From positions 86-64,085 of the forward strand of contig JAFYPA010000075.1 of the NCBI GenBank assembly GCA_017560085.1: DNA of 64,000 nt. The letters are read 5' to 3'. How positions within the stretch are numbered: position 1 is the stretch's first letter; the number at the start of each line of letters is the position of its first letter. The stretch is from Clostridia bacterium. GTDB taxonomy: Bacteria > Bacillota > Clostridia > Oscillospirales > CAG-382. A program made the position numbers and the translations under genes. The notes below the pieces were generated by a model, which made no database searches, was not told where the DNA came from, and saw only the letters and a list, made by a program, of their open reading frames with translations. Below, one piece after another: positions 1 through 64,000 of this stretch.

Positions 1-731
1 CCCTTGATAAGGATATTATCGACGTTGGAAGTACGGTTACTACGGAGGCTGCGGTCAGGGGCGCGGATATAATTGTGTTTGCGCTTTATCCTCACGTTTT
101 TCTTGATTGGCTGGAGCAGTACCGTGATTTTATCTGTAAGGATACACTGATTACCGACGTTACGGGCGTTAAAACCGTGATTGTCGATAAGGTGCAGACG
201 GCACTTGGAGACAAGGCTGAGTTTATTGCGGCGCATCCTATGGCAGGCCGTGAGGTCGGTGGTGTGCATAACAGTAACGAGGCAATCTTTAAGGGCGCAA
301 ATTATATCGTCGTTCCTACGGAAAAGAATTCGGAGAACGCAATCGAGGTCTGCTGCGAGCTCGGTGAAATATTGGGCTTTCGCAGAATAAGCGTGCTTTC
401 TCCCGAGGAGCACGATAAAATGATTGCGTTTCTGTCGCAGCTGACTCACGCTATTGCCGTGGCTCTGATGTGTACTAACGGCGACCCGAAGCTGTGCGAC
501 TATACGGGCGACTCGTTCAGAGACCTTACGAGAATCGCAAATATCAACGACGCTATGTGGAGCGAGCTGTTCCTCCTTAACAAGGACGCACTCCTTGCGG
601 AAACGGATGCGTTTATAAGCCAGATGAATAAAATGCGTGATATGATCGCAGAGGGCGACAGAGACGGTATCCGTGAAATGATGAGAATGTCCACCGAGCG
701 CCGCAAGAGATTCAACAAGCCCGCTGTATAA
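1..731 (+). CDS. tyrA: prephenate dehydrogenase (TyrA family), 5' end outside window
   Basis: The reading frame is open from base 3 (LDKDIIDVGSTVTTEAAVRGADIIVFALYPH...). It continues through AAHPMAGRE and LSQLTHAIAV, which are typical of the PDH catalytic/dimerisation region. The track ORF 75-731 is only the part downstream of an internal GTG. Confidence 0.8.
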   Translation, partial: LDKDIIDVGSTVTTEAAVRGADIIVFALYPHVFLDWLEQYRDFICKDTLITDVTGVKTVIVDKVQTALGDKAEFIAAHPMAGREVGGVHNSNEAIFKGANYIVVPTEKNSENAIEVCCELGEILGFRRISVLSPEEHDKMIAFLSQLTHAIAVALMCTNGDPKLCDYTGDSFRDLTRIANINDAMWSELFLLNKDALLAETDAFISQMNKMRDMIAEGDRDGIREMMRMSTERRKRFNKPAV

Positions 732-808
732 TGCGCAGTTAAACAGAAAATTATATTTTAAAATAATTCTATATAATTCAAAGCAAAGAAAGGTTAAGGT
801 AAATTATT

Positions 809-1831
809 ATGATATTCAAGAGAAAACTTCCTATACCACAGGATATAAAGGCACAGTTCCCCCTTACACAGAAGATGATTGATGACAGACAGAAGAGCCT
901 TGAGGAGCTTAAGAGCGTTTTCGAGGGCAAGAGCGATAAGTTTGTGCTTGTGATTGGTCCTTGCTCTGCGGACAATAAGGACTCTGTGCTTGACTATATC
1001 TCAAGACTCCGTACAGTTCAGGATAAGGTGGCGGATAAGGTTATTATCGTTCCGAGAATTTATACAAATAAGCCCAGAACAAACGGCTCGGGCTATAAGG
1101 GAATGCTTCATCAGCCCGACCCCACAAAGGAGCCGGATATGCTTGAGGGAATTATCGCTATCCGTGATATCCATATGTGCGCACTCCGTGATTTGGGCTT
1201 CAGCTGTGCGGATGAAATGCTCTATCCCGAAAACCACAGATACCTCTCCGACCTTCTTGCTTATATCGCGGTAGGTGCCCGCTCGGTTGAAAATCAGCAG
1301 CACAGACTTACCGCCAGCGGTATGGACGTACCCGTAGGTATGAAGAACCCCACGGAGGGCGATATCTCCGTTATGATGAACGCTATCGTTGCGGCACAGC
1401 ACTCCCATACCTTCATCTACAGAGGCTGGGAGGTAACAAGTGAGGGCAACCCCTATGCTCATGCAATCCTCCGCGGATTTACCGATGCATTCGGCAGATG
1501 TATGCCCAACTACCACTACGAGGATCTTGTCCGTCTTAATGAAACTTACCATCAGATGGGACTTGCGAATCCCGCGGTTATCGTTGATGCAAACCACGCA
1601 AACAGCGGCAAGAAGTACCTCGAGCAGATAAGAATTACACACGACGTTATCAACAGCTGCAAGGTCAACCCCGATGTAAGAAAGCTCGTAAAGGGTATGA
1701 TGATTGAAAGCTACATTGAGGACGGCGCACAGAAGGTTGACGAGTGCACATACGGTAAGTCTATCACAGACCCCTGCCTCGGATGGGAGAAGACGGAAAG
1801 ACTTATTTATGATGTGGCGGAGAGCCTTTGA
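809..1831 (+). CDS. aroF: 3-deoxy-7-phosphoheptulonate (DAHP) synthase, class I (AroF/G/H type)
   Basis: 340 aa with IGPCS, KPRTNGSGYKGMLHQPDP and VIVDANHANSGK motifs. AG-rich RBS region upstream. Sits next to tyrA, giving an aromatic amino-acid context. Confidence 0.85.
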   Translation: MIFKRKLPIPQDIKAQFPLTQKMIDDRQKSLEELKSVFEGKSDKFVLVIGPCSADNKDSVLDYISRLRTVQDKVADKVIIVPRIYTNKPRTNGSGYKGMLHQPDPTKEPDMLEGIIAIRDIHMCALRDLGFSCADEMLYPENHRYLSDLLAYIAVGARSVENQQHRLTASGMDVPVGMKNPTEGDISVMMNAIVAAQHSHTFIYRGWEVTSEGNPYAHAILRGFTDAFGRCMPNYHYEDLVRLNETYHQMGLANPAVIVDANHANSGKKYLEQIRITHDVINSCKVNPDVRKLVKGMMIESYIEDGAQKVDECTYGKSITDPCLGWEKTERLIYDVAESL

Positions 1832-1840
1832 TTAAATAAT

Positions 1841-1882
1841 GCATAATTCATAATGCATAATGCATAATGCATAATGCATAAT
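1841..1882. repeat. tandem heptamer array, GCATAAT x6 (one unit TCATAAT)
   Basis: Read directly from the sequence, immediately after the aroF stop codon. Confidence 0.95.
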
Positions 1883-1884
1883 AA

Positions 1885-1918
1885 AGACCGCCAAGACCGC
1901 TTGCGGTCTTCACGGTCT
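1885..1918. terminator. compound hairpin AGACCG-cc-AAGACCGC-tt-GCGGTCTT-ca-CGGTCT between convergent aroF and atpC
   Basis: 14 paired positions with a 2-nt internal loop. No clear T-tract, so terminator function is inferred from its position. The 18-nt core CCAAGACCGCTTGCGGTC recurs at 53350-53367. Confidence 0.45.
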
Positions 1919-2025
1919 CGGATGGAAGCTTCGTTTCCTTCATTTAATTAAATTTGCTATAGGTGTTGATTTTGGATTCCTCGGGGGGCTTTGGCTTCTC
2001 GGGGAATTCGTTTTTTGCAAAAAAA

Positions 2026-2055
2026 ACAGCCGACGGGATGTGAGATGTCGACTGT
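2026..2055 (-). terminator. intrinsic terminator of the atp operon
   Basis: On the minus strand, stem ACAGTCGAC / GTCGGCTGT (one mismatch) is followed by a run of 8 T. It lies 15 nt after the atpC stop. Confidence 0.6.
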
Positions 2056-2069
2056 TGTCTTTTATGATG

Positions 2070-2333
2070 TTATTCTTTCCATTTGAAGCTGCCTGCAAGG
2101 AGTGTTACCTTGTCCTTGGCAACTGTCAGGATTCCGCCTTCGGTTGTGCCGATTTTTTCCTCGCCGTCCTCGAATTCGATTTTGCATTCACCGGGGACAA
2201 CAGAGGTGATGAAGGGGACGTGGCCTGCCATTACGGCAAGGTCGCCCATTGCGCCACGGAGGGAAAGGTTTACGATTTCACCGCTGAACAAATCGCCGTC
2301 CGGTGAAGAAACGGTCAATTTAAATGTTGTCAT
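2070..2333 (-). CDS. atpC: F1 ATP synthase epsilon subunit, beta-sandwich domain only (87 aa)
   Basis: MTTFKLTVSSPDGDLFSGEI...MAGHVPFIT... matches the epsilon N-terminal domain. Located directly downstream of atpD. It ends at 87 aa with no helical C-terminal domain. Confidence 0.85.
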   Translation of the reverse strand: MTTFKLTVSSPDGDLFSGEIVNLSLRGAMGDLAVMAGHVPFITSVVPGECKIEFEDGEEKIGTTEGGILTVAKDKVTLLAGSFKWKE

Positions 2334-2336
2334 GGC

Positions 2337-3740
<1,404 letters not shown>

Positions 3741-3779
3741 CTATCCTTTTTTGTAAGTGAAAAGGGGGGAATGTTCAAT

Positions 3780-3807
3780 GCATAATGCATAATGCATAAT
3801 GCATAAT
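3780..3807. repeat. heptamer array GCATAAT x4 (left arm of an inverted pair)
   Basis: Read directly. The reverse-complement array lies at 3924-3951. Confidence 0.95.
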
Positions 3808-3923
3808 CAATGTTGATTTTGCAGGCAAAATCTTCAATTGCGATTTTATGATTTTTTAATTTTGATTTGCTGTATTTTTATTTCAATTCAAAATGCAGAT
3901 TTCACGAAGTGAAATCCTCATCA

Positions 3924-3951
3924 ATTATGCATTATGCATTATGCATTATGC
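3924..3951. repeat. heptamer array ATTATGC x4 (right arm, reverse complement of 3780-3807)
   Basis: Read directly. The two 28-nt arms are perfectly complementary and separated by 116 nt. Confidence 0.95.
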
Positions 3952-3972
3952 ATTTAAATTTGCCTCGCAAAT

Positions 3973-4779
3973 TTACTGCTCTCCGCTTCCCGCCACGATT
4001 TCCGTGATTTCCTGAGTGATTGCGCTCTGTCTTGCACGGTTGTAGCGGAGGCTGAGGGAGTCTATCATTTCCTGAGCGTTCTTGCCTGCACTGTCCATAG
4101 CGCATCTTCTTGCGGCAACCTCACTTGTGAAGCTTTCTCGCACGGAGGCTACCAGGATGCCTGTTACATACTCAAGAACCGCACCGTTCAGAATCGTCAG
4201 CTCGTCGGGCTCGAAGATTACGCCCGCACTTTGCTTGGCTTCTGTTTTTTCAAGAGGGAGAATCCACTTGATTTCAGCCTCCTGACTCATCATGGATACG
4301 TATTTTGTGCAGATGATACCGATTCTTTCATATTCACCGCTTGCAAAATCATCGCAGAGCTTTTTTGCGATTTCCATTGCCTCGGAGTAGGAAAAGCCCT
4401 CTGCACGAAGAAGCTTTGTGCCGTATCTGTCGCAGGCACGCTTGCCGATGCCGATGTATTCTGCGTTTGCATATTCCTTTGCAAGACGGAACACATTTGC
4501 GTTATATCCGCCCGCAAGACCTCTGTCACCCGCAATTACGACGATTTCTGTTTTGCCGCCGTCCTTTTTCTGCATATAGGGGCTTTTTGCACATTCGGGG
4601 CTCTGTGTCAGAAGCGATACCGCATCGCGTACAGCGGCTTCGTACTGGCGTCCCTTGTTCATGGCTTCGGTTGCTCTTCTTATTTTTGAAGATGCAACGA
4701 GTCCCATTGCCTTTGTAAGGTGAAGGGTCGAGGTTACGCTTTTGATTCGGGTACGAAGACTTTTTATATCCTGTGCCAC
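3973..4779 (-). CDS. atpG: F1 ATP synthase gamma subunit
   Basis: 268 aa, with N-terminus IKSLRTRIKSVTSTLHLTKAMGLVASSKIRRA and C-terminus NRARQSAITQEITEIVAG. Confidence 0.95.
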   Translation of the reverse strand: MAQDIKSLRTRIKSVTSTLHLTKAMGLVASSKIRRATEAMNKGRQYEAAVRDAVSLLTQSPECAKSPYMQKKDGGKTEIVVIAGDRGLAGGYNANVFRLAKEYANAEYIGIGKRACDRYGTKLLRAEGFSYSEAMEIAKKLCDDFASGEYERIGIICTKYVSMMSQEAEIKWILPLEKTEAKQSAGVIFEPDELTILNGAVLEYVTGILVASVRESFTSEVAARRCAMDSAGKNAQEMIDSLSLRYNRARQSAITQEITEIVAGSGEQ

Positions 4780-4783
4780 GATA

Positions 4784-6277
4784 TCACCTCTTTAATTCGT
4801 TAAGCGCTGCCTTGAGGGCTTCAACATCCTCGTCCTCGTAGTAGCCGCTCTCGAATCTTTCAAGAAGCTTTGCGTACTTTGTTTCAAGAAGGAGATAGAG
4901 ATTCTTTTCGTATTCGGCAACCTTGGATACCTCGATTTCGTCGAGATAGCCGTTTGTAACCGCGTAAACTATCGCAACCTGACATCCCGCACGGACGGGA
5001 GAATTTCTGCCCTGCTTGAGGACCTCAACGATTCTCTCACCGAGTGCAAGTCTTGCCTTGGTGTCCGCATCAAGGTCACTTCCGAACTGAGCGAAGCCCT
5101 GAAGCTCTCTGTACTGTGAGTAAAGAAGCTTTAAGGGACCGGAAACCTTCTTAACCGCCTTGAGCTGTGCCGCGCCGCCAACTCGTGATACCGAAATACC
5201 GGGGTTGATAGCGGGACGGATGCCCGAGTGGAAAAGCTCTGTTTCAAGGAATATCTGACCGTCTGTAATGGAAATTACGTTTGTGGGGATATATGCGGAA
5301 ACGTCGCCCGCCTGAGTTTCGATGATGGGGAGAGCCGTGATTGAGCCTCCGCCGTATTCGGGAGCAACGCACGCCGCTCTTTCAAGAAGTCTTGAGTGGA
5401 GATAGAATACGTCACCGGGATAAGCTTCTCTGCCCGGAGGTCTTCTGATGAGAAGGGAAAGTGCACGGTAAGCCACCGCGTGCTTTGAAAGGTCGTCGTA
5501 TACAATAAGAACGTCCTTCCCCTGTTCTCTGAAGTATTCCGCCATAGCACAGCCTGCATAGGGTGCTACATACTGAAGGGGCGCTGTTTCGGAGGCGGAT
5601 GCGGATACAACGATTGTGTATTCCATAGCGCCTGCCTTTGTAAGGTCGTTTACAAGCTGAACAACAGAGGACGCCTTCTGACCTATTGCTACATAGATAC
5701 AGATAACGTTCTTGCCCTTCTGGTTTATAATGGTATCCGTTGCGATAACGGTCTTACCTGTCTGTCTGTCGCCGATGATAAGCTCTCTCTGACCTCTGCC
5801 GATTGGAATCATAGCGTCAATAGCCTTGATGCCTGTCTGGAGAGGAACGGATACGGATTTTCTTTCGATAATGCCGGTAGCTTCCGATTCAACGGGTCTT
5901 ATTTCCGTTGTTGCAACGGGACCCTTGCCGTCGATGGGAGCACCGAGAGCATTTACTACTCTGCCGAGAAGAGCCTCACCTACGGGAACGGAAAGAACTC
6001 TGCCCGTTCTCTTTACGGTTGTACCCTCACGGATATCGTTGTCATTTGAAAGAAGTGCAACGGAAACTGTGTCCTCTTCGAGGTTCTGTGCCATACCGTA
6101 GGAGCCGTCCTCGAATTCGAGAAGCTCGCCTGACATACAGGAGCGCAGACCGTAAACTCTTGCAATACCGTCACCGACGAGTATAACCGAGCCTGTTTCC
6201 TTCATTTCTATTCTTGACTTGTAGTTTTTAATCTGTTCTTTAATGATGTTGCTGATTTCTGCGGGATTTGAACTCAT
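4784..6277 (-). CDS. atpA: F1 ATP synthase alpha subunit
   Basis: 497 aa with GDRQTGKT Walker A, plus [27 protein letters not shown]. Confidence 0.98.
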
Positions 6278-6810
6278 TTCGCTATCACATCCTTTACGTC
6301 GTAAAGCTTCTTGCGGACACTGCCGTCAATAACCTTACCGCCAATTTCAATAATAAGTCCGCCAATGATGGAGGCATCAACGGTGCAATTGAGCGTTACC
6401 GTACAGCCTTCCTTTTCACTGAGCTTCTTTATAAGTGCGTTCTTTTCCTCCTCTGTAAGCTCGACTGCACTTGTGACGTTTGCCACGGAGCGCTTTTCGT
6501 GCTCGGAGAGAAGCTTTTTGTAAATTTCGAAGCATTCCTCGAAATCCGAGATTCTGCCCTTTTCACAGAGTATCTTAAGGAATGAAACCATATGCTCGGG
6601 CATTGAGGCAAAAGCCTCGTCCACAGCCTTTGTTCTTTCCTCTATCGGGATACTCGGGCAGGATAAAAATTCAAGGTAGTCGGGCGATTCCTTAAAGAGT
6701 GCGGAAGCAATTTCGAGGCATCCGAAGTACTCCCTTTCGCTTTTTTCCTCAAGGGCAAGCGAGAAGAGGGCGGTTGCGTATTCGTTACTTATTTCCGTCA
6801 TCGCCGTCAC
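6274..6810 (-). CDS. atpH: F1 ATP synthase delta (OSCP) subunit
   Basis: 178 aa, YATALFSLA start, position between atpF and atpA, and a 4-nt overlap with atpA. The start could instead be the internal ATG at 6801. Confidence 0.85.
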
Positions 6811-7297
6811 CTATGTTGTTTATGAAGGAATCAATAAGCTTTCTGTGGTCGTCCGTCTTGATTTCACGCTCAAGCATTTTTTCGGAAAGAAGGGTGGATA
6901 CGTCCGCAATGTCCTTTTTGATGCTGTCGTATGCCTTCTTCTTTTCAAGCTCTGCCTGATTCTGTGCCTGACGGAGGATGCCTTCGGCCTTGTCCTTTGC
7001 CTCGGCAACTATTTCGTCGCCGCGTCTTGCTGCGCTTTCAGACGCAGATTTGATTATTGTATCCGCTTCATCCTTGGCAGAGGCGAGCTTTTCCTCCCAC
7101 ATAGCCTTGCTTTCCATAGCGTTCTTTTCGGCGCTTGCGGCATTTTCATACTGCGCATCAACCTCCGACTGACGCTTGGCAATCATATTCTTAACGGGCT
7201 TAAAAAGGAATTTTTTAAGGATAAGGAACATAATTGTAAGGTTAAGAAGAGAAATTACTATCTGCCAGAAATTTACGGAAATTACATCCAAAGTCAT
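6785..7297 (-). CDS. atpF: Fo ATP synthase b subunit
   Basis: 170 aa with one N-terminal TM helix followed by a long charged, Ala-rich helix. Operon position supports the call. Confidence 0.85.
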   Translation of the reverse strand: MTLDVISVNFWQIVISLLNLTIMFLILKKFLFKPVKNMIAKRQSEVDAQYENAASAEKNAMESKAMWEEKLASAKDEADTIIKSASESAARRGDEIVAEAKDKAEGILRQAQNQAELEKKKAYDSIKKDIADVSTLLSEKMLEREIKTDDHRKLIDSFINNIGDGDDGNK

Positions 7298-7347
7298 TCT
7301 GAAATTTCCTTTCGGTCAAAGCAACCGTAAAAGCTGCTGTAAGTTTA

Positions 7348-7671
<324 letters not shown>

Positions 7672-7704
7672 TTACCTCCAAAGTTGTAAAAAATAATTTT
7701 TTAA

Positions 7705-7742
7705 ATGCAAAATGCAAAATGCAAAGTGCAAAATGCAAAATG
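7705..7742. repeat. heptamer array ATGCAAA x5 (one unit GTGCAAA) in the atpB-atpE spacer
   Basis: Read directly. Confidence 0.95.
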
Positions 7743-7750
7743 TTTTCGCT

Positions 7751-8653
7751 TTAGTTTGCTGATGAATTCTGTGCCTTGAGCTGTTTTTTGCGTTTTCTTC
7801 GCTCGTATTCGTCTATATCGAAGCCACCTGCTACATAGAGCATTGTGAGCATCGCGAAGATATACGCCTGAAGAAGTCCTGAGAACAAGTCAAAGTACAG
7901 AGAGAGAATTGCGGGAAGACCTACCTGCAAAAACGGGAAGCTGCCGAGGAAGCCCGGGAGCCAGCCGAGAAGCATATGGGAAAGTCCCTGAAGTCCCGTC
8001 GCGATAAGAACTGCGATAACCGAGCCGGAGAGCACATTACCGTAATGACGGAATGCCATAGAGATAGGCGTTGCGATTTCACTTATAATGTTAAGCGGAG
8101 CCATTGCAACCGGGTTACAGAAGCTCTTGACATACATTACGGGACCGCACTTGAACTTATAATAGGTTATAAGAATAAATACAAGTATCGCCCAGCCTGC
8201 CGTGATGTTCACATCAGAGGTCGGCGGGAAAAGTCCAAGAAGCGAGGAAAGGCTTGAGAGAGCGGAGAGTGTGAGGATTGCCGCAATGAAGGGAGCAAAG
8301 CCCACGAAGTATTCGCCCATACTGCCCTTAACCATGCTTTCGCAGGCTTCAACAGCCCACTCTGCGAGCACCTGACGCTTAAGCTTTCCCTTGACGCTTA
8401 TTCCGTGGGTCATATAAAGGCATATGCCGAGAACGGCAATAATTACAAGCCAGGAATTTATCTGCGCTTCGGTGATTACCAGATTCTGAATCGGGAAGGG
8501 GATATCGAGATAAATCTGCGCACCCGTGATAGAGATACCCGTTGTCGCCTGCTTTGTAAGAATCTTGAGAGTCATACCCGCAATGAACGGAAGCACCATC
8601 ATAAGGATATACAGAATATCCACCGCAATAAAGCTGCGGCTTTTTTGTTTCAT
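7751..8653 (-). CDS. atpB: Fo ATP synthase a subunit
   Basis: Multi-pass membrane protein with ISMAFRHYGNVLSG (the conserved Arg helix). I place the start at ATG 8653 (MKQKSRSF), behind a GGAGGTG RBS. The longer track ORF would overlap atpI. Confidence 0.9.
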   Translation of the reverse strand: MKQKSRSFIAVDILYILMMVLPFIAGMTLKILTKQATTGISITGAQIYLDIPFPIQNLVITEAQINSWLVIIAVLGICLYMTHGISVKGKLKRQVLAEWAVEACESMVKGSMGEYFVGFAPFIAAILTLSALSSLSSLLGLFPPTSDVNITAGWAILVFILITYYKFKCGPVMYVKSFCNPVAMAPLNIISEIATPISMAFRHYGNVLSGSVIAVLIATGLQGLSHMLLGWLPGFLGSFPFLQVGLPAILSLYFDLFSGLLQAYIFAMLTMLYVAGGFDIDEYERRKRKKQLKAQNSSAN

Positions 8654-8654
8654 T

Positions 8655-9065
8655 TTAGCTTTCACCTCCTTCGGTGATTTTCTCTTTTTTGCCGAAAAGG
8701 GGAGCAAAGGCAATTGCTATTCTCGGGAATGCCACGGGAATGAGCGATGCCCAGATGTTGAATGCCTTCGGTAACAGCACAGCCGTTGCGAGAAAGGCGA
8801 ACATCATAACATTCCGCAGAGCCATAGAGGTCTGCACCGTCTTTTTTGCCTCCTTCGGCTCAAGGGCTACCGCCTTCTGAACGAATAACCCCATAAGGAA
8901 AAAGTTGAGGACAACCGCAAATCCGATAAAAAGATTACCGAAAAGAACGGTTTTGTCCCATCTGCCGATAAGCAGGAAAACGGCTTGCATAATCACGCTG
9001 AGAGCCAGCACGAAAAGTGCGATATACCGAGTTTCACGCATGACGGCGGAATCGATTTTTTTCAT
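8655..9065 (-). CDS. atpI: AtpI-like small membrane protein, first gene of the atp operon
   Basis: About 136 aa with four hydrophobic segments, located ahead of atpB. ATG at 9065 is preceded by AGAGG. The track start at 9083 is a TTG. Confidence 0.7.
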   Translation of the reverse strand: MKKIDSAVMRETRYIALFVLALSVIMQAVFLLIGRWDKTVLFGNLFIGFAVVLNFFLMGLFVQKAVALEPKEAKKTVQTSMALRNVMMFAFLATAVLLPKAFNIWASLIPVAFPRIAIAFAPLFGKKEKITEGGES

Positions 9066-9115
9066 TTTTACCTCTTTTGCCAAAGTATTTTTTATAAAAA
9101 CTCAACAATAATATT

Positions 9116-9144
9116 ATTATACTATTTTTTTGCCTCTTTGTCAA
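9116..9144 (-). promoter_or_regulatory. consensus sigmaA-type promoter for the atp operon
   Basis: Minus strand reads TTGACA, a 17-nt spacer, then TATAAT. It lies about 50 nt upstream of atpI. Confidence 0.6.
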
Positions 9145-9237
9145 GTAAAACCGACCGCAGGAATATTTTTTTACAAAATGTTTCAGTTGATACAAAAAAG
9201 TTAATATAAGGTTGATTTTTCCGTGCATTTACACCGC

Positions 9238-9897
9238 TTACAGAAGGATAAATTTGCTTTTTTCGCAATCTATAATTCCCTCGCGGCGAAGCTTGCTTAT
9301 TTCTGCGGAAAGTCCGCTTCTTTCAACCTCGAGATAATCCGCAAGCTCCTGACGGTCAAAGGGGATTTCAAACTCGGAGGAGCCTGCTTTTTCCGCCATA
9401 TACATAAGGTAGGTCATAAGCTTTTCACGGGTGCTTCGCTTTGAGGTGACCTCGATTTTTCTGTGGAACATAAGATTCTTCCGTGCAAGCTCCTTCATAA
9501 GGTTGTAAATAATCTGTCTGTGGAAGCCGCAGGCGTTTGTGCAGGTGGAGAGAATTCTTTCGCAATCAATAAGCATAATTTCGCCCGGTTCGTTAACAAT
9601 AACCGACAGAGGTATTTTGTCAACGCCCGCACAGGCAAAGGATTCACCGAACATCTCCGAGACTTCAGCGTGTGATACAATGCTTCTGTTGCCGTAGTAG
9701 TCCACCTTTATCATCTGTACACTGCCCGAAAGAACTATGCCGATGTACTTTGCGGGATTGCCCTCCGCAAGGACGGTGTATTTTTTATCATAGCTTTCAA
9801 CTCTCGCTCCGAGACACTCAAGAAGGGCAATAAGGCTACTGTCCTCGATGTCATTGAAGAGCGGGCATTTACGAAGAACATCAAAATATTTTTTCAT
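9238..9897 (-). CDS. Crp/Fnr family transcriptional regulator
   Basis: 219 aa with an N-terminal cNMP-binding-like beta-roll and a C-terminal HTH (RQELADYLEVERSGLSAEISKLRREGII). Confidence 0.85.
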   Translation of the reverse strand: MKKYFDVLRKCPLFNDIEDSSLIALLECLGARVESYDKKYTVLAEGNPAKYIGIVLSGSVQMIKVDYYGNRSIVSHAEVSEMFGESFACAGVDKIPLSVIVNEPGEIMLIDCERILSTCTNACGFHRQIIYNLMKELARKNLMFHRKIEVTSKRSTREKLMTYLMYMAEKAGSSEFEIPFDRQELADYLEVERSGLSAEISKLRREGIIDCEKSKFILL

Positions 9898-9929
9898 TTT
9901 TCGAAAAATTCCTCAACTTTTTTGATTTT

Positions 9930-9945
9930 TGTTGAAATTTCAACA
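9930..9945. promoter_or_regulatory. perfect 16-bp palindrome TGTTGAAATTTCAACA, candidate Rex-type (or Crp/Fnr) operator upstream of ldhA
   Basis: The palindrome was read directly. With its flanks it reads TTGTTGAAATTTCAACAG. The Clostridial Rex consensus as I recall it is TTGTTAAnnnnTTAACAA. It overlaps the -35 region of a TATACT/TATAAT -10 at 9962-9972. Confidence 0.4.
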
Positions 9946-10029
9946 GACATTTTGAGTTTATTATACTATAATAGCATCAGAAAAGCAAGAGGAAATTCGA
10001 TAAAACCAAAATTTACGGAGTGATAATAA

Positions 10030-11064
10030 ATGAAATTTGCTTTTTTCGATACCAAGCCCTACGACAGACCCGCCTTTGAAAGGTACGGCGAGGAAAAGGG
10101 CATAAAATTTAAATTCTACGAAACCAAACTTACCGAGGATACCGTAAGCCTTGCAAACGGATACGACGGTGTCTGTGTATTTGTAAACGATACGGTGAAC
10201 GCGGCTGTTATAGACAGACTCTGCGAAATGGGAGTAAAGGTTGTTGCACTCAGATGTGCGGGCTTCAATAATGTTGATATGAAGTACGCCTACGGAAAAA
10301 TTCACGTTCTGCGTGTCCCCGCATATTCACCCTACGCCGTTGCGGAGCATACAATCGCAATGCTTCTCACATCTGTCAGAAGAATTCATAAGGCATACAT
10401 CAGAACAAGGGATTTCAACTTTTCCCTTGCGGGTATGACGGGCTTTGACCTTCACGGAAAGACGGTCGGTGTAATCGGAACGGGTAAAATCGGAAGGGTG
10501 TTCATCAACATCTGCCGCGGCTTCGGAATGAAGGTTATCGCATATGACAAGTTCCCCGCAAAGGAAATAGAGGACGGCGAAAGCGTAAAATACGCAGAGC
10601 TTGACGAGCTGTTCGCAAAAAGCGATATCATCTCTCTCCATTGCCCTCTGACGGAGGACACCTACCACCTTATAAATGAAGAAACCATAGACAAGTGCAA
10701 AAAGGGAGTGATTCTCCTTAACACCTCAAGAGGCGCACTTGTGGATGCGGAAGCACTCCTTTCGGGAATCAAGGACAGAAAAATCGGTGCGGCGTGCCTT
10801 GATGTATACGAGGAGGAGGCGGACTTCTTCTTTGAGGACTTTTCGGGACGCATCATTTCCGATGATACTCTTGCAAGACTTATCTCGATGCCCAATGTTA
10901 TTGTAAGCTCCCATCAGGCGTTCCTTACAAACGAGGCACTTGAAAATATAGCGGAAACCACGGTGAACAATATAGTCGGCTTTTTCGAAAGCGGCACCTG
11001 CCCCAACGAGCTCTGCTACAGATGCGGAAGCACAGAGGACTGCAAGACGGGAAAATGCTTTTGA
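10030..11064 (+). CDS. ldhA: D-lactate dehydrogenase / D-isomer-specific 2-hydroxyacid dehydrogenase
   Basis: 344 aa: MKFAFFDTKPYD..., NAD site GVIGTGKIGRV, then SRG...D and SHQAFLT. Carries an extra Cys-rich tail, CPNELCYRCGSTEDCKTGKCF. Confidence 0.9.
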   Translation: MKFAFFDTKPYDRPAFERYGEEKGIKFKFYETKLTEDTVSLANGYDGVCVFVNDTVNAAVIDRLCEMGVKVVALRCAGFNNVDMKYAYGKIHVLRVPAYSPYAVAEHTIAMLLTSVRRIHKAYIRTRDFNFSLAGMTGFDLHGKTVGVIGTGKIGRVFINICRGFGMKVIAYDKFPAKEIEDGESVKYAELDELFAKSDIISLHCPLTEDTYHLINEETIDKCKKGVILLNTSRGALVDAEALLSGIKDRKIGAACLDVYEEEADFFFEDFSGRIISDDTLARLISMPNVIVSSHQAFLTNEALENIAETTVNNIVGFFESGTCPNELCYRCGSTEDCKTGKCF

Positions 11065-11074
11065 AAAATTAAAA

Positions 11075-11095
11075 ATGCAAAATGCAAAATGCAAA
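11075..11095. repeat. heptamer array ATGCAAA x3
   Basis: Read directly. Lies between the ldhA stop and the next gene's start. Confidence 0.9.
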
Positions 11096-11123
11096 ATTGA
11101 ATTTACGGAACGGAGTGATACAG

Positions 11124-11819
11124 ATGATAAGAAAGATAATCAAGATTGATAAAGAAAAATGTAACGGATGCGGTGCCTGTGCGGATGCTTGTCACGAGGG
11201 AGCAATCGAGATGATAAACGGCAAGGCAGAGCTCACAAGAGAGGACTACTGCGACGGCCTCGGAGATTGCCTGCCTGCTTGTCCCACGGGGGCAATAACC
11301 TTTGAAAGCAGAGAGGCTCCCGAATATGACGAGGAGGCTGTAAAAAGGGCAAAGGCGCAAAGGTCACCCAAGCTTCCCTGCGGATGTCCCGGTACTCTTT
11401 CAAAGTCAATAAAAAGAGAAGCACCGACCTTTACAAGGACCTCGACGGCAAACACAAGCAGACTCGCTCAGTGGCCGTGCCAGATAAAGCTTGTCCCGAC
11501 AAACGCGCCCTATTTTGACGGAGCGAATCTCCTTGTGGCGGCAGACTGTACGGCGTTTGCATACGGCAATTTCCACGATGAATTCATAAGAAACCACATA
11601 ACGCTCATCGGCTGTCCGAAGCTTGACGAGGGCGACTATGCGGAAAAGCTTACGGCAATAATCGCAAACAACAACATAAAGAGCATAAAGGTGGTTCGGA
11701 TGGAGGTGCCCTGCTGCGGAGGAATAGAAAATGCGGTCAAGCGGGCGCTTATGGCAAGCGGAAAGCTTGTTCCGTGGCAGGTTGTGACAATTTCCACCGA
11801 CGGAAGAATAGTTGAATAA
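11124..11819 (+). CDS. 4Fe-4S dicluster domain protein with a Cys-rich C-terminal domain
   Basis: CNGCGACADACHEGA and CDGLGDCLPACPTGA ferredoxin motifs, then CGCPG, GCPKLD and VPCCGG. I place the start at MIRK (11124). The track ORF begins earlier, inside the repeat. Confidence 0.75.
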   Translation: MIRKIIKIDKEKCNGCGACADACHEGAIEMINGKAELTREDYCDGLGDCLPACPTGAITFESREAPEYDEEAVKRAKAQRSPKLPCGCPGTLSKSIKREAPTFTRTSTANTSRLAQWPCQIKLVPTNAPYFDGANLLVAADCTAFAYGNFHDEFIRNHITLIGCPKLDEGDYAEKLTAIIANNNIKSIKVVRMEVPCCGGIENAVKRALMASGKLVPWQVVTISTDGRIVE

Positions 11820-11842
11820 TCCGTGCAAAATGAAGTTTAACA

Positions 11843-11904
11843 ATTTATGGCGGAAATCCGACGGATAAAATGATATAATACATAAAAAATAAAAATGCAA
11901 AGGA
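11843..11904 (+). repeat. 62-bp direct repeat, copy 1
   Basis: ATTTATGGCgGAAATCCGACGGATAAAATGATATAATACATAAAAAATAAAAATGCAAAGGA. Identical at 61 of 62 positions to 12918-12979. Confidence 0.95.
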
Positions 11905-11971
11905 TAATAGCCATATTAGCAGCAGGTCCCACCAGTGGATTTAGCTTGGCATTTGCTTTCTAAGAGGTTAT

Positions 11972-12874
11972 ATGAATAATAAGAACTGTGAGGTTTTCTT
12001 TTCAATTGCTACTAAAGTGGATTTAAAAGAAAACTACCATATTACCATTAAAATAATCAATATAGTGCTTGATTATTTTAAAAAAGTAACTGATCAAGAA
12101 TTTATGATGTGCTATGTAGACAGCAAATCGTTCAGAAAAAACAATGTTACAGAGAAGAACTATGAAAAACTTATTGAACGACTTAAAAACAAAGAAGTTT
12201 TTTCGTTTATTGCTATCACCAAGAGACTAACTAACGAAGAGTATTTTGGAATTGGAAATATTCCTGAATTCGAACCCGAATTTGGGTGTATATTAAATAT
12301 TGGAGAACCTAATTCGCTAAGAGAACTTGGTGACACTTGCGATTCAATTAAGATGTGTTTTCCTACGTCATTTTTAAGTGATATTAAAAATCAAAATGAT
12401 ATCATTGAATTGATGGAAGAATTACAAAGAATAATGGAGGGACTATGTTCTTTTATTACAATAGGCACTTTCAGAGATGATTATTCGATGGATTGTGGTC
12501 TTTTTGATTCGCATTATTATCCTACTTCAACTCTATTCTCTATGCATTGGAATGAATATGTAAGAGGATATTTTTGGGGACAATGTTTAACACCATACCA
12601 AGTCGAAAAACTTGGAGGAATAGAAATAATTCAAAATCAAGAATTCTATTTGTGTGAAAAATGGGACGATTGTGTTTATATCCAAAGCACTGAAAATATA
12701 CTTGATTATACATTGGAAGATGCGCTGAAGATGAGAACATTTCTTAAACCTTTGTTTCCACCTGAAAGTGAAAAAGAATTACAGAGTTATCCCAACAAAG
12801 AAGATTTTAAGAAACTTAGTCAGAACAAAGTATATTTTTTCGCAGACGAAGATTTGGTTTTAGAGGAAGAATAG
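11972..12874 (+). CDS. hypothetical protein (300 aa) in a visibly AT-rich insert
   Basis: Long ORF with a GAGG RBS. I recognised no motif. Composition is markedly more AT-rich than the flanking genes. Confidence 0.6.
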   Translation: MNNKNCEVFFSIATKVDLKENYHITIKIINIVLDYFKKVTDQEFMMCYVDSKSFRKNNVTEKNYEKLIERLKNKEVFSFIAITKRLTNEEYFGIGNIPEFEPEFGCILNIGEPNSLRELGDTCDSIKMCFPTSFLSDIKNQNDIIELMEELQRIMEGLCSFITIGTFRDDYSMDCGLFDSHYYPTSTLFSMHWNEYVRGYFWGQCLTPYQVEKLGGIEIIQNQEFYLCEKWDDCVYIQSTENILDYTLEDALKMRTFLKPLFPPESEKELQSYPNKEDFKKLSQNKVYFFADEDLVLEEE

Positions 12875-12917
12875 TGGTGTTTTCATTCAGTGTACAGAAA
12901 AGATACTTGGCTACACC

Positions 12918-12979
12918 ATTTATGGCAGAAATCCGACGGATAAAATGATATAATACATAAAAAATAAAAATGCAAAGGA
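12918..12979 (+). repeat. 62-bp direct repeat, copy 2 (contains the ferritin -10-like TATAAT and RBS)
   Basis: See copy 1. It ends in AAAGGAG, 10 nt before the ferritin ATG. Confidence 0.95.
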
Positions 12980-12989
12980 GAAAAGTACT

Positions 12990-13502
12990 ATGATGAACAA
13001 AAAAGTACACGAGCTTTTAAATCAGCAGATCAACAAGGAATTTTATTCGGCATATCTCTACCTTGATTTTTCAAACTACTTCAAGGCAAAGGGACTTGAC
13101 GGCTTCGCAAACTGGTATATGGTTCAGGCACAGGAGGAAAGAGACCACGCAATGCTGTTCTACACCTACCTGCAGAACGAAAATATGCCCGTAACCCTTG
13201 AGGCAATCGGCAAGCCCGACAAGGTATTCACAAGCGATATGGACGTATTCAAGGCGGGACTTGAGCACGAGGAATATGTAACCTCTCTCATCAACGACAT
13301 CTACGCTGCGGCATACGATGTAAAGGACTTCAGAGCAATGCAGTTCCTTGACTGGTTCGTAAAGGAGCAGGGCGAGGAGGAGACCAACGCCAACGACCTT
13401 ATCACAAAGTACGAGCTTTTCGGCTCAGACCCGAGAGGACTTTACCTTCTCAACCAGGAGCTTGCGGCGAGAGTGTACACAGCACCTTCGCTTGTGCTCT
13501 GA
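12990..13502 (+). CDS. ftnA: non-haem ferritin
   Basis: 170 aa: LNQQINKEFYSAYLYLDFSNYF..., QAQEERDHAMLFY, FLDWFVKEQGEEE. Confidence 0.9.
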   Translation: MMNKKVHELLNQQINKEFYSAYLYLDFSNYFKAKGLDGFANWYMVQAQEERDHAMLFYTYLQNENMPVTLEAIGKPDKVFTSDMDVFKAGLEHEEYVTSLINDIYAAAYDVKDFRAMQFLDWFVKEQGEEETNANDLITKYELFGSDPRGLYLLNQELAARVYTAPSLVL

Positions 13503-13581
13503 TAAATTAACGCATAAAAAAGCCAAAACGGCAATATAATAAAAATAATTTAAATCTCGACAATTCAAGGAGGAAACAAAA

Positions 13582-13743
13582 ATGAAAAAATATGTATGTG
13601 ATGTATGCGGATGGGAATACGATGAAGCACTGGGCGATCCCGAGAACGGAATAGCTCCCGGCACAAAGTTCGAGGACTTGCCCGAGGACTTCGAGTGTCC
13701 GCTCTGCGGAGTAGGCAAGGACGAATTCAGCGAGGAAGAATAA
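13582..13743 (+). CDS. rd: rubredoxin (53 aa; below the ORF-track length cutoff)
   Basis: Hand translation gives [53 protein letters not shown], with CxxCG...CPxCG motifs. AAGGAGG RBS upstream. Confidence 0.9.
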
Positions 13744-13791
13744 GCCTCTGAATTCGCAGAACTTAATTCACAATAATTTTCAAACAAATTT

Positions 13792-13824
13792 CGGAGAGGG
13801 TCAACACCACTCTCCGATTTTGTT
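13792..13824 (+). terminator. intrinsic terminator after rubredoxin
   Basis: Stem CGGAGAG / CTCTCCG, followed by ATTTTGTT. Confidence 0.55.
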
Positions 13825-13919
13825 ATTTATATGTCAGTTTTAACACTAATCCCAATAATAATTTTCATATTTAGTCGAAATATCACAAAAAAATTTTCAT
13901 TTCCGTACAATAAACACCT

Positions 13920-13948
13920 TGACTTAATCAAAAAAATCTGTCATAATA
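13920..13948 (+). promoter_or_regulatory. sigmaA-type promoter for the etfB-etfA-lctD operon
   Basis: TTGACT, a 17-nt spacer, then CATAAT, about 110 nt upstream of etfB. Confidence 0.5.
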
Positions 13949-14003
13949 TAAAAGTATAAATTTGTCCACCAAAATACGGCAATTTAAAAAATCCAAAATG
14001 ATT

Positions 14004-14038
14004 GTGCATTGTGCATTGCGCATTGTGCATTGTGCATT
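14004..14038. repeat. heptamer array GTGCATT x5 (one unit GCGCATT) in the etfB leader
   Basis: Read directly. Lies between the putative promoter and the etfB RBS. Confidence 0.95.
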
Positions 14039-14056
14039 CTCAAAAAAGGAGTTACC

Positions 14057-14845
14057 ATGAATATTTTAGTCTGCATAAAGCAAGTCCCCGGCTCCTCCAA
14101 TGTCGAGGTCGATCCCGTAACAGGCGTCCTCAAGAGAGACGGCGTCAAGAGCAAGCTTAACCCCTACGACCTCTACGGTCTTGAAACAGCAATCGAGCTT
14201 TGCGAAAGATTCGGCGGTGAGGTTGAGACCATCACTATGGGTCCGCCTCAGGCAAAGAGCATTATTGTTGAGTCCATCTGTATGGGCGCAAAGAGAGGCA
14301 CGGTGCTTTCCGACAGAAAGTTTGCCGGTGCCGATGTTCTTGCCACCGCTTACACCATTTCGCAGGGTATTAAGAAAACAGGCGAATTCGACCTCATAAT
14401 CTGCGGCAAGCAGACCACCGACGGCGATACCGCTCAGGTTGGTGCTGAGGTTGCGGAATATCTCGGTATTCCCAACGTTTCCAATGTGCTTTCCGTTGAC
14501 GATGTGAAGGACGGCAAGGTATTCGTTACGGCATCACTTGATGAAAAGATAGTAAAAATGGAGATTGCTCTCCCTTGTCTTATTTCCGTGGACGGCGACA
14601 TCAACTCTCCCAGACTTCCCTCATACAAGGTGAAGCAGACAGTTACCGACGATATGGTGAAGTTCATTTCCTTTGCGGATTTCGAGGACCGGAATGAAAA
14701 GCACTACGGTCTTTCAGGCTCCGCAACTCAGGTTGAAAGAATCTTCCCGCCGGAAAAGAACAGCGAAAAGAGCAGTATCGAAGGCGATGCGGAAGCACAG
14801 GCAGAGGGTCTTTTTGCTCTCATAAAGAATCGTAAGGTTATATAA
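14057..14845 (+). CDS. etfB: electron transfer flavoprotein beta subunit (LctB-like)
   Basis: MNILVCIKQVPG...NPYDLYGLE...CGKQTTDGDTAQVG. AAGGAG RBS. The track ORF start at 14009 lies inside the repeat array. Confidence 0.92.
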   Translation: MNILVCIKQVPGSSNVEVDPVTGVLKRDGVKSKLNPYDLYGLETAIELCERFGGEVETITMGPPQAKSIIVESICMGAKRGTVLSDRKFAGADVLATAYTISQGIKKTGEFDLIICGKQTTDGDTAQVGAEVAEYLGIPNVSNVLSVDDVKDGKVFVTASLDEKIVKMEIALPCLISVDGDINSPRLPSYKVKQTVTDDMVKFISFADFEDRNEKHYGLSGSATQVERIFPPEKNSEKSSIEGDAEAQAEGLFALIKNRKVI

Positions 14846-14857
14846 GGAGGGCGAAAA

Positions 14858-16057
14858 ATGGGTAATCTTAAAATAAATCACAATATGATAAACGCCGAAA
14901 AGGCTGCCGAGCTTACAAAGCTTTGTCCCTTCGGTGCTATTTCCTACGAAAATGGCAAGCTTGATATTTCCTCCGCCTGCAAGATGTGTAAGATGTGCGT
15001 TAAAAAGGGCGGCGGTGCAATCGATTATGTCGAGGAGGAAGAGGTAAGCGTTGATAAGTCGCTCTGGCGCGGTGTCTGCGTTTACGTTGACCACTACGGA
15101 GACAAGATTCACCGTGTTACATACGAGCTTATCGGTAAGGCAAGAGAGCTTGCAAGTGTTACGGGACATCCCGTTTATGCTCTCGTTATCGGAAGCGACC
15201 TCGGTGACGGCATAAACAAGCTTCTTCACTACGGCGTTGACAAGGTTTTTGTATATGACAGCGCAGAGCTTTCCGACTTCAGAATCGAGCCCTACACGGC
15301 GGCATTCCACGACTTTATTGAAAAGGTAAAGCCTTCAAGCATTCTTGTGGGTGCAACAAATCTCGGTCGTCAGCTCGCTCCCAGAATTGCGGCAAGATGC
15401 CGTGCGGGACTTACAGCCGACTGTACCGTTCTTGAAATGAAGGAAAACACAGACCTCGTTCAGATAAGACCTGCCTTCGGCGGTAATATTATGGCGCAGA
15501 TTATCTCCACCAACACAAGACCTCAGTTCTGTACGGTGAGATACAAGGTATTCACAGAGCCGAAGCCCAATGCCGAGGCAAGCGGTGAAATTGTAAAGAT
15601 GGAGATTTCCGACGACAAGCTCACCTCCGCAATCAAGGTGCTTTCAGGCGTTGACAAGCCCAAGGACATTGACATTTCCGAATCTGATGTTATCGTTGCC
15701 GTGGGCAGAGGTGCACAGAGCGAGACTATGCGTGCAATGGCAGCCGAGCTTGCAGAGCTTCTCGGCGGTGTTGTTGCCTGCTCAAGACCTCTTGTTGAGG
15801 GCAATATTTACGATGCAAAGCATCAGATAGGTCTTTCGGGAAGAACGGTTAAGCCCAAGTTCATTATTACACTCGGAATTTCCGGTGCCGTTCAGTTTGC
15901 GGCGGGTATGAAGTCCTCCGACTGTATCGTTGCGGTTAATACCGACAAGAACGCTCCCATTTTCGATGTTGCACATTACGCAATCGTGGGAGACGTAAAC
16001 GAAATAGTTCCGAAGCTTATCGAAAAAATCAAGGAGGCACAGGCAGATGTACAGTAA
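14858..16057 (+). CDS. etfA: electron transfer flavoprotein alpha subunit with N-terminal ferredoxin-like domain (LctC-like)
   Basis: 399 aa with an N-terminal CPFGAIS...CKMCKMC domain, then the EtfA core ([31 protein letters not shown]). Confidence 0.92.
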
Positions 16058-17441
16058 GGTCACAAGCGAAGACATAAAGAAGCTTTGCGGTATACTCGGC
16101 GAGGATAACGTAATATACGGCGAAGCAATAAACCCCGACTATGCTCACGACGAGCTTGGCGGTATAGAAAAAATGCCCGAGGTACTCGTAAAAGTTCACT
16201 CCACGGAGGAAGTTTCCGCCGTTATGAAGCTTGCTTACGAGAGAACCATCCCCGTAACCGTAAGAGGAAGCGGAACGGGTCTTGTCGGTGCCGCAGTACC
16301 GATTGAGGGCGGTATTCTTCTTGAAACAACAGCAATGAACAAGATTATCGAGCTTGACAAGGATACTCTTACGGTAACCGTTCAGCCCGGTGTTCTCCTT
16401 ATGGAGCTTGCGGCATTTGCCGAGGAAAATGACTTCCTTTATCCCCCGGACCCCGGTGAAAAGTCCGCTACAATCGGCGGTAACATTTCCACAAATGCGG
16501 GCGGTATGAGAGCTGTTAAGTACGGCGTTACAAGAGACTATGTCCGTGCGCTTACGGTTGTACTTCCCAATGGTGAAATCCAGAAGCTTGGTGCAAAGGT
16601 TGCAAAGAACAGCTCGGGCTACAGCCTTAAGGACCTTGTTGTAGGCTCCGAGGGTACGCTTTGCGTTATTACCGAGGCGGTGCTGAAGCTTGTTCCGCTG
16701 CCTAAGGTTTCCACAAGCCTTCTTGTTCCCTTCCCGGATATGAAGAGCGCAATTGAGGCAGTACCGAAGATTTTCCGTTCCAAGATTACTCCTACGGCGA
16801 TAGAATATATGTCAAGAGACACGATTCTCTTCTCGGAAAACTATCTCGGAAAGCGTTTCCCCGACACCAAGAACGATGCCTACATCCTTCTTACCTTCGA
16901 CGGCAACACCGAGGAGCAGGTTGACGGCAACGTAAAGGAAATCGCAGACCTTTGTCTTGAAATCGGCGCACTTGACGTTTACATAGTTGACACGGACGAG
17001 CGCAAAAAGTCGGTATGGTCGGCAAGAGGTGCGTTCCTTGAGGCAATCAAGGCATCCACCACCGAAATGGATGAATGCGACGTAGTAGTACCCGTAAATA
17101 AGGTAGACCAGTTCATCAAGTTCACTCACGCACTTGCAGACGAAATGAAGGTTAGAATCCCCTCCTTCGGTCACGCTGGCGACGGCAACCTCCATGTTTA
17201 CATCTGCCGTGACAATCTTGACGACAAGTCGTGGGAAGATGTACTCAAGGTATGCTTTGACAGAATGTACTCAAAGGCAGAGGAGCTTGGCGGACTTGTT
17301 TCGGGCGAGCACGGTATCGGCTTTGTAAAGAAGGGCTACCTCAAGAAGCAGTACGGTGATACTCCGATTGAGATTATGCAGGGTATCAAGAGAGTATTCG
17401 ATGAGAAGAATATTCTCAACCCGGGTAAGATTTGCTATTGA
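16047..17441 (+). CDS. FAD-binding GlcD-family dehydrogenase, probable Etf-coupled lactate dehydrogenase (LctD-like)
   Basis: 464 aa with a PCMH-type FAD domain ([33 protein letters not shown]) and a SGEHGIG C-terminal motif. Overlaps etfA by 11 nt. Confidence 0.85.
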
Positions 17442-17735
17442 TCAGCGGTTTAAATTGAATATTTGATGAGAATTTCCGCATTCGGGCACGGCTCGGATGC
17501 GGAAGCTTTTTTAGGATTTGGATGAGAATGCGGAAGCATCCGAGCCCGCCTTTTCGAGGAGGGACAGCTCTAAGCTTGCGAAGCAATCAAGCTTCCCTGA
17601 CCCCTATAAATTCCAATTTATCACCGTACCGATTTCAATAAACAATAATTGTGCATCGTGCATTTTTTCTCCCCTCCCTGCATATCCATATAACAAAAAA
17701 ATCCCCCTCGAAAAAGGGAAAAACGGAGGAAAATT

Positions 17736-18977
17736 ATGACGAATTCAAGCATTTACAGTGACATTAAGGCAAGGACGGGCGGAGATATTTACCTCGGCGT
17801 AGTGGGACCCGTAAGGACAGGAAAGTCGACCTTTATCAAGAAGTTTATGGAAACGGTTGTGCTTCCCAATATCACAAACAGCGACGAGCGTACACGGGCA
17901 AGGGACGAAATGCCTCAGAGTGCGGGCGGTAAAACCGTTATGACCACCGAGCCGAAATTTGTTCCCGATACGGCGGTGGAGATTGTTCTTGACGGCAATG
18001 CGGCACTTCGTGTCAAGATGATTGACTGCGTGGGCTATATTATCCCCGGGAGCCTCGGACATACCGAGGAGGAAAGACCGAGAATGGTTATGACACCGTG
18101 GTCGGATGAGGAAATGCCCTTTGACAAGGCGGCGGAAATCGGTACGGCTAAGGTCATAAACGACCATTCCACAATAGGAATTCTTGTCACGACGGACGGC
18201 ACAATAGGTGAACTCCCCCGTGAGAATTACATTGAAGCGGAGGAGCGTGTGGTACGGGAGCTTCGTGAGATAAACAAGCCCTTTGCGATAATTCTCAACA
18301 GCGCGAATCCCGATTCGGACTCTGCCGTAGACCTTGCGATTTCAATGGAGGAAAAATACAAGGCTCCCGTTGCACTTGTCAACTGCACGGACCTTACGGA
18401 GGAGGACATAAAGAAAATACTCGAGCTTGTTCTTCTTGAGTTTCCCATAACCGAGCTCGGCATTACAATTCCGTCCTGGATAGATACACTTCCTATAGAC
18501 CACAGAATAAAGAAAAACCTTTACGACACAGTAAACAGAACCGCCCTTGAAATAACCAAGGTAGGGCAGGCAAGAGAAGCCTTCGGCAATATTTCCGACG
18601 GAGATTTTGAAATAAGCATCCGTCCCGATGCAATAGACCTTTCCGGCGGAAGAGTCCACCTTTGCGCCGATGTCCCCGACGAGCTGTTTTACAGAATCCT
18701 CGGCGAGGAAACGGGATTTGAAATAGACGGTGAGGAGGCTCTTATGGTAAAGCTCCGCGAGCTTTCGGAGGTGAAAAAGGAGTACGACAAGCTGGAAAAG
18801 GCCATCACGGAGGTACGCGAAAACGGCTACGGAATTGTCGCTCCGTCCCTTGAGGATATGACGCTTGAGCAGCCTGAAATTGTCAAGCAGGGCGGAAGCT
18901 ACGGAGTAAGGCTTAAGGCTTCGGCACCGTCTATACATATGAGCTGTAGCAAACAGAAGTGTTCGTTTGTGGCGTAA
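17736..18977 (+). CDS. spoIVA: spoIVA 5' segment: codons 1-402 are authentic, followed by 11 element-encoded codons and a stop
   Basis: IYSDIKARTGGDIYLGVVGPVRTGKSTFIKKFME (Walker A) and the rest of the protein read as SpoIVA up to ...SAPSIHM. It then continues SCSKQKCSFVA*. Confidence 0.93.
   Translation: MTNSSIYSDIKARTGGDIYLGVVGPVRTGKSTFIKKFMETVVLPNITNSDERTRARDEMPQSAGGKTVMTTEPKFVPDTAVEIVLDGNAALRVKMIDCVGYIIPGSLGHTEEERPRMVMTPWSDEEMPFDKAAEIGTAKVINDHSTIGILVTTDGTIGELPRENYIEAEERVVRELREINKPFAIILNSANPDSDSAVDLAISMEEKYKAPVALVNCTDLTEEDIKKILELVLLEFPITELGITIPSWIDTLPIDHRIKKNLYDTVNRTALEITKVGQAREAFGNISDGDFEISIRPDAIDLSGGRVHLCADVPDELFYRILGEETGFEIDGEEALMVKLRELSEVKKEYDKLEKAITEVRENGYGIVAPSLEDMTLEQPEIVKQGGSYGVRLKASAPSIHMSCSKQKCSFVA
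18933..18942 (+). other. attL core ATACATATGA
   Basis: The same 10-mer occurs at 60342-60351. It is flanked on the inside by GCTGTAGCAAACAGAAGTG. Confidence 0.85.
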
Positions 18978-18993
18978 AATGGGCAAAGCTAAA

Positions 18994-19026
18994 GCACAGA
19001 GGTTTTTGGTCTCTGTGCCTTATTTT
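18994..19026 (+). terminator. intrinsic terminator just inside the element's left end
   Basis: Stem GCACAGAG / CTCTGTGC with a 9-nt loop, then CTTATTTTTGTT. It would terminate the truncated spoIVA transcript. Confidence 0.6.
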
Positions 19027-19092
19027 TGTTCTTGAGGTGTCAAATTGCATTTGGCAGGCATTACATTTCAATCCGTTTTTTCGCGTGTAAGC

Positions 19093-20040
19093 TCACCAGG
19101 CCTTGACCGCTCTTTCACACATATCATCAATATATTCCTTCTTCTTCAAAGCCGTGAGCCACTTTTCGGGTATCGAATCCAATCCGTACAGCGCTCCCGC
19201 AAGACCGCCCGCAATCGCTCCGACGGTGTCCGTGTCATCACCTAAATTCACCGCCGAAAGAACACATTCCTCGTAAGACTTACTGTGCAATAAACAATAT
19301 ACAGCCGCTTCAAGAGTAGCAACTACATACCCGCTTGAGGATATATCGCTTCTTTTTGTCAATATAAATGTTTTATTGAAGAGCTTACTGTATTTATCCG
19401 ACTCAGGATATGACTTATAATATTCTTTTGCTTTGTTTAATCCGTTAAGAATGCTTTCCCTGACAGGATTGTCCATAAGCTCCCACAAAACAAAAGCATA
19501 AATTCCGCAGGCGATTTTCGATCTTTCGTGTGCGTGGGTAAGTGCGGAAACGGAATGGATTATTTCTATCTTTTCTTCCGTGCTCAAATTTTTTCTTGTG
19601 TACAAATATAATGCAACCGGATGTATTCTCATCAGAGAGCCGTTACCGTTTGATTGCTCATTGTCAAGACCGCACAGATTGACCGGCTTTTTATTTACAA
19701 AGTAATTATCAATAGCGTAACTGCAGGTATTACCGACATCAAACATTTCTCCCGTCGGAGTGAATTCATCCTTGTAATACCATTTACCGAAGTTAATCAT
19801 TATGTCATCGTAATTAACCATTCCGAGAGTAAGGCTTTCCAAAGTACCCAACGACATACTCGTATCATCGGACCAACAGCCTTCGGGGTAGGGGTATGTA
19901 CCGAAGCCCGTCATATCCGTTACGGGATTCTCATCCAATTCATCTCTGTCACAGAATTCCACGGGTACACCGAGAGCATCGGCTACGGCGTGACCGAATA
20001 TAACTGCTTTTACTGTGTTGTTGAAATCTTTCATAGGCAC
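19093..20040 (-). CDS. ADP-ribosylglycohydrolase family protein
   Basis: 315 aa: GHAVADALGVPVEF, WSDDTSM, GNGSLMRIHPV, GDDTDTVGAIAGGLAGALYG. Confidence 0.88.
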   Translation of the reverse strand: MPMKDFNNTVKAVIFGHAVADALGVPVEFCDRDELDENPVTDMTGFGTYPYPEGCWSDDTSMSLGTLESLTLGMVNYDDIMINFGKWYYKDEFTPTGEMFDVGNTCSYAIDNYFVNKKPVNLCGLDNEQSNGNGSLMRIHPVALYLYTRKNLSTEEKIEIIHSVSALTHAHERSKIACGIYAFVLWELMDNPVRESILNGLNKAKEYYKSYPESDKYSKLFNKTFILTKRSDISSSGYVVATLEAAVYCLLHSKSYEECVLSAVNLGDDTDTVGAIAGGLAGALYGLDSIPEKWLTALKKKEYIDDMCERAVKAW

Positions 20041-20089
20041 CTCTCAAAAATTAAAATTGTCGGGATGAATTTTTGCACCGTCAAGTGCT

Positions 20090-20257
20090 TCAATCCTCTT
20101 CATCATCAAAAGCCGTATCGTCTTCTTCGGATTCCGCTTTTTCCGCTTCGGATACCATATTTACAAATGCAAAAAGGTCTGCGGCTCGCTCGAAGCTGTC
20201 CAGCTTTCCGTCTCTGTTAAAATCGAATATACCACCAAAAAAGCCTTTGTCAAACAT
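20090..20257 (-). CDS. 55-aa acidic protein with one canonical EF-hand loop (below the ORF-track cutoff)
   Basis: Hand translation gives MFDKGFFGGIFDFNRDGKLDSFERAADLFAFVNMVSEAEKAESEEDDTAFDDEED. The loop DFNRDGKLDSFE fits DxNxDGxxDxxE. GGAGG RBS with 8-nt spacing. Confidence 0.6.
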   Translation of the reverse strand: MFDKGFFGGIFDFNRDGKLDSFERAADLFAFVNMVSEAEKAESEEDDTAFDDEED

Positions 20258-20351
20258 AATCGGAACCTCCCGGGTGTTTGTTGAAGTGATTGTTTTTTCT
20301 CTTGATGTTACTATTATAACATATAGGGTGTACTATAAGCAGTACAGTGAT

Positions 20352-21248
20352 TTATTCAATACCATCCATCCCCAAAGCATCCTCCCCACGAGTCCTCCTG
20401 TACCTGTACTCCGTAGGCGACATCCCGATATTTCTTGAAAATACCCTGCTGAAATACAACGGATCACGGAATCCCGAGCTTTCCGCCACAAGTGAAATCG
20501 TCAGCGTCGTGCTTGTCAGAAGCTCGCAGGCGTTTCTGATTTTTACATCCTCTATGAATTTCTGCGGTGTCTTGCCCGTGGCTTTCTTGAAGGCTACCGA
20601 GTACATTCCCGGACTCATTCCGCACAGCTTTGCATATTCGGAGATCTTTCTCGGATAGCGGTATTCCCATTCCATCTGAATTATTCCCTTTATTACCTTG
20701 TCCGCATTTGAATATCCCGAAAGAGTGCTTGGAAGCATTGTTTCGTTTCGCAGTGCGATTTCAGAAAAAAGCTTCATAAATATGGCGTTTATATGTATAC
20801 TGCTTTTCGCAAGCCTCTGTGCAAGTATCATCTGACGGAATATGTCCGATATTACCGCCGTGCTTCCGACAGAGTACACTCCGCTTTCGTGGATTCCGCA
20901 CTGTGACAGAAGCTCGGGAATTGCATATCCGTTGAAATGCACCCAGTAATTTATCGGGTTGTCTGTCCTTTTCTTGACGATTTTATGCGGAATGTTCGGA
21001 AAGCACAGAATAAGGTCGCCCTTCTTTGCGGTCGTCTCCTTATCACCGAGCGTTATTTCTATAAGTCCCTCCGTCACAAAAAGTGCGTAATAATCCTCTC
21101 TGCCGTTCTTTCTTTCCGTTATGTGCATATCATAGAAATTGTGAGGAGGTCTGTGGTCGGATATGTCGCAGTAGCTTACGGTTATGTATTCGTCAGGCTC
21201 TTTTTTGTAGGGAAGGTCGCTGCTTCCGTCGTGGTATATTACTTTCAA
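20352..21248 (-). CDS. AraC family transcriptional regulator (cupin + HTH)
   Basis: 298 aa with the C-terminal AraC HTH pair (SEYAKLCGMSPGMYSVAFKK..., GFRDPLYFSRVFSRNIGMSPTEYR). Confidence 0.88.
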   Translation of the reverse strand: MKVIYHDGSSDLPYKKEPDEYITVSYCDISDHRPPHNFYDMHITERKNGREDYYALFVTEGLIEITLGDKETTAKKGDLILCFPNIPHKIVKKRTDNPINYWVHFNGYAIPELLSQCGIHESGVYSVGSTAVISDIFRQMILAQRLAKSSIHINAIFMKLFSEIALRNETMLPSTLSGYSNADKVIKGIIQMEWEYRYPRKISEYAKLCGMSPGMYSVAFKKATGKTPQKFIEDVKIRNACELLTSTTLTISLVAESSGFRDPLYFSRVFSRNIGMSPTEYRYRRTRGEDALGMDGIE

Positions 21249-21454
21249 TTCCGCATCCTCCGATTGATTTGAATTCCCGGTGCTTTTATTATAATCATTC
21301 GGGAATTTTTTGTCAATGATTTTTGTGAAAATAATCCATATTTATATAAAATAAATCCATTTACTTTGATTTGCGATACCCTTATAATGTAGATATAATG
21401 ATATTTATTTTAAGATTTACAAACTATCTTATTATGAAAGGAACGGTTGTAATT

Positions 21455-24400
21455 ATGAGAAAAATATCCGCATTGGTTATGGCATTGCTTCTTGCCTCAC
21501 AGAGCCTTTTTACGGCATTGGCTCTCACGGAGCAGAACTATGATTTTGCAAAGTACAATCCTCTTGTAGAGGAGAATTTCCCGCTTGCAAGAGAGGCGGC
21601 AGGTGAAGGTATTGTACTTCTTGAAAACAAAAACAACACGTTGCCTCTCGCCGCTGACAGCAAGGTTTCTCTTTTCGGTATCGGACAGATAGACTATGTT
21701 GCGGGCGGTACAGGCTCGGGTATTATCAATACCGCATACAAGGTGAACTTCCTTGACGGTATGCTTGATGCTGAAAAGAACGGAAAGCTCACCGTTGATT
21801 CTGCAACGGCAAAGGTATACTCTGATATATACGACGAATGGACACAGGCTGTTGCCGATGCCGAGGCGGCAGGAACAGCAAAGCCTTCTCTTGATGAGTA
21901 CGCCCTCACGGATGAGGATGTAGCAAAGGCAAGAGCTGAAAGCGACACGGCAGTATATTACATCAGAAGAATCCAGGGTGAAGGAAGCGACAGAAAGGCT
22001 GTGAAGGGCGACTATTACATCAGCGACATCGAGGCTTCAAACCTTGCGAAGATTGATGAGGCAGGCTTTGAGAACTTTATAATTGTAATAAACGCAGGTA
22101 CAGCGGTTGATACCTCCTTCTTCAAGGATTACGAAACAGCCGACTCCCTTATTATGGCGTGGCTTCCCGGCGTTGAGGGCGGTCTTGCACTTGCGGATGT
22201 TATGACGGGCGATGTGAACCCTTCGGGTAAGCTTACCGATACGTTCCTTAAGTCCTACGACTGCTATCCTTCCGCAGAAAGCTTCACCGAGTCACAGTCC
22301 TTTGTAAACTACACCGAGGACATTTACAACGGTTACAGATATTTTGAAACCTTCGACCCGGAATACACAATGGTAAACTATGAGTTCGGCTACGGACTTT
22401 CATATACCGAATTTACACTTTCAGGCGACAGCGCTACCGTTTCCGACGGCAATGTAAATGTTTCCGTAAGCGTTAAGAACACGGGCGAGTGTGCGGGTAA
22501 GGAAGTAATTCAGGTGTACTACGGCGCACCTCAGGGACTTCTCGGAAAGAGCGCAAGGGTTCTTGCGGGATATGCAAAGACAAAGCTTCTTGCTCCCGGT
22601 GAAACACAGAGGATTACAGTTACATTCCCCGTATCCGATATGGCATCCTTCGATGACCTCGGCAAGACGGGAAACAAGTCCGCATATGTTCTTGAAGCGG
22701 GCGACTACAATTTCTACATAGGTAACTCCGTGCGCAATGCGGGTGAAAGAGGCATAAAGGGTACATATACCGTTTCCGAAACCGTTGTAACACAGCAGCT
22801 TACCTCGCTTCTCACACCCAATGCTCTCGATAAGAGACTTGTTGCAAAAGAAGAAGCGGACGGAAGCCTCACAGCGGAATACGAGCGTCTTTCCGTTACA
22901 ACCGATGCCGACGGAAGCTACAAAATCGACCCCAATGCCGCACAGACAATAATTGATGCGGAAAACTACACGGATGGTACAGACGGACTTGAAACTCCCG
23001 TTCTTCCCATGCAGGACAACCTTAAATACGTTAAGGGAATGAAGAACGGCGAATACATAAGCTTTGCCTTCTCCAACGAAAATGCGGCTATGTATACAAT
23101 CGCACTCAACATCTCCAACGGTGGCGAGGCGGTTTCTCCCTCCTTCAATATTTATCTTAACGATACTCTCGTATGCAGTGACATCTCCGTTGCATCAACG
23201 GGAAGCGGTACTGCAGACGGTACATTCGTGTTCAGCGAAACCGAATTCGGACTTCTTGTATTCGAAAAGGGCAAGAGCACCGTAAAGATTGAATCCGCAA
23301 ACGACGGACTTCTTGACATTGACAGCATTATCTTAAGACCTGTTACAGACCTTCCCGTAATCAAGGCGGACAAAAAGACGGTTATCGAAGCGGAAAAATA
23401 CGATGTAGCCTATAACAATCCCGATGACGGCAACAATATGCTTATTAGTACCGAATCCGCTCTTGGCGAAACACTTGTTGCAAAGATGCAGGGTAAGGGC
23501 AACTACATAGAATACCGTTTCCTCGTTGAAGAGGCGGGAACATATGCGTTCACCTTCAACTATGCCGCAACGGGAAATATGACAAATCCCTATTCCATAA
23601 GCATAAACGGAACAGTTCAGGATGTAAGCTATACACTTGCAAAAACATCTCCCGAGGGTACAACAAGTGCCGACGGTATGGTGTTCTATAACACCTGTGC
23701 AGACGCAGAGCCTATAGACATTGTTCTTCCCGCGGGCTTTGTAACAATGAGAATTACCACAATCGGCGGTTCTCCCAACCTTAACAGATACACCTTTGAA
23801 AAGAAGTTCGAGCTTCCTTCAGGCTTTACACTGGTTTCGGGCACGGAAAACACCGAAATTGAGGCGGAAAATGCTTCCGCTATGGCTAAGGGTGTGTGGG
23901 CTGAAGTAAAGACCGTTGACGGCGTGGAAACAAAGGTACTCAACGCACTTACGGGCGAGGGCAAGTTCCTTGAATACAAGCTCTGGTTTGAAAAGGCGGG
24001 AGAGTACGGCGTTGTATTCAATGTTGCTTCTACCGCTAACGGCACAAATCCCTTCAGATTCCTTGCAAACGGCAACGAAATAGCTGTTTCCGACTACACA
24101 TTTACAAAAACAACTCCCGAGGGAGCAACCACATCCGACACGGATGCATACTATCACACATACCTCGATATGCCCGCGATAGCTATGGAATTCCCCGCAG
24201 GTAAGGTTATCTTCAGACTTGAAACAACAGATACAAAGCAGAAGCCCAATTTCAACAAGTTCACAATAAAGCCCGTTGCCGAATACGAGGCGGAAGCTCC
24301 CGCAGGCTACAGACAGGTGCTTGACACCGAGCCTCTTGTAATTCAGGCTGAAAGCTATGATGCAAACTTCAATGTACAGACACAGAAAATGAATCAGCTT

Positions 24401-27328
24401 ACCCTTGCCGGGGGTGAATCTCAGGGCGAGGTTATAATGGAAAACATCAAGTCAAGCGGTTCATATCTTGAATACAACGTATGGTTCAAGTACGGCGGAG
24501 ACTATACAATAACCTATAACTACGCTTCAACAAGAAATCACGAAGCTCCCTTTGAGGTATACCTTGACGGCGAAAAGCTCATAAGAAGCGAAAGCTACAC
24601 ACTTGCAAAGACCTCTCTCGAGGGTGCTACATGGAAGGATACATACGACTACTACTTCGTGTTCAAGAATTCCGATCCCATTCCCTATACCTTCCCGCAG
24701 GGCAGCACAACACTCAGAATTTCCGCAGATAACGGCGCAGGCTCAAACTTCGATATGCCTAACCTCAACTACATCACAATTACCTGCGTTGAGGCGGACA
24801 TCCCCGAAATAACAGCTCCCGACGGCGGTGATGACGAAGGGGAAGAAGACGAGGGCGAGGGCACGGAAACAGAGCCCGAAATCTCCGCAGACAGACTTCC
24901 CGATTATACCGAAAAGGAAGAGGATGCCGAGCTTATAATGTACGAGGACTACATTTCCGGAAAGGCAACTCTTGACGAATTTGTAGCACAGCTTACAAAC
25001 CTTGACCTTATCCGTCTTGCGGGCGGTCATCCTCCGGTTAACGGCTGCTCCTCCTCTATGGGCAGACTTCTTAAGTATCACATCCCGACAGTAAACACAG
25101 GTGACGGCGGCGCGGGTATCAGAACAGGTGCGGATGCCATGACAACATGGTGGCCCTGCTCCACAATGCTCGCCTGCACATGGAATACAGACCTTATAAG
25201 ACGTGTCGGCAATGCCGTAGGTCTTGAAGGAAAGAGACTCCGCTGGGATACATGGCTCGCTCCCGGACTTAATATCCACCGTAATCCCCTTTGCGGAAGA
25301 AACTTCGAGTATTATTCCGAGGATCCGCTTGTTTCCGGTATTTGTGCCGCAGAAATAACCATCGGTGCAAGAGCACAGGGAATGCACACTGTTCCCAAGC
25401 ACTTTGCCGTAAACAACAAGGAGAGCGGAAGAAGCATAAGCGACAGCCGACTTTCCGAAAGAGCACTTCGTGAAATCTACCTCAAGGGCTTTGAAATCCT
25501 TGTAAAGAAGGCACAGCCCAAGTACATTATGACCTCCTACAACCTCATAAACGGCACGGAAGCCGCTGAAAGCTACGACCTTCAGACAGCAATCCTCCGA
25601 GGTGAATGGGGCTTTGACGGAATCACAATGACAGACTGGAACAACACAAACTCCAGACCCGCAAAGGAAATCAAGGCGGGAAGCAACATCAGAATGCCCT
25701 ACGGCGAAATAAATGAGCTTGTCCGTGACCTTTACAACGGCGACATTACAAGAGAAGAGCTCAAGGAAAATGCAAAGGTAATTCTCCCCGTGCTTGCGGA
25801 CTCCATGGCGTTTGAGGGTGCTTTGAACGTATATGAGGTAACAAGAGAATCCGATATATATATTCCCGTTATAAACTACAACTACGTTAACGACGATAAC
25901 TTCGGAACGGTAATAAAGGACTTCACATCCTCCGATAACAAGTTCTATGGCGTAGGTGAATACTACGAGCATCACTCGTGGACACCCAACCTTACATATT
26001 CCGCAGACGGCGGTGTTTCTCTCAATATCTGGTCAAAGAATGTAACCAACGATAACGTTGAATTCGATGACAGCTCGCTGTTCCTTGCATATAACGTGGA
26101 TGTTGAGGAAAGCGGAAGCTATAAGATTTATCTGTTCACACCTCAGAAGAGCCAGACAAACACAATCTATGTTGACGACGTAAAGGCGGGCGATATCCGT
26201 TCGGGCAAGGCTTCAAGAGATGAAACCTATGTCAGAAGTGAGGCTCTCACGGTAAATCTTACAAAGGGCAGACACACAATAAAGCTTGGCGGCGTCGGTG
26301 TTGTTGAAAGACTCTGCATCACTCCCGACTTCACAAAGGAGCAGGAAGCTGTTGATGGCAGAATCTTCACAAAGATTGACAGCGAATGGGGTCTTAAGTT
26401 CGAGAAAATGTCTGACGAAATAGGCACCTTCAACCGTATAACGGTTGACCCCGATGATGTCGATAATATGCTCGCAACGGACCACTGGAGCATTGCAAAC
26501 GACGAAACCGTATATCCTTACCTTGCATTCTGCTACAGAACGAACTACGACGGCGAAATGACAGCATACGCAAAGCGTTCGGGACAGTCAACGGGTGATG
26601 CAAATGCATATACCTTCAAGGCAGACAAGGCAGATGTGTGGACAACAAGTGTAATAAAGCTTACGGGTACGGGCGACGATACAATCTTCCGTCAGCTTCA
26701 CTTCTATCCCTTCGGCAAGGGCAATACCCATGCAAATGCACTTGAAAAGAACTATTATTTCGACCTCTACCATTACGGCTTCTTCAAGACGGAGGCAGAT
26801 GCACTCGCATACTGCAGAAACCACGCTCCCAAGGCAATCAAGGGTAACATCATCCTTGAGCGTGACATTGAAAACGGATACTATGACGATGCACTCCTCG
26901 GTTATGCGGGCTATGCGGAAATATCACTTCTTGACAGCAACGGCAAAACCGTATCCAAGTTCTACGAATACGGCACATATGTCAGCGAAACGGACGGCAA
27001 GGCAACAATCGGCTTCACCTTTGATGCCGAGGACGGAGATTACACCCTTGTTGTAAGAAAGCCCGGCTACGCTGAAAAGCAGGTAGCGATAACCGTAGAA
27101 AACGGCACGGCACACATAGACGATATCCACCTTCTCGCAGGTGATATTACGGCAAGCTTCAGCGAAGTACACGGCGACGGCATAATAGACATAGACGACT
27201 TTATAAGAATACTCCGTGCATTTGCACACGATGCGGATGAAAGAATAAAGATTTACACGGATATAAACGAGGACGGACTTGTAAACGTATCGGATATTGC
27301 GATACTCAAGAAGAACTTCGGAAAATAA
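21455..27328 (+). CDS. secreted multidomain GH3 glycosidase, domain-permuted, with four CBM-like modules (the last three tandem repeats) and a C-terminal dockerin
   Basis: Signal peptide MRKISALVMALLLASQSLF. The GH3 alpha/beta-sandwich and FnIII-like domains come first (KLTDTF, YGLSYTEF). Four IxAExY-type CBM-like modules follow, then an acidic linker. Next is the GH3 barrel (KHFAVNNKE, GFDGITMTDW). The protein ends in a dockerin duplicate (HGDGIIDIDD...DINEDGLVNVSD). The track ORF start at 21371 is upstream of the signal peptide. Confidence 0.85.
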   Translation: MRKISALVMALLLASQSLFTALALTEQNYDFAKYNPLVEENFPLAREAAGEGIVLLENKNNTLPLAADSKVSLFGIGQIDYVAGGTGSGIINTAYKVNFLDGMLDAEKNGKLTVDSATAKVYSDIYDEWTQAVADAEAAGTAKPSLDEYALTDEDVAKARAESDTAVYYIRRIQGEGSDRKAVKGDYYISDIEASNLAKIDEAGFENFIIVINAGTAVDTSFFKDYETADSLIMAWLPGVEGGLALADVMTGDVNPSGKLTDTFLKSYDCYPSAESFTESQSFVNYTEDIYNGYRYFETFDPEYTMVNYEFGYGLSYTEFTLSGDSATVSDGNVNVSVSVKNTGECAGKEVIQVYYGAPQGLLGKSARVLAGYAKTKLLAPGETQRITVTFPVSDMASFDDLGKTGNKSAYVLEAGDYNFYIGNSVRNAGERGIKGTYTVSETVVTQQLTSLLTPNALDKRLVAKEEADGSLTAEYERLSVTTDADGSYKIDPNAAQTIIDAENYTDGTDGLETPVLPMQDNLKYVKGMKNGEYISFAFSNENAAMYTIALNISNGGEAVSPSFNIYLNDTLVCSDISVASTGSGTADGTFVFSETEFGLLVFEKGKSTVKIESANDGLLDIDSIILRPVTDLPVIKADKKTVIEAEKYDVAYNNPDDGNNMLISTESALGETLVAKMQGKGNYIEYRFLVEEAGTYAFTFNYAATGNMTNPYSISINGTVQDVSYTLAKTSPEGTTSADGMVFYNTCADAEPIDIVLPAGFVTMRITTIGGSPNLNRYTFEKKFELPSGFTLVSGTENTEIEAENASAMAKGVWAEVKTVDGVETKVLNALTGEGKFLEYKLWFEKAGEYGVVFNVASTANGTNPFRFLANGNEIAVSDYTFTKTTPEGATTSDTDAYYHTYLDMPAIAMEFPAGKVIFRLETTDTKQKPNFNKFTIKPVAEYEAEAPAGYRQVLDTEPLVIQAESYDANFNVQTQKMNQLTLAGGESQGEVIMENIKSSGSYLEYNVWFKYGGDYTITYNYASTRNHEAPFEVYLDGEKLIRSESYTLAKTSLEGATWKDTYDYYFVFKNSDPIPYTFPQGSTTLRISADNGAGSNFDMPNLNYITITCVEADIPEITAPDGGDDEGEEDEGEGTETEPEISADRLPDYTEKEEDAELIMYEDYISGKATLDEFVAQLTNLDLIRLAGGHPPVNGCSSSMGRLLKYHIPTVNTGDGGAGIRTGADAMTTWWPCSTMLACTWNTDLIRRVGNAVGLEGKRLRWDTWLAPGLNIHRNPLCGRNFEYYSEDPLVSGICAAEITIGARAQGMHTVPKHFAVNNKESGRSISDSRLSERALREIYLKGFEILVKKAQPKYIMTSYNLINGTEAAESYDLQTAILRGEWGFDGITMTDWNNTNSRPAKEIKAGSNIRMPYGEINELVRDLYNGDITREELKENAKVILPVLADSMAFEGALNVYEVTRESDIYIPVINYNYVNDDNFGTVIKDFTSSDNKFYGVGEYYEHHSWTPNLTYSADGGVSLNIWSKNVTNDNVEFDDSSLFLAYNVDVEESGSYKIYLFTPQKSQTNTIYVDDVKAGDIRSGKASRDETYVRSEALTVNLTKGRHTIKLGGVGVVERLCITPDFTKEQEAVDGRIFTKIDSEWGLKFEKMSDEIGTFNRITVDPDDVDNMLATDHWSIANDETVYPYLAFCYRTNYDGEMTAYAKRSGQSTGDANAYTFKADKADVWTTSVIKLTGTGDDTIFRQLHFYPFGKGNTHANALEKNYYFDLYHYGFFKTEADALAYCRNHAPKAIKGNIILERDIENGYYDDALLGYAGYAEISLLDSNGKTVSKFYEYGTYVSETDGKATIGFTFDAEDGDYTLVVRKPGYAEKQVAITVENGTAHIDDIHLLAGDITASFSEVHGDGIIDIDDFIRILRAFAHDADERIKIYTDINEDGLVNVSDIAILKKNFGK

Positions 27329-27382
27329 AAATTATCGGGGGCTTGCATAAGAGCAGGCTCCCGAGTTTCTGTTATATATATA

Positions 27383-28276
27383 TCAATCCGCAACGCAAAG
27401 TCCCATATCCCGAAGAACGGATTTTGCCTCTTCAATTTCCGCATCCGCAGGAATAACCGTGGGAAGAGTATCAACCATATCCAGCGACTTATATTTCGTG
27501 GAAGCATAATTATGATACGGCAACACCTTAACTCTCGTTATATTGGAAAGTCCCTTCAAAAGCTCCCCGATTTTCCGTACCTCGCCGTCATTGAAGCCGG
27601 GAACATAAGGATACCTTATCTCAATGCTCTTTCCCAAAGAATCAATATATTTCAGATTCTCAAGAATCACCGCATTGTCCTGTCCCGTGCATCTTTTGTG
27701 TACATCGGAGTCTATCGCTTTAAGGTCGTACAGAAACAAATCCGTGTACGGAATAACCTTGTCAAGTGCCGCCTTGGAGACAAATCCGCAGGTGTCAACC
27801 GCAGTGTGCAGGTTTTCCTCCTTGAAGCGCTTCAGAAGTGCCTCGCAGAAGTCCGGCTGCATAAGACATTCACCGCCGGAAAGGGTTACACCGCCATTTT
27901 TGGAGCAGACGTAAAAATCCTTGTCCTTGAGAACATCCGCAACTATCTCTTCGACCTCTGCCTCCTTGCCGTAGTAGGTCAATACCTTACCGGGGCAGAC
28001 CGTGGCACATTTTCCGCAGAGAGTGCATTTGCTTCTGTCAAATATATGCTTTCCGTCCGAATCTATGGTGTGCGCACCGCTCGAGCACGCCCTTACACAG
28101 CTTCCGCAGGAGGTGCATTTGTGCTCAAGGAACCCAAGCTGACTCTGCTTTCCTATGCTTTCGGGGTTGTGACACCACAGACATTTAAGCGGGCAACCTT
28201 TGAGAAATACCGTTGTACGGATGCCCGGACCGTCGTGTACGGCAAAGTGTTTTATGTCAAATATAAATCCTCTCAT
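27383..28276 (-). CDS. glycyl-radical enzyme activating protein (radical SAM)
   Basis: 297 aa: DGPGIRTTVFLKGCPLKCLWCHNPE, plus ferredoxin-like Cys clusters (CTSCGSCVRAC, CTLCGKCATVCP). Confidence 0.92.
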   Translation of the reverse strand: MRGFIFDIKHFAVHDGPGIRTTVFLKGCPLKCLWCHNPESIGKQSQLGFLEHKCTSCGSCVRACSSGAHTIDSDGKHIFDRSKCTLCGKCATVCPGKVLTYYGKEAEVEEIVADVLKDKDFYVCSKNGGVTLSGGECLMQPDFCEALLKRFKEENLHTAVDTCGFVSKAALDKVIPYTDLFLYDLKAIDSDVHKRCTGQDNAVILENLKYIDSLGKSIEIRYPYVPGFNDGEVRKIGELLKGLSNITRVKVLPYHNYASTKYKSLDMVDTLPTVIPADAEIEEAKSVLRDMGLCVAD

Positions 28277-30525
28277 AAATTCGCTTCCTCCAGCTCTGCA
28301 CGGCGTATGAATTCATCCTGAAAATTCTTTTCCATCTGTGTAAAGAACCAGCTCCATCCGCTGATACGCACCTGAAGATTCTTGTGGTTTTCGGGGTGTA
28401 CCTGCGCATCACGGAGCATATTCGCATCCTGAACATTGCCCTGGAAGCCGTAACCGCCACGCTTCATAAAGGTGCGGAGAAGTCCGAGCATAGCATCAAG
28501 TCCGTCCTCACCCTTGACCGCAGAGGGGTGAAGAATATAGTCAAAGGGACAACCGTATGCAAGTCCCGTAGCATCAATCTTTGTAACGGAGTTTATAAGA
28601 GAAGTAATACCGTGTCTGTCCTGACCTATAGCGGCACTCATATTCTTTGAGAGCAAATCTCCTCTTTTTCTGCCGTCGGGAGTAGCACCGCACTTGTCCG
28701 CCCATCTGTGTGAAAACCAGATTGACTCACCGTTTACAACAAAGTGACCACCCCGTACATTCTTTCTTGACGTTACCATTGTAGTAAAATGATCAAGCAT
28801 ACGGACAGCGATTGAGTCTACCGTGTCAATGTCGTTGCCGAATTTTTCCTCGTCGCCCAGCATAGTCATACGCATTTCCTCGTAGCCTTCCCAATCGTCA
28901 AGAAGAGCGTCACGGAGAGTGCAGAGGTCAAAATCCTTGTTGTCGTAAACGTGCTTTTTAACCATCATAAGCGAGTCCGCCGCCGATGCATGACAGGAGA
29001 GGAACATTACGGTATTATTATACTTAACACCATTGTAATAAGCATCCTTGCCGTTTTTTACGCTGTCGGGCATAGATGCGGAATATATCGGTGCGGGGTT
29101 TATATCAAGAAGATGCGAGTCGTAGAAATCGGAGATAATAAAGGCTTTGTTTATAAGACATTCCGTTTGTGCGACATATGCCCTTTCAAAGTCCTCATAT
29201 GTCCTGAATTCTGAAATATCACCCGTATCAACGCCGATAAACTCACCTGTTGCAGGGTCTGTACCTCTTGTAAAAACAAGCTCAATGCCCTTGAGAAGAT
29301 TAACATACATATGCTCGGGCGTGGTTTCCTTACCTCGGGAAGCAAAGTTGTTACAGCCTGTTCCGACAAGTCTCTTTGTTTCCTCTTCCGTTCTGCCGAG
29401 CTTTCTTGAAATCTTCATTCCAAGCTCTTCGTTGATGAATACAATACAGTTTCTTCCTCTGCGAATCATCTCAAGAGCCTTCTTCAGAAATTCGTCGGGC
29501 GTACCCGGCATAACCTTGATAAAAAGCTTGGGATTTACTATGCAGGACTTGTCGTAAGCATCAAGCATAATATAGGAAAGCTCATTGATGAGAGTGCCGT
29601 TATCGTCAAATCCGCCGAAGTAAATAGGCTGTGCGTGGATGTGTCCCTGATTGGTATATTTTTCGTACAGGAACTGAAAAAGCTCCACCGCATTTTCCCT
29701 TGTGAGCCTGCCTTCCTCAAGGTCTTTTTTGTAAAAAGCGTAGCCGTCAACGTCAAGATTTCCGAGGGTTCGTACCTGAATTATGTCAACGTACTGCTGA
29801 ATAAGGTGGTAAAGATAGGTCAGCATAAGATACTGATACAAGGTCTTGGGCGTGGAGTATCTTATGTTTTCAAGACATTCTGCCATTATCGGCATTTTCT
29901 CGTTGTCGTCTATGTGCTTTTTCGCACACGCAAGGAATCTGTCAAGCAGTCGGAGAATGGCTTCGTAGGAGATTTTTATGCCGTCATAGTAAATCTTCTG
30001 TTCGTCTGTGAGAGTACCGTCCGAAATCTTTTCGGCTCTTGCTCTTTCGCTTCTTTCAAGAAGTCCCGCAAAGCCAAGACCTATAACCGAATCCCAGTCG
30101 GGAACGCTGTGGTCATAGTCACATCCGAAAATGCCCGCACCTGAAGCGGCAATTCCCTTTGCGGAATCAATAAATTCCTGCGGTCTCTGTATTTCCGCAA
30201 GCCACTCACGGTTGAGATAGGAGAGAGGCTTGAAGATAGCTCTCCTTGACAGCTCCGGGACATCCTCTGCGGAGTTGGGCTGCCATCCGCTGAAATTCAG
30301 ACCGAACCAGTCAAGAACGTTGATTTCGATGGCACAGTTGTCAAGAAGGCATTCAATCGCCTTTGCCTTGATAATGGTGTGGGGCTGTCCCCGCATACTG
30401 TCGGTGAGCGCCTTTATCTTTTCGACAAGCTCGTTGTTATCCGTAATACCGCTGTTCGGTTCAAACTCGGGATGAAGATAAAAATTCTGCGACTCGCGTG
30501 TTTCGTCAAATGTATTCCAGAGCAT
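28273..30525 (-). CDS. glycyl radical enzyme (PFL-like fold), substrate unknown
   Basis: 750 aa with the C-terminal Gly-radical motif NLQVRISGWSWFF...DEFIRRAE. 4-nt overlap with the activase gene. Confidence 0.85.
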   Translation of the reverse strand: MLWNTFDETRESQNFYLHPEFEPNSGITDNNELVEKIKALTDSMRGQPHTIIKAKAIECLLDNCAIEINVLDWFGLNFSGWQPNSAEDVPELSRRAIFKPLSYLNREWLAEIQRPQEFIDSAKGIAASGAGIFGCDYDHSVPDWDSVIGLGFAGLLERSERARAEKISDGTLTDEQKIYYDGIKISYEAILRLLDRFLACAKKHIDDNEKMPIMAECLENIRYSTPKTLYQYLMLTYLYHLIQQYVDIIQVRTLGNLDVDGYAFYKKDLEEGRLTRENAVELFQFLYEKYTNQGHIHAQPIYFGGFDDNGTLINELSYIMLDAYDKSCIVNPKLFIKVMPGTPDEFLKKALEMIRRGRNCIVFINEELGMKISRKLGRTEEETKRLVGTGCNNFASRGKETTPEHMYVNLLKGIELVFTRGTDPATGEFIGVDTGDISEFRTYEDFERAYVAQTECLINKAFIISDFYDSHLLDINPAPIYSASMPDSVKNGKDAYYNGVKYNNTVMFLSCHASAADSLMMVKKHVYDNKDFDLCTLRDALLDDWEGYEEMRMTMLGDEEKFGNDIDTVDSIAVRMLDHFTTMVTSRKNVRGGHFVVNGESIWFSHRWADKCGATPDGRKRGDLLSKNMSAAIGQDRHGITSLINSVTKIDATGLAYGCPFDYILHPSAVKGEDGLDAMLGLLRTFMKRGGYGFQGNVQDANMLRDAQVHPENHKNLQVRISGWSWFFTQMEKNFQDEFIRRAELEEANL

Positions 30526-30691
30526 AAAGTGACCTCGCTTCTGTGTTTTATTCTGTGGTCAGTATATACCCGCAGACGGAAAATGTAAATGTGTTTAATC
30601 GAATTATTTGTGTTTTTTCGTACTGTTTTGAAATCTTTGTATTGACCTTTTGCGATATATATGCTAAAATACACACGAAGGAGCTGATAAA

Positions 30692-31477
30692 ATGGAACAC
30701 ATACAGTGGCTTTCGGATTTGTGTATTTCCGAATTGCTTTTCGCCAAGACCTACACCACGGTAAAAAAGTACTATCCGATAAGAAACAAATCCCGACATC
30801 ACCACGGATTCATATACACCCTTGAGGGAGCGGAAACCTACACCTTCCGTGACAAAAAAATAACCTCACCGCCGGGTACAATACTGTACATCCCGAAGGG
30901 TGAGGCATACACAATAGAGCTTGATGACGAGGTAAATGTAGTTGTTACAATGGAATTTGAGCTTCCCGAATGTCAGGCACAGACCCGTCCGTTTCTGATA
31001 AAAGCCGACAAGGGCAACGACACAAAGAACTGCTTTCTGGAAGCGGAGCGTATATGCAACAGCAGAAGGTACGCCTCAAGCGTACTGTGTAAATCCTTGT
31101 TTTACAAGGTGGTATACAACCTTCTCTCAAGGGAGACGGGCTACCACACTCAAAAGAGCGGTCAAAGGCTCTGTGATGCGGTGGAGTACATCCACTCAAA
31201 CTACAGACGGAACGACTTCCGTATAACCGACGCCTATGCCGTATCGGGCATCAGTGCCAAATACTTCGAAACCCTGTTCAGACAGGAATACGGTGTAACC
31301 CCGAAGGAGTATCTGATTCGGCTACGCATAGAATATGCAAAGGTGCTTCTGGAGAATGAAAAGTACACCGTCAGCGATGCGGCGTTTGAGGTTGGGTATT
31401 CGGATATATATCATTTCAGCAAGATATTCAAGGCGAAAACGGGGATGTCGCCGGGGGAGGTTAAGAGGCAGGGGTGA
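30692..31477 (+). CDS. AraC family transcriptional regulator
   Basis: 261 aa with HTH region AYAVSGISAKYFETLFRQEYGVTPKEY...GYSDIYHFSKIFKAKTGMSPGE. Confidence 0.88.
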   Translation: MEHIQWLSDLCISELLFAKTYTTVKKYYPIRNKSRHHHGFIYTLEGAETYTFRDKKITSPPGTILYIPKGEAYTIELDDEVNVVVTMEFELPECQAQTRPFLIKADKGNDTKNCFLEAERICNSRRYASSVLCKSLFYKVVYNLLSRETGYHTQKSGQRLCDAVEYIHSNYRRNDFRITDAYAVSGISAKYFETLFRQEYGVTPKEYLIRLRIEYAKVLLENEKYTVSDAAFEVGYSDIYHFSKIFKAKTGMSPGEVKRQG

Positions 31478-31499
31478 GGATGTAAGGTATTGCTTTGTT

Positions 31500-31943
31500 G
31501 TGTATTATCTTAACATAAAAGACGGAAGAGATACCGAGACGGATTATTCGAGTGTTCTTATCGGAACTATTGCCGAAGAAACCGATGATGGAAATTTAGA
31601 ACTTTATGCTGTGTGTTCTGTGGTAGAAATGGGGAAAAATAAACCCCCGGCACTTATTGAGTACGGAGTTGTAGGTTCTCTTTATGCTGCTAATGCTAAA
31701 AAAACAGCAGACATTGACCATGATTGGTTTGACGATGCTATGTCACCCCGCCCCGTTCGCCGTCTGCGTAAAGTAAGTATATCACAACTTCTCCGTTCTG
31801 TCAAGGAGGTATTTGATGATACTTTATATGAGGATGTTTATGAGCATTTTGAAGTGAATATTTTTGATGGGCGGGCGTGGGCTCGCCTTTTTTCTTTTTT
31901 TGGGAGAAGGAAAGGGGAGGAGGAAAAGCAAAAGAAAGACTAA
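31500..31943 (+). CDS. hypothetical protein (start uncertain; GTG proposed)
   Basis: Open frame continuing past the AraC stop, ending in a Lys/Glu-rich tail. No motif recognised and the RBS is weak. Confidence 0.35.
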   Translation: MYYLNIKDGRDTETDYSSVLIGTIAEETDDGNLELYAVCSVVEMGKNKPPALIEYGVVGSLYAANAKKTADIDHDWFDDAMSPRPVRRLRKVSISQLLRSVKEVFDDTLYEDVYEHFEVNIFDGRAWARLFSFFGRRKGEEEKQKKD

Positions 31944-32119
31944 ATTCTCAAATATATTCGCTCTCCTCAAAAAAAGTTTGTTTTATATATTTAGTGCGAG
32001 TTTTATAGTACATATAAATATTTAAAGAGATTTATATAGTACACTACCCCGAGTATAATAAAGACATAACCAAAGCAAACAACTTCCCGAAATTCAAACA
32101 ACAAACGGAGGAACAAAAA

Positions 32120-32827
32120 ATGTGCTACATCATTACAGACAATGTTCACTATCTCGGAATGGACTACAGAGGACGTCCGTCAGTTGAAACGAAATCAAGC
32201 GAAGCTCACGAATTTATGTCCTGGATAGGGGCGGAAAACTTTTTAAGATGCCTGCCCGATGCATTCAGACGATATAAGTGGGAGATTGTCGACCTCCGGC
32301 AATGCGAGGAGGAAGGCACTGTGACCGTTGACGAATCAGGCAAAAGAATCTTCGGTAATTCCACAAAAACAACAATACTTGAGGCTGATGACTTTGATAT
32401 ATGCAATTTTTTTGATAAAGTAATAACCGTTATGTCACAGCTTGACAGATACATCGCAAATATGAAGGACGGCGAACAGCTGACGGACATGAAAATCCTC
32501 GATGTACGCCATTACATCCGCAACAACAACCACAGACTCAACGCCATCCAGATGCAGAGGCTTGGCTATTATCTTCAGGAGCTTGAAAGAAAGAGATACG
32601 GCTACAAGTCGGGACGCCTTATTGCGGAAATGTTTGCAAGCAACGTGGAAGCCCTGAAGGATAAGTCTTGCATAGACAAAATGAACGACATTGTCAACAG
32701 CCGCTACCATCCGAGAGTGCTTGAGGATTCGGATATCGAGAGCATAATCAACAAGAAAAAGGAGCTTGAGTTCCCGACGGATGCCTTTGCGACATATGGC
32801 GAAGCGGTTGGTATGGGGATAGGATAA
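32120..32827 (+). CDS. hypothetical protein (235 aa)
   Basis: ORF with a GGAGGAA RBS. No motif recognised. Confidence 0.55.
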   Translation: MCYIITDNVHYLGMDYRGRPSVETKSSEAHEFMSWIGAENFLRCLPDAFRRYKWEIVDLRQCEEEGTVTVDESGKRIFGNSTKTTILEADDFDICNFFDKVITVMSQLDRYIANMKDGEQLTDMKILDVRHYIRNNNHRLNAIQMQRLGYYLQELERKRYGYKSGRLIAEMFASNVEALKDKSCIDKMNDIVNSRYHPRVLEDSDIESIINKKKELEFPTDAFATYGEAVGMGIG

Positions 32828-32880
32828 AAAAGTATTTAAAAATATAATGCCGATAAAGACGGCAGAACGGAGCTTATTAA

Positions 32881-33045
32881 ATGAAAGTTAAGTTTATAGG
32901 AAAGTTTGATACACTCGCATTTGAGGAGGGTAAAGTATACGAGGTAATATCAATCGAACGAGGTTGGTACAGAATTATGACCGAGCTTGACGAGGATTAC
33001 CTGTTCCCACCGGAGCTTTTTGAAATAATGGAAGAGGACGATTAA
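32881..33045 (+). CDS. hypothetical small protein (54 aa; below the ORF-track cutoff)
   Basis: Hand translation gives MKVKFIGKFDTLAFEEGKVYEVISIERGWYRIMTELDEDYLFPPELFEIMEEDD. Its stop is 1 nt before the next ATG, which suggests translational coupling. Confidence 0.45.
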   Translation: MKVKFIGKFDTLAFEEGKVYEVISIERGWYRIMTELDEDYLFPPELFEIMEEDD

Positions 33046-33046
33046 T

Positions 33047-33370
33047 ATGGACTGGTTACCTATGACATACGAAGAAAAAATGCATGCGTATGGTTTAACA
33101 GAAGAAGATATGAAGGCGGATATTGATACCCTTTCGGATGAAACTGCAACATGGCGTTTTAAGCTTGAATTCAATGCAACGTCTTTTATAATGTGTTTTG
33201 CAACCGGTGACCCGGGACATTTTGACGGTGAGAACTTCAGATACAGACCAGAAGATCAGACAGACGAAGACGAAATGGCACTTATCAGAGAAAGCCTTAA
33301 GCAAAAGAAGAATTTATTCATCGAGAGATGGACAAATATTGCCCATTATTTGGATGGCGTAGACTATTAA
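33047..33370 (+). CDS. hypothetical protein (107 aa)
   Basis: ORF tightly packed behind the preceding small ORF. No motif recognised. Confidence 0.5.
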   Translation: MDWLPMTYEEKMHAYGLTEEDMKADIDTLSDETATWRFKLEFNATSFIMCFATGDPGHFDGENFRYRPEDQTDEDEMALIRESLKQKKNLFIERWTNIAHYLDGVDY

Positions 33371-33420
33371 CGAGGAACGAACGTAGCAATAACGATAAAG
33401 TGTAAAAGGAGACCACAAAA

Positions 33421-34236
33421 ATGTCATACAAAATCGGCTTCACCAGCATCTACCCCACAGAAAAGAAAAAGGAATACGCAAGCACAATTCAGGACATCCC
33501 CTGCGCTCCCCGTAAATCCGTCGTGCAGGTAAGATTCCCCGGCAGAGGTATGGACCTTGCTTACTACAACGATAAGTTCGACCTCAAGGTCGGCGATATG
33601 GTCTATGTTGACGGCAAGCTCGAGGGGCTGCTCGGCCGTGTTACGCAGGTCAATTACAACTTCAAAATCAAGCTCTCCGACTACAAGCGTGTAATTGCAT
33701 TGGTGGACACCAACGTGCACGGACATTTCCGTATGGCAGGCTCGCATTTTGTAACTCTCGACCGTGAAACACTTCCCGCACACAAGGTGAGACCGTGGTT
33801 TGTTGTACCTACCGCCGAGGATGACGAAATCGTATGTGGAAGTGATGATACATCGTTCTCTCTTGATGACCTCTCCGAAATGAATATAAGCCCCGATATC
33901 GCCGAGCGCGGTCACGAATACTACAAGCAGAACAAGGTGGTATACATATGCGTAGACGGCGCAAAGGGCTATGCAATCGTTCAGGGAAGCGAAGCATACG
34001 AGGTGGAGTTCGACTATCGCAACCGTGAAATCAGCAATCTTACCTGCTCCTGCTTCTGCAGCTTCAACTGCAAGCACGAATTTGCAGCAATGCTTCAGCT
34101 TCGCGAGACACTTGAATGGATATGCGAGCATTGCGAGGAGGAATACAACCGCTCGGAATACTTTGCGGCTGTCAGCAAGGGGGCGTTGTTTGCATTTGCG
34201 GTTGATGGTAAGGATGACGGTGGATTTACACTTTGA
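33421..34236 (+). CDS. SWIM zinc-finger domain protein
   Basis: 271 aa. The C-terminal CSCFCSFNCKHEFAAM fits the SWIM CxCx(n)CxH pattern. AAGGAG RBS. Confidence 0.65.
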   Translation: MSYKIGFTSIYPTEKKKEYASTIQDIPCAPRKSVVQVRFPGRGMDLAYYNDKFDLKVGDMVYVDGKLEGLLGRVTQVNYNFKIKLSDYKRVIALVDTNVHGHFRMAGSHFVTLDRETLPAHKVRPWFVVPTAEDDEIVCGSDDTSFSLDDLSEMNISPDIAERGHEYYKQNKVVYICVDGAKGYAIVQGSEAYEVEFDYRNREISNLTCSCFCSFNCKHEFAAMLQLRETLEWICEHCEEEYNRSEYFAAVSKGALFAFAVDGKDDGGFTL

Positions 34237-34299
34237 TTTCGAATTGTAGGTTTTGATATATGTGGCAATGCCAATTGTAATTAACGAAAGGGTGATATT

Positions 34300-35187
34300 A
34301 TGATATATTTGCAAAGCTTCAGAATGCCCACGCAAGATGCTGAGGAAAACTATTTTCTTAACCCCGGAAATTTCAGAGCCAAACAAACCTGCTATACGAC
34401 AAGGTATCCTTTTGGACTCTTTCGTTACAGGGAATTACCGGAGTTCAATTTTACCGATATAACAATATTCTGCGGTAATAACGGAAGCGGAAAAAGCAGT
34501 ATACTGAATGTTATCGCAGAAAAGCTGGAGCTGGAAAGAAATGCACCGTTTAACCGTTCGGACTTTTTTGAAGACTATGTAGGTCTGTGCCGTTATCAGC
34601 TTAACAAGACTATCCCTAAAGAAAGTAAAATCATCACAAGCGACGGCGTTTTTGAAAAGGTGCTTGATATTCGCCGTATCAACGACGGCATAGACAGTAA
34701 AAGATCCGATCTTATTGATGAATATATTGAAGAAAACAGCCCGTATGCCGAGCCTAATCTTTTAAATGGGCTGGACGATTATGACAGATGGAAACGGGTA
34801 AACAATATAAGAAACAAAAACCGAAGTCAATCCCGATTCCTGAAAGAAAACCTAATGAGGAATATTCAGGAGCGTTCCAACGGTGAGAGCGCACTGGCTT
34901 ATTTTGTTGACTCGATTCAGGAGAATGCTTTATATCTCTTGGATGAACCTGAAAACAGTCTGTCACCGCAAAATCAGTTACAGTTGAAATATTTTATTGA
35001 AGATTCGGTAAGGAATTTCGGATGTCAGTTTATTGTCTCCACGCACTCGCCGTTTTTGCTTTCTCTGAAAGGTGCACATATATACGATATAGACGAAACA
35101 CCGCCTTCGGAGAAAAAATGGACAGAGCTTGATTGTGTGAAGGTATATCACGACTTTTTTATGGAGCAGAGTGATAAATTCAATTGA
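34300..35187 (+). CDS. stand-alone ABC-type (AAA_21/COG3910-like) ATPase
   Basis: Walker A GNNGSGKSS, signature-like SNGES, Walker B LYLLDEPENSL and H-loop STHSP. No transmembrane or nuclease domain is visible. Confidence 0.75.
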   Translation: MIYLQSFRMPTQDAEENYFLNPGNFRAKQTCYTTRYPFGLFRYRELPEFNFTDITIFCGNNGSGKSSILNVIAEKLELERNAPFNRSDFFEDYVGLCRYQLNKTIPKESKIITSDGVFEKVLDIRRINDGIDSKRSDLIDEYIEENSPYAEPNLLNGLDDYDRWKRVNNIRNKNRSQSRFLKENLMRNIQERSNGESALAYFVDSIQENALYLLDEPENSLSPQNQLQLKYFIEDSVRNFGCQFIVSTHSPFLLSLKGAHIYDIDETPPSEKKWTELDCVKVYHDFFMEQSDKFN

Positions 35188-35363
35188 AGGTAATCCTTCC
35201 TCTTGTGAACGGGTGGTGCTTATTTGTACTTATGTTTTTGTACTATTTAATGTGACACATATTATACCGAATAAATCCCAAGGGATGCCCGATATTGTCG
35301 TGAGCATCCCTTTTTCTGTCAGTATCTGTATTCAATTCGCAAAACTTTCCGAGCTTCCGAAAA

Positions 35364-37397
35364 TCATCCCCTGCTCCTCGAAATAATCTCATTCTGCAAA
35401 GCCTCGGGAAGCGTCACGAAATAATCGGAATACCCGCCCACTCGCACAACAAGATTTCTGTGCCTGTCGGGATGTGCCTTTGCATCAAGAAGCGTTTCCG
35501 TATCAACAACATTTATCTGAAGCTCAAGTCCTTTTTCGGTGTAAACACGCACAAGTGCCGTAATAAGCTCAGGCGTTGCCATTGAGGGAGTAAGCTCAAG
35601 ATTGCAGGCTATACCGCCAAGGAATGGCGCGTGATTCCACGATGTCGTTGATGCAAGCATCGCCGTAGGACCCTTGATGTCACGACCCTGCACGGGATTT
35701 GTGCCGTCACAAAGCGGATCGCCCGAATATCTTCCGTCGGGGGAGGCAGGTGTTCGTGAGCCGTGACGGATATGCTCGTTATAGGAAAAGAGTGCAGGTA
35801 CGACCTTTGCACCACGGTAAGTCGTCAGCGTTTTGCAGATGTTAACAATGCTTTCCGTAAGCCTCTTTGCCATGGCATCGGGTATCTGCTCATCGTTTCC
35901 GTAGTGGGGGAAACGGTCTGTTATTTCACGGCGGAGTGCCTCGTTTTCACTCCAGTTGCTGTCAAGAATTTCGCAAAGCTTAGCCATTGTCATTCGTTTT
36001 TCTTCAAAAATAAGAATACGGATTGCGGTAAGTGCATCTGCCGTGTTGAAAAGCCCGAGGAAATTCGGCTGAATGTCGTTGTAACGCGCACCGCCCTCGT
36101 TAATGGACTTTCCCCGAGCGATACAGTCATCCACAAGCACGGAAACCCGCAGAGGCTCACCGCCGTTTACCGCACGGATTGCCTGCCATTTGTTTTCCTG
36201 CTCGTTGCCCGCTATGATGATTTCCCGCAGCTTTTTCTCGTATGCCGAATAAAACTCATCGAAGCTCTCTGCCTCTGCCGTTTTCATTACATCCAACAGC
36301 AAAAGCACCATATTGTGATAAGGACTCACCGTCCAGACAGACGATTTTCCCGATGCCGTAATTTCCACACAACAGCTGTGAATATAATCACGGGCATCCT
36401 CTACGGCATATCCGTGTGCAATCAGAGAATCGATAATAAGCTTGTCACCGTAAAATGCGGGATGTGTATAACCCTTCGCAATAAGCCGTGCGGCGGCATA
36501 AAGAAGCTCCTTTGAGGTATGCTCGTTTACACAAAGACCGATACTCGGGTCTGCCGTGCGGGTGTGTCCTATGCTGTATAAAAAGTGCCATGTCAGCTCA
36601 TTTTCAACGGGATTTCCGTCGGTATCCACACCGCCAATCATAAAGCCTACGGAGGAGCAGGAGGTGATATATGTCGTATACATCAGACAGAAGCAGTCAA
36701 CAAGCTCCTGTGCCTCTTCGGGCGTGAGAATCCCCGCATCTATGTCTCGGCGGTAATAAGGATAAAGATATCTGTCGGGACGACCTGCCTGATAAAGTCC
36801 CCAAAGAGCAAAGCTGTAGAAATGAATGCTCTGAAGTGCCTCACGGAAGGTCTGTGCGGGATTTGCGGGAACCTTTTCCAGTATGTCCGCAACATCCGTC
36901 ATTCCCATTTTTCTCGCCTTGTCAGCATACCTTTTCGCAAGACGAAGAAGTGCATAAAGCTCTGCCAATGCACCCTTGCAGAAGGGATTGTCGGGCTCAT
37001 TCTTTTGCTCGATTTCGGAAATCAATCCGTTTACGCCAAGCCTTAAAAGCTTTTCAAAATCCAATGCCATATGGTCGTGCCGTCCGGGAGCGCCGGGCAT
37101 ATCGCAGGGCATACCGAGGGCCTTATCCTCTTCCTCTGTCATAGGTGAAAAATCAGGCTGACCGACAATAAGCTCACCGTCAACAATAACCGGCTTCATA
37201 TTGTCAAGAAGATATGCATCCGCAAAGGCACGGCGGAGAATGGCATTTTCAACATCCGGACAGTTATTCCATCCCTGACGGTAAAATAGAGTCATACGGC
37301 GTGCACGGTCGTAAGGAAGCTTACAACGAGCCATTTCCGAATTCATATAAGAGGTGCGAAGAGTCTCCACACGGGGAGTAACTGCATACTCAATCAT
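35364..37397 (-). CDS. glycyl radical enzyme, short form (677 aa), substrate unknown
   Basis: C-terminal motif NLVVRVGGYSDYFVTLPEALQNEIISR. Candidate Cys loop HSCCVEITASG. PFL-like fold features throughout. Confidence 0.85.
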   Translation of the reverse strand: MIEYAVTPRVETLRTSYMNSEMARCKLPYDRARRMTLFYRQGWNNCPDVENAILRRAFADAYLLDNMKPVIVDGELIVGQPDFSPMTEEEDKALGMPCDMPGAPGRHDHMALDFEKLLRLGVNGLISEIEQKNEPDNPFCKGALAELYALLRLAKRYADKARKMGMTDVADILEKVPANPAQTFREALQSIHFYSFALWGLYQAGRPDRYLYPYYRRDIDAGILTPEEAQELVDCFCLMYTTYITSCSSVGFMIGGVDTDGNPVENELTWHFLYSIGHTRTADPSIGLCVNEHTSKELLYAAARLIAKGYTHPAFYGDKLIIDSLIAHGYAVEDARDYIHSCCVEITASGKSSVWTVSPYHNMVLLLLDVMKTAEAESFDEFYSAYEKKLREIIIAGNEQENKWQAIRAVNGGEPLRVSVLVDDCIARGKSINEGGARYNDIQPNFLGLFNTADALTAIRILIFEEKRMTMAKLCEILDSNWSENEALRREITDRFPHYGNDEQIPDAMAKRLTESIVNICKTLTTYRGAKVVPALFSYNEHIRHGSRTPASPDGRYSGDPLCDGTNPVQGRDIKGPTAMLASTTSWNHAPFLGGIACNLELTPSMATPELITALVRVYTEKGLELQINVVDTETLLDAKAHPDRHRNLVVRVGGYSDYFVTLPEALQNEIISRSRG

Positions 37398-38128
37398 TTG
37401 ATGTCGTAGCCTCCGTCTATCATAATGGTCTGTCCGATTATCTGATTTGCTTCCTCGGAGAGCAGGTACATCGCCATCGCACCCACTTCTTCAACCGTGA
37501 GGAAACGCCCCGTGGGAATCCGTGAGTTTTCCATAGAATCACCCTCGTGCCAGCCATTCATTTCGGTCGCCACAGGTCCCGGGCCAATGCCGTTTATGAC
37601 AATACCGTGGGGAGCGAAGAATCTTCCCCAGCCTCGTGTTAAGCTTACAAGTCCGCTCTTTGATGTGACATAAGGACCGTAGCCCGGCTCTGTTGCGGCT
37701 ACAGATGCGATGTTAAGAACATTTCCACGGAGTTTGCCACGGTAGAGATATTTCACGGCGGTCTGCATCATAAAGTATGCGCCCTTGAGATTTATGTCCA
37801 TAACCGTGTCCCATTCGTCTTCGGTCAGGTCAAGCATACCGATACCCCATTCGTGCTGTGGGGTAAGCACACCCGCATTGCTGACAAGGGTATCAAAGCC
37901 GTCAAGCATAGAAACACACTTGTCGAAGTTTTCCTGCATTACGGAAATGTCTGCCACATCCCATACAATCCATTTCGCACCGATTTTTTCAGCGGCGGAA
38001 CGGAGAGCTTCCTCATTTCTTCCCGTGATGACTACCTCCGCACCCGCCTCGATAAGTCTTCGTGCAATCTCATAGCCTATTCCACGGCTTCCGCCCGTGA
38101 CTATTGCTTTTTTCGTTCTGATACTCAT
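37394..38128 (-). CDS. short-chain dehydrogenase/reductase (SDR)
   Basis: TGGSRGIG, NAG and YxxxK (YVTSK) motifs. 4-nt overlap with the downstream GRE gene. Confidence 0.9.
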   Translation of the reverse strand: MSIRTKKAIVTGGSRGIGYEIARRLIEAGAEVVITGRNEEALRSAAEKIGAKWIVWDVADISVMQENFDKCVSMLDGFDTLVSNAGVLTPQHEWGIGMLDLTEDEWDTVMDINLKGAYFMMQTAVKYLYRGKLRGNVLNIASVAATEPGYGPYVTSKSGLVSLTRGWGRFFAPHGIVINGIGPGPVATEMNGWHEGDSMENSRIPTGRFLTVEEVGAMAMYLLSEEANQIIGQTIMIDGGYDIK

Positions 38129-38341
38129 AATATTTACCTTACCTTTCGGTTTGTTGAAAGCTTCCTTTGACGAAGTTGTGTTATTATACCTAATTGTAAT
38201 ATAATCCTAACGAAAAAACAATGTTTCAACGGTAACAAAATTTGTCTGCATCGTTCATTTATATGAATTTATTATGAATATTAACAGCCGATACTTGCCA
38301 ATGAAAGCATAATATGTTATTATCGGTACGGAGGTGATTTC

Positions 38342-39106
38342 ATGTATAAGGACACGATTGTTGCAAGGCAAATTATTCTCGTAAAGCGGGACAGTCTATG
38401 CCCGGGGCAGGCATATATCCCGAGAAAGCCGCGCGACCATCACGCACTTGCATATATTACCGAGGGCAGACTCCGCTACATACGGAACGGCACTGCGGTA
38501 GAGCTTAACACAAACGAGATTATATTCATTCAGGCGGGATGCCTTGACTATTCGGAATGCATCGGAAATACTCCCGTTTCATACATCACGGTGGATTTCA
38601 CCGCAGACAGCGACTCATACGACTGGCCGATACGGTATTCCGGCGGAATGAGCAGCAGAAATCTTTGCGAGATATTCGGGCGTATACTTGAATGCTACAC
38701 TCTCCGAGCCGACGGCTGGGAAATGGATTCCATAGAGCTGTTGTACTCCATACTGAACAATCTGCGACGCTTTGAGTCGGGAAAAGCATATCAGTACCGA
38801 CGAATTCTTCCCGCACTTGAGATACTTGACAAGCAGCTGGCGGACACGACACTTTCGGCATCTGTTCTTGCCGATGCATGCGATATGAGTGTCGGCAGTC
38901 TTAACCGCATTATCCATTCGCTGTACGGTTGCAGTACCTCAAGCTTGCTACAGACAAGGCGGATAGAGCATGCTTGTTATCTTTTGAATAATTCGACCAG
39001 CAGTATTACGGATATTGCCGTGTGGTGCGGGTTTGCGGATATTTATACCTTCAGTCATGCATTTAAGCGGGCTATGGGGTGTGCGCCGTCGGAGTGGTGC
39101 AGGTGA
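38342..39106 (+). CDS. AraC family transcriptional regulator
   Basis: 254 aa with HTH region ...LADACDMSVGSLNRIIHSLYG..., GFADIYTFSHAFKRAMGCAPSEW. Confidence 0.85.
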   Translation: MYKDTIVARQIILVKRDSLCPGQAYIPRKPRDHHALAYITEGRLRYIRNGTAVELNTNEIIFIQAGCLDYSECIGNTPVSYITVDFTADSDSYDWPIRYSGGMSSRNLCEIFGRILECYTLRADGWEMDSIELLYSILNNLRRFESGKAYQYRRILPALEILDKQLADTTLSASVLADACDMSVGSLNRIIHSLYGCSTSSLLQTRRIEHACYLLNNSTSSITDIAVWCGFADIYTFSHAFKRAMGCAPSEWCR

Positions 39107-39155
39107 AAGGTCGGATTTGTGATTTAAAATCACAAAATAAACAAGATGCTGTGTG

Positions 39156-39184
39156 TTGACAACCTCACACTACAATGCTATAAT
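39156..39184 (+). promoter_or_regulatory. consensus extended -10 sigmaA-type promoter
   Basis: TTGACA, a 17-nt spacer ending in TGC, then TATAAT. It lies 39 nt upstream of the FAD-oxidoreductase ATG. Confidence 0.6.
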
Positions 39185-39222
39185 AAAACAAAACCTCCCA
39201 CAAGAAAGTCGAGGACTCAAAT

Positions 39223-40533
39223 ATGAAAAAATACGATGTAATAGTAACAGGCGCAGGCTTTGCAGGAGTGAGTGCTGCAATCGCCGCCGCAAGAAGCGGT
39301 CTTAAGGTGCTGATTGCCGATAAGGGCAACTGCCTCGGCGGTACCTGTACGCAGGGACTTGTGACTCCTTTTATGTCAACGACTACGGTTATTGACGGCA
39401 AAAAGGTGTCCTTCGCTTACGGCATTTTCCGTGAAATCGTAGCGGAGCTTGTCAAGTACGAGGAGAAAAATCTTATAGAAAGATACGGAGAAGAAAAGGT
39501 CTCAAAATTTGAGGATATTTATACAAGCGACTATCTTATAGACGACGAATACCTGAAATTCCTCCTCAACCGTATGATGCAGGAAAACGGCATTGACGTG
39601 CTGTTTCATTCCTTCCTCTCCGGTGCGGGTGTGAACGGCTCAAAAATCGAATTTCTTACCTTTACCACAAAATCGGGAAGCGTGGAAATATCCGCCGATT
39701 ATTTTATAGATGCCTCCGGTGATGCCGACCTTGCTTATCTTGCGGGATGTCCCTATGAGGTAGGCCGTGCGGGTGACGGACTCTGTCAGCCTATGTCGCT
39801 CGGCTTCAGAGTGGGCAACGTTGACGTTAAGAAATTTACTGAAAATGTGACGGGCAGCGAGCTTAATGTAAAGTTCAACGAGCTTCGTGAAAAGGGCGAA
39901 ATCACCATTCCCAACAACAGCGTCCAGATTTTCAAAAACTGTGCAAAGGATACGGTGCATTTCAATTCCACAAGAGTTATAAAATGCAATCCCCTTGATG
40001 TTTTCGAGCTGTCCAAGGCAGAGACAACAGCCCGTGCGCAGGTTTATGAGCTTCACGAATTTATGAAAAAGCACATAGCGGGCTTTGAAAACAGCAGAGT
40101 CATCAAAACGGCAACGGCTATCGGCATAAGGGAAAGCCGCAGAATCGTAGGTGAGCACATACTCACGGGTGAGGAGCTTGTTGCCTGCACGAAGTTTGAC
40201 GATGCAATCTGTGCGGCAAATTACGATATAGACATACACAATCCCGACGGTGCGGGCGTAAGCCACCACTATTTCAAGGCGGGCGAATACTACACCGTAC
40301 CCTACAGAAGCCTTGTCCCCATGGGAATAGACAACCTTGCCGTTGCGGGAAGATGCATCTCCACCACCCACGAAGCGCAGGCATCCATCAGAATTATCCC
40401 GATAGTTTCCTGCCTCGGAGAAGCGGCAGGTACAGCTGTCGGAATTGCAAGCAAGAGCGGAATCGCAATGCGTGATGTGGACATTTCGGCTCTGCAGGAT
40501 AAGCTTTTGAAGAGCGGTGCGATACTTAAATAA
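39223..40533 (+). CDS. FAD-dependent oxidoreductase (FAD_oxidored family)
   Basis: MKKYDVIVTGAGFAGVSAAIAAARSG dinucleotide fold; 436 aa. Confidence 0.8.
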   Translation: MKKYDVIVTGAGFAGVSAAIAAARSGLKVLIADKGNCLGGTCTQGLVTPFMSTTTVIDGKKVSFAYGIFREIVAELVKYEEKNLIERYGEEKVSKFEDIYTSDYLIDDEYLKFLLNRMMQENGIDVLFHSFLSGAGVNGSKIEFLTFTTKSGSVEISADYFIDASGDADLAYLAGCPYEVGRAGDGLCQPMSLGFRVGNVDVKKFTENVTGSELNVKFNELREKGEITIPNNSVQIFKNCAKDTVHFNSTRVIKCNPLDVFELSKAETTARAQVYELHEFMKKHIAGFENSRVIKTATAIGIRESRRIVGEHILTGEELVACTKFDDAICAANYDIDIHNPDGAGVSHHYFKAGEYYTVPYRSLVPMGIDNLAVAGRCISTTHEAQASIRIIPIVSCLGEAAGTAVGIASKSGIAMRDVDISALQDKLLKSGAILK

Positions 40534-40554
40534 TTGATTTGTACGGAGATAAAA

Positions 40555-41199
40555 ATGAGTAAAACCAAATTAAAGGTAGTAGCCTTCGGCGACAGCCTGA
40601 CACAGGGAAACGCCATAGGTGGAGCATTCGAAAACTGGACGGAGCTTGTTGCCTCCGAGCTTGGAATAGATGTAATAAATGCGGGCATCGGCGGTAACAC
40701 AACCGTGATGGCAAGAGAGCGATTCCGTGCGGATGTTCTCGACAAAGCTCCGGATGTGGTTCTGATAAATTTCGGAATGAACGACCACCTTCTGAACAAT
40801 GAAGGCGAGAGCTTTGTGGCTCTTTCGGTTTTTGAGGAGAATCTTGTTTATTTCGTAGACGAGATAAGAAAAATCAACGCAACTCCCGTGCTTGTGACGC
40901 CCAATTATTTTATTGAGGGCAACGACACCGAATACTATTATTCAAGGCATCCGAGAAAAGTATATGAGCCTTACGGCGGTGCTTTGGGGCGGCTGGATAT
41001 TTACATTGACAAGATTCGCAAGGTTGCGAAGAGGATGGATGCCGGGCTTGTTGATATCAGAAGCGAATGTGAGAAGTATGACCCGTATGAATTTTTGAGG
41101 ACGGTGGAGAATAGCGGGGCTAATGATGGGGTGCATCCGGGGATGATTGGGGTGCGGGTTTATGCGGAGAAATTGGTTGAGTTTTTGAAGATGATTTGA
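40555..41199 (+). CDS. SGNH/GDSL hydrolase family protein
   Basis: VVAFGDSLTQGN block I, GGNT, FGMND, and DGVHP block V. I place the start at MSKTK (40555). Confidence 0.85.
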   Translation: MSKTKLKVVAFGDSLTQGNAIGGAFENWTELVASELGIDVINAGIGGNTTVMARERFRADVLDKAPDVVLINFGMNDHLLNNEGESFVALSVFEENLVYFVDEIRKINATPVLVTPNYFIEGNDTEYYYSRHPRKVYEPYGGALGRLDIYIDKIRKVAKRMDAGLVDIRSECEKYDPYEFLRTVENSGANDGVHPGMIGVRVYAEKLVEFLKMI

Positions 41200-41281
41200 T
41201 GATTGACGGAAGGCTTGCTGCAAAATTCAGTGTTTGTTCGAAAGATGAGAAAACACAAGATAAAACAAAGGGAGCATATAT

Positions 41282-43393
41282 ATGAAAATTGATAAAGGCA
41301 GTTTTATAAATGATTTTATAGACAAAAATTTGAGACAATATTCCATACCGGTTTATCAACGTAATTACGAATGGTCTGCAGAACAGTGCGAAAAGCTTTT
41401 TGAAGATATCCTCCAGGCTCACGAGCTTGATAGATATCACTTTACCGGTTCTGTTGTTTATTCATTGCTTGAAACAAAAAACAAGATTGATTACTATGTG
41501 ATTATCGACGGACAGCAGAGACTGACAACCATTTACATACTTATAAAAGCTCTTATCGATGTGGCTGAAACGGACGGCGAAAAAGAAGTCCTTACATCGG
41601 TGCTGTTTAATGAAGATAAGTTTAAAAAATATGATATAGATGAGTCCAGCAAATTAAAGCTCAAGCCTATAAAAAGTGATAATATACAACTGCTGTATTT
41701 GATGGAAAATAAAGTTGATAAAATGGATAAATCAAGCGGTATATATAAGAACTACGACCTTTTTTGCCGTTTAATCAGAAATGCTTTGAATGAAGATGAA
41801 AGTCTAAGCATTGAAAAAATATATGATGGTATAGAGCATCTTTCGTGCGCGATGATAAAACTTGAGGAAGAAGAAAAGGGAAAAGAACAGGAAATTTTTG
41901 AGAGAATTAATTCTACAGGTGTCCCCCTGAATCTTGCCGATAAAATTCGAAACTTCGTTCTTATGACGGATGTTGACCAGGAACGTTTGTATGAGGATTA
42001 TTGGCTTGTTATGGAACAGATGCTTGACAATGAATATTTGCCGTATTTCTTTCTTGATTTTTTACACTTTAAGCTTGATGGATTTGTCCGTGAAAAAGAA
42101 GCATACGACGAATTTAAAGTGCTATACCGAAACAAAAAGTATTCTAATGAGCAAATGCTGTCGGAATTGCTTCATTATGCTAAGCAATATAACATCTTTC
42201 TTAAAGGTGACGAAACACTTGGAAAAGATGTTAATGATGCGCTAGATGGTCTTCGTAAGTTAAAGCAATCGACTGTTTATTTGTTTTTGTTCAATGTGTT
42301 CGATGATTACGAAAACGGGGTGATTGGAAAAGAAGAACTGGCAAAAGTTCTTCATTTACTTCTGAATTACAGCATTCGCAGACTTGTTTGTGAAGTTAGC
42401 TCGAACTCCTTGAGAGGATTATACAAAACTCTTCACAAGCGTGTGTTTGCAAAACAGGAAAACAAACTGCATTATTACGATGCAATTGTGTCGTTCTTAG
42501 GGGATTTGACATCGAGAGATGCCATACCGACAGATGATGTTTTTGCTTTTGCTTTGAAAGAGAAAAATCTTTATAGAAAAAATGCTCTTTGTAAATATCT
42601 TCTTGTTGCGGTCGAAAATCAAGGAAAAGAAAAAGTCGATACCGTGACTTTGAGTATCGAACATATTATGCCACAGAATAAAAACCTTTCAAAATCGTGG
42701 CAGGCTATGTTAGGTGATAAGTGGGAACAGGTACACGATAAGTATTTACATACACTTGGCAATCTGACGCTTACCGCTTATAATTCGGAATTGGGAGATA
42801 AGCCTTTTGATATTAAAAAGAATATGCTTGAAAATCCTGAAACACCAACTCATATTACCATTCTTTACAAGGATGTATTGGATAAAGAAGATTGGAACGA
42901 GAAAACAATCACGGACAGGGCGGACAGGTTGATTAAAATTATTTTTAAGTTATTCCCGATAGCGGAAGCTACTGAGAAAATTGATTTTTCCGACCCCAGA
43001 TATCAAGAATATACAGTTGTAGACCCGAGTAATGCAACATACAAGTATGTCAATTATTATGAATTACTTGGTGAAAGAGTTGTTGTTGACAGCTTTGCGG
43101 CTATGGTTCGTTCCGTTTCGGAAAAGTTGTATGATTTGGATAATTCTGTTATAACAAGAATGGCAAAAAACAACGAGCCGTTTCCGGATTGGTTGAATCC
43201 TGTATTTTCATACGATAAAGAGGTTGTTAAGAGTGATTTTGAGCTCAAGAAGGGGACGGGAATCTATATTAGTTCCGGATATTCTGCTTTTGACTGTATT
43301 TGCTTTATCAGAGCGTTATTGAAATTGTATGACATTGACATTCAAGAAGAATTTGTATACAGCGCTCGTTCATATAAAAATGCTGACCAATAA
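41282..43393 (+). CDS. DUF262/DUF1524 (GmrSD-like) nuclease, putative type IV restriction/defence protein
   Basis: N-terminal IPVYQRNYEWSAEQCEKLFEDI and DGQQRLTT (DUF262/ParB-like). C-terminal IEHIMPQN...LHTLGNLTLTAYNSELGDKPF (His-Me/DUF1524). The gene is visibly AT-rich. Confidence 0.8.
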   Translation: MKIDKGSFINDFIDKNLRQYSIPVYQRNYEWSAEQCEKLFEDILQAHELDRYHFTGSVVYSLLETKNKIDYYVIIDGQQRLTTIYILIKALIDVAETDGEKEVLTSVLFNEDKFKKYDIDESSKLKLKPIKSDNIQLLYLMENKVDKMDKSSGIYKNYDLFCRLIRNALNEDESLSIEKIYDGIEHLSCAMIKLEEEEKGKEQEIFERINSTGVPLNLADKIRNFVLMTDVDQERLYEDYWLVMEQMLDNEYLPYFFLDFLHFKLDGFVREKEAYDEFKVLYRNKKYSNEQMLSELLHYAKQYNIFLKGDETLGKDVNDALDGLRKLKQSTVYLFLFNVFDDYENGVIGKEELAKVLHLLLNYSIRRLVCEVSSNSLRGLYKTLHKRVFAKQENKLHYYDAIVSFLGDLTSRDAIPTDDVFAFALKEKNLYRKNALCKYLLVAVENQGKEKVDTVTLSIEHIMPQNKNLSKSWQAMLGDKWEQVHDKYLHTLGNLTLTAYNSELGDKPFDIKKNMLENPETPTHITILYKDVLDKEDWNEKTITDRADRLIKIIFKLFPIAEATEKIDFSDPRYQEYTVVDPSNATYKYVNYYELLGERVVVDSFAAMVRSVSEKLYDLDNSVITRMAKNNEPFPDWLNPVFSYDKEVVKSDFELKKGTGIYISSGYSAFDCICFIRALLKLYDIDIQEEFVYSARSYKNADQ

Positions 43394-43450
43394 TAGCAGA
43401 GCCCCTACCTTTCGCAAATATAATAAAAATTGGAAAGTGAGTAGGATTGT

Positions 43451-43837
43451 GTGAATAAAAAATACGAAACTGAAGCTCGTGAACGCTACGGTAATACTGT
43501 AGCCTATAGAGAACACACCCAAAAAACCAAAACCTACACAAAAGAAAAGTGGTCAGAAATAAACGAATCCCTAATGTCCATCTTCGCCGATTTCGCCACA
43601 TGCAAGGCCAACGGTCTGACCGCAACATCCCCCGAATCCCAATCCCTCGTTGCAAAACTCCAAAACCACATTACTGCCAATTACTACACCTGCACGCCCG
43701 AAATCCTCGCAGGCCTCGGCAAAATGTATGTCTGCGACGAGAGATTCAAAAATAACATCGACAAATACGGCAACGGAACCGCCGAGTTTGCCTCGAAAGC
43801 AATCGCCGAGTTCTGCCGGGAGAAAGAAAATGATTGA
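43451..43837 (+). CDS. TipAS-like antibiotic-recognition domain protein (no MerR HTH)
   Basis: 128 aa: EARERYGNT.AY.E...W..I. The pattern is typical of the TipAS domain. GTG start. Confidence 0.6.
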   Translation: MNKKYETEARERYGNTVAYREHTQKTKTYTKEKWSEINESLMSIFADFATCKANGLTATSPESQSLVAKLQNHITANYYTCTPEILAGLGKMYVCDERFKNNIDKYGNGTAEFASKAIAEFCREKEND

Positions 43838-44642
43838 TTACGGACTGAAAAATAAAGTCGCCATTATTACCGGCGCAAATAACCCGTGGGGTATCGGTGC
43901 CGCTACGGCACTTGCTTTTGCACGCGAGGGCGCAAAGGTCGTTCCGGTGTATAAGAAGGTGGACAGACCTTTTGACCCAACCAAAACCGACCGAAACGGT
44001 GTTGACAGATATTACGGTGCGAATGCCGGTGACGCTTCTGCCGTTGAAGCGAAGCTCAAGGAAACAGGCGCCGATTATCTCATAATCGAGAGCGACATCT
44101 CAGACGAGGACGCCGTGAAGGACATCTACACACAGATCTCCGAAAGATTCGGCAAGGTGGATATTCTTGTGAACAATGCGGCGACCGATGACGAAAACGG
44201 CTTTGATACCATCGAAAAAATCACGAAGAAGGTCATTGACGATACCTTTGCTGTCAATGTTCGCGGCAGTATTCTGATGATGCGCGAGTTTATCAACCGC
44301 CGTGGCGATTTCGGAAGGATTATCAACATTTCCACCGATGCGGCGCAGGTATTCGCAGGTCAGATTACCTACGGCGCAAGCAAGGCTACCCTTGAAGCAT
44401 TGACTCGCAGTATTGCCCTTGAGGTCGCGCAGTACGGCATCACCGTGAATTGCATCGCCCCCGGACCGACACAAACCGGCTGGATTGACGAGGACTTTGA
44501 GAAGGTGGTTGTACCGCTTATTCCTATGGGCAAGCTTATTCAGCCCGAGGATATTGCCGAAGCTGTTCTGTTCCTTTCAAGCGAGCAGGCGAGAATGATA
44601 ACGGGGCAGGTTGTTAAGGTTTCGGGTGGGAAAGGACTTTGA
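43830..44642 (+). CDS. short-chain dehydrogenase/reductase (SDR)
   Basis: VAIITGANNPWGIGAATA, NNAA, YGASKA and PGPTQTG. I place the start at MIDYG (43830), overlapping the TipAS stop. The track ORF start at 43650 is an out-of-context extension. Confidence 0.88.
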   Translation: MIDYGLKNKVAIITGANNPWGIGAATALAFAREGAKVVPVYKKVDRPFDPTKTDRNGVDRYYGANAGDASAVEAKLKETGADYLIIESDISDEDAVKDIYTQISERFGKVDILVNNAATDDENGFDTIEKITKKVIDDTFAVNVRGSILMMREFINRRGDFGRIINISTDAAQVFAGQITYGASKATLEALTRSIALEVAQYGITVNCIAPGPTQTGWIDEDFEKVVVPLIPMGKLIQPEDIAEAVLFLSSEQARMITGQVVKVSGGKGL

Positions 44643-44824
44643 TTTATAACGAGGCAAGCATTTGCTTCGGCAATTGGAAAGCTTACCGTAAACTGACAGG
44701 CTTACGGTAACTTTCTGCGTAATGCACTATGAATAGTATGCTCGTCGAACGACGGGACGATTATTATCTTTTTCGGTGTCTTCACTTATGTGCAGGTGCT
44801 AATCTATAAAAGGGGGAAACGGAT

Positions 44825-46147
44825 GTGTTTTCCAAAATTAAGCTATCGCTCGGCAAAATCAATTATAAGCTTTTTCTAGCACTTATAGTTCTTGGACTCG
44901 TACCGACGATTTACACGACCGTCAGAGTGTTCTTCCTTGGGCAGTTACCCGGAGAGTGGTCGTTCTCAATTGCAGGTCAGCTCTCGTGGGTGAATCTGCT
45001 GTACGAGATTACGAATGAGGCAATCATTCTTCCGCTGTTCTATTTTATAGGTAAGGTGAAGAACGATAAAAATGAATTCTCAAACCGTGTGAGAACGGGA
45101 ATGCTTATTTCATTCGGCGTATATGCTGTTCTTTCTGCTGTGGTACTGATTTTTGCAGAGCCGTTGCTCAAGCTTATGGCGACCGATGCGAGTATTATTG
45201 AAGCATCATCAGGCTACATACGTATTGAGAGCATTGCAAATGTTTTCTCGATACTTACACAGTTCGCACTCGTTGCGCTTGTTACTGTCAATAAGAGCAA
45301 GTACCTGTATGCGCTCACGGGAGCAAAGCTTGTGCTTTGCCTTGTATCTGATACCTTCCTTGTTTCCACTTTGCCTGTGTCGGCAAATCTTGGCGTTAAC
45401 GGTATCGGTTATTCCAACATCATCGTCAATGTATTGTTACTTGCAGTATCTCTCGTTCTTCTTGCAAAGGAAGGCATCAAGGTGCTTGGCAAGTCAAAGC
45501 TCAACTTTGTCTGGACGAAGGAATTTGTCACGGTTGGCGGGATTTCGGGTGTGGAATCACTCGTGCGTAACATTGCATATATGGTGATGATTGCGAGAAT
45601 GGTAAATGTGGTCGGAGAGCAGGGAACATATTGGGTTGCGAACAATTTCATCTGGGGCTGGCTTCTTCTGCCCGTGCTTCAGCTTGGTGAGTTAATCAAG
45701 CAAGAGATCGCAGCCGATAAGGAAAATATCCGTCGCAGCTCGCTTGGGTATTTTGGCATTACGGCAATCATCTCGATACTGTGGTTTGTAAGTATTCCCG
45801 CGTGGAAACCGTTTATGACCTATGTACTTGGATTTACGGATGTAGATAAGCTGTTCAACCTCGTTCTGATTCTCATTGGCTTTTATGTGCTGTATGCTGT
45901 TCAGAATGTGTTTGACTCCACCTTCTACGGGCTTGGCAAAACAAAATATATGCTGTTCGAGTCGGTGGTGACGAATACGATATATTACGGTGTTGCATAC
46001 ATTCTTTACATAACGAATGTGTGGACTCCTACACTTACGGGCATTGCGTTACTGTTCGGAATTGGAAATGCATTTGATAGTGTTGTGTCGCTTGTGGCAT
46101 ATGTGTATTTGCTTAAGAAAGAGAAAATCAATATTCTTAAAGTTTAA
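44825..46147 (+). CDS. polytopic membrane transporter, MATE/MOP superfamily (tentative)
   Basis: 440 aa with about 12 hydrophobic segments. GTG start behind an AGGGGGAA RBS. The family call rests on size and topology only. Confidence 0.5.
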   Translation: MFSKIKLSLGKINYKLFLALIVLGLVPTIYTTVRVFFLGQLPGEWSFSIAGQLSWVNLLYEITNEAIILPLFYFIGKVKNDKNEFSNRVRTGMLISFGVYAVLSAVVLIFAEPLLKLMATDASIIEASSGYIRIESIANVFSILTQFALVALVTVNKSKYLYALTGAKLVLCLVSDTFLVSTLPVSANLGVNGIGYSNIIVNVLLLAVSLVLLAKEGIKVLGKSKLNFVWTKEFVTVGGISGVESLVRNIAYMVMIARMVNVVGEQGTYWVANNFIWGWLLLPVLQLGELIKQEIAADKENIRRSSLGYFGITAIISILWFVSIPAWKPFMTYVLGFTDVDKLFNLVLILIGFYVLYAVQNVFDSTFYGLGKTKYMLFESVVTNTIYYGVAYILYITNVWTPTLTGIALLFGIGNAFDSVVSLVAYVYLLKKEKINILKV

Positions 46148-46185
46148 AACTCGATTTCGTGCTGACAACCTATATAAAATCCCAC

Positions 46186-46214
46186 TTGCATTCTCCCCCA
46201 ATCAATGCTATAAT
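46186..46214 (+). promoter_or_regulatory. sigmaA-type extended -10 promoter
   Basis: TTGCAT, a 17-nt spacer ending in TGC, then TATAAT. The string CAATGCTATAATAAA is shared with the promoter at 39156. Confidence 0.5.
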
Positions 46215-46245
46215 AAATCATCACCCCACCATCAAAGGAGCATCT

Positions 46246-47283
46246 ATGCTAACCTACACATACAAATCCAAAGGCATCTTCGCCTTAACCGAAAAGCCCA
46301 AACCCACAATCCTCCACGAGCGCGACGCCATAGTAAAAGTAACCCTCGCCAGCATCTGCTCAAGCGACCTGCACATCAAACACGGCAGTGTTCCGAGAGC
46401 CGCCCGGGGAATTACGGTCGGCCACGAAATGGTCGGCATCGTGGAAGAAATCGGCTCTGCCGTTACAAATGTAAAGGTCGGCGACCGAGTTACGGTCAAT
46501 GTTGAAACCTTCTGCGGTGAATGCTTTTTCTGCAAGAAAGGCTATGTGAATAACTGCACCGACAAAAACGGCGGCTGGGCACTCGGTTGCCGCATAGACG
46601 GCGGTCAGGCGGAGTATGTCCGTGTGCCATTTGCGGATTGCGGGCTTAATAAAATCCCCGATAACGTATCCGACAGACAGGCGCTTCTCGTGGGCGATGT
46701 TCTCGCTACGGGATTCTGGGCGGCAAGAATTTCCGAAATCACGGAGAACGACACCGTTCTCATTATCGGCGCAGGTCCCACGGGAATTTGTACGCTCCTT
46801 TGTACGATGCTGAAAAATCCCAAGCGCATAATTGTGTGTGAAAAGGACGAAAACCGCCTGAGATTCGTGAGCGAGCATTATCCCGATGTCCTGACGGTAG
46901 AACCTCACGAATGCCTTGATTTTGTCCTCCGAAACAGCGACCACGGCGGTGCTGATGTGGTGCTTGAGGTCGCAGGAGCGGAAAACACCTTCGAGCTCGC
47001 ATGGAAATGCGCCCGCCCGAATGCGATTGTGACCGTGGTTGCACTTTACGACAAAGCTCAGACTCTGCCTCTGCCGGATATGTACGGCAAGAACTTGACC
47101 TTCAAGACAGGCGGAGTTGACGGATGCGACTGCGAGGAGACCTTGAGGCTCATTGCCGAGGGCAAGCTTGATACAGAGCCGCTCATTACGCATACTTTCC
47201 CGCTCTCCGAGATTGAGAAGGGGTATGAGGTGTTTGAGAATAAGTCGGATGGGGTTATTAAGGTTGCGGTGGAGTGTTGTTGA
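46246..47283 (+). CDS. zinc-dependent alcohol dehydrogenase family protein
   Basis: ICSSDLH, GHEMVGIVEEIG, structural-zinc CGECFFCKKGYVNNC, and GAGPTG. I place the start at MLTYTYK behind AAAGGAG. Confidence 0.88.
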   Translation: MLTYTYKSKGIFALTEKPKPTILHERDAIVKVTLASICSSDLHIKHGSVPRAARGITVGHEMVGIVEEIGSAVTNVKVGDRVTVNVETFCGECFFCKKGYVNNCTDKNGGWALGCRIDGGQAEYVRVPFADCGLNKIPDNVSDRQALLVGDVLATGFWAARISEITENDTVLIIGAGPTGICTLLCTMLKNPKRIIVCEKDENRLRFVSEHYPDVLTVEPHECLDFVLRNSDHGGADVVLEVAGAENTFELAWKCARPNAIVTVVALYDKAQTLPLPDMYGKNLTFKTGGVDGCDCEETLRLIAEGKLDTEPLITHTFPLSEIEKGYEVFENKSDGVIKVAVECC

Positions 47284-47387
47284 AGGCCTGACATAAATGG
47301 GGGAAGGTAAAGTGTTTGATTTAGTTAAATAAAACATATTAAAGTTTATTTTATGTTATTTTGATTTGAATAATTGCATAGAGACAT

Positions 47388-47427
47388 CCGACAGGGTAAC
47401 AAAAGAAACCTTGTCGGTGTTTTTTTA
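47388..47427 (+). terminator. intrinsic terminator after adh
   Basis: Stem CCGACAGGG / CCTTGTCGG, followed by TGTTTTTTT. Confidence 0.6.
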
Positions 47428-47615
47428 TGCTTTTTGAAGCGTTCTGACCTCATAGCTTTTTAAGTTACAATGTCTGCTTTGATTTTATAATAACTTGGTC
47501 TTGCTAAAATTTGTTGTTTTATGAATTGAAAAATTCAAAGTCCATATTATGCATACTCCTACTGTCCCACGCATATAAATGAACCAGAAAGCAAAAAGAA
47601 AGGAAAGGTAATTAC

Positions 47616-47777
47616 ATGTTAAACGGAATGTATACGAACGACGTAACAAAAACGGAAAGAGACCGCTTCGTAAGTGAGCTAAAGCTTTTTGTCAACCGTC
47701 GTCTTTTCGATAAGCACATAATATCCGAGGATATGTACATTGCGGCAAAGGAGCTTCTCATGAAGCGTGCCGACTGA
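47616..47777 (+). CDS. 53-aa hypothetical protein immediately upstream of the recombinase (below the ORF-track cutoff)
   Basis: Hand translation gives MLNGMYTNDVTKTERDRFVSELKLFVNRRLFDKHIISEDMYIAAKELLMKRAD. AAAGGAAAGG RBS. Confidence 0.45.
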   Translation: MLNGMYTNDVTKTERDRFVSELKLFVNRRLFDKHIISEDMYIAAKELLMKRAD

Positions 47778-47792
47778 TTTTTAAGGTGCATG

Positions 47793-47820
47793 GTGTGCTG
47801 CTTCGGCGGCACACTTTTTT
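47793..47820 (+). terminator. strong intrinsic terminator between the small ORF and the recombinase gene
   Basis: 9-bp stem GTGTGCTGC / GCGGCACAC (one G-U pair) with a TTCG loop, followed by six T. Confidence 0.65.
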
Positions 47821-47856
47821 ATAAATTCAGGCGTAAAATAAAAAGGAGAAAACAAA

Positions 47857-49572
47857 ATGAACATATATGAAATAAGAGACGAAATGCTGAAAAGGCGCAC
47901 GAGAATTTCTGACTATAAGCTCCGTGTGGTTTATTACGCCCGTGTGTCAACGGACAAAATGGATCAGAGACATTCGCTGGAGGCGCAGAAAAGCCACTTT
48001 GAGGATATGATGAAGCACTACCCCAACTGGACTTTTATCCGTGGCTACGTTGACGAGGGACTCACTGGAACAAGTGTTGACAAGCGTGACAGCTTCCGTG
48101 AGATGATCCGTGATGCTCAGAAAGGCAACTTTGACCTCATCTGCACAAAGGAGGTATCAAGATTTGCAAGAAATACGCTTGATGCAATTTCGTATGCGAG
48201 AAATCTCATAAATTACGGTGTTGCGATATACTTCGAGTTCGACAACCTCTGCACCGCAGATGCCGACTGCGAGGTAAGACTTGTACAGATGGCGAGCCAG
48301 GCACAGGAGGAATCAAGAAAGACGTCGGAGCGACTGAAATTCGGTTTTTGCGAAGCCGTGAAGAAGGGCTCTGTTCTTGGTAACAACAATATCTGGGGCT
48401 ACTGCAAGGACGGTGGCAAGCTTGTTATCGTTCCCGAGGAAGCGGAAATGGTGCGTAAAATATACGATATGTACGTCAGCGAAAGCATCGGTATCAGAGC
48501 CATCGCAAAGGCTGTTTCCGAAATGGGGTACAGGAACAGCAAAGAAAATCCGTTTACGTTTTCCACTATCAAGGGAATAATTACAAATCCCAAATACAAG
48601 GGCTTCTATTGCGGTAACAAAACTCATACGGTGGATTTTTTGACAAGAAAGAAAGCAAACGTATCGCAGGACGAATGGGTGATGTTTGAGGATTACGAAA
48701 AGGTACCGCCCATTGTGTCTGCGGATATCTGGGACAGGGCAAACGAGAAGTTCAAAGCAAGGTCTGAAAGTATGAAAAGCGAAGCGGGAACGAGCTATCA
48801 TAACAAGTACCTCTATTCGGGAAAGCTGGTCTGCAAAGAGCATAACGTCTGCTATCATCACACCACCTACAAATATAAGTCGGGCAACAAGGAGCTCTGG
48901 GCTTGCAGGGAATACGGCAACGGCAACAAGTGCAGAAATCCAATCGTGTACACAACCGAAATGGATGCGGTGATGAAGGAAATTTACGGCAAAATCGTCT
49001 GCGGGAAGACCGCCATTATAAACGACCTTATCGAGCTTTACAAGGAATGCGGAGGCACAAAGGCGATTACCGATTCAAGACACAGAGTGCAGTCGGACAT
49101 AAATGGCATTCTCGCCAAAAAGGACAAGCTTTTTGACCTGCTTATGGATGACAGAATCACGAAGGACGAATTCCAGCAGAGAAACAACGACTTCAACAGT
49201 AAGCTTGAAGACTTAAAGTCAAAGCTTTCCGAGCTTGACGATGAGGAAAGAAAAAGCAAAGACCTGAAGGCATCCATCGAAAGCCTCCGTGCGAGCATAG
49301 AAAGCGAGCTTGACTACACGGACGAGCTTTCCAAAAACGTAGTTGACAGCCTTATTGAAAAAATCATAGTATCCAAGGGTGCGGAAGATAACCGCATTGA
49401 TATGAAGATTTTCTTAAAGCTTCTGCCCGACTCTCTGCAGAGCTTTTCTGAGGAAGCACAGGTTCTTACCTTCGGGGAAGGTGAGGTTTTGTGTACGAGA
49501 GGCGGAAATTCGAGAGCGGTGAGGGAGTATGAGGTTGTGTTTTTGTATGAGCTTTGTTACAGACTTGGATAA
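47857..49572 (+). CDS. large serine recombinase (SpoIVCA/TnpX class)
   Basis: 571 aa. Resolvase catalytic domain VVYYARVSTDKMDQ...SLEAQ...ICTKEVSRFARN. Recombinase domain, Cys zinc-ribbon (CKEHNVC...CREYGNGNKC), then a coiled coil (NSKLEDLKSKLSELDDEERKSKDLKASIESL). Confidence 0.92.
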   Translation: MNIYEIRDEMLKRRTRISDYKLRVVYYARVSTDKMDQRHSLEAQKSHFEDMMKHYPNWTFIRGYVDEGLTGTSVDKRDSFREMIRDAQKGNFDLICTKEVSRFARNTLDAISYARNLINYGVAIYFEFDNLCTADADCEVRLVQMASQAQEESRKTSERLKFGFCEAVKKGSVLGNNNIWGYCKDGGKLVIVPEEAEMVRKIYDMYVSESIGIRAIAKAVSEMGYRNSKENPFTFSTIKGIITNPKYKGFYCGNKTHTVDFLTRKKANVSQDEWVMFEDYEKVPPIVSADIWDRANEKFKARSESMKSEAGTSYHNKYLYSGKLVCKEHNVCYHHTTYKYKSGNKELWACREYGNGNKCRNPIVYTTEMDAVMKEIYGKIVCGKTAIINDLIELYKECGGTKAITDSRHRVQSDINGILAKKDKLFDLLMDDRITKDEFQQRNNDFNSKLEDLKSKLSELDDEERKSKDLKASIESLRASIESELDYTDELSKNVVDSLIEKIIVSKGAEDNRIDMKIFLKLLPDSLQSFSEEAQVLTFGEGEVLCTRGGNSRAVREYEVVFLYELCYRLG

Positions 49573-49647
49573 AAAATCAGACGGTACAGGTGGTGAAGCC
49601 TATGCCGTCTTTTTCATTATATTTGATTGTCGGTATGTCGGTAAGTA

Positions 49648-50289
49648 TTACGAAAAATTAAAATTCTTAAGCAAATCCGCAAACGGCGTAAAGGAAGAAT
49701 TCTCTTCATCCGTTGAATAATATGAGCTGAGCTTCAGCTTCGGCTCACGCTTCATCTTTGCAAAGAGCATCGCCGTGTTTTCCGCATCCACAAGACCGTC
49801 GTGAATGTTCTCGTTGAAGTCTATGTCCGCAATGACAAGTGCCTCGGAAAGGCTGTAGCTCTTGGTGGTCTCCATCTTTTCGCTGAAGGTCTCCTGACAA
49901 TCCTCCCAGCTGTCAAGGAAGTACTCAAGGTCGGGAAGGTCAATTCCCTTGAGCTCCATTTCACGGCGCATCTGATTTTCGTCGCTTACACTCCAGGACA
50001 CAAGCACCGCATCGTCGGGAAGCCAGTCGGAGAACATTTCAAGAGCCTCTCTTGTGGAGGGAGCGGCGAGAGTGTCAATCTTTGTTATTCCCGTAAGCCT
50101 TTCGATGAAGCTGTCTATCTCTCCGAATTCGGGACGGATGTATGTCTTGAATCTGTCCGCAATTTCGTATGTATCGTCAAGAAGCACAGCGCCGATTTCT
50201 ATCATTTCACAGCCTGCGGGGTACTTCTCTCTTACTGTTCCCTTGGGAACTCTGCACATTTCCAAATCTACTATTACGTATCTGCTCAT
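49648..50289 (-). CDS. DEDDh 3'-5' exonuclease (DnaQ/KapD-like)
   Basis: YVIVDLEMC (ExoI), VSWSVSDE (ExoII) and HDGLVDAENTAMLF (ExoIII with His). I place the start at MSRY (50289) behind AAGGAT. Confidence 0.8.
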   Translation of the reverse strand: MSRYVIVDLEMCRVPKGTVREKYPAGCEMIEIGAVLLDDTYEIADRFKTYIRPEFGEIDSFIERLTGITKIDTLAAPSTREALEMFSDWLPDDAVLVSWSVSDENQMRREMELKGIDLPDLEYFLDSWEDCQETFSEKMETTKSYSLSEALVIADIDFNENIHDGLVDAENTAMLFAKMKREPKLKLSSYYSTDEENSSFTPFADLLKNFNFS

Positions 50290-50478
50290 TTCGGTATCCT
50301 TCTTTAATGAATTCTTTTTAGATATTAGCATATTTGTCGTAAAATGTCAATATCGTTTTTGCTTTATGTGAAAAGTATACACCGAAATTTTCGGGTTGAT
50401 TTTTGGGGGTGAAAAATCTCCCTCCGTTGGTTGGCGGAGAGAGATAATTTTTTGTCGGACTACGGAAACAAAGCTAAT

Positions 50479-51495
50479 TTAAAGAATCTCCTTAAAAAGC
50501 TCAATGTTCTCCATACAAGGCTTAAGCTCACCCTTTTCGCACTTCTTTACTATCTCAACGATTTTATCGTTAAAGGGCGTCTTAACACCATGCTTTGCAC
50601 CGAAGGAGCATACGATTCCGTTGATTGCATCAATCTCGCAGGGCTTACCCTTCTTCAGGTCCTGAAGCATGGAGGGCTCAATGCTTCTGTGCTTCTTCAT
50701 CGCTATCGGAATAAGCATGGTCGCAAATATGCGCTTGATTGTACTCTTGTAGTAGAAAAGAGCCGTGATATTCTTGCCCTGCACGGGAGCGAATTTCACA
50801 CCTGCGGCGTGACCTACGTCAATGCATTCCTTCATGCATCTTACCGCAACTCTGCGTGCCTTTTTGTTTTCGGAAACATCACCGAATACACCGCCGACAA
50901 CTGTTCCGAGCCCTGAGAAGGTAGCGTTGATAAGAAGCTTTGACCAGCGTGCGCCGATTAAGTTCTGTTCCTCGTGTACGGGGCACATAAGCTCAAGAAG
51001 AGCCTTCACCTCGGCAAATTTTTCGTCCGTGATGCCGTCCATTTTACCCATATGGAAGGAAAGACTATCCACCTCGCTTGTGAGTGTGCATACACCGGGG
51101 GAGGTGAGAGCCGCGCCCCATTCAACAACGCATCCCATAGTACGGCATTCACCTACGATTTCGGCAATACCCGGCTCGGGAAGTCCGTTCTGAAGGGTAA
51201 CTATTACGCCGTCCTCCGCAAGGAAATCACAAAGGAAGGTTACAACCTCCTTGTTGAAAAGCTGTTTTGTAAGAAGCAGGATAACATCATATTTTCCGCT
51301 CATTTCATCGGGTGTATATGCATTGACCTCTACCGTGAAGTCGTCCGTTCCCGTTACCGTCGCACCCTTTTCCTTAAGTGCTGCGATATGCTCCTTGTTT
51401 CGGTTGATAAGGTCAATCTTACCGCCGTTTTTTGTTATATAAGCACCAAGCACGGTTCCGAGAGAGCCTGCGCCGTATATTGCATAGCGTTTCAT
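50479..51495 (-). CDS. 2-dehydropantoate 2-reductase (ApbA/PanE) family oxidoreductase
   Basis: MKRYAIYGAGSLGTVLGAYI Rossmann fold, and a C-terminal SMLQDLKKGKPCEIDAINGIV block typical of the KPR family. Confidence 0.8.
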   Translation of the reverse strand: MKRYAIYGAGSLGTVLGAYITKNGGKIDLINRNKEHIAALKEKGATVTGTDDFTVEVNAYTPDEMSGKYDVILLLTKQLFNKEVVTFLCDFLAEDGVIVTLQNGLPEPGIAEIVGECRTMGCVVEWGAALTSPGVCTLTSEVDSLSFHMGKMDGITDEKFAEVKALLELMCPVHEEQNLIGARWSKLLINATFSGLGTVVGGVFGDVSENKKARRVAVRCMKECIDVGHAAGVKFAPVQGKNITALFYYKSTIKRIFATMLIPIAMKKHRSIEPSMLQDLKKGKPCEIDAINGIVCSFGAKHGVKTPFNDKIVEIVKKCEKGELKPCMENIELFKEIL

Positions 51496-51499
51496 ATTT

Positions 51500-51943
51500 T
51501 TATTTTACCTCAACCGTGCCGTCAGCCTTAACGGTAATTTCCATACCGTCCTTAACGTATGCGAGGAACTCGTCACCGAGCGAGTCAATAACGGGCATAT
51601 TAACGCCGTCAACCCATACATCAGCGATAATCGCACCTGCCGCCGCAAGGGAGTCGATGTGTCCCGAGAAAAGCATACAAGCGGGATTCTTACCCATAGA
51701 GCAGGCACAGTAAAGAACAAGTCCGCCCGTGGTTGAGCCTATTGTCTGCGGAAGGCAAAGAGCCTTGCCTATAAGGGGCTTTCCGTGAAGCTCGCTGTTG
51801 TTCTGGTCACCGCACTTAACCTGCTTGTCGCCGAACTGAAGTGCCATCTGAAAGGATGCGAGTGTGTTGAAGCCCTGTGTTGTAACAACCGCTTCAGCGG
51901 TTACCTCGCCGGGAGTTATAACTCTGCCCTTGAATGTTTTCAT
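51500..51943 (-). CDS. aconitase X swivel-domain subunit (DUF126)
   Basis: 147 aa, GRVITPGEVTAEAVV...GKALCLPQTIGSTTGGLVL. 1-nt overlap with the DUF521 gene. Confidence 0.75.
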   Translation of the reverse strand: MKTFKGRVITPGEVTAEAVVTTQGFNTLASFQMALQFGDKQVKCGDQNNSELHGKPLIGKALCLPQTIGSTTGGLVLYCACSMGKNPACMLFSGHIDSLAAAGAIIADVWVDGVNMPVIDSLGDEFLAYVKDGMEITVKADGTVEVK

Positions 51944-53217
51944 TATTTTCTACCTCCCGTGATAATTTCGAGTATTTCCGAATCCGTGTAATATCTTGCG
52001 CTTGTATATGTACGAAGCTTGTTGGACGATGTGATAACGGGCATCTTCTTGCAAAGGGGATTGTTCATATACATAAGAGGACAGATATACGAAGTAATAA
52101 CGCCCGCATTTTTAAGTCTTGCGGCATATTCCGTCTTTTCAAATGCTTCGAGCACCTTGGGGGCGGCTGTGAATACGGTAGGAATCACGACCTTCTTGTT
52201 GCCGTTTCTTGTAAGCTCCGCTTCGATGCTTTCTGTCCAGTCCTTTAACTGCTGAAGGGAAAGGTGAGGACATCCCACAAAGCAGAGCTTCGGCTTTGCA
52301 TCGGGATTCTTCCAGATTACGGGATAGTTCTTCTGTACTCTTTCAAGCTCCGCATCGTCGATTATGTATTCCTTCGCGCCCTCTGTGATAAGACCTTCGC
52401 CCATTTCGACAGCTTCGGGTGTGAGGTTTTCGATGTGGTAAAGACCAACAGCACCGTTGGAGGCTGTAGCCGCACCGAAGTCCTTAAGGTAAGCCTTGGC
52501 GCTGTCGTTAAGCTCTGTACCAATCCACTTATCGAGACCTACAACGTAAGGAACGTCCTCCATAACCTTCATACCGATAGCCGAGCCGAGAAGCTGAGCC
52601 TCGGGCTTTTTTGTTGTCTGAATCTTAACAACCCAGGTAGCCCTTCTGCCATCGTCCGTAAGAAGTCCGAAGTAAGGAACATATCCTACGATAGAGCCCA
52701 TAATATCAATAATGCCCGAGTTTCTGTTACATCTCGCACCGAGAACGGAGTTAGCATAAACAACCGCACTTGATTCCGCCCACGAGAGGACATCGCCCTT
52801 CTGCGGGATATTGCCCATTTCGTCCATATAGCAGGTGCAGGTGAACGCATCCTTGCTCATAAGACCGAGCTTTTCAAGCTGTTTTTCATAGAAGTCCTGC
52901 TTTGTGTACATAAACTTATTGAACACAAGATTCTGCAGGAAATTCGCAGGGACATTCTTATCAAGAGGTCTCGGGTCAACAGAAAACTGCTGTTCCGAAA
53001 AAACGCCCGCATCAAGAAGCTGCTGCATCAGATCATAAACGGGAGCCATAACCTTAAGTCCGAACGAAGTAACAAGATGGTTATACTTCGAAGTAACAGG
53101 CACAAGCTTCTCAGCCTCAAACGCCTCACCATACATAACGATGGTCTTCATAACTTTAGCAAGTGTCTCACCTTTCTCTCCGTCGAGAATCGCTTGCTGT
53201 TCTTTGGTAAGTATCAT
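51943..53217 (-). CDS. aconitase X catalytic subunit (DUF521)
   Basis: 424 aa, MILTKEQQAILDGEKGETLAKVMKTIVMYGEAF. Conserved Cys residues are present (CTCYMD, GCPHLS). Confidence 0.75.
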   Translation of the reverse strand: MILTKEQQAILDGEKGETLAKVMKTIVMYGEAFEAEKLVPVTSKYNHLVTSFGLKVMAPVYDLMQQLLDAGVFSEQQFSVDPRPLDKNVPANFLQNLVFNKFMYTKQDFYEKQLEKLGLMSKDAFTCTCYMDEMGNIPQKGDVLSWAESSAVVYANSVLGARCNRNSGIIDIMGSIVGYVPYFGLLTDDGRRATWVVKIQTTKKPEAQLLGSAIGMKVMEDVPYVVGLDKWIGTELNDSAKAYLKDFGAATASNGAVGLYHIENLTPEAVEMGEGLITEGAKEYIIDDAELERVQKNYPVIWKNPDAKPKLCFVGCPHLSLQQLKDWTESIEAELTRNGNKKVVIPTVFTAAPKVLEAFEKTEYAARLKNAGVITSYICPLMYMNNPLCKKMPVITSSNKLRTYTSARYYTDSEILEIITGGRK

Positions 53218-53272
53218 AGTATATATATTCTCCTTAATCTTTATATTGGATTTGTAAGGGACAGTGGACAGT

Positions 53273-53401
53273 GGATGTTGGAAGCTTCGCTTCCTTCAAA
53301 TAAATTCAAATGAAGATTGCGGAGAATACGCAGAATTCTTTGCAATCAACCAAGACCGCTTGCGGTCATAATTGTGCATTGTGCATTGTGAATTGTGCAT
53401 T
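53273..53401. repeat. composite intergenic repeat: GGAAGCTTCGCTTCC hairpin, CCAAGACCGCTTGCGGTC hairpin, then GTGCATT x4 (one unit GTGAATT)
   Basis: Read directly. The modules are shared with 1841-1950. Confidence 0.9.
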
Positions 53402-53442
53402 CCAATTTCGCACATCACCAAGCATCACGCACTAAGTACAGC

Positions 53443-55518
53443 TTAAATCTTCATACAAACGTCCCACGCGCCCCAGATAACAGTGCGCAAATTGCCTACC
53501 TTGGAAGCATCGCCGATAATGTGAACCTTTCCGCCCTTCTTTGCAATCGGTGCGGGATTGTAGCCGACGGAGAGTATAACGGAGTCTGTGTCAATTCCGA
53601 ATTCCTTGCCGTCCTTGTCCTTGACCGTGATACCGCCGTCACGAATTTCGCAGAGGGAGGTTTCGAGATGCACCTCTACCTTGTTGGTCTTGAAGAAGTC
53701 ACGGAGATAGCTTGTGTTTGCAAGGCAGATGCCCTTGCCCGTGATAAGGTCGTCCTGCATTTCTATAATAACGGGTGTCTTGCCCTTGCGGTAGAGGTCG
53801 TATGCGATTTCACAGCCCGTAAGACCGCCGCCGATTACGGCAACCTTGTTGCCTACCTCCGCTTTTCCGAGAAGATAGTCTATCGCTTCAACGGCTGTGT
53901 CCGCACCCTTTACGGGAATCTTCTTTGCTACGGCACCCGTTGCGATTACGATTTCGTCTGCATCGAGTGTCTTTATGTCCGTAATTTCGGCACCGAGCTT
54001 TACTTCAATGGGATGCTTTGAAAGCTCTCTTATGTACCAGCTGATGAGTGCCTTGTCCTTTTCCTTGAAGTCGGGTGCTGCCGCCGCTACGAATACACCG
54101 CCGAGTCTTTCGGACTTTTCGTAAAGCGTTACCGTGTGACCTCTCTTGGAAAGGAGAATTGCCGCCTCCATACCGCCGATACCGCCGCCGATTACAGCGA
54201 CCTTCTTCTGCTTCTTTGCTTTCTTTACGCTGTACTTCTTTGACTGCATTGTTTCGGGATTGAGCGCACATCTTGCAAGTCCCATAGTGTCGGTAAGGTC
54301 CTGAGTGTTTGCGTGTCCCTTTGAGGAGGAGAAGTTGAAGCAGCCCGCGTGACAGCAGATACAGGGCTTGATTTCTTCCATTCTGTCCTCAATCATCTTT
54401 GTAATCCATTCGGGGTCGACAAGGAACTGTCTTGCAACTCCGACAGCATCTATAAGTCCGTCTGCAACAGCCCTTGCACCTACCTCCGCATCCATTCTGC
54501 CCGCACATACTACGGGAATATCAACGAATTTCTTTATGTGTGCAACATCGGCAAGGTTGCAGTTTTCAGGCATATAAACAGGGGGATGCGCCCAGTACCA
54601 GGAGTCATATGCACCGTTGTCGGCGTTGAGCATATCGTAGCCCGCATCCTGAAGATACTTTGCCGCTCTTTCGGATTCTGCCATGCTTCTTCCGACCTCG
54701 GTGTATTCCTCACCGGGCATTGCGCCCTCGCAGAAGCCCTTCATCTTGGATTCTACTGAGTAGCGGAGAGATACGGGATAGTCGCTTCCGCATTCCTTTT
54801 TGATTGCCTTTACTACCTCTGCGGCGAAGCGGTATCTGTTTTCAAAGCTTCCGCCGTAGTCGTCTGTACGCTTGTTGAAGAATTCAATTGCGAACTGGTC
54901 AAGAAGGTAGCCCTCATGCACGGCGTGAATCTCCACACCGTCTACGCCTGCGTCACGGCAGAGCTTTGCGGTCTTTGCAAACGCCTCAATAATCTCGTGA
55001 ATCTGATGGGTTGTCATTTCGGGGCAGATAATATCGTGCGCCCAGCGTGAGGGCTGAGGGCTGGGACAAGCAAGCTCGTGGCTTGTGTCGATAATGGGCT
55101 TCACAAGTGCACGGGTGAACTTATTTTTGTGAAGGGGAGCGACAAGCTCTGTGATAGCCCAGCTTCTGCCCATACCTGCGGTGAGCTGAACAAAGAGCTT
55201 TGCGCCCGTCTTATGAATTTCGTCCATAAATTCACGAAGCTCGTCGAACATCTTGGGATTCTGCCAGAGCCACTTGCCGAAGAAGGTATCACGAAGCGGA
55301 GCGATACCGGGAATGATAAGACCTACGTTGTTATTGGCACGCTCAAGAAAGAGCTTTGCGGCTTCCTTGTCGAAGTGGCAGCCGCCGATTTCGAACCAGC
55401 CGAAGAGCGATGTACCGCCCATGGGACACATTACGATTCGGTTCTTGATTTCAACGTTTCCGATTTTCCAGGGGGTAAACAGCGCCTGATATTTTTCGTT
55501 TATGGTGTTCATATCCAT
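53443..55518 (-). CDS. OYE-type NADH:flavin oxidoreductase fused to an FAD/NAD(P)-binding domain (2,4-dienoyl-CoA / enoate reductase architecture)
   Basis: 691 aa. N-terminal TIM barrel (NRIVMCPMG, HAVHEGYLLDQF), Fe-S Cys motif CICCHAGC...C, then VAVIGGGIGGMEAA and VAVIGGGLTGCE. Confidence 0.85.
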   Translation of the reverse strand: MDMNTINEKYQALFTPWKIGNVEIKNRIVMCPMGGTSLFGWFEIGGCHFDKEAAKLFLERANNNVGLIIPGIAPLRDTFFGKWLWQNPKMFDELREFMDEIHKTGAKLFVQLTAGMGRSWAITELVAPLHKNKFTRALVKPIIDTSHELACPSPQPSRWAHDIICPEMTTHQIHEIIEAFAKTAKLCRDAGVDGVEIHAVHEGYLLDQFAIEFFNKRTDDYGGSFENRYRFAAEVVKAIKKECGSDYPVSLRYSVESKMKGFCEGAMPGEEYTEVGRSMAESERAAKYLQDAGYDMLNADNGAYDSWYWAHPPVYMPENCNLADVAHIKKFVDIPVVCAGRMDAEVGARAVADGLIDAVGVARQFLVDPEWITKMIEDRMEEIKPCICCHAGCFNFSSSKGHANTQDLTDTMGLARCALNPETMQSKKYSVKKAKKQKKVAVIGGGIGGMEAAILLSKRGHTVTLYEKSERLGGVFVAAAAPDFKEKDKALISWYIRELSKHPIEVKLGAEITDIKTLDADEIVIATGAVAKKIPVKGADTAVEAIDYLLGKAEVGNKVAVIGGGLTGCEIAYDLYRKGKTPVIIEMQDDLITGKGICLANTSYLRDFFKTNKVEVHLETSLCEIRDGGITVKDKDGKEFGIDTDSVILSVGYNPAPIAKKGGKVHIIGDASKVGNLRTVIWGAWDVCMKI

Positions 55519-55734
55519 TTTTTCCTTTCGGTAAAATATGAGATTTTTGGAGGGATTGCTTTATTTTTAACAATTATAGCACGTTGTGTGCCGAATGTCA
55601 ATACGATGGATAATTTTTGGCACGGTGAGGCTGCAGAAAATTTGGTAAAAGTGTTGAAATTTGTATTCTGCGGTGTTATAATATAAAATAAGCATTTATC
55701 CACGAAATACGCCAATCAAAGGAGTACCCGAAAT

Positions 55735-58359
55735 ATGGACAACACAGTATACTGCGTCTTAAGCCACACCCACTGGGACAGAGAATGGTACCGGCCCTTC
55801 GAGCAGTTCCGAATGAGGCTTTGCGATCTTATAAATAACCTTTTTGCAATATTGGAGCAGTACCCCGATTACATATTTCACCTCGATGCACAGACCGTTG
55901 TCCTTGAGGATTATCTTGAGGTCTATCCCGAAAACGAGGAAAAGCTTAAGGGATATATAAAGTCGGGCAATATCATCGTAGGTCCGTGGTATGTGCAGAA
56001 CGACTTTTATCTTTCAAGCGGTGAGGCTACCGTGAGAAATCTTCTTATCGGAATGAAAACAGCGGAGAAATTCGGCAAGTGCGCTACGGTTGGATATACT
56101 CCCGATCAGTTCGGACTCTGCAGTCAGCTTCCGCAGATTTTCGGGGGCTTTGGTATTAAGTACCACCTTTTCGGCAGAGGATATTCCCTGTTTGAAAAGA
56201 CGGAAAAGGGAGCGGTTGGTGCAAAGAAAAATATAAATTTCATATGGCAATCCCCCGACGGAAGCAGTGTGGTTTCTACGCTTATGCCGTTCTGGTACAA
56301 CAATGCACAGCGTCTTTCTCCCGATATTGACAAAACCCTATGGCGACTCGGCAACATGAAAAAGCTTTTCTCCGAGCGTACTGAATCGCCCTTTCTCATT
56401 CTTATGAACGGCGTTGACCATCTTGAAGCGCAGGACGATTTGCTGCCGATTATTGACGAGCTGAATAAACGCCTGCAGGGTGAAAAAATCCGTCAGTTCG
56501 TTATGGAGGATGCACTTAAGGCTAACGAGCCGTACGCCGCGGAAACGGTAACGGGTGAGCTTCGATACGGCAGAGAAGGTGAAATTCTTTCGGGAACGCT
56601 TTCCACAAGAACGGATATCAAAAAGCTGAACTTCGATGCCCAGAATCTTCTTGAACATAAAGTAGAGCCTCTTTATGCGATGATAAGCCTTATGGGCGCA
56701 GATATATATCCGTCAAATATGATTGACCTTATGTGGAAAAAGCTTATTCCCAACCACGCCCACGACAGCATATGCTGTTGCTCAAATTCCAATGTAATGA
56801 AGCATATGCAGGACAGATACCTCTCAATAAATGAGATAGGCAAGGAGCTTCTGCTTCGTGGCGGTCGCTTTATAAACAATCACATTAAAAGAGATACACA
56901 CGGCGACGGAGTATATTATCTCACCGCCATCAACACAAGTCAGATGCCGTATACCGGCGTTATGGAATGCGAGCTTGACATCAATATAAGTGATGCCGAC
57001 AAGGACTTCAGAATTTTCTCTCCCGACGGCAAAGAGGCAGAGTTCGTTATTCTCAACAAGGAAAAAGCGGTATTCTCAACCTTCAGCCCGCTGAATCTCC
57101 CCGGAAGCGTTGATGTTGTAAACTATAAAATTCAGCTGTTTGTAAAGGATATCCCCGCATTCGGATATGTGAACTATACCGTAAAAACAGGCTTTGACTA
57201 TACCGCAAGGAATTCCGATAAGGTGCTTGAAAACGACTGCATCAGGGTTGACTTTGACGGAGAAACGGTAAATCTTCTTGATAAATCAAACGACAGATAC
57301 TACAGAAATATTTTAAGCTTTGAGGATATAGGCGACAACGGTGATGCATACGTTTTCGAGCCGTTCAAGGATGATAAGCCCGTAAAAGCGGTGCTTGAAA
57401 ATGTTGAAATTCTGTATTGCAATCCTCTTAAGAGTGCGGTACGCCTTTCATACAGAATGGATGTCCCCGAGAGCAAAAGCGAAGAAGCAAGAGCGGGCAA
57501 AACGGTAACAAACAGACTTGAAGCCGTGCTGTCGCTGGGCAAGGACGAAAGAGCTTTGTCGGTTGATATAAAGCTTGAAAACAACAGCACATACCACCTT
57601 ACAAGGGCTGTGATAAACACCGAGGTGGACAACACGGCCACCTATGCTTCCTCCGTGTACGATGTAATAAAACGCGACTCAAGGGATGTTGACCTTGATA
57701 TAAGAACCTGCTACAGCCAGCCCAACAGCGGATTTGTATACAAGAAGTGCGACAGCCACGGCGTTGCGGTATTCACCAAGGGACTTTACGAATACGAAAA
57801 CAGAAGCAACAAGCTTATAGGACTTTCACTTCTGCGCTCAACGGATATGATTCTTGCGGGCGTTATCGATCCCAAGGCGTGGGGCGTAAAGGATAATCTT
57901 ATGACGGGAACATACAATCTGTCCTTCGCAATATTGCCCTTTGACGGCAACGCCGGACAGATTCCCGCAATGGAGCAGAGCATAAACAGTCAGCCGTTAT
58001 ATCATTTCGACAGCACGGACATCTATATGTTCGCAGGCGGAAGACCTGTCGTACAGGACAGTGACGTCGGCGAGCTGTATTTCCCCAAGGACAAATACGA
58101 ATCCCTTGAGCTTGAGCACAGTGCAGGTCTTATTTCCGTGAATGACGGAGTTTGCGTAACAGCTCTCAAAAAGGCGGTAAAGACGGATGATATTATTTTA
58201 AGAATGTATAATCCTTCGGATAGTAGTGTGGATAATGTTGTTTCCTTTGACGGCGGAAGAATTTCAAAGACGAATCTTGCGGAGGCTGAGGAGGCGGAGT
58301 TTGATAATTGTATCGGGAAGAAGGAAATTGAGACTTTGAAAATCACATCTGCCGATTGA
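55735..58359 (+). CDS. GH38 alpha-mannosidase (cytoplasmic type)
   Basis: 874 aa: LSHTHWDREWY, GPWYVQND, HAHDSICCCS. No signal peptide. Confidence 0.88.
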   Translation: MDNTVYCVLSHTHWDREWYRPFEQFRMRLCDLINNLFAILEQYPDYIFHLDAQTVVLEDYLEVYPENEEKLKGYIKSGNIIVGPWYVQNDFYLSSGEATVRNLLIGMKTAEKFGKCATVGYTPDQFGLCSQLPQIFGGFGIKYHLFGRGYSLFEKTEKGAVGAKKNINFIWQSPDGSSVVSTLMPFWYNNAQRLSPDIDKTLWRLGNMKKLFSERTESPFLILMNGVDHLEAQDDLLPIIDELNKRLQGEKIRQFVMEDALKANEPYAAETVTGELRYGREGEILSGTLSTRTDIKKLNFDAQNLLEHKVEPLYAMISLMGADIYPSNMIDLMWKKLIPNHAHDSICCCSNSNVMKHMQDRYLSINEIGKELLLRGGRFINNHIKRDTHGDGVYYLTAINTSQMPYTGVMECELDINISDADKDFRIFSPDGKEAEFVILNKEKAVFSTFSPLNLPGSVDVVNYKIQLFVKDIPAFGYVNYTVKTGFDYTARNSDKVLENDCIRVDFDGETVNLLDKSNDRYYRNILSFEDIGDNGDAYVFEPFKDDKPVKAVLENVEILYCNPLKSAVRLSYRMDVPESKSEEARAGKTVTNRLEAVLSLGKDERALSVDIKLENNSTYHLTRAVINTEVDNTATYASSVYDVIKRDSRDVDLDIRTCYSQPNSGFVYKKCDSHGVAVFTKGLYEYENRSNKLIGLSLLRSTDMILAGVIDPKAWGVKDNLMTGTYNLSFAILPFDGNAGQIPAMEQSINSQPLYHFDSTDIYMFAGGRPVVQDSDVGELYFPKDKYESLELEHSAGLISVNDGVCVTALKKAVKTDDIILRMYNPSDSSVDNVVSFDGGRISKTNLAEAEEAEFDNCIGKKEIETLKITSAD

Positions 58360-58445
58360 AAGGAAATATGCTATGAATAATCCGGAGCTGTGATTTTATT
58401 AAATAATCAAAAAAACAAAAATAAATTTCAAAGGAGAAATCAAAA

Positions 58446-59327
58446 ATGTCAAAAGAACTATCAAAGAAAGCCCTTGAGCTCATAAAGAAAATGCAGCAGG
58501 GCGAGCTTACGGAAAGCGTAATTTACGAACAGATTGCAAAATTCGCAAAGGGCGAAGAAAACAAGAAAACCTTGCGCCGTCTTGCCGAAGAGGAAAAGGC
58601 ACACTATGAAATCTGGAAAAGCTACACGGGCATCGAAATGAAGCCGCAGAAGGCGAAGGTGCTCAAGTATAAGCTCCTCGCAAGAATTTTCGGCTTCACA
58701 TTTGCCCTGAAGCTTATGGAAAACGGCGAGGAAAACGCACAGGACAAGTACGCAACACTCTTTGAAGAGGTTGAAGAAAGTAAGCACATCAAGGAGCAGG
58801 AGGAGGAGCACGAAAAGGCTCTTCTCGAAATGCTCGATGAGGAAAGACTTCAGTACGTTGGCAGTATGGTGCTTGGTATGAACGACGCTCTTGTAGAGCT
58901 TACGGGCTCTCTTGCGGGCTTTACCTTTGCAATGGCAAACACAAGACTTATCGCACTTTCGGGACTTATTATGGGTATTTCCGCAACTTTCTCAATGGCT
59001 TCCAGCGAATTCCTTGCGGCAAAGAGCGAGGGCAGAAAGGATGCCTTCAAGTCCTGCTCGTATACGGGCGTGGCGTACCTTATCACGGTTGCACTTCTGA
59101 TTCTGCCGTATCTCCTGCTTGAAAACTCGCAGTATATGATTGCACTTTTCGCTATGCTTGCGATTGTTATTCTGATTATTGCGGGATTCTCCTACTACAT
59201 ATCCGTTGCCAAGGGTGAAAGGTTCAAGCCCAAATTCCTTGAGATGACGGCAATAAGCGTAGGCGTTGCTGTGCTTTCCTTCTTTGTTGGTATTCTTGCG
59301 AAGAAGTTCCTTGGGGTTGACCTTTAA
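58446..59327 (+). CDS. ferritin-like/rubrerythrin domain fused to a VIT1/CCC1 iron-manganese transporter domain
   Basis: N-terminal ELTESVIYEQIA...EEEKAHYEIW four-helix-bundle motifs. C-terminal GMNDALVELTG...SMASSEFLA and hydrophobic helices. Confidence 0.8.
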   Translation: MSKELSKKALELIKKMQQGELTESVIYEQIAKFAKGEENKKTLRRLAEEEKAHYEIWKSYTGIEMKPQKAKVLKYKLLARIFGFTFALKLMENGEENAQDKYATLFEEVEESKHIKEQEEEHEKALLEMLDEERLQYVGSMVLGMNDALVELTGSLAGFTFAMANTRLIALSGLIMGISATFSMASSEFLAAKSEGRKDAFKSCSYTGVAYLITVALLILPYLLLENSQYMIALFAMLAIVILIIAGFSYYISVAKGERFKPKFLEMTAISVGVAVLSFFVGILAKKFLGVDL

Positions 59328-59377
59328 TAAAATAGCTTCGGAAATAAAAAATATTAAATTGTAACGGAGGAAGCAAT

Positions 59378-60124
59378 ATGCCCGCAAAGCAGCTCGCCCA
59401 AATGATAAAGGAATCAGACAACATAGTTTTCTTCGGCGGAGCGGGAGTTTCGACGGAGAGCGGTGTCAAGGATTACCGCAGTAAGGACGGAATCTACAAC
59501 ACCGAAAAGGATTTCGGAGTACCGCCCGAGAGGATTCTCAGCAGAAGCTTCTTTGCCGAAAATCCCGAGGTCTTTTACGATTTTTACAGAAAATACTTTA
59601 TGTCCGACGTAAAGCCCAATTCCGCACACAAGGCTCTTGCAAAGCTTGAGGAGATGGGAAAGCTCAGGGCTGTAATCACGCAGAACGTTGACAACCTCCA
59701 CTTTGCGGCAGGCAGTAAAAACGTTATCGAGCTTCACGGAAACACAAGGGAGTTCTACTGTAATTCCTGCAAGGCTGATATGCCCTACGCTGACGCCATG
59801 AATGCAATCACAAACGGCGGTGTGCCGAGATGCGTTCACTGTGCGGGAGCGGTAAGACCGAGAGTTGTTATGTACGAGGAAAAGCTCCACGAAGGAGTCC
59901 CCGAGCTTGCAATGGGGTACATCGCAAATGCGGATATGCTGATTGTCGGCGGAGCATCGCTTCTTGTGAATCCCGCGGCATCCTTTATAAGATTCTTCGG
60001 CGGGAAGCATTTCGTTATCATAAACAAGCAGGAAACGCCTTACGATTACAGAGCGGAGCTGATTGTCAGGGAGAATATCGGGGAGCTTCTGGAGAGGACG
60101 ATGGGGGAATACGGAAGGCTTTGA
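59378..60124 (+). CDS. cobB: NAD-dependent protein deacylase (Sir2/CobB family)
   Basis: FFGGAGVSTESGVKDYRS, TQNVDNLH, zinc ribbon CNSC...CVHC, and GASLLVNPAA. Confidence 0.9.
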   Translation: MPAKQLAQMIKESDNIVFFGGAGVSTESGVKDYRSKDGIYNTEKDFGVPPERILSRSFFAENPEVFYDFYRKYFMSDVKPNSAHKALAKLEEMGKLRAVITQNVDNLHFAAGSKNVIELHGNTREFYCNSCKADMPYADAMNAITNGGVPRCVHCAGAVRPRVVMYEEKLHEGVPELAMGYIANADMLIVGGASLLVNPAASFIRFFGGKHFVIINKQETPYDYRAELIVRENIGELLERTMGEYGRL

Positions 60125-60160
60125 GAAGTTGCTCCGATGTTTGAAGATTGAACGAAAAAT

Positions 60161-60192
60161 GCACAGAGGGTAGGTACTCTGTGCATCGTTTT
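60161..60192 (+). terminator. intrinsic terminator after cobB
   Basis: Stem GCACAGAG / CTCTGTGC with an 8-nt loop, then ATCGTTTTTT. The 8-bp stem is the same as in the terminator at 18994. Confidence 0.6.
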
Positions 60193-60262
60193 TTATGTGT
60201 TGGGGGTATCCGAACAGCACCGGGATTTTTGCAGCAAATCCCAAATAAATTCCAAATCCCTC

Positions 60263-60291
60263 TTGCAATTTCCGAAAAAACGAGTTAGAAT
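60263..60291 (+). promoter_or_regulatory. outward-facing sigmaA-like promoter at the element's right end
   Basis: TTGCAA, a 17-nt spacer, then TAGAAT, about 50 nt before the attR core and pointing into the spoIVA 3' segment and GH32 gene. Confidence 0.4.
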
Positions 60292-60341
60292 ATAACCAAG
60301 TAAAAACCCACCTCTCCAAGCACTTCTGTTTGCTGCAAGCC

Positions 60342-60351
60342 ATACATATGA
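60342..60351 (+). other. attR core ATACATATGA
   Basis: Identical to 18933-18942. It is preceded by CACTTCTGTTTGCTGCAAGCC, the inverted copy of the left end. Confidence 0.85.
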
Positions 60352-60623
60352 TCCGTGCCGACATCCAGACCGAAGTAAGTCCGATAGTCGGCAGTGAGCG
60401 ACAGTCGGAGGACGTCGTAAAATTCTTGCTTGACGAATTTGAGGAAAAGCCCGAAAAGATATGGGAGTCCAATATGTTCGGAAAGTCCCTTTATGAGCTT
60501 GTAAACGAGGGCATAAATGCCAAGCTTGCCCATATGCCTTATGATTCAAGGCTGAAAATTGCCGATACTCTTCGCAGAATTATCAACGACGGAAGCAACG
60601 GACTTATCTGCATAATTCTGTAA
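60351..60623 (+). CDS. spoIVA: spoIVA 3' segment (codons 403-492 plus stop); no start codon or RBS of its own
   Basis: IRADIQTEVSPIVGSERQSEDVVKFLLDEFEEKPEKIWESNMFGKSLYELVNEGINAKLAHMPYDSRLKIADTLRRIINDGSNGLICIIL is the conserved SpoIVA C-terminus. It is in frame with 17736-18941 across the shared core. Confidence 0.9.
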   Translation: MRADIQTEVSPIVGSERQSEDVVKFLLDEFEEKPEKIWESNMFGKSLYELVNEGINAKLAHMPYDSRLKIADTLRRIINDGSNGLICIIL

Positions 60624-60643
60624 TATATACGGAGGACGTTAAA

Positions 60644-62248
60644 ATGACATTGACAGTAAAAGCAAAGTATCTTATATTTCCCGTAAACACCCGTATGCCG
60701 CACAAAAGATTGCGTTTTTTTGACGGTGACAAAATCGTTTACGCCCTGAATATAAGGCTGGATAACATAAATCCCGATTTCTATGCACATATAGAAATGA
60801 CACCCTTTATCGGCAAGAAGCTTCGTCTTGATGTCCTTCCCGAAATGGAGATTACCTTCCGTGAATCGGATACAATGGATATTCCGAATCTATACCACGA
60901 AAAGCTTCGCCCCAAGGTGCATTTTTCCGCAAAGCAGGGCTGGATAAACGACCCCAACGGGCTTTTTTACTATGATGGCGTTTACCACATTTTTTATCAG
61001 TTCAACCCCGCAGAGCCGGATTGGGAGAATATGCATTGGGGTCACGCCGTAAGCACGGATTTGCTTTGTTGGGAGCAGCTTGATACAGCTCTTTATCCCG
61101 ACAATATGGGAGAAATGTTCTCGGGCTGTGCCTTTGTGGATAAGAAAAACACGCTCGGACTTTCAAAAGACGGCAACGATGCGATTCTGCTGTATTATAC
61201 CGCCTTCGGATGGGGAAGCGTTGACTGGGAGCATTCCCTTCGCAATACACAATGTCTTGCTATATCTACGGATGGCGGTAAAACATATGAAAAATATGAC
61301 GGCAACCCGATAGTACCGACCTTTGCTCCGCAGGCTCGTGACCCAAAGGTCATACACTGTGACGAGCTTGACTGTTATATTATGGCTCTCTATACGGAGG
61401 CGCACGAAAAGGGGGACTACTCGCTTCTGCGCTCGGATGACCTTATTCATTGGGAGCGATTTTACGACTACCACATAGAGGGCGAATGGGAATTTCCCGA
61501 CATTATGGTTTTTAAGGGTAAGGACGGCAGAAATAAGTACGTTCTCACATCCAACACCGACTGCTATATCGTGCTTGAGGTGAGGGACGGCAATTTCGTA
61601 AGAGTGCAGAATCCGAGAAAATGCTTCCATTGCTCGTGGAATCATTCACCGCTTTCCTTTGACAATATTCCCGACGGCAGATGCATAAGAATGATATGGG
61701 AAAAGTTCAATTCTCCGCTTGTAAGGGAGGGCTTCAACGGTCAGCTTACATCGCTTGAATATGAATTCGAGGAGATTGACGGTGTTTATTATCTTTCCGC
61801 AAAGCCCGTGAGAGAAACGGAGGGACTTGTTTGCGGAAGAATTTCCGAAAATGCCGTGACGGTCGGAAGGACTCCCTGTGTTTATCCGCTTGAGAATAAG
61901 CCTTACCTCTTGAAATTCAAGGGCGGAAGGAGTGAGGATGCTGTTGTAAATCTCACCTTCTTCGGTCTTGAGCTTTGCATTGACTTTGCGAAAAATCTCA
62001 TTACCTTCTGCGGTGAAAAGGATAAATACTGTCCGATAAACGCCGTGGGAGAGGGACTTGATTTGCAGATTCTTGTGGACTCCTGCGGATTTGAGGTTTT
62101 CTCGGACGGAGGAAAATCCTGCTTCTACTGTATAACGGGCAGGGCATTCCCCGATTACAATCTGCCCACACTCGGAATAAGCTCGGATGGGGAATATAAA
62201 TTTGACAGCATCGAGATAAATGCACTGAGCTCGATATGGGAAAAATGA
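60644..62248 (+). CDS. GH32 beta-fructofuranosidase family protein
   Basis: 534 aa: WINDPNGLFYYDGVYHIFYQFNP, WGHAVSTDL, ARDPKV. No signal peptide. Confidence 0.85.
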   Translation: MTLTVKAKYLIFPVNTRMPHKRLRFFDGDKIVYALNIRLDNINPDFYAHIEMTPFIGKKLRLDVLPEMEITFRESDTMDIPNLYHEKLRPKVHFSAKQGWINDPNGLFYYDGVYHIFYQFNPAEPDWENMHWGHAVSTDLLCWEQLDTALYPDNMGEMFSGCAFVDKKNTLGLSKDGNDAILLYYTAFGWGSVDWEHSLRNTQCLAISTDGGKTYEKYDGNPIVPTFAPQARDPKVIHCDELDCYIMALYTEAHEKGDYSLLRSDDLIHWERFYDYHIEGEWEFPDIMVFKGKDGRNKYVLTSNTDCYIVLEVRDGNFVRVQNPRKCFHCSWNHSPLSFDNIPDGRCIRMIWEKFNSPLVREGFNGQLTSLEYEFEEIDGVYYLSAKPVRETEGLVCGRISENAVTVGRTPCVYPLENKPYLLKFKGGRSEDAVVNLTFFGLELCIDFAKNLITFCGEKDKYCPINAVGEGLDLQILVDSCGFEVFSDGGKSCFYCITGRAFPDYNLPTLGISSDGEYKFDSIEINALSSIWEK

Positions 62249-62347
62249 ATCTTTTCTTTGCAAAAGTGCATTACCGTGAATATTGCTGTTGACATAAGCA
62301 CTTCCGTGTGATATTATGATGTTAAAATCAGAAAAGGCGGTTTTGAT

Positions 62348-63220
62348 ATGAGGGAATTTATGAAAAAAATCTCACTTACCGATAAGGCTTGTGAGCTTGT
62401 TTGCGAAATATACGAAAAGATAAAGGCGGATGCGGAGGTTGAAAAGCATTTTGAAGCCATAATTGCGGAATACCTTGAAAAGGGCAAGGAATGCGATTTT
62501 GAAAAACAGCTTCTCGCACTTTCCGAGAAAATCGGATATCATCATTTCTCGCTCCACCTTGCGTTCCTTGTTGTGTGTGCTATAAGAGTAAAGCCCGTTT
62601 ACGACAAAAAGGGCATAAGCGACGAAATCTACATTGACACAATGACGGACATTTCCTACAAGGTAGCGGAATGCGAAAAGATTTACGGTGTTACGGGCGT
62701 TGATGTATTTGCGTGGTATCATGTTCTTATGAACGCCAATACGGTAAAGCTCGGACGACTTGAATATTCCGAAAGCGAGCTTATATATGACAGCTACAAA
62801 GACTTTGCAAAGAAGGGCGACAGAGTATACAACATTCACATTCCGTCCTGCGGTCCTCTCACCCGTGAGCTTGTTATGGATTCGCTGAAGCGTCTTTACG
62901 ACTATGCGGGCGGAGGAAAGTATGTTATCGCACATTGCGGCTCGTGGCTTATTTATCCTCCTTACTACCGTGAGGTTTTTATTGAGGGCTCCAATATGTG
63001 TATGTTCTATGAGCTTTTCGATATGATAGACGAGCCTGCGCAAGGAAAGACCGCCATTTACAGATGGGTTTACAGTATTCCGGGTGATGCTCCCGATTCG
63101 AGAATCCCTGCCGAAACAAGGCTTCAGAGAAACTTCAAGAGGTATTTCGAGGAGGGCAAGCCTTCGGGAATCGGACGAGGCATTATTGTGTTTGACGGAG
63201 AGAAGATAATCAATAAGTAA
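62348..63220 (+). CDS. hypothetical protein, paralogue 1 of a tandem pair
   Basis: 290 aa. Shares MKKIS..., RxKPxYDxxGISxEIYxDTMxDxSYKVxEC, LGRLEY, HIPSxGPLT and DSLKRxY blocks with 63390-64000. I could not verify a family name; possibly the DUF5596/GNAT-like group. Confidence 0.65.
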   Translation: MREFMKKISLTDKACELVCEIYEKIKADAEVEKHFEAIIAEYLEKGKECDFEKQLLALSEKIGYHHFSLHLAFLVVCAIRVKPVYDKKGISDEIYIDTMTDISYKVAECEKIYGVTGVDVFAWYHVLMNANTVKLGRLEYSESELIYDSYKDFAKKGDRVYNIHIPSCGPLTRELVMDSLKRLYDYAGGGKYVIAHCGSWLIYPPYYREVFIEGSNMCMFYELFDMIDEPAQGKTAIYRWVYSIPGDAPDSRIPAETRLQRNFKRYFEEGKPSGIGRGIIVFDGEKIINK

Positions 63221-63259
63221 ATGTTTTCGGCACGCTGTGATGGTGTGCCGTTTTTTTGT

Positions 63260-63287
63260 AATGCACAATGCACAATTCACAATGCAC
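63260..63287. repeat. heptamer array AATGCAC x4 (one unit AATTCAC), reverse complement of the GTGCATT type
   Basis: Read directly. Confidence 0.95.
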
Positions 63288-63389
63288 AATTGAGGTTGAA
63301 AAACTGCGTTTTTCTGCGGTTGGGGGTTGACAAGGGCGTGTATGGGTGTTATTATGGTAATATCATAACCTTAACGAAAGGTAAAAAGC

Positions 63390-64000
63390 ATGAAAGACCT
63401 GATGAAAAAAATCTCCATCCCAGAAGAGGCTATGGATGGTACATTAAAAATATACGATAAAATCACATCCGACAAAGCCCTGTGGGAATATTTCGACGGC
63501 AAAATCACCGAGTTTCTCAAAATCGGCGGTGACTTCCCGATGGAGGACTTCGCAAGGGAAATCGGAGAGAAAATAAACGAGAACCACTTTGCGGTGCATC
63601 TTGTGATTCTTCTCGAAAGTGCAAGGAGAATAAAGCCGTTGTACGACGAAAGAGGTATTTCCGAGGAAATTTACTACGACACAATGCGTGACCTTTCCTA
63701 CAAGGTTAAGGAATGCAAGAAGCATTATGACGTATACGGCATAAAGAGCTTCGTGTGGTTTTTCCGTCTTATGGTGCTTAACACATTTATGCTCGGACGA
63801 CTTGAATACGCCGAGGAAACAGCCGATTTTGACTACAAGGACTACATAAAAAAGGGCGATATCATTTACGGCTGTCACATCCCGTCCTCGGGTCCTCTGA
63901 CATATGATTCGGTTATGGATTCCTTAAAGCGCGCGTATAAGTTCTTCGGATGCGAGAAATACCTCGCTGTTTTCTGCAGCTCGTGGATGCTTTATCCTCC
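63390..64000 (+). CDS. hypothetical protein, paralogue 2 (3' end outside window; absent from the ORF track because it has no stop)
   Basis: Hand translation gives MKDLMKKISIPEEAMDGTLKIYDKITSDKALWEYF...HIPSSGPLTYDSVMDSLKRAYKFFG..., collinear with 62348-63220. Confidence 0.65.
   Translation, partial: MKDLMKKISIPEEAMDGTLKIYDKITSDKALWEYFDGKITEFLKIGGDFPMEDFAREIGEKINENHFAVHLVILLESARRIKPLYDERGISEEIYYDTMRDLSYKVKECKKHYDVYGIKSFVWFFRLMVLNTFMLGRLEYAEETADFDYKDYIKKGDIIYGCHIPSSGPLTYDSVMDSLKRAYKFFGCEKYLAVFCSSWMLYP

What the first reader, a model, noticed from the sequence alone, without database searches (positions are those of the whole stretch)
18943..60341. The intervening element carries metabolic and defence cargo, with no recognisable phage or conjugation genes
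**Seen in the sequence.**
- I recognise no capsid, portal, terminase, tail, lysis, relaxase or type IV secretion genes in the 41.4 kb.
- It does encode carbohydrate-active enzymes: a secreted GH3 with CBM repeats and a dockerin, a GH38, and an SGNH hydrolase.
- It encodes redox and radical chemistry: two glycyl radical enzymes, one activase, an AcnX pair with KPR-like and OYE-fusion enzymes, two SDRs, an alcohol dehydrogenase and an FAD oxidoreductase.
- It encodes three AraC regulators, a transporter, a ferritin-VIT1 fusion, a sirtuin and an ADP-ribosylglycohydrolase.
- It also encodes a GmrSD-like nuclease and an ABC-type ATPase.
- The TGCA heptamer arrays found in the core genome also occur inside the element (53374-53401).
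- AT-rich sub-islands at 31.5-35.3 kb, 41.2-43.4 kb and 47.3-47.9 kb suggest a mosaic origin.

**Established knowledge.** The characterised intervening elements are prophages or phage remnants.

**Inference.**
- This would be a non-phage genomic island using the sporulation-excision lifestyle.
- Its niche genes would be lost only from the terminally differentiated mother cell and inherited through the spore.
Basis: partly seen in the sequence, partly recalled or inferred. Interest (0 to 1): 0.75.

Follow-up and report, generated by a model that had tools for sequence, protein, structure and literature searches.

The report
Non-phage island splitting spoIVA
A 41.4-kb block of sugar-degrading, redox and defence genes, with a site-specific recombinase but no virus or conjugation genes, interrupts the spore-coat gene spoIVA of a gut or rumen Clostridium. 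It belongs to a widespread, apparently undescribed family of elements that use this same insertion site, although this kind of element is already known in other sporulation genes.

Summary
The 41,409 bp between the two halves of spoIVA hold about 32 genes. Pfam and PHROGs scans of 30 ORFs found no capsid, portal, terminase, tail, lysis, relaxase or type IV secretion gene. The cargo list is correct.

This finding's text leaves out a 571-aa large serine recombinase at 47857-49572. A conserved 53-aa ORF with a sigma-E-like promoter lies just upstream of it. Typical att sites bound the element, with a 10-bp repeat ATACATATGA and dyad centres on CA. Precise excision restores an in-frame 492-aa SpoIVA.

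Close relatives with the same upstream synteny have either an intact spoIVA or a different element at the same codon. At least 25 metagenome loci carry related recombinases next to a spoIVA 3' fragment, and their cargo is unrelated to this element's.

A non-phage intervening element (gin, in gerE) was described in 2017. I therefore call this a new member of a known kind. What is new is the target gene, a widespread recombinase clade, and the largest and most metabolic cargo seen here. Excision has not been shown experimentally.

The parts
17736..18942 (+). spoIVA 5' part (codons 1-402; the ORF runs on to a junk stop at 18977)
   Evidence: SpoIVA_ATPase, SpoIVA_middle; reconstitution
18917..18965 (.). 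attL: spoIVA half-site, the shared 10-bp core ATACATATGA (18933-18942, predicted crossover CA at 18936-18937) and the element arm GCTGTAGCAAACAGAAGTG
   Evidence: homologous ends in L008 and L259
18994..19018 (+). Terminator-like hairpin just inside attL, conserved in L008 and L259
19093..20040 (-). ADP-ribosylglycohydrolase
   Evidence: 3.5e-70
20352..21248 (-). AraC-family regulator 1
21371..27328 (+). Secreted 1985-aa GH3 with permuted domain order, Fn3/CBM-like repeats and a weak dockerin match
   Evidence: internal repeats (D1, D3)
27383..30525 (-). Glycyl-radical-enzyme activase (27383-28276) and glycyl radical enzyme 1 (28273-30525)
   Evidence: activase above the TIGR02494 cut-off; the enzyme is below all equivalog cut-offs
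30692..31477 (+). AraC-family regulator 2
31500..35187 (+). Sub-island of hypothetical genes: a 235-aa protein (32120-32827), a 54-aa phrog_34144 ORF (32881-33045), a 107-aa ORF, a 271-aa SWIM-like/HAS-barrel-like protein (33421-34236) and an ABC-type AAA_15/21 ATPase (34300-35187)
35364..38128 (-). Glycyl radical enzyme 2 (35364-37397) and an SDR (37394-38128)
38342..41199 (+). AraC regulator 3 (38342-39106), FAD-dependent oxidoreductase (39223-40533) and SGNH hydrolase (40534-41199)
41282..43393 (+). GmrSD-type type IV restriction nuclease; a low-GC outlier
   Evidence: (PADLOC Orf5 4e-118, HEC-06)
43574..47283 (+). TipAS-like ORF and SDR, MatE transporter (44825-46147), Zn alcohol dehydrogenase (46159-47283)
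47551..47577 (+). Sigma-E-like promoter GCATACT-N14-CATATAAA
   Evidence: bipartite motif conserved in 6 of 6 close family members
47616..47777 (+). Conserved 53-aa ORF, the candidate recombination directionality factor
   Evidence: 80% and 62% identity in L085 and L089; weaker copies in about 15 more loci
47792..47815 (+). Conserved terminator-like hairpin between the 53-aa ORF and the recombinase
47857..49572 (+). Large serine recombinase (571 aa; catalytic YARVST motif intact)
49648..50331 (-). ERI1/KapD-like DEDDh 3'-5' exonuclease
50479..55518 (-). KPR-like reductase (50479-51495), AcnX small (51500-51943) and large (51943-53217) subunits, OYE + pyridine-nucleotide-disulfide reductase fusion (53443-55518). 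One host-type heptamer array lies at 53371-53401
55735..60124 (+). GH38 alpha-mannosidase (55735-58359), rubrerythrin-like + VIT1 protein (58446-59327), CobB-type sirtuin (59378-60124)
   Evidence: (NF001752 291 bits, above the 221 cut-off)
60263..60291 (+). Sigma-70-like promoter TTGCAA-17-TAGAAT facing attR, conserved in relatives; role unknown
60318..60366 (.). attR: element arm CACTTCTGTTTGCTGCAAGC, core ATACATATGA (60342-60351, crossover CA at 60345-60346) and the spoIVA half-site
60342..60623 (+). spoIVA 3' part (codons about 400-492, SpoIVA_C domain)

Best explanation
This is a gene-intervening element of the skin/gin kind. It is a 41.4-kb island integrated by a large serine recombinase into a conserved, partly palindromic site in spoIVA (codons APSIHM|IRADI).

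Proposed mechanism:
1. In vegetative cells and in the forespore the element stays integrated, so its cargo is inherited through the spore.
2. In the mother cell, sigma-E drives the 53-aa ORF upstream of the recombinase. I propose this protein is the directionality factor.
3. With that factor, the recombinase joins attL and attR at the CA dinucleotide, releases a 41.4-kb circle and rebuilds an in-frame 492-aa spoIVA. The rebuilt gene can then make the basement layer of the spore coat.

The element has no transfer machinery of its own. It is one member of a family that shares only the 53-aa ORF, the recombinase and the att sites, and that gathers unrelated cargo on both sides of that module.

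Shown here: the split gene, the recombinase, the att architecture, in-frame restoration, the absence of phage and conjugation genes, empty and differently occupied sites in relatives, and the family.

Inferred: sporulation-specific timing, the role of the 53-aa protein, and mother-cell restriction.
For: Structure of the element:
- Split gene and 10-bp repeat.
- The dyad centres of reconstructed attP (20 of 25 symmetric pairs) and attB (13 of 25) both fall on the same CA.
- The reconstituted gene is 1479 bp, has no stop and aligns gap-free with intact homologs.
- The recombinase carries Resolvase + Recombinase domains and the invariant catalytic motif.

Regulation:
- The 53-aa ORF is conserved next to the recombinase in relatives.
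- A bipartite xCATAxT-N14-CATAwwww motif lies 65 nt upstream of it in 6 of 6 close members. The strict form occurs only 3 times in 128 kb.
- A similar motif with the same spacing precedes spoIVA itself.
- The layout matches C. difficile skin, where the recombinase is constitutive and a small sigma-E-dependent factor confers mother-cell specificity (PMC5025042).

Comparative evidence:
- Empty site with conserved upstream synteny in L256 and L257 (83% SpoIVA identity; flank proteins 68-97% identical).
- A different element at the same codon in L259 and L008.
- At least 25 loci have the SpoIVA C-terminal fragment right after a related recombinase.
- Both junctions are present in three assemblies.

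Gene content: no phage or conjugation families.
Against: - There is no experimental or read-level evidence of excision. No attB or attP junction was recovered.
- The sigma-E assignment rests on consensus matching in an uncultured organism.
- The 53-aa protein resembles no known directionality factor, and the hairpin after it could equally be an attenuator.
- Composition does not mark the element as foreign. Tetranucleotide r = 0.96 against the flanks, and GC is 45.7% against 46.1%.
- Downstream synteny of spoIVA is not conserved in relatives, so only one flank supports the empty-site argument.
- How an element with no transfer genes spreads is unexplained.
Confidence: 0.75

Rival explanations
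1. A decayed prophage. The element began as a temperate phage that integrated into spoIVA, as skin and SPbeta did in their own target genes. It then lost all virion and lysis genes and picked up host-type cargo.
For: - The recombinase matches the PHROG integrase family at 1e-103.
- A 54-aa ORF matches phrog_34144.
- The 235-aa ORF has structural relatives in gut siphovirus genomes.
- One of 16 surveyed family members has an SPP1-type portal gene within 10 kb of its recombinase.
- Published skin recombinases are interspersed with phage integrases.
Against: - No structural, packaging or lysis gene remains among 30 ORFs. Coding density leaves no room for a hidden module.
- The best full-length phage recombinase is only 31% identical.
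- No IMG/VR contig with a related recombinase (46% identity or less) carries a spoIVA fragment.
- The closest family members (64-70% identical recombinases) carry surface proteins, restriction-modification, toxin-antitoxin and defence genes, not phage genes.
- Other members carry relaxase or rolling-circle Rep genes instead.
Confidence: 0.15
2. A mobilisable or otherwise transferable island for which spoIVA is simply a conserved landing site, as tRNA genes are for many islands. Excision would mainly serve horizontal transfer in vegetative cells. Spore development would tolerate the insertion only because occasional excision occurs.
For: - An identical 572-aa recombinase occurs in two different hosts, with SpoIVA C-terminal fragments about 85% identical and different downstream genes.
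- Two of 16 surveyed relatives carry MobA/VirD2 relaxases.
- The attB lies in an almost invariant peptide motif.
Against: - The window element has no relaxase, T4SS or replication gene.
- A conserved sigma-E/K-type -10 element precedes the 53-aa ORF across the family.
- All characterised elements in mother-cell sporulation genes excise developmentally (PMC5595907, PMC5025042).
- The two readings are not mutually exclusive.
Confidence: 0.07
3. A dead insertion. spoIVA is a pseudogene in a lineage that no longer sporulates, and the 41 kb is a fixed part of the chromosome.
For: Composition is indistinguishable from the flanks, and one host-type heptamer array lies inside the element.
Against: - Both spoIVA halves are free of stops and frameshifts and remain 79-84% identical to intact relatives.
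- The recombinase, the 53-aa ORF and both att arms are intact.
- The same split is maintained in many species.
Confidence: 0.03

Closest known systems
gin element in gerE of Bacillus cereus ATCC 10987 (Abe et al. 2017, PMC5595907)
   Same: - A non-phage intervening element of tens of kb (28.6 kb) inside a mother-cell sporulation gene.
- It is excised by a large serine recombinase (GirC) together with a small accessory factor (GirX).
- Its att sites have a short shared core (9 bp) and imperfect inverted repeats.
- It has no conjugation genes of its own.
   Different: - The target gene is different: gerE is a late sigma-K-stage regulator, whereas spoIVA is an early sigma-E-stage coat morphogenetic ATPase.
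- gin has three recombinase genes, against one here.
- The host is Bacilli, not Clostridia.
- The cargo here is mainly carbohydrate and redox metabolism plus a GmrSD nuclease.
- Homology between the recombinases was not tested.
skin(Cd) in sigK of Clostridioides difficile (Serrano et al. 2016, PMC5025042)
   Same: - It uses a large serine recombinase plus a small acidic factor (CD1234, 72 aa) driven by a sigma-E promoter.
- That factor restricts excision to the mother cell, while the recombinase itself is expressed constitutively.
- The layout here (sigma-E-like promoter, 53-aa ORF, terminator-like hairpin, recombinase) fits the same logic.
   Different: - The published element is 14.6 kb, prophage-like and lies in sigK.
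- The 53-aa ORF here has no detectable similarity to any described directionality factor.
- Nothing here has been tested experimentally.
skin(Bs) in sigK and SPbeta in spsM of Bacillus subtilis (PMC4191935)
   Same: Developmentally regulated excision from a mother-cell gene by a serine recombinase. The spore keeps the element.
   Different: Those elements are a defective and an active prophage respectively. This one has no phage module.
Staphylococcal cassette chromosome (SCC) elements
   Same: - Cargo cassettes moved by large serine recombinases (the recombinase here scores 1e-33 against CcrC, far below the cut-off).
- No transfer genes of their own.
- Mosaic, accreting structure.
   Different: SCC integrates at the 3' end of rlmH without inactivating it. 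It needs no directionality factor and has no link to development.

Membership tests
Sporulation gene-intervening element (skin / SPbeta / vfbin / gin kind) | Interrupts the coding sequence of a mother-cell-expressed sporulation gene | tested here: met
   spoIVA is split after codon 402. That spoIVA is sigma-E-dependent and mother-cell-specific is established knowledge from B. subtilis (PMC517825 lists it among sigma-E genes). It was not tested in this organism.
Sporulation gene-intervening element (skin / SPbeta / vfbin / gin kind) | Encodes a large serine recombinase | tested here: met
   Protein of 571 aa with Resolvase (1.9e-24) and Recombinase (7.9e-22) domains. The catalytic Ser motif is invariant in an 18-sequence alignment.
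Sporulation gene-intervening element (skin / SPbeta / vfbin / gin kind) | attL and attR have a short shared core and inverted-repeat arms, and precise recombination restores the reading frame | tested here: met
   The core is 10 bp. The attP dyad shows 20 of 25 symmetric pairs and the attB dyad 13 of 25, both centred on CA. The restored gene is 1479 bp and encodes 492 aa, aligning without gaps to intact homologs.
Sporulation gene-intervening element (skin / SPbeta / vfbin / gin kind) | A recombination directionality factor encoded in the element | tested here: inconclusive
   The conserved 53-aa ORF next to the recombinase is a positional candidate. It matches no Pfam or PHROG family, and no interaction test was possible.
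Sporulation gene-intervening element (skin / SPbeta / vfbin / gin kind) | Excision occurs during sporulation and only in the mother cell | not testable with these tools
   The only evidence is a conserved sigma-E-like promoter motif. No junction reads or cultures are available.
Prophage or prophage remnant | Virion, packaging or lysis genes (capsid, portal, terminase, tail, holin/endolysin) | tested here: not met
   Pfam and PHROGs on 30 ORFs found none. There is no DNA match to 50,697 phage records. Only an integrase-type recombinase and two phage-associated genes of unknown function are present.
Integrative conjugative or mobilisable element | Relaxase, coupling protein or T4SS genes | tested here: not met
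   No relaxase, VirB4, VirD4 or TraG-type family appears in Pfam scans of the 30 main ORFs. There is no match to 72,556 plasmid records. An oriT cannot be assessed.
gin element proper (Abe 2017) | Inserted in gerE, with the girA/B/C and girX gene set | tested here: not met
   The target here is spoIVA and there is a single recombinase. The resemblance is one of kind, not of membership.

The most novel reading that the evidence does not exclude
The 53-aa-ORF + recombinase + att module defines a widespread, previously unrecognised platform in gut and rumen Clostridia. It sits in spoIVA, accretes arbitrary cargo on both sides (from about 9.5 kb up to the 41.4 kb of metabolic genes here) and moves between hosts without transfer genes of its own. 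Its cargo would be 'germline-only' DNA, carried by the spore and programmatically eliminated from the mother cell at the sigma-E stage. That would make spoIVA, and so the start of coat assembly, dependent on a mobile element in a sizeable fraction of these bacteria.
Probability: 0.45. Interest if true: 0.75.

Novelty: new member of a known kind. Interest (0 to 1): 0.58.

Why it matters
- SpoIVA is described as the only morphogenetic coat protein universally conserved in all spore formers. I found no paper reporting it as an interrupted gene in five full-text searches (the fifth point is the reading of the hits).
- The split is not rare. Seven of the 120 closest SpoIVA clusters are N-terminal fragments, and at least 25 metagenome loci show a recombinase next to the 3' fragment.
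- Annotation pipelines name the 5' piece 'stage IV sporulation protein A' and can miss the split. That could distort sporulation-capacity calls in gut MAGs.
- The family offers a natural series of serine recombinases with a defined 50-bp site and a candidate 53-aa directionality factor.
- It shows that ordinary catabolic operons, not only phage or defence genes, can ride on a mother-cell-excised element.

Tried and rejected
- **Assembly chimera: rejected.** attL is present in the ENA 65.8-kb contig and in a Logan contig. attR is present in two ENA scaffolds (65.8 and 88 kb) and in a Logan contig.
- **Cargo as syntenic core genome near spoIVA: rejected.** None of the cargo lies within 10 kb of spoIVA in 80 species representatives or in the 79-83% relatives.
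- **Tandem-accretion scar.** The recombinase lies 10.8 kb from attR, so I looked for a relic att arm downstream of it. Only the two terminal arms match.
- **Cargo shared with other family members.** tblastn of all window proteins against about 170 related loci found none.
- **Compositional foreignness.** Tetranucleotide and GC profiles do not separate the element from the flanks, so they neither help nor hurt.
- **SIR2 and the ADP-ribosylglycohydrolase as a defence pair: rejected.** SIR2 scores above the CobB-type deacylase cut-off and has no meaningful PADLOC hit. The hydrolase has no PADLOC hit at all.
- **The ABC-type ATPase as a named defence system: left unassigned.** It gave only generic P-loop matches to PtuA and AriA.
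- **The attP junction in IMG/VR** gave no hit.
- **Locating the portal and relaxase genes among the surveyed relatives.** I scanned 20 of their ORFs, chosen by size plus all of the L174 element, and did not find them.
- **Fold search of the 235-aa hypothetical against PDB** found nothing significant.

Full report
**1. What is in the sequence**

spoIVA is split. The ORF at 17736-18977 encodes SpoIVA residues 1-402 followed by eleven junk codons. The ORF at 60330-60623 carries residues about 400-492.

The junctions share a 10-bp direct repeat, ATACATATGA, at 18933-18942 and 60342-60351. Just inside them lie imperfect inverted arms: GCTGTAGCAAACAGAAGTG on the left and CACTTCTGTTTGCTGCAAGC on the right. 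These ends form the longest inverted repeat in the region (41 nt, 76%). An arm pattern derived from relatives matches only these two places within the element.

I joined the halves at the repeat to reconstruct attB and attP. The best dyad centre of both falls on the same CA dinucleotide, ATA-CA-TATGA. attP shows 20 of 25 symmetric pairs and attB 13 of 25. This is the usual architecture of large-serine-recombinase sites, and CA is a non-palindromic crossover.

The joined gene is 1479 bp with no stop. It encodes 492 aa and aligns without a gap across the junction (APSIHM|IRADI) to intact homologs.

**2. Gene content**

Greedy ORF calling leaves no non-coding gap larger than about 570 bp.

NCBIfam and PADLOC refine several of these:
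- The activase passes the glycyl-radical-activase cut-off.
- Both glycyl radical enzymes, the AcnX pair and the OYE fusion fall below every equivalog cut-off, so their substrates are unknown.
- The sirtuin passes a CobB-type deacylase cut-off and is therefore a housekeeping type, not a defence SIR2.
- GmrSD matches PADLOC Orf5/HEC-06 models over its full length (4e-118).
- The ATPase gives only generic P-loop matches.

PHROGs on 30 ORFs, including all hypotheticals and the small ORFs, returned no head, packaging, connector, tail or lysis family. The exception is generic esterase-domain hits from the 221-aa SGNH protein. Megablast of the whole element against 50,697 phage and 72,556 plasmid records found nothing.

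Two genes have a phage flavour but unknown function:
- A 54-aa ORF matches phrog_34144 at 3e-17.
- The 235-aa hypothetical was modelled at pLDDT 79. It has no PDB match but resembles uncharacterised gut siphovirus proteins (E 1.5e-11). A 57%-identical homolog of it also sits next to spoIIID in ordinary chromosomal contexts.

**3. The recombination module**

The finding's text does not list it, but a 571-aa large serine recombinase lies at 47857-49572 (PHROG integrase 1e-103). It is in the interior of the element, 10.8 kb from attR.

Upstream lies a 53-aa ORF (47616-47777). It is 80% and 62% identical in two related elements and detectable in about 15 more.

Sixty-five nucleotides before its start codon is GCATACT-N14-CATATAAA. 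The same bipartite motif, xCATAxT-N14-CATAwwww, is present at the same place in all six close family members. More distant members keep a CATAT-type -10 element just before the ribosome-binding site. A strict form of the motif occurs only three times in both strands of the window. A look-alike with the same spacing precedes spoIVA itself. This matches the sigma-E consensus known from Bacillus and C. difficile. That consensus comes from my own knowledge, and the assignment here is an inference.

A conserved hairpin plus T-run (47792-47815) separates the small ORF from the recombinase.

The layout parallels C. difficile skin. There the recombinase is constitutive, and a small sigma-E/SpoIIID-dependent factor, CD1234, makes excision mother-cell-specific (PMC5025042).

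**4. Is it an insertion?**

The window matches an ENA metagenome contig. The same junctions occur in a second ENA scaffold (88 kb) and in Logan contigs from another run, so it is not a chimera.

Evidence from relatives:
- Among 80 species representatives with SpoIVA 54-70% identical, 79 have an intact gene. One (L008) is split at the same codon with a homologous element end.
- Closer relatives came from the protein search. P0122 (83% identical) is intact, and its neighbourhood is syntenic with the window's left flank: ATP synthase operon, Crp, ferredoxin, ferritin, rubredoxin, spoIVA. The flank proteins are 68-97% identical, and none of the cargo is nearby.
- P0194 (79% identical) has the same synteny and is split at the same codon, with a homologous attL and terminator hairpin. 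Its cargo is entirely different: a metallo-beta-lactamase-fold protein, HipA, Fic, an SNF2/STAND protein and a KAP NTPase.

One weakness remains: synteny downstream of spoIVA is not conserved.

**5. A family**

More than 100 protein clusters are 56-70% identical to the recombinase and have the same length. In every context I examined, the 53-aa ORF and recombinase lie in an element that splits spoIVA:
- L085-88: giant S-layer-homology (SLH) surface proteins.
- L089, L250 and L251: DNA methylases, a resolvase and PemK or HipA toxins.
- L254: a complete element of about 12 kb, with 8 kb of helicase-nuclease, ATPase and antitoxin genes between the recombinase and attR.
- L252: the contig starts at the recombinase, so the cargo is not visible.

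A metagenome scan with the alignment, followed by tblastn, found at least 25 loci in which recombinases 40-70% identical are followed directly by SpoIVA residues about 399-492. One of them (L174) is a complete 9.5-kb element carrying a sortase, DUF7659 and a broken rolling-circle Rep gene.

I surveyed 144 ORFs from the recombinase-proximal 10 kb of 16 members. They are heterogeneous: DUF932, RecE/YqaJ, SLH proteins, resolvases, type I restriction-modification, glycosyltransferases, a group II intron, two MobA/VirD2 relaxases and one SPP1-type portal.

No cargo is shared with the window element.

One identical recombinase (P0022) occurs in two hosts whose SpoIVA fragments, downstream genes, right-hand cargo and att arm all differ. 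This points to recent transfer and mosaicism.

Related recombinases in IMG/VR reach only 46% identity, and none of those loci holds a spoIVA fragment. Cultured phages reach 31% and plasmids 40% or less, over partial matches.

**6. Composition**

The element is not compositionally distinct. Tetranucleotide r is 0.96 against the flanks, and GC is 45.7% against 46.1%. The exception is the GmrSD gene (GC 0.35-0.39); the hypothetical-gene patch is slightly low.

The host's period-7 arrays occur seven times in 22.6 kb of flank but only once in the 41.4 kb element. That mild signal suggests most of the element does not share the flanks' history.

**7. Comparison with what is known**

Elements that interrupt mother-cell sporulation genes and are excised by serine recombinases are well known: sigK, spsM, spoVFB, spoVR, gerE and yabG (PMC4191935, PMC10747680). 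A non-phage example, gin in gerE, was published in 2017 with the explicit conclusion that such elements need not be viral (PMC5595907). A 2022 survey found that skin elements share nothing but the recombinase.

In the searchable literature I found no report of spoIVA as the interrupted gene. I also found no report of this recombinase clade, or of an intervening element whose cargo is mainly carbohydrate and redox metabolism.

**8. Verdict**

- It is a new member of a known kind.
- Mother-cell excision, the role of the 53-aa protein and the mode of spread remain inferences.

Noticed in passing
window 1836-1882, 3777-3807, 3924-3954, 7703-7742, 11072-11097, 14001-14038, 63260-63290, 53371-53401: Period-7 tandem arrays (units ATTGTGC, AATGCAT, ATAATGC; 4-7 copies) lie in intergenic DNA. 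There are seven in 22.6 kb of flank and one in the 41.4-kb element. A two-unit copy (TTGTGCATCGTGCAT) sits just upstream of spoIVA. Their function is unknown.
   Followed up: partly
window 60263-60291: A sigma-70-like promoter (TTGCAA-17-TAGAAT) points out of the element towards attR and the spoIVA 3' fragment. Its position is conserved in L085, L089, L250 and L254. It might read into the 3' fragment, or across attP after circularisation. Its role is unknown.
   Followed up: partly
window 49648-50331 (-): The RNase_T-family protein next to the recombinase is closest to ERI1-type 3'-5' exoribonucleases (PDB 1w0h, 4e-7). This is the family of B. subtilis KapD, a mother-cell spore-crust RNase reported as specific to Bacillaceae among spore-forming groups (PMC11736430).
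   Followed up: partly
window 32120-32827; loci L262-L265: The 235-aa hypothetical belongs to a family of about 216-aa proteins (81 homologs). One member, 57% identical, lies divergent from spoIIID in four metagenome contigs. The AlphaFold model (pLDDT 79) also resembles uncharacterised gut siphovirus proteins. It may be a sporulation-linked gene that phages and elements also carry.
   Followed up: partly
window 11972-12874 and 14009-17441: Two stretches are absent from the otherwise syntenic relatives L256, L257 and L259, so they are further indels in this lineage outside the element. One is a very AT-rich ORF (GC 0.31, 300 aa, no family). The other is the ETF-beta/ETF-alpha/FAD-oxidase cluster just upstream of spoIVA.
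   Followed up: partly
loci L173, L175, L230: Recombinases about 47% identical lie convergent with the 5' spoIVA fragment rather than co-directional with the 3' fragment. A sister lineage therefore appears to occupy the same gene in the opposite orientation.
   Followed up: no
loci L250 and L251: The same 572-aa recombinase sequence occurs in two different host backgrounds. The cargo between the recombinase and attR differs (HTH only, against HTH + HipA + a 379-aa protein), and so does the element arm of attR. L251's arm resembles that of the L085 lineage. This suggests recent transfer and recombination between family members.
   Followed up: partly
window 21371-27328: The 1985-aa GH3 has a permuted domain order. 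The GH3 C-terminal domain is at residues 81-345 and the N-terminal catalytic domain at 1236-1472. Three CBM-like repeats of about 155 aa lie between them, and the C-terminal end is weakly dockerin-like.
   Followed up: no
window 18994-19018; L008 about 11255-11285; L259 about 11255-11285: A terminator-like hairpin (GCACAGAG...CTCTGTGC plus a T-run) about 50 nt inside attL is conserved in three elements with unrelated adjacent cargo. It would end transcripts of the truncated spoIVA 5' fragment.
   Followed up: partly

What the first reader, a model, noticed from the sequence alone, without database searches (positions are those of the whole stretch)
27383..30525. Glycyl radical enzyme and activase pair with an atypical putative Cys loop
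**Seen in the sequence.**
- A 750-aa PFL-fold protein with the C-terminal radical motif VRISGWSWFF is translationally coupled to a radical-SAM activase (CPLKCLWCHNPE).
- The only Cys-loop candidate I can see by eye is VGTGCNNF. It has Asn where dehydratase- or lyase-type GREs have the Glu of GCVE, and it lacks the Cys-Cys pair of PFL.
- The pair sits between a secreted GH3 gene and an AraC regulator. No microcompartment genes are present.

**Established knowledge.** The residues of the GRE Cys loop largely determine the reaction class.

**Inference.** This may be an uncharacterised GRE subclass acting on a sugar-derived substrate.
Basis: partly seen in the sequence, partly recalled or inferred. 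Interest (0 to 1): 0.6.

Follow-up and report, generated by a model that had tools for sequence, protein, structure and literature searches.

The report
Glycyl radical enzyme lacking loop glutamate
This is a real, intact oxygen-sensitive radical enzyme and its activating partner from an uncultured gut bacterium; it belongs to a small untested branch in which the glutamate that all characterised dehydratase-type relatives use for catalysis is replaced by asparagine, so its probably sugar-related reaction is unknown.

Summary
Window 28273-30525 (-) encodes a 750-aa glycyl radical enzyme (GRE). It overlaps by ATGA a 297-aa radical-SAM activase (27383-28276, -), and an AraC regulator is divergent.

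- **Cys loop.** HMMER alignments to three crystal structures place C391-N392-N393 on the G-C-V-E loop. The protein has no CC pair and no GCVE.
- **Clade.** C-N-N is not a one-off. It is fixed in a well-supported clade of 67 sequences (56-93% identity), all from uncultured gut Clostridia. This clade is nested in a large uncharacterised "G-C-Y-E / R-x-C-G-W-N" GRE clade.
- **Other changes.** Where the loop Glu is lost, Glu404 and Glu600 are fixed, at positions aligned to Asp447 and Tyr640 of glycerol dehydratase. The general-acid His (H139) is retained.
- **Context.** The usual operon is AraC | (second GRE with C-N-E) – cytoplasmic SGNH esterase – EamA permease – this GRE – activase. The window carries a stripped version. 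GH3 adjacency is not conserved.
- **Sugar link.** Sister-clade proteins occur fused to acetyl-xylan esterase, SASA esterase, GH2 and rhamnosidase domains.
- **Genome.** The host genome has 26 GREs but 8 activases.

No characterised family fits. The substrate is unknown, and a de-esterified sugar derivative is the best guess. Verdict: a new variant of a known kind, of moderate interest.

The parts
28273..30525 (-). GRE-A: a 750-aa glycyl radical enzyme with catalytic Cys391 and radical Gly723
   Evidence: It matches Pfam PFL-like and Gly_radical. HMMER alignments to 6vxc, 8iof and 1r8w cover residues 136-747. The AF2 model has pLDDT 84.5 and Foldseek TM about 0.8 to PD, HypD and GD. dN/dS against the 88%-identical orthologue is 0.056.
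29344..29358 (-). Cys loop G390-C391-N392-N393-F394, with Asn393 in place of the C-x-E glutamate
   Evidence: The translation is confirmed. The loop aligns to GCVE of HypD, HpzG and GD. C391 is invariant and N392, N393 and F394 are at least 90% conserved in 27 family members. C-N-N is present in 64 of the 67 rows of the clade.
29311..29319 (-). P403-E404-H405, clade-specific residues on the strand after the Cys loop. E404 aligns to GD Asp447.
   Evidence: The translation is confirmed and the mapping is. E404 is invariant in the C-N-N family. The position is variable (Gly/Ile/Leu) in the C-Y-E, C-N-E and C-F-N groups.
28723..28731 (-). G599-E600-S601. E600 aligns to GD Tyr640 and HypD Leu643.
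   Evidence: The translation is confirmed and the mapping is. E600 is invariant in C-N-N. The position is His in most C-Y-E proteins and Pro in C-N-E.
28348..28368 (-). Glycyl radical motif R720-I-S-G723-W-S-W726
   Evidence: The translation is confirmed. The Gly_radical domain covers residues 626-728. G723 aligns to GD G763 and HypD G765. G-W is typical of the whole 143-row clade.
27383..28276 (-). GRE-activating radical-SAM enzyme, 297 aa. It has C28x3Cx2C plus two ferredoxin-like clusters and overlaps the GRE stop by ATGA.
   Evidence: It scores 326.6 bits on TIGR02494 (cut-off 174) and matches Pfam Radical_SAM and Fer4. Motifs are and the overlap and RBS. An activase is adjacent to GRE-A in 16 of 20 distinct loci.
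30692..31477 (+). Divergent AraC-family regulator, 261 aa
   Evidence: It matches Pfam HTH_18, HTH_AraC and AraC_binding. A homologous AraC is divergent from the operon in 18 of 20 loci.
30526..30691 (.). Divergent control region. It holds a sigma-70-like TTTACA-17-TATACT (30589-30561, -) for the GRE and TTGACC-17-TAAAAT (30642-30670, +) for AraC.
   Evidence: These are consensus scan matches only, 7 sites against 5.3 expected, so the evidence is weak. The sequence is shown.
27335..27364 (.). GC-rich hairpin between the convergent ends of the GH3 gene and the activase gene. It is a likely bidirectional terminator.
   Evidence: The terminator scan found 12 pairs, 8 of them G-C. This is a pattern match only.

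Best explanation
The locus is a functional two-gene operon under AraC control. It encodes a glycyl radical enzyme and its dedicated radical-SAM activase.

**Proposed mechanism.**
- The activase installs a radical on Gly723 (inferred from family membership).

**Where the enzyme sits.** It belongs to a monophyletic 'C-N-N' subclade of a large uncharacterised clade of compact GREs from gut and rumen Clostridia. That clade has a G-C-Y-E loop and an R-x-C-G-W-N glycine motif.

**What changed in the subclade.**
- The loop glutamate, which deprotonates the substrate hydroxyl in all characterised eliminases and isomerases, became Asn393.
- Two other acidic residues, Glu404 and Glu600, became fixed, along with His405, Cys511-His512 and Cys612. 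Glu404 and Glu600 align to Asp447 and Tyr640 of glycerol dehydratase.
- The beta-1 histidine that protonates the leaving group in glycerol dehydratase (His164) is kept as His139.

**Most likely reading (inference).** Acid/base catalysis has moved off the Cys loop. The enzyme still performs radical C-O chemistry (dehydration, ring opening or ether/ester-type elimination). Its substrate would be a sugar-derived compound that enters through an EamA permease and is first de-esterified by a cytoplasmic SGNH esterase. In many relatives it works alongside a second paralogue with a C-N-E loop.

**This window.** It carries only regulator, GRE and activase. The locus lies inside a roughly 41-kb element that splits spoIVA.
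For: **Fold and catalytic residues.**
- Domains, fold and catalytic residues.
- Loop alignment and residue mapping reproduce the literature numbering of HypD (D278, F340, C434, E436, Y450, T645, G765) and GD (H164, H281, S282, Y339, C433, E435, D447, Y640, G763).

**Clade structure.**
- Conservation within 27 family members.
- Group-wise residue table: C-N-N (64 sequences) has E404, H405 and E600, while the other groups do not.
- Tree: G-W clade 143 rows (100*), Glu-less clade 76 rows (95*), C-N-N clade 67 rows (100*). The nearest C-Y-E outgroup already carries E600.

**Selection.** dN 0.076 and dS 1.36 against the 88%-identical orthologue.

**Operon context in 20 distinct loci**.
- AraC in 18, EamA in 16, activase in 16, a C-N-E paralogue in 8, a short SGNH esterase in 7.
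- The esterase starts MKKILLLGDSIR, so it has no signal peptide.

**Sugar link and mechanism background.**
- Sister-clade GREs are fused to AXE1, SASA, 3-keto-disaccharide-hydrolase, GH2 and rhamnosidase domains.
- Role of the C-x-E Glu and of GD His164: PMC13450708.
Against: - No substrate, product or activity is known for any member of the wider clade. The reaction type is inference only.
- The Glu393-loss / Glu404-Glu600-gain pattern rests on one or two evolutionary events. It is not statistically independent covariation.
- The related Glu-less C-F-N and C-F-S group has neither Glu404 nor Glu600. A relocated base is therefore not a general rule.
- I could not measure distances in the model, because no coordinates are returned. 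That E404 and E600 line the pocket rests on homology to GD positions, and their substrate contacts are recalled from memory rather than found in the paper library.
- The window's own subgroup (window, L006, L019) lacks the EamA, esterase and C-N-E genes. The operon-based inference is borrowed from orthologues that are 56-75% identical.
Confidence: 0.6

Rival explanations
1. It is a decarboxylase-type or otherwise non-eliminase GRE acting on a carboxylate. An amide at Cys+2 would play a structural or hydrogen-bonding role rather than an acid/base role, as in phenylacetate decarboxylase PhdB (Cys482-x-Gln484).
For: - PhdB is the one characterised GRE with an amide at Cys+2. Q484E, Q484A and Q484L are inactive (PMC7079210).
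- Arg252 and Gln250 are invariant in the pocket region and could hold a carboxylate, for instance of a uronic or aldonic acid.
Against: - Arg252 and Gln250 are shared with the C-Y-E and C-N-E relatives, so they do not track the loss of Glu.
- The arylacetate decarboxylase models score no better than the dehydratase models: IAD 236 bits and HPAD 194 bits, against HypD 300 bits.
- The operon partners are an esterase and an EamA permease, not aromatic amino-acid fermentation genes.
- The residue is Asn, not Gln, and similarity to PhdB itself could not be tested.
Confidence: 0.12
2. It catalyses a new type of GRE reaction on a sugar that needs no loop base. Candidates are a 1,2-migration or isomerisation, or an epimerisation. 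The reaction would use Glu404 (by Cys+13 spacing only, not an alignment, the counterpart of CutC Thr502, which is said to block migration) and the clade-specific Cys511-His512 as extra hydrogen or proton relays.
For: - Cys511, His512, Cys612, Glu404, His405 and Glu600 are specific to the clade and nearly invariant.
- The IslA paper argues that CutC Thr502 sterically prevents migration, whereas B12-dependent ethanolamine ammonia-lyase uses a Glu to assist it.
- Co-encoded C-N-E and C-N-N paralogues suggest two different steps on one substrate family.
Against: - This is purely positional reasoning, with no geometry and no chemistry.
- Paralogue pairs in known GRE systems often simply handle stereoisomers, such as HpyG/HpzG and YbiW/PflD.
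Confidence: 0.15
3. It works on the product of the adjacent secreted GH3 enzyme, so that GH3, GRE and activase form one pathway.
For: The genes are adjacent, and the GH3 has its own AraC regulator.
Against: - The GH3 gene is convergent, with a hairpin between the gene ends.
- In 19 other loci the downstream gene differs. The only similarity is a 164-aa domain match in L019.
Confidence: 0.08
4. It is a decaying or non-catalytic paralogue in a genome that is overloaded with GRE copies.
For: The genome has 26 GREs but only 8 activases, and the Cys loop lacks the usual Glu.
Against: - The frame is intact.
- Gly723 and Cys391 are invariant across the family.
- dN/dS is 0.056.
- It has its own translationally coupled activase.
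- The clade is conserved across many gut MAGs.
Confidence: 0.03

Closest known systems
trans-4-hydroxy-L-proline dehydratase HypD (C. difficile, PDB 6vxc/6vxe)
   Same: - It is the best sequence match among solved structures (1.7e-73, residues 177-744) and a top fold match (TMq 0.82).
- It shares the ten-stranded barrel, the Cys loop position and the Gly loop.
- Tyr450 is conserved as Tyr407.
- The activase gives its best equivalog hit to the HypD activase, although below the cut-off.
   Different: - Identity is only 25%, and the NCBIfam HypD model scores 300 bits against a cut-off of 1100.
- Glu436 is Asn393, Asp278 is Gln250, Phe340 is Ala298, and Thr645 is Ile602.
- Leu447 and Leu643 are replaced by Glu404 and Glu600.
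- The enzyme is about 40 residues shorter, and its first roughly 135 residues align to none of the three nearest solved structures.
B12-independent glycerol dehydratase (C. butyricum, 1r8w) and 1,2-propanediol dehydratase (R. inulinivorans, 5i2g)
   Same: - Same fold (TM 0.80-0.81).
- The general-acid His164 is conserved as His139, Tyr339 as Tyr302, and Cys433 and Gly763 are conserved.
- Both use an activase with extra ferredoxin-like clusters.
   Different: - The base Glu435 is Asn393, His281 is Gln250, Ser282 is Val251, Asp447 is Glu404 and Tyr640 is Glu600.
- There is no microcompartment and no downstream aldehyde dehydrogenase or reductase.
- Identity is 23-24%.
Phenylacetate decarboxylase PhdB (Cys482-x-Gln484)
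   Same: It is the only characterised GRE in the papers read here with an amide instead of Glu at Cys+2. There the amide is essential and cannot be swapped for Glu.
   Different: - The residue is Gln, not Asn.
- PhdB is a decarboxylase of an aromatic acid.
- Sequence relatedness could not be tested here.
- The context of the present enzyme (esterase, EamA permease, glycosidase fusions in sister clades) points to sugars rather than arylacetates.
GRE isomerases YbiW and PflD (1,5-anhydroglucitol-6-P and 1,5-anhydromannitol-6-P ring opening; 8id7, 8id0)
   Same: - They are the characterised GREs that act directly on sugar rings.
- They give comparable fold scores (TM 0.79-0.82).
- They occur as a paralogue pair handling related substrates, which resembles the C-N-E / C-N-N pair.
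   Different: - They keep the C-x-E glutamate (Glu443, Glu433).
- Their substrates are phosphorylated, and their operons include PTS and aldolase genes, according to the review.
- Identity is 22-23%.
Uncharacterised 'G-C-Y-E / R(V/L)CGWN' compact GREs of gut and rumen Clostridia
   Same: - This is the true evolutionary home: a 143-row clade with 100* support.
- Shared residues are Asp136, His139, Gln250, Arg252, Asp258, Gln299 and the G-W glycine motif.
- They share AraC control and a length of about 720-750 aa.
   Different: - Those proteins keep Tyr-Glu after the Cys, whereas this subclade has Asn-Asn plus Glu404 and Glu600.
- The C-N-N lineage collapses to a single 50%-identity cluster, against more than 100 such clusters for C-Y-E.

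Membership tests
Glycyl radical enzyme superfamily (PFL-like) | PFL-like ten-stranded barrel domain | tested here: met
   PF02901 matches at 1.2e-85. The AF2 model (pLDDT 84.5) has TM about 0.8 to PD, HypD and GD.
Glycyl radical enzyme superfamily (PFL-like) | C-terminal glycine radical domain with the R-[IV]-x-G-[YFW] motif | tested here: met
   PF01228 matches at 1e-17. RISGWSW lies at residues 720-726, and G723 aligns to GD G763 and HypD G765.
Glycyl radical enzyme superfamily (PFL-like) | Catalytic Cys at the tip of the Cys loop, about 330 residues before the Gly | tested here: met
   C391 aligns to HypD C434 and GD C433. It is invariant and lies 332 residues from G723.
Glycyl radical enzyme superfamily (PFL-like) | Cognate radical-SAM activase (Cx3Cx2C) | tested here: met
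   TIGR02494 scores 326.6 bits against a cut-off of 174. The motif is C28PLKCLWC, and the gene overlaps the GRE by ATGA.
Glycyl radical enzyme superfamily (PFL-like) | Formation of a stable glycyl radical | not testable with these tools
   This needs anaerobic reconstitution and EPR.
GRE 1,2-eliminases and isomerases (GD, PD, HypD, CutC, IslA, HpsG, YbiW/PflD, HplG) | C-x-E motif: a Glu two residues after the catalytic Cys that hydrogen-bonds to or deprotonates the substrate | tested here: not met
   The position is Asn393, and it is Asn in 64 of the 67 rows of the clade. The motif is defined in PMC13450708.
GRE 1,2-eliminases and isomerases (GD, PD, HypD, CutC, IslA, HpsG, YbiW/PflD, HplG) | Substrate-contacting residue at the common beta-1 site (GD His164, HypD His160, CutC Asp216, IslA Gln193) | tested here: met
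   His139 aligns to GD His164 and is invariant. The common site is described in PMC8473560.
GRE 1,2-eliminases and isomerases (GD, PD, HypD, CutC, IslA, HpsG, YbiW/PflD, HplG) | Score above the curated cut-off of any equivalog model | tested here: not met
   HypD scores 300 bits (cut-off 1100), HpfG 251 (1000), CutC 219 (1050), and the PFL2-3 subfamily model 309 (678).
Formate-lyases (PFL, TdcE) | Adjacent Cys-Cys pair on the Cys loop | tested here: not met
   The protein has no CC. TIGR01255 scores 61 bits against a cut-off of 994.
PhdB-type decarboxylase | Amide (Gln) at Cys+2, with essential Trp495, Tyr691 and His327 | tested here: inconclusive
   Cys+2 is an amide, but Asn rather than Gln. 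No PhdB sequence or structure was on hand to align the other residues.
X-succinate synthases and HPAD | Small accessory subunits encoded beside the catalytic subunit | tested here: not met
   The operon holds only the GRE and the activase. No small ORFs are conserved.
Uncharacterised G-C-Y-E / RxCGWN clade | Monophyly with that clade and the G-W glycine motif | tested here: met
   The 143-row clade has 100* support (FastTree), and G723-W724 is present.
Uncharacterised G-C-Y-E / RxCGWN clade | C-Y-E loop | tested here: not met
   The loop is C-N-N. The loss of Glu maps to the base of a 76-row subclade.

The most novel reading that the evidence does not exclude
The C-N-N enzymes would be a further functional class of glycyl radical enzyme. 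They would carry out radical chemistry on a de-esterified sugar or glycoside, such as ring opening, ether or glycosidic C-O cleavage, or a 1,2-shift. Acid/base catalysis would come from Glu404 and Glu600 (perhaps with Cys511-His512) rather than from the loop glutamate that all known eliminases and isomerases share. In their full operon they would act in tandem with a C-N-E paralogue that shares one activase.
Probability: 0.25. Interest if true: 0.75.

Novelty: new variant of a known kind. Interest (0 to 1): 0.55.

Why it matters
GREs carry out oxygen-free chemistry that shapes gut metabolism, including TMA, H2S, p-cresol and skatole formation and the breakdown of deoxy sugars.

- **What is known.** Every characterised eliminase or isomerase uses the C-x-E glutamate.
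- **What this clade offers.** The glutamate was lost here, and two other acidic residues became fixed at positions aligned to pocket residues of glycerol dehydratase. This gives a natural experiment on how GRE active sites are re-wired.
- **A defined target.** The clade is compact and comes with a conserved regulator, permease, esterase and activase.
- **The wider clade.** More than 100 clusters at 50% identity, some fused to carbohydrate esterases and glycosidases, suggest that radical enzymes take part in anaerobic glycan catabolism in ways not yet described.
- **This genome.** With 26 GREs in 3.1 Mb, it is an unusually rich source.

Tried and rejected
- **Another catalytic loop.** I looked for a CC, GCVE or C-x-E elsewhere in the protein. 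There is none; only a non-conserved C217-L-E.
- **Characterised families.** I tested membership by NCBIfam and PDB sequence search. All scores are far below the cut-offs.
- **GH3 linkage.** I tested whether the GH3 gene is linked in relatives. It is not conserved.
- **Microcompartment genes.** They are present only on another contig, beside a GCVE GRE.
- **Literature.** I searched the paper library for a characterised member or for the operon type, using glycyl radical with carbohydrate/uncharacterized/gut and with EamA. Nothing relevant was found.
- **GD pocket residues.** I tried to confirm from papers that GD Asp447 and Tyr640 contact substrate. They are not in the library, so that claim rests on my own recall of O'Brien et al. 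2004. The recalled numbers do match the residue letters in the PDB chain.
- **Pseudogene or non-catalytic reading.** Rejected on conservation and dN/dS.
- **L007 dN/dS.** The value for L007 was discarded. The ungapped comparison is unreliable at 73% identity.


Full report
**1. What is at the coordinates**

The ORF at 28273-30525 (-) encodes 750 aa. The ORF at 27383-28276 (-) encodes 297 aa. The two overlap by ATGA, and GGAGGAAG lies just upstream of the second start, so they are translationally coupled.

The larger protein matches Pfam PFL-like (1.2e-85) and Gly_radical (1e-17). The smaller one matches Radical_SAM plus ferredoxin-type cluster domains. It is a member of the GRE-activase subfamily TIGR02494, scoring 326.6 bits against a cut-off of 174. 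Its motifs are C28PLKCLWC, C54TSCGSC and C84TLCGKC.

A 261-aa AraC regulator (30692-31477, +) is divergent across a 166-bp region that holds promoter-like hexamers on both strands. A GC-rich hairpin separates the activase stop from the convergent 1985-aa secreted GH3/dockerin gene.

**2. The Cys loop**

- HMMER alignments to HypD (6vxc), HpzG (8iof) and glycerol dehydratase (1r8w) all place G390-C391-N392-N393 on their G-C-V-E.
- Parsing those alignments reproduces the literature numbering of both enzymes. For HypD these are D278, F340, C434, E436, Y450, T645 and G765. For GD they are H164, H281, S282, Y339, C433, E435, D447, Y640 and G763. The register is therefore sound.
- The protein has no CC and no GCVE. 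Its only C-x-E (C217-L-E) is not conserved.
- C391 lies 332 residues before G723, as in the reference enzymes.
- An AlphaFold2 model (pLDDT 84.5, pTM 0.84) matches PD, HypD, GD, HpzG, HplG, PflD, YbiW and CutC. TM is about 0.8 at 19-25% identity, and no one class stands out.

**3. It is a clade trait, not an accident**

- A search of 5.8 billion proteins returned 129 relatives. Those at 56-93% identity all read GC(N/S)(N/S)F and R-[IV]-x-G-W-[SN]-W.
- In an alignment of 27 members, C391, G723, W724, H139, Q250, R252, E404 and E600 are invariant. N392, N393 and F394 are at least 90% conserved.
- The tree covers 165 GREs: the hits, paralogues from fetched loci, and all 26 GREs of this genome.
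  - A 'G-W' clade of 143 rows has support 100*.
  - Inside it, a Glu-less clade of 76 rows (C-N-N, C-Y-N, C-F-N, C-F-S) has support 95*.
  - The C-N-N clade of 67 rows has support 100*.
  - The basal groups and the immediate outgroup read C-Y-E. The glutamate was therefore lost within a lineage that originally had it.
- Against 1.84 billion 50%-identity representatives, the C-N-N lineage collapses to a single cluster (best hit 56%). More than 100 clusters read G-C-Y-E / R-x-C-G-W-N.
- dN/dS against the 88%-identical orthologue is 0.056.

**4. What changed with the glutamate**

| Group | Position 404 | Position 405 | Position 600 |
|---|---|---|---|
| C-N-N (64 sequences) | Glu | His | Glu |
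| C-Y-E | Gly or variable | not fixed | His |
| C-N-E | Ile | not fixed | Pro |

- The C-N-N clade also has Cys511-His512, Asn598, Cys612 and Pro660-Phe661, which its relatives lack.
- Position 404 aligns to GD Asp447. By spacing (Cys+13) it would also correspond to CutC Thr502, although CutC itself was not aligned here. Position 600 aligns to GD Tyr640.
- CutC Thr502 is an acknowledged pocket residue (and mutant entry 5faw).
- That GD Asp447 and Tyr640 contact glycerol is my own recollection. I could not find it in the paper library.
- His139 aligns to GD His164, which protonates the leaving hydroxyl, and it is invariant. Asp136, Gln250, Arg252, Asp258 and Gln299 are shared by the whole G-W clade.

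My inference is that the general-acid side of an eliminase-type site is kept, while the base has moved from the loop to Glu404 or Glu600.

Three caveats apply:
- The pattern reflects one or two evolutionary events.
- The nearest C-Y-E outgroup already has Glu600, whereas the C-F-N and C-F-S group has neither Glu.
- No coordinates were available for measuring distances in the model.

**5. Genomic context**

I compared 20 distinct loci that carry a C-N-N GRE. They come from metagenome contigs and 16 GTDB species genomes, all of them uncultured Clostridia MAGs from goat, deer, buffalo, human and other guts.

| Neighbour of the C-N-N GRE | Loci (of 20) |
|---|---|
| Homologous divergent AraC | 18 |
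| EamA/DMT permease | 16 |
| Activase | 16 |
| Second GRE paralogue reading G-C-N-E-(M/Q) | 8 |
| 228-251-aa SGNH/GDSL hydrolase | 7 |

- The SGNH hydrolase begins MKKILLLGDSIR, so it has no signal peptide and is cytoplasmic.
- The typical order is AraC | GRE(C-N-E) – esterase – EamA – GRE(C-N-N) – activase.
- The window and its two closest relatives (L006, L019) have only AraC | GRE – activase.
- The GH3 neighbour is not conserved.
- Several sister-clade C-Y-E proteins are natural fusions to AXE1 acetyl-xylan esterase, SASA acetylesterase, 3-keto-disaccharide hydrolase, GH2 N-terminal/mannosidase or alpha-L-rhamnosidase domains. This ties the wider clade to carbohydrate processing.

Together these features make an imported, esterified sugar derivative the most likely substrate class. 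This remains an inference.

**6. Genome setting**

- The 3.1-Mb assembly (91% complete) holds 26 PFL-like genes, 8 activases and 78 AraC-type regulators.
- The 26 GREs show about 20 different Cys-loop motifs: CNN, CYN, CNE, CYE, CVE, CNQ, CWE, CWG, CHE, CWD, CQD, CAE, CTE, CNW, CHW, CQE, CCVE and the PFL-type ACCVS.
- BMC shell genes sit only beside the 836-aa GCVE enzyme on C108.
- The C-N-N orthologue is present in 2 of 7 genomes of the genus and in none of the 18 other genomes of the family that were searched. It is an accessory gene.
- The whole locus lies inside a roughly 41-kb insertion that splits spoIVA. The N-terminal 413 aa end at 18977, the C-terminal domain is in frame at 60249-60623, and a serine recombinase lies at 47857-49572.

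**7. Comparison with what is known**

- The 2026 review of the superfamily states that all characterised 1,2-eliminases (C-O, C-N and C-S cleaving) and the isomerases keep C-x-E, with the Glu hydrogen-bonded to substrate.
- In the papers read here, the one characterised enzyme with an amide at Cys+2 is phenylacetate decarboxylase PhdB (Cys482, Gln484). In PhdB, Q484E is inactive.
- The present enzyme fails the C-x-E test, the Cys-Cys test and every curated equivalog cut-off. I therefore do not file it under any characterised family. It is a GRE, and it belongs to the uncharacterised G-W clade.
- Literature searches found no characterised member.
- Earlier notes from this scan, on other genomes, describe related C-Y-E/RVCGW and C-x-W cassettes with AraC, esterases and EamA. 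They agree with the picture here, but they are not independent evidence.

**8. Verdict**

This is an intact, selected, AraC-controlled GRE and activase pair. It comes from a narrow subclade in which loop Glu became Asn and Glu404 and Glu600 became fixed, within a large carbohydrate-linked clade that nobody has characterised. Substrate and reaction are unknown. It is a new variant of a known kind and of moderate interest, mainly as a well-defined target for enzyme discovery.

Noticed in passing
window 17736-18977, 47857-49572 and 60249-60623: spoIVA is split. The N-terminal 413 aa (ATPase and middle domains) end at 18977. The C-terminal domain (…GSERQSEDVVKFL…LICIIL) is in frame at 60249-60623. 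A large serine recombinase lies in between. The GRE pair is therefore cargo of a roughly 41-kb skin-like intervening element.
   Followed up: partly
window 35364-38128 (-), with AraC at 38342-39106 (+): A second, shorter GRE of 677 aa has the loop S-C-C-V-E and the glycine motif RVGGYSD. It overlaps an upstream SDR gene (37394-38128) and has a divergent AraC but no activase of its own. It clusters with three other CVE/CAE paralogues of this genome.
   Followed up: partly
whole genome G000 (128 contigs): The 3.1-Mb genome holds 26 PFL-like GRE genes, 8 activases and 78 AraC-type regulators. The GREs show about 20 different Cys-loop motifs, and most are orphan GREs next to a divergent AraC. Same-genus genomes of 1.9 Mb have far fewer GRE candidates (4-7, against 30 here).
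   Followed up: partly
G000 contigs C12:28512-30845, C45:24052-26241 and C53:49998-51947: Three paralogues have unusual glycine motifs: RIHGTFVNF, RLWGVSAYF and VKISGYSTRF. The first has an activase directly upstream.
   Followed up: no
proteins P0192, P0194, P0205, P0209, P0211, P0220 and P0236: These are C-Y-E / RxCGWN GREs of 941-1563 aa with N-terminal fusions. The partners are AXE1 acetyl-xylan esterase, 3-keto-disaccharide hydrolase, GH2-type mannosidase, SASA esterase and alpha-L-rhamnosidase. P0236 has an N-terminal 950 aa with no Pfam match.
   Followed up: partly
loci L001, L008, L009, L011, L012, L014, L020 and L005: Operons encode two GRE paralogues (C-N-E and C-N-N) that share one activase, together with an EamA permease and a cytoplasmic SGNH esterase. 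L005 carries four GREs and three activases within 12 kb.
   Followed up: partly
window 21371-27328 (+): A 1985-aa secreted protein has the GH3 C-terminal domain placed before the GH3 N-terminal domain, about 900 aa apart. Repeated CBM-like modules lie between them, and a C-terminal dockerin follows. This is a circularly permuted or interrupted GH3 architecture.
   Followed up: no
window 41282-43393 (+) and 34300-35187 (+): A GmrSD-type restriction endonuclease and an AAA_15/AAA_21 ATPase are defence-like cargo on the same element.
   Followed up: no

Follow-up and report, generated by a model that had tools for sequence, protein, structure and literature searches.

Our analysis suggests that positions 47551-49615 of the window (the whole 64,000-nucleotide stretch of Clostridia DNA analysed here) probably constitute a site-specific recombination unit of the rdf-int type, analogous to skr-spoIVCA, in which a 53-residue open reading frame (ORF53) and a large serine recombinase (LSR) would be transcribed as a sigmaE-dependent operon, with a hairpin between the two genes lowering the level of the recombinase. 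The unit lies within an element of ~41.4 kb in spoIVA, which recombination at the ATACATATGA cores would remove whole (Table 1).

The 10-bp core is present in just two copies in the window, and joining the flanks in silico yields an in-frame SpoIVA of 492 aa that matches colinearly the intact SpoIVA of a congener (G004), which is of equal length. With a split mother-cell gene and short identical cores that restore its frame, the element is a putative member of the sporulation-gene intervening elements. Since a single LSR found no related loci when used as query, we searched with an LSR alignment; across ~25 related loci, the elements have only ORF53 and the LSR, ~90 bp at attL and ~170 bp at attR in common. 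The conserved right end holds an attP-type arm, CACTTCTGTTTGCTGCAAGCC, and an outward-facing TTGCAA-17-TAGAAT (60263-60291), and its similarity by blastn reaches leftwards to 60262. The source organism itself is an uncultured MAG.

One could read the unit as a decaying relic, in which excision no longer occurs, spoIVA is permanently split and sporulation has been lost. Such a reading would draw on the entirely host-like cargo, with 45.7% G+C compared with 46.1% outside the element, and on near relatives that carry deletions adjoining the module. However, both halves of spoIVA are open and join in frame, the LSR and ORF53 remain intact, with a conservation among relatives close to that of spoIVA (67-70% versus 70-79% identity), and the att cores are identical with conserved arms. 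We consider decay highly improbable.

Table 1 Features of the spoIVA element and its recombination unit, in window coordinates.
Feature	Position	Strand	Remarks
spoIVA 5' part	start 17736		
attL core ATACATATGA	18933-18942	+	inside spoIVA; ~90 bp on the element side kept in G002 and G005
Terminator-like hairpin with T7	47388-47426	+	after an alcohol-dehydrogenase gene; read from the sequence, loop exceeds the limit of the scan
sigmaE-type promoter motif GCATA-N16-CATATAAAT	47551-47580	+	35 nt from the end of the -10 to the ORF53 ATG
ORF53, candidate recombination directionality factor	47616-47777	+	53 aa
Intercistronic hairpin GGTGTGCTGC-TTCG-GCGGCACACT with T-run	47792-47820	+	scan and fold
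LSR	47857-49572	+	571 aa; Pfam; catalytic motif YARVSTD; RBS AAGGAG at 47843-47848
LSR gene terminator, GACGG...CCGTC with T5	49582-49615	+	scan
Lineage-specific cargo block, ~10.5-10.6 kb	49640-60168	.	approximate boundaries; between LSR terminator and conserved right end
DEDDh exonuclease	49648-50331	-	RNase_T Pfam match, E = 6.4e-19; convergent with LSR, in cargo block
Conserved right end of the element	60169-60341	+	aligns with the LSR-to-attR spacer of G005, G002 and L046
attR core ATACATATGA	60342-60351	+	spoIVA 3' part to 60623, stop codon 60624-60626

Pfam places a Resolvase domain (PF00239, E = 1.9e-24) at residues 24-172 of the LSR and a Recombinase domain (PF07508, E = 7.9e-22) at residues 193-301. 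The catalytic motif is invariant among six orthologues, on which PF13408 (Zn_ribbon_recom) is also recorded, and conserved Cys/His residues lie at 326-359. A catalytic domain with its nucleophilic serine, a Recombinase domain, a zinc ribbon and a putative coiled-coil C-terminal region, as judged from these domains and Cys/His residues, make the protein a member of the large serine recombinase family. Orthologues with 61-71% identity adjoin the spoIVA 3' fragment, hairpins homologous to the LSR terminator also stand 3' of the gene in G002, G005 and L046, and neither Pfam nor further searches found a second recombinase in the element.

The small ORF upstream of the recombinase lies exactly where the original prediction had placed it. 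It is preceded by an RBS, AGGAAAGG, 8 nt upstream, and encodes a product of 6.4 kDa (pI 8.1) for which AlphaFold2 predicts a hairpin of two helices (pLDDT 87). Its family comprises 67 representatives at E <= 1e-3 among 1.84 billion proteins, and the profile matched 3 of the 201 genomes of the order. Eight aligned close homologues are 51-55 aa long and share 21 invariant residues, and the core motif of the family reads ELKLxINxxLFxKxxITExMYxxAKExILK. ORF53 is found immediately 5' of the LSR in all 16 close loci, weaker matches stand upstream of LSRs of 43% and 39% identity, and one member of 33% identity is situated 0.9 kb away from an LSR, in surroundings of conjugative type. This conservation argues that ORF53 is a genuine gene tied to the LSR.

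The HMM check of the 53-aa protein against known families, proposed earlier, found none among the curated families of Pfam, NCBIfam and PHROGs that it matches; a tblastn search of 50,697 phage records was equally negative, the HMM gave only chance matches among PDB sequences, and Foldseek of the model against the PDB retrieved generic helical hairpins at E > 1. One of the Foldseek matches is a serine-integrase chain (9dxh_A, E = 5), which we do not count as evidence. ORF53 itself has no match to SHOCT or SHOCT_2 (PF09851, PF20612); family members reach ~17 bits with SHOCT_2 against a gathering cut-off of 24 (E about 0.006), a resemblance only. We also considered ORF53 as a copy of the LSR coiled-coil, and discarded this idea as having no sequence support, since hhalign of the family against the LSR gave a probability of 0.3%.

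Directionality factors of large serine integrases form a functional class and not a sequence family, defined by a requirement in attL x attR recombination and by inhibition of attP x attB recombination. Like them, ORF53 is small, shares an element with its integrase and is genetically linked to it, in the 16 close loci and in several distant ones. The earlier suggestion of an accessory or directionality role gains from the conservation and constant length of ORF53, its place directly 5' of the LSR in all orthologous loci inspected and its sigmaE-type motif, and we regard ORF53 as a candidate directionality factor by position and analogy. It might instead be a small regulator, an oligomerisation peptide or an addiction-type passenger, with excision carried out by the LSR alone or by another factor, as could be argued from the lack of homology to described directionality factors or DNA-binding folds in the profile, PDB and Foldseek searches, from the resemblance to SHOCT-like domains, which are of unknown function, and from members in G199 and G218 that have no LSR within their short flanks. 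This is quite improbable in view of the tight linkage and co-orientation of the two genes, which hold across 33-96% identity, and of more distant spoIVA-element LSRs, which are likewise preceded by a small ORF whose G.I(T/S)..Y motif is similar; moreover, every large serine integrase studied needs such a factor for excision (PMC5595907, PMC11795197).

The non-coding DNA at 47284-47615 is AT-rich, as had been described (30.7% G+C versus 45.8% for the window), and the hairpin after the alcohol-dehydrogenase gene isolates the module from the leftward cargo. The sole TGTAACA-like (SpoIIID-box) match in the window falls in the loop of this upstream terminator; the consensus is loose. The sigmaE-type motif upstream of ORF53 occurs, in its strict form, twice in the 128 kb of both strands of the window, and its clade form is ATA-N16-CATAYWWAT. 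Positions 8-9 of its -10 nonamer are AT, whereas position 8 is T in the sigmaE consensus of Bacillus. ATA-N16-CATA is present upstream of ORF53 in 7 of 7 lineages, at a chance of 1.5-7% each in dinucleotide shuffles, and in 15 of 16 further species-representative loci. It also precedes spoIVA in 7 of 10 relatives, a count that rises to 9 of 10 when the -35 is relaxed to A[AT][AT], and spoIVA is a sigmaE target (PMC5025042). In C. difficile, the -10 boxes of sigmaE and sigmaK are alike and the -35 is ATA for sigmaE versus AC for sigmaK (PMC3789822). The motif upstream of ORF53 is consistent with a sigmaE-type architecture, with the sigma assignment relying on the spoIVA calibration.

Between ORF53 and the LSR, the scan returned a stem-loop at 47792-47815 with 10 pairs (6 G-C) and a TTCG loop, followed by a T6 run reaching 47820 that leaves 36 nt to the LSR ATG, in agreement with the terminator hairpin foreseen in front of the recombinase. 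A G+C-rich stem-loop followed by a U-run, as in an intrinsic terminator, is thus found in the window, with a folding energy of -17.4 kcal/mol. For the 79-nt spacer as a whole, the z-score is just -1.6, so that the description 'strong' rests on the stem and T-run and not on a statistical outlier. Across eight lineages, 95.6% of cells are paired, with four compensatory pairs; the 6-bp core of the stem is invariant, which suggests a sequence-level constraint that a plain attenuator leaves unexplained. The U-run is degenerate in G002, G005, L034 and L047, and in G002 it is replaced by TGTTACTG. While the hairpin is kept in the sub-clade of the window, it is missing from five orthologous lineages. 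Since the two genes follow each other at 2-52 nt in nine related lineages, with the hairpin missing, ORF53 and the LSR are best read, from sequence, as a two-gene operon. The hairpin, terminator-like as it is, is here read as an attenuator that lowers recombinase output relative to its partner.

In the window, the hairpin and T6 resemble an efficient terminator and read-through may be low, in which case the LSR may have a promoter of its own that we did not recognise. Taken further, the hairpin would be a full terminator and the LSR constitutive, with ORF53 alone timed to sporulation, which would mirror SPbeta (sprA, sprB) and the C. difficile skin element (CD1231, CD1234). The 10 pairs and T6 of the window's sub-clade fit this arrangement, as do -10-like TATAAAT, CATAAAT or TATATT sequences after the stem in several lineages and the constitutive expression of CD1231 and sprA (PMC5025042, PMC6957869). 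However, no lineage has an acceptable -35 at 16-18 nt, the sigma-70 scan of 47780-47856 was empty, the T-run is gone in G002 and the nine hairpin-less lineages leave just 2-52 nt between the genes, so that we judge an independent LSR promoter unlikely. A sigmaA or mother-cell promoter between hairpin and LSR was rejected as a candidate, as neither motif was found by scans or inspection. For recombinase expression, read-through or a sporulation promoter overlapping the terminator had been put forward; the hairpin-less sisters indirectly favour the former, and the suggested scan of 47284-47856 for mother-cell motifs located the sigmaE-type motif upstream of ORF53 instead of at the hairpin.

The distance from attL to the start of the LSR is 28,915 bp and that from its end to attR 10,769 bp, as claimed. 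A reading of this internal position as a special design is not supported; the position is the extreme of a continuum. Among 14 informative species-representative loci, eight have a gap of 32-190 bp between the LSR and the spoIVA 3' fragment, four one of 0.9-2.7 kb and two one of at least 3 kb; in the window the gap reaches 10.77 kb. In L047 and L050 the LSR likewise abuts the spoIVA 3' fragment; in L046, whose right flank is the same as that of the window, the gap is 1.86 kb. Genes inserted in the wider gaps resemble toxin-antitoxin, AAA-ATPase, Fic and HTH genes by their sequences, with Pfam support for those of L046 only (ATPase_2/DUF234). The LSR lies deep inside the element because this lineage gained ~10.6 kb of metabolic genes behind it, and since the recombinase acts in trans, its distance from the element ends does not matter.

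The gained block includes the predicted convergent exonuclease gene. We rejected this gene as part of the module, in which it had been included, and count it as cargo, as it is missing beside every related LSR. By Pfam, the block further contains a ketopantoate-reductase-like gene, the small and large subunits of AcnX, an OYE/FAD reductase, a GH38 mannosidase, a VIT1-family protein and a Sir2 deacetylase. No related element contains the block by blastn and tblastx, which detect no cargo similarity between elements, and the left-hand cargo is wholly different from species to species. The right-end 170 bp of the window align with the LSR-to-attR spacer of relatives, which places the insertion point at most ~50 nt after the LSR terminator. 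In the congener G004, the N-terminal part of OYE neighbours a gene homologous to one in the spoIVA flank, and a separate short contig carries the AcnX genes together with the 3' end of OYE. A foreign origin of the cargo was discarded, as its G+C equals that of the flanks and its AcnX and OYE orthologues in this element-free congener are 84-90% identical in amino-acid sequence. The view that cargo accreted around an ancestral cassette is supported, with a cassette abutting attR in most relatives, a lineage-specific right block and variable left cargo, and the spot after the LSR terminator takes up cargo repeatedly in this element family.

We propose that, after asymmetric division, sigmaE RNA polymerase would start at the conserved motif upstream of ORF53, which is of the same kind as that before spoIVA. 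By linkage and by analogy with Skr, GirX, CD1234 and SprB, ORF53 may act as the directionality factor that lets the LSR join attL and attR. The hairpin would halt some transcripts, leaving ORF53 in excess, and read-through transcripts would supply the LSR. Recombination at the cores would then take out the 41.4 kb and restore spoIVA, an outcome seen here as the frame-restoring junction. The ancestral order would have been ORF53, LSR, terminator, a spacer of ~130-170 bp and attR, and the lineage of the window would later have gained ~10.5 kb of host-type metabolic genes right after the LSR terminator.

Large serine integrases are genome-engineering tools in wide use and, to our knowledge, their directionality factors are not findable by homology. 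We tentatively raise the possibility, which we consider less likely than not, that ORF53 represents a new directionality-factor family serving one LSR clade, and that the LSR-attR spacer traps host genes, which are deleted at sporulation. If so, the family would consist of fairly widespread helical hairpins of ~50 aa, free-standing and engaging the coiled-coil or the second DNA-binding domain of the LSR; recognisable by position and HMM, it would form a candidate integrase-directionality factor pair with the LSR clade and the 10-bp core. The spacer in domesticated spoIVA elements would be a preferred landing place, for example of the AcnX-OYE cluster, and the onset of sigmaE activity would delete tens of kb of ordinary metabolic genes from the chromosome of the mother cell. 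The mother cell requires spoIVA early on, and an excision unit with the sigmaE-type promoter of its target gene would be a simple answer to this timing problem. Our comparison illustrates the evolution of a domesticated intervening element, in which just the att sites and the rdf-int unit persist while the rest turns over, including host metabolic genes that come to lie within the excised DNA.

The unit adds detail to a known picture and is no new kind of system. As in the Bacillus subtilis skin element (PMC6957869), a mother-cell sporulation gene is split and a small rdf gene (skr, 64 aa) lies directly 5' of the LSR gene in the same orientation; skr-spoIVCA has a mother-cell promoter dependent on sigmaE and SpoIIID (PMC6957869), to which the sigmaE-type motif found here would correspond. 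However, skr and spoIVCA share 101 nt in different frames, whereas a 79-nt gap with a terminator-like hairpin separates the genes here, and the skin element has sigK as target and a defective prophage as cargo, in place of spoIVA and metabolic genes. The gin element in gerE of Bacillus cereus ATCC 10987 (PMC5595907) is likewise non-viral (~29 kb), splits a sporulation gene and pairs an LSR, GirC, with a tiny partner of 42 aa, GirX, that has no known motif. Both are expressed in sporulation, and GirX is needed for excision, blocks integration and works best at a fourfold excess over GirC (PMC5595907). Unlike ORF53, girX lies several genes from its recombinase gene, and gin has three recombinases where the spoIVA element has one. 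The C. difficile skin element (PMC5025042) is also clostridial, its LSR lies immediately 5' of the 3' gene fragment, as in most relatives of the window, and its small directionality-factor gene, CD1234, has a sigmaE-type promoter (PMC5025042); CD1234, however, is apart from the constitutive CD1231, is also controlled by SpoIIID (PMC5025042) and encodes an acidic protein, in contrast to ORF53 with its pI of 8.1. SPbeta in spsM (PMC5499854, PMC11722253) is an active phage, with sprA and sprB outside a common operon and an additional stress-inducible promoter for sprB, yet it shares with the spoIVA unit an LSR and a small factor under a sporulation promoter (sigmaE/K), and its SprB binds the second DNA-binding domain of the LSR and redirects the coiled-coil (PMC5499854, PMC11722253).

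The window, which corresponds to bases 86–64085 of contig C65 of a 3.1-Mb MAG (128 contigs), contains exactly two copies of the 10-bp core ATACATATGA, at 18933 and 60342. The element-side arms, gctgtagcaaacagaagtg and cacttctgtttgctgcaagc, are imperfect inverted repeats, and joining the flanks in silico gives a 492-aa SpoIVA that is colinear with the intact SpoIVA of the congener G004. The recombinase, 53-aa ORF (ORF53), hairpin, convergent exonuclease gene and AT-rich leader of the original prediction were all present, with the large serine recombinase (LSR) located 28,915 bp from attL and 10,769 bp from attR. No second recombinase was found elsewhere in the 41.4-kb element. A GmrSD-type restriction gene in the left-hand cargo is the sole clearly defence-like gene of the element.

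Features of the split spoIVA locus, its recombination module and its cargo
Feature	Position	Description
spoIVA 5' part	17736–18977	413-aa frame; SpoIVA ATPase and middle domains
GmrSD-type restriction gene	41282–43393	GmrSD_N and GmrSD_C; 36–37% G+C island
Leader of ORF53	47284–47615	30.7% G+C
ORF53	47616–47777	53 aa
Intercistronic hairpin	47792–47820	10 pairs, TTCG loop, T6
LSR	47857–49572	Resolvase and Recombinase domains
Exonuclease gene	49648–50331	RNase_T/DEDDh; convergent to LSR
AcnX–OYE spacer	~53260–53410	
Right-end spacer	60169–60341	final 170 bp before attR
Outward promoter motif	60263–60291	sigmaA-type
spoIVA 3' part	resumes ~60339	last 94 codons; C-terminal end GLICIIL

Orthologous LSRs occur in two genomes of the same genus, G002 (70% identity) and G005 (67%), and in both of them a 53-aa ORF lies directly 5' of the LSR and the spoIVA 3' fragment ~170 bp 3' of it. 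Comparison of the window with ~90 kb of these elements (blastn, tblastx) revealed only four common parts, namely spoIVA, ~90 bp inside attL, the ORF53–LSR module and ~80–170 bp inside attR. Public contigs recovered via ORF53 homologues (L034–L039, L046, L047 and L050) agree with this arrangement: the spoIVA 3' fragment stands directly 3' of the LSR in L034 (GCA_045606185), in the five metagenome contigs L035–L039 and in the metagenome contig L047, overlaps a 547-aa LSR by 4 nt in L050, and follows a single 463-aa ATPase gene in L046 (GCA_054295225), which also carries the GH32 and GNAT genes of the window's right flank. L050 belongs, together with L007 (from genome G037), L008 (G013) and L009 (G011), to a second group of spoIVA-splitting elements with LSRs 36–39% identical to that of the window; these are inserted ~9 codons further downstream in spoIVA, and their LSR frame (open frames of 626–659 aa) either continues into the spoIVA 3' fragment or overlaps it.

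Scanning species-representative genomes with an LSR alignment yielded 16 loci (≥61% identity), hosted by Clostridia/Oscillospiraceae-type MAGs from human, sheep and deer gut. The LSR ends 32–190 bp from the spoIVA 3' fragment in 8 of the 16, 0.9–2.7 kb from it in four and at least 3 kb in two; in the remaining two, contig ends cut the interval short. By sequence, the genes filling these gaps resemble toxin–antitoxin pairs, AAA ATPases, a Fic protein and HTH regulators. The 10.77 kb of the window is thus the extreme of a continuum, and not a special design.

The right-end spacer aligns with the LSR-to-attR spacer of G005, G002 and L046, including an outward-facing TTGCAA-17-TAGAAT box, and a conserved terminator (GACGG...CCGTC) directly follows the LSR, which together place the insertion of a ~10.5-kb block within ~50 nt after the terminator. 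This position, and the fact that the LSR of relatives mostly adjoins the spoIVA 3' fragment, bear out the idea that cargo accreted beside an ancestral cassette; the exonuclease, proposed as part of the module, has no counterpart beside any related LSR and simply heads the inserted block. In L046, the lone inserted gene is bracketed by two copies of a ~55-bp promoter segment, which hints at duplication-associated insertion at the spot after the LSR. The outward box, which in the window and its relatives reads TTGCAA-17-TAGAAT or TAAAAT, is a well-formed sigmaA-type promoter motif aimed at attR and the spoIVA 3' fragment, which itself opens with an in-frame ATG inside the core. The motif is kept in G005 and L046 and disrupted in G002; it is also seen at ~3305–3335 in the compared locus L006, and on both sides of the inserted ATPase gene in L046 (after 4440 and before 6300).

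Besides the exonuclease, Pfam identifies in the block a ketopantoate-reductase-like protein, both AcnX subunits (small and large), an OYE/FAD reductase, a GH38 mannosidase, a VIT1 protein and Sir2. At 47.0%, the G+C content of the block is in line with the chromosome's 46.1%, and G004, with its intact spoIVA, has AcnX and OYE orthologues of ~80% nucleotide and 84–90% amino-acid identity, which counters an imported origin for the whole cargo. In G004 the N-terminal part of OYE adjoins a homologue of window ORF 11082–11819, a left-flank gene of spoIVA; a separate short contig carries the AcnX genes together with the 3' end of OYE. These orthologues and their neighbour imply that the element captured at least some of its cargo from DNA native to the genus. 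The right flank of the intact spoIVA (L087, contig C134 of G004) is homologous to contigs C111 and C120 of G000, not to the window's GH32 gene, so the spoIVA neighbourhood has been rearranged within the genus. The AcnX–OYE spacer has counterparts at ~45 other places in its own genome and at many in both G001 and G002, as 30–60-nt pieces of 85–100% identity that are probably dispersed heptamer-repeat arrays. Turnover is also seen left of the module in the near relatives L040 and L041 (LSR nucleotide identity 95% and 76%), both of which carry MatE and ADH deletions: compared with window 44367–47279, most of the ADH gene is gone (L040 1355–1477, L041 1–472) and L041 also lacks the MatE gene, which shows that the left-hand cargo is still decaying.

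Upstream of the ORF53 start, the motif ATA-N16-CATA(T/C)WWAT is present in all seven independent lineages, in leaders that are otherwise unalignable, with CATA starting 44–66 nt before the ATG; each occurrence is matched by chance in 1.5–7% of dinucleotide shuffles of its own 150-nt leader. The motif precedes ORF53 in 15 of the 16 species-representative loci, and a stricter form has only two matches on both strands of the window, one being the ORF53 site. As a calibration, 7 of 10 relatives were found to have the ATA-N16-CATA architecture in front of spoIVA itself, most with a nonamer ending in AT; the motifs of G002 and G004, for example, read GTCATATT-N14-CATATCCAT. In the window, spoIVA carries ATT at −35, and allowing such relaxation raises the count to 9 of 10. 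In C. difficile, sigmaE and sigmaK −10 boxes are alike, with a −35 of ATA for sigmaE and AC for sigmaK at a spacing of 16–18 bp (PMC3789822), and spoIVA is a sigmaE target (PMC5025042). Taken together, these points suggest, at the level of motifs, that ORF53 is preceded by a sigmaE-type promoter. Such a reading makes biological sense, since spoIVA is required before sigmaK appears.

The hairpin between ORF53 and the LSR has a stem (GTGTGCTG...CGGCACAC) kept in nine lineages, with loops of 4–9 nt; in an eight-sequence alignment, 95.6% of cells pair, four pairs show compensatory changes and six are invariant. A strong T-run follows the stem in the window's sub-clade and in L046; other lineages have a weaker one (TTTCTTC), and G002 has none. 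In L041, a ~14-nt unit (GATGTAAAATAAAT-like; ~800–905) recurs about five times in tandem within the hairpin-to-LSR spacer, extending it to 134 nt. If the hairpin were a full terminator, the LSR would need a constitutive promoter of its own that has escaped recognition, the situation of sprA and CD1231 being constitutive expression. We consider this less likely, because a motif scan of the interval between hairpin and LSR detected no sigmaA-type or ATA/AC-N16-CATA motif, the sporulation-type motif lying upstream of ORF53 and not at the terminator, and because related lineages lack the hairpin, with only 6–52 nt between the genes in the orthologous L061, L062, L066, L068 and L076, 2 nt in Bacilli MAGs and 11 nt in L077. 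The simplest reading is that ORF53 and the LSR form a putative rdf–int operon, within which the window's sub-clade gained an intercistronic attenuator. An attenuator would yield more partner than enzyme, fitting the fourfold GirX excess over GirC that is optimal in vitro (PMC5595907), and the proposed operon would mirror skr–spoIVCA, transcribed from one sigmaE and SpoIIID promoter (PMC6957869).

Strong evidence tying ORF53 to the LSR comes from genomic linkage: it lies upstream of the LSR in all 16 close loci. The family is rare; among 201 genomes of the order, 3 have it. Eight close homologues (51–55 aa) have 21 invariant residues in common, and their profile, run against 1.84 billion representatives, retrieved 67 small proteins (35–131 aa) at E ≤ 1e-3 with the core ELKLxINxxLFxKxxITExMYxxAKExILK. 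Weaker family matches precede 43%-identical LSRs in Bacilli MAGs, which likewise adjoin the spoIVA 3' fragment, and an LSR of 39% identity; another member, 33% identical, is 0.9 kb away from the LSR of a TraG-bearing element. This last locus, L049 (Logan SRR10512954 contig), is a conjugative-type element with TraG/TrwB and ClpP-like genes, a ParE/RelB pair inserted between the ORF53-family gene and a 549-aa LSR, and no spoIVA fragment nearby, so the partner family is not confined to sporulation-gene elements. In G037, G013, G011 and G036, whose spoIVA-element LSRs are 36–40% identical, unrelated-looking small upstream ORFs have a similar G/K.I(T/S/P)..Y motif. AlphaFold2 confidently models ORF53 as a helical hairpin (helices 5–32 and 38–52, pLDDT 87), for which fold and sequence searches returned no meaningful relatives. 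ORF53 matches no curated family, and members of its family give consistent SHOCT_2 matches below threshold (17 bits, where the cut-off is 24). The small ORF thus stands as a candidate accessory factor through its linkage, and would be assigned to the directionality-factor class solely from its position, its size and its inferred regulation.

The LSR is clearly a member of the large serine recombinase family. Sporulation genes known to be split include sigK, spoIVFB, spoVR, spsM, gerE and yabG, and a prophage interrupts kamA, a gene under sigmaE control in the mother cell; the split genes named in these two papers do not include spoIVA (PMC6957869, PMC10747680). Our analysis adds a calibrated sigmaE-type motif, a comparison of operon and hairpin, and an internal LSR position explained as a derived cargo insertion, part of it of host origin. 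By analogy, the unit described here would work like the att–rdf–int–att recombination units that skin, SPbeta and gin define.
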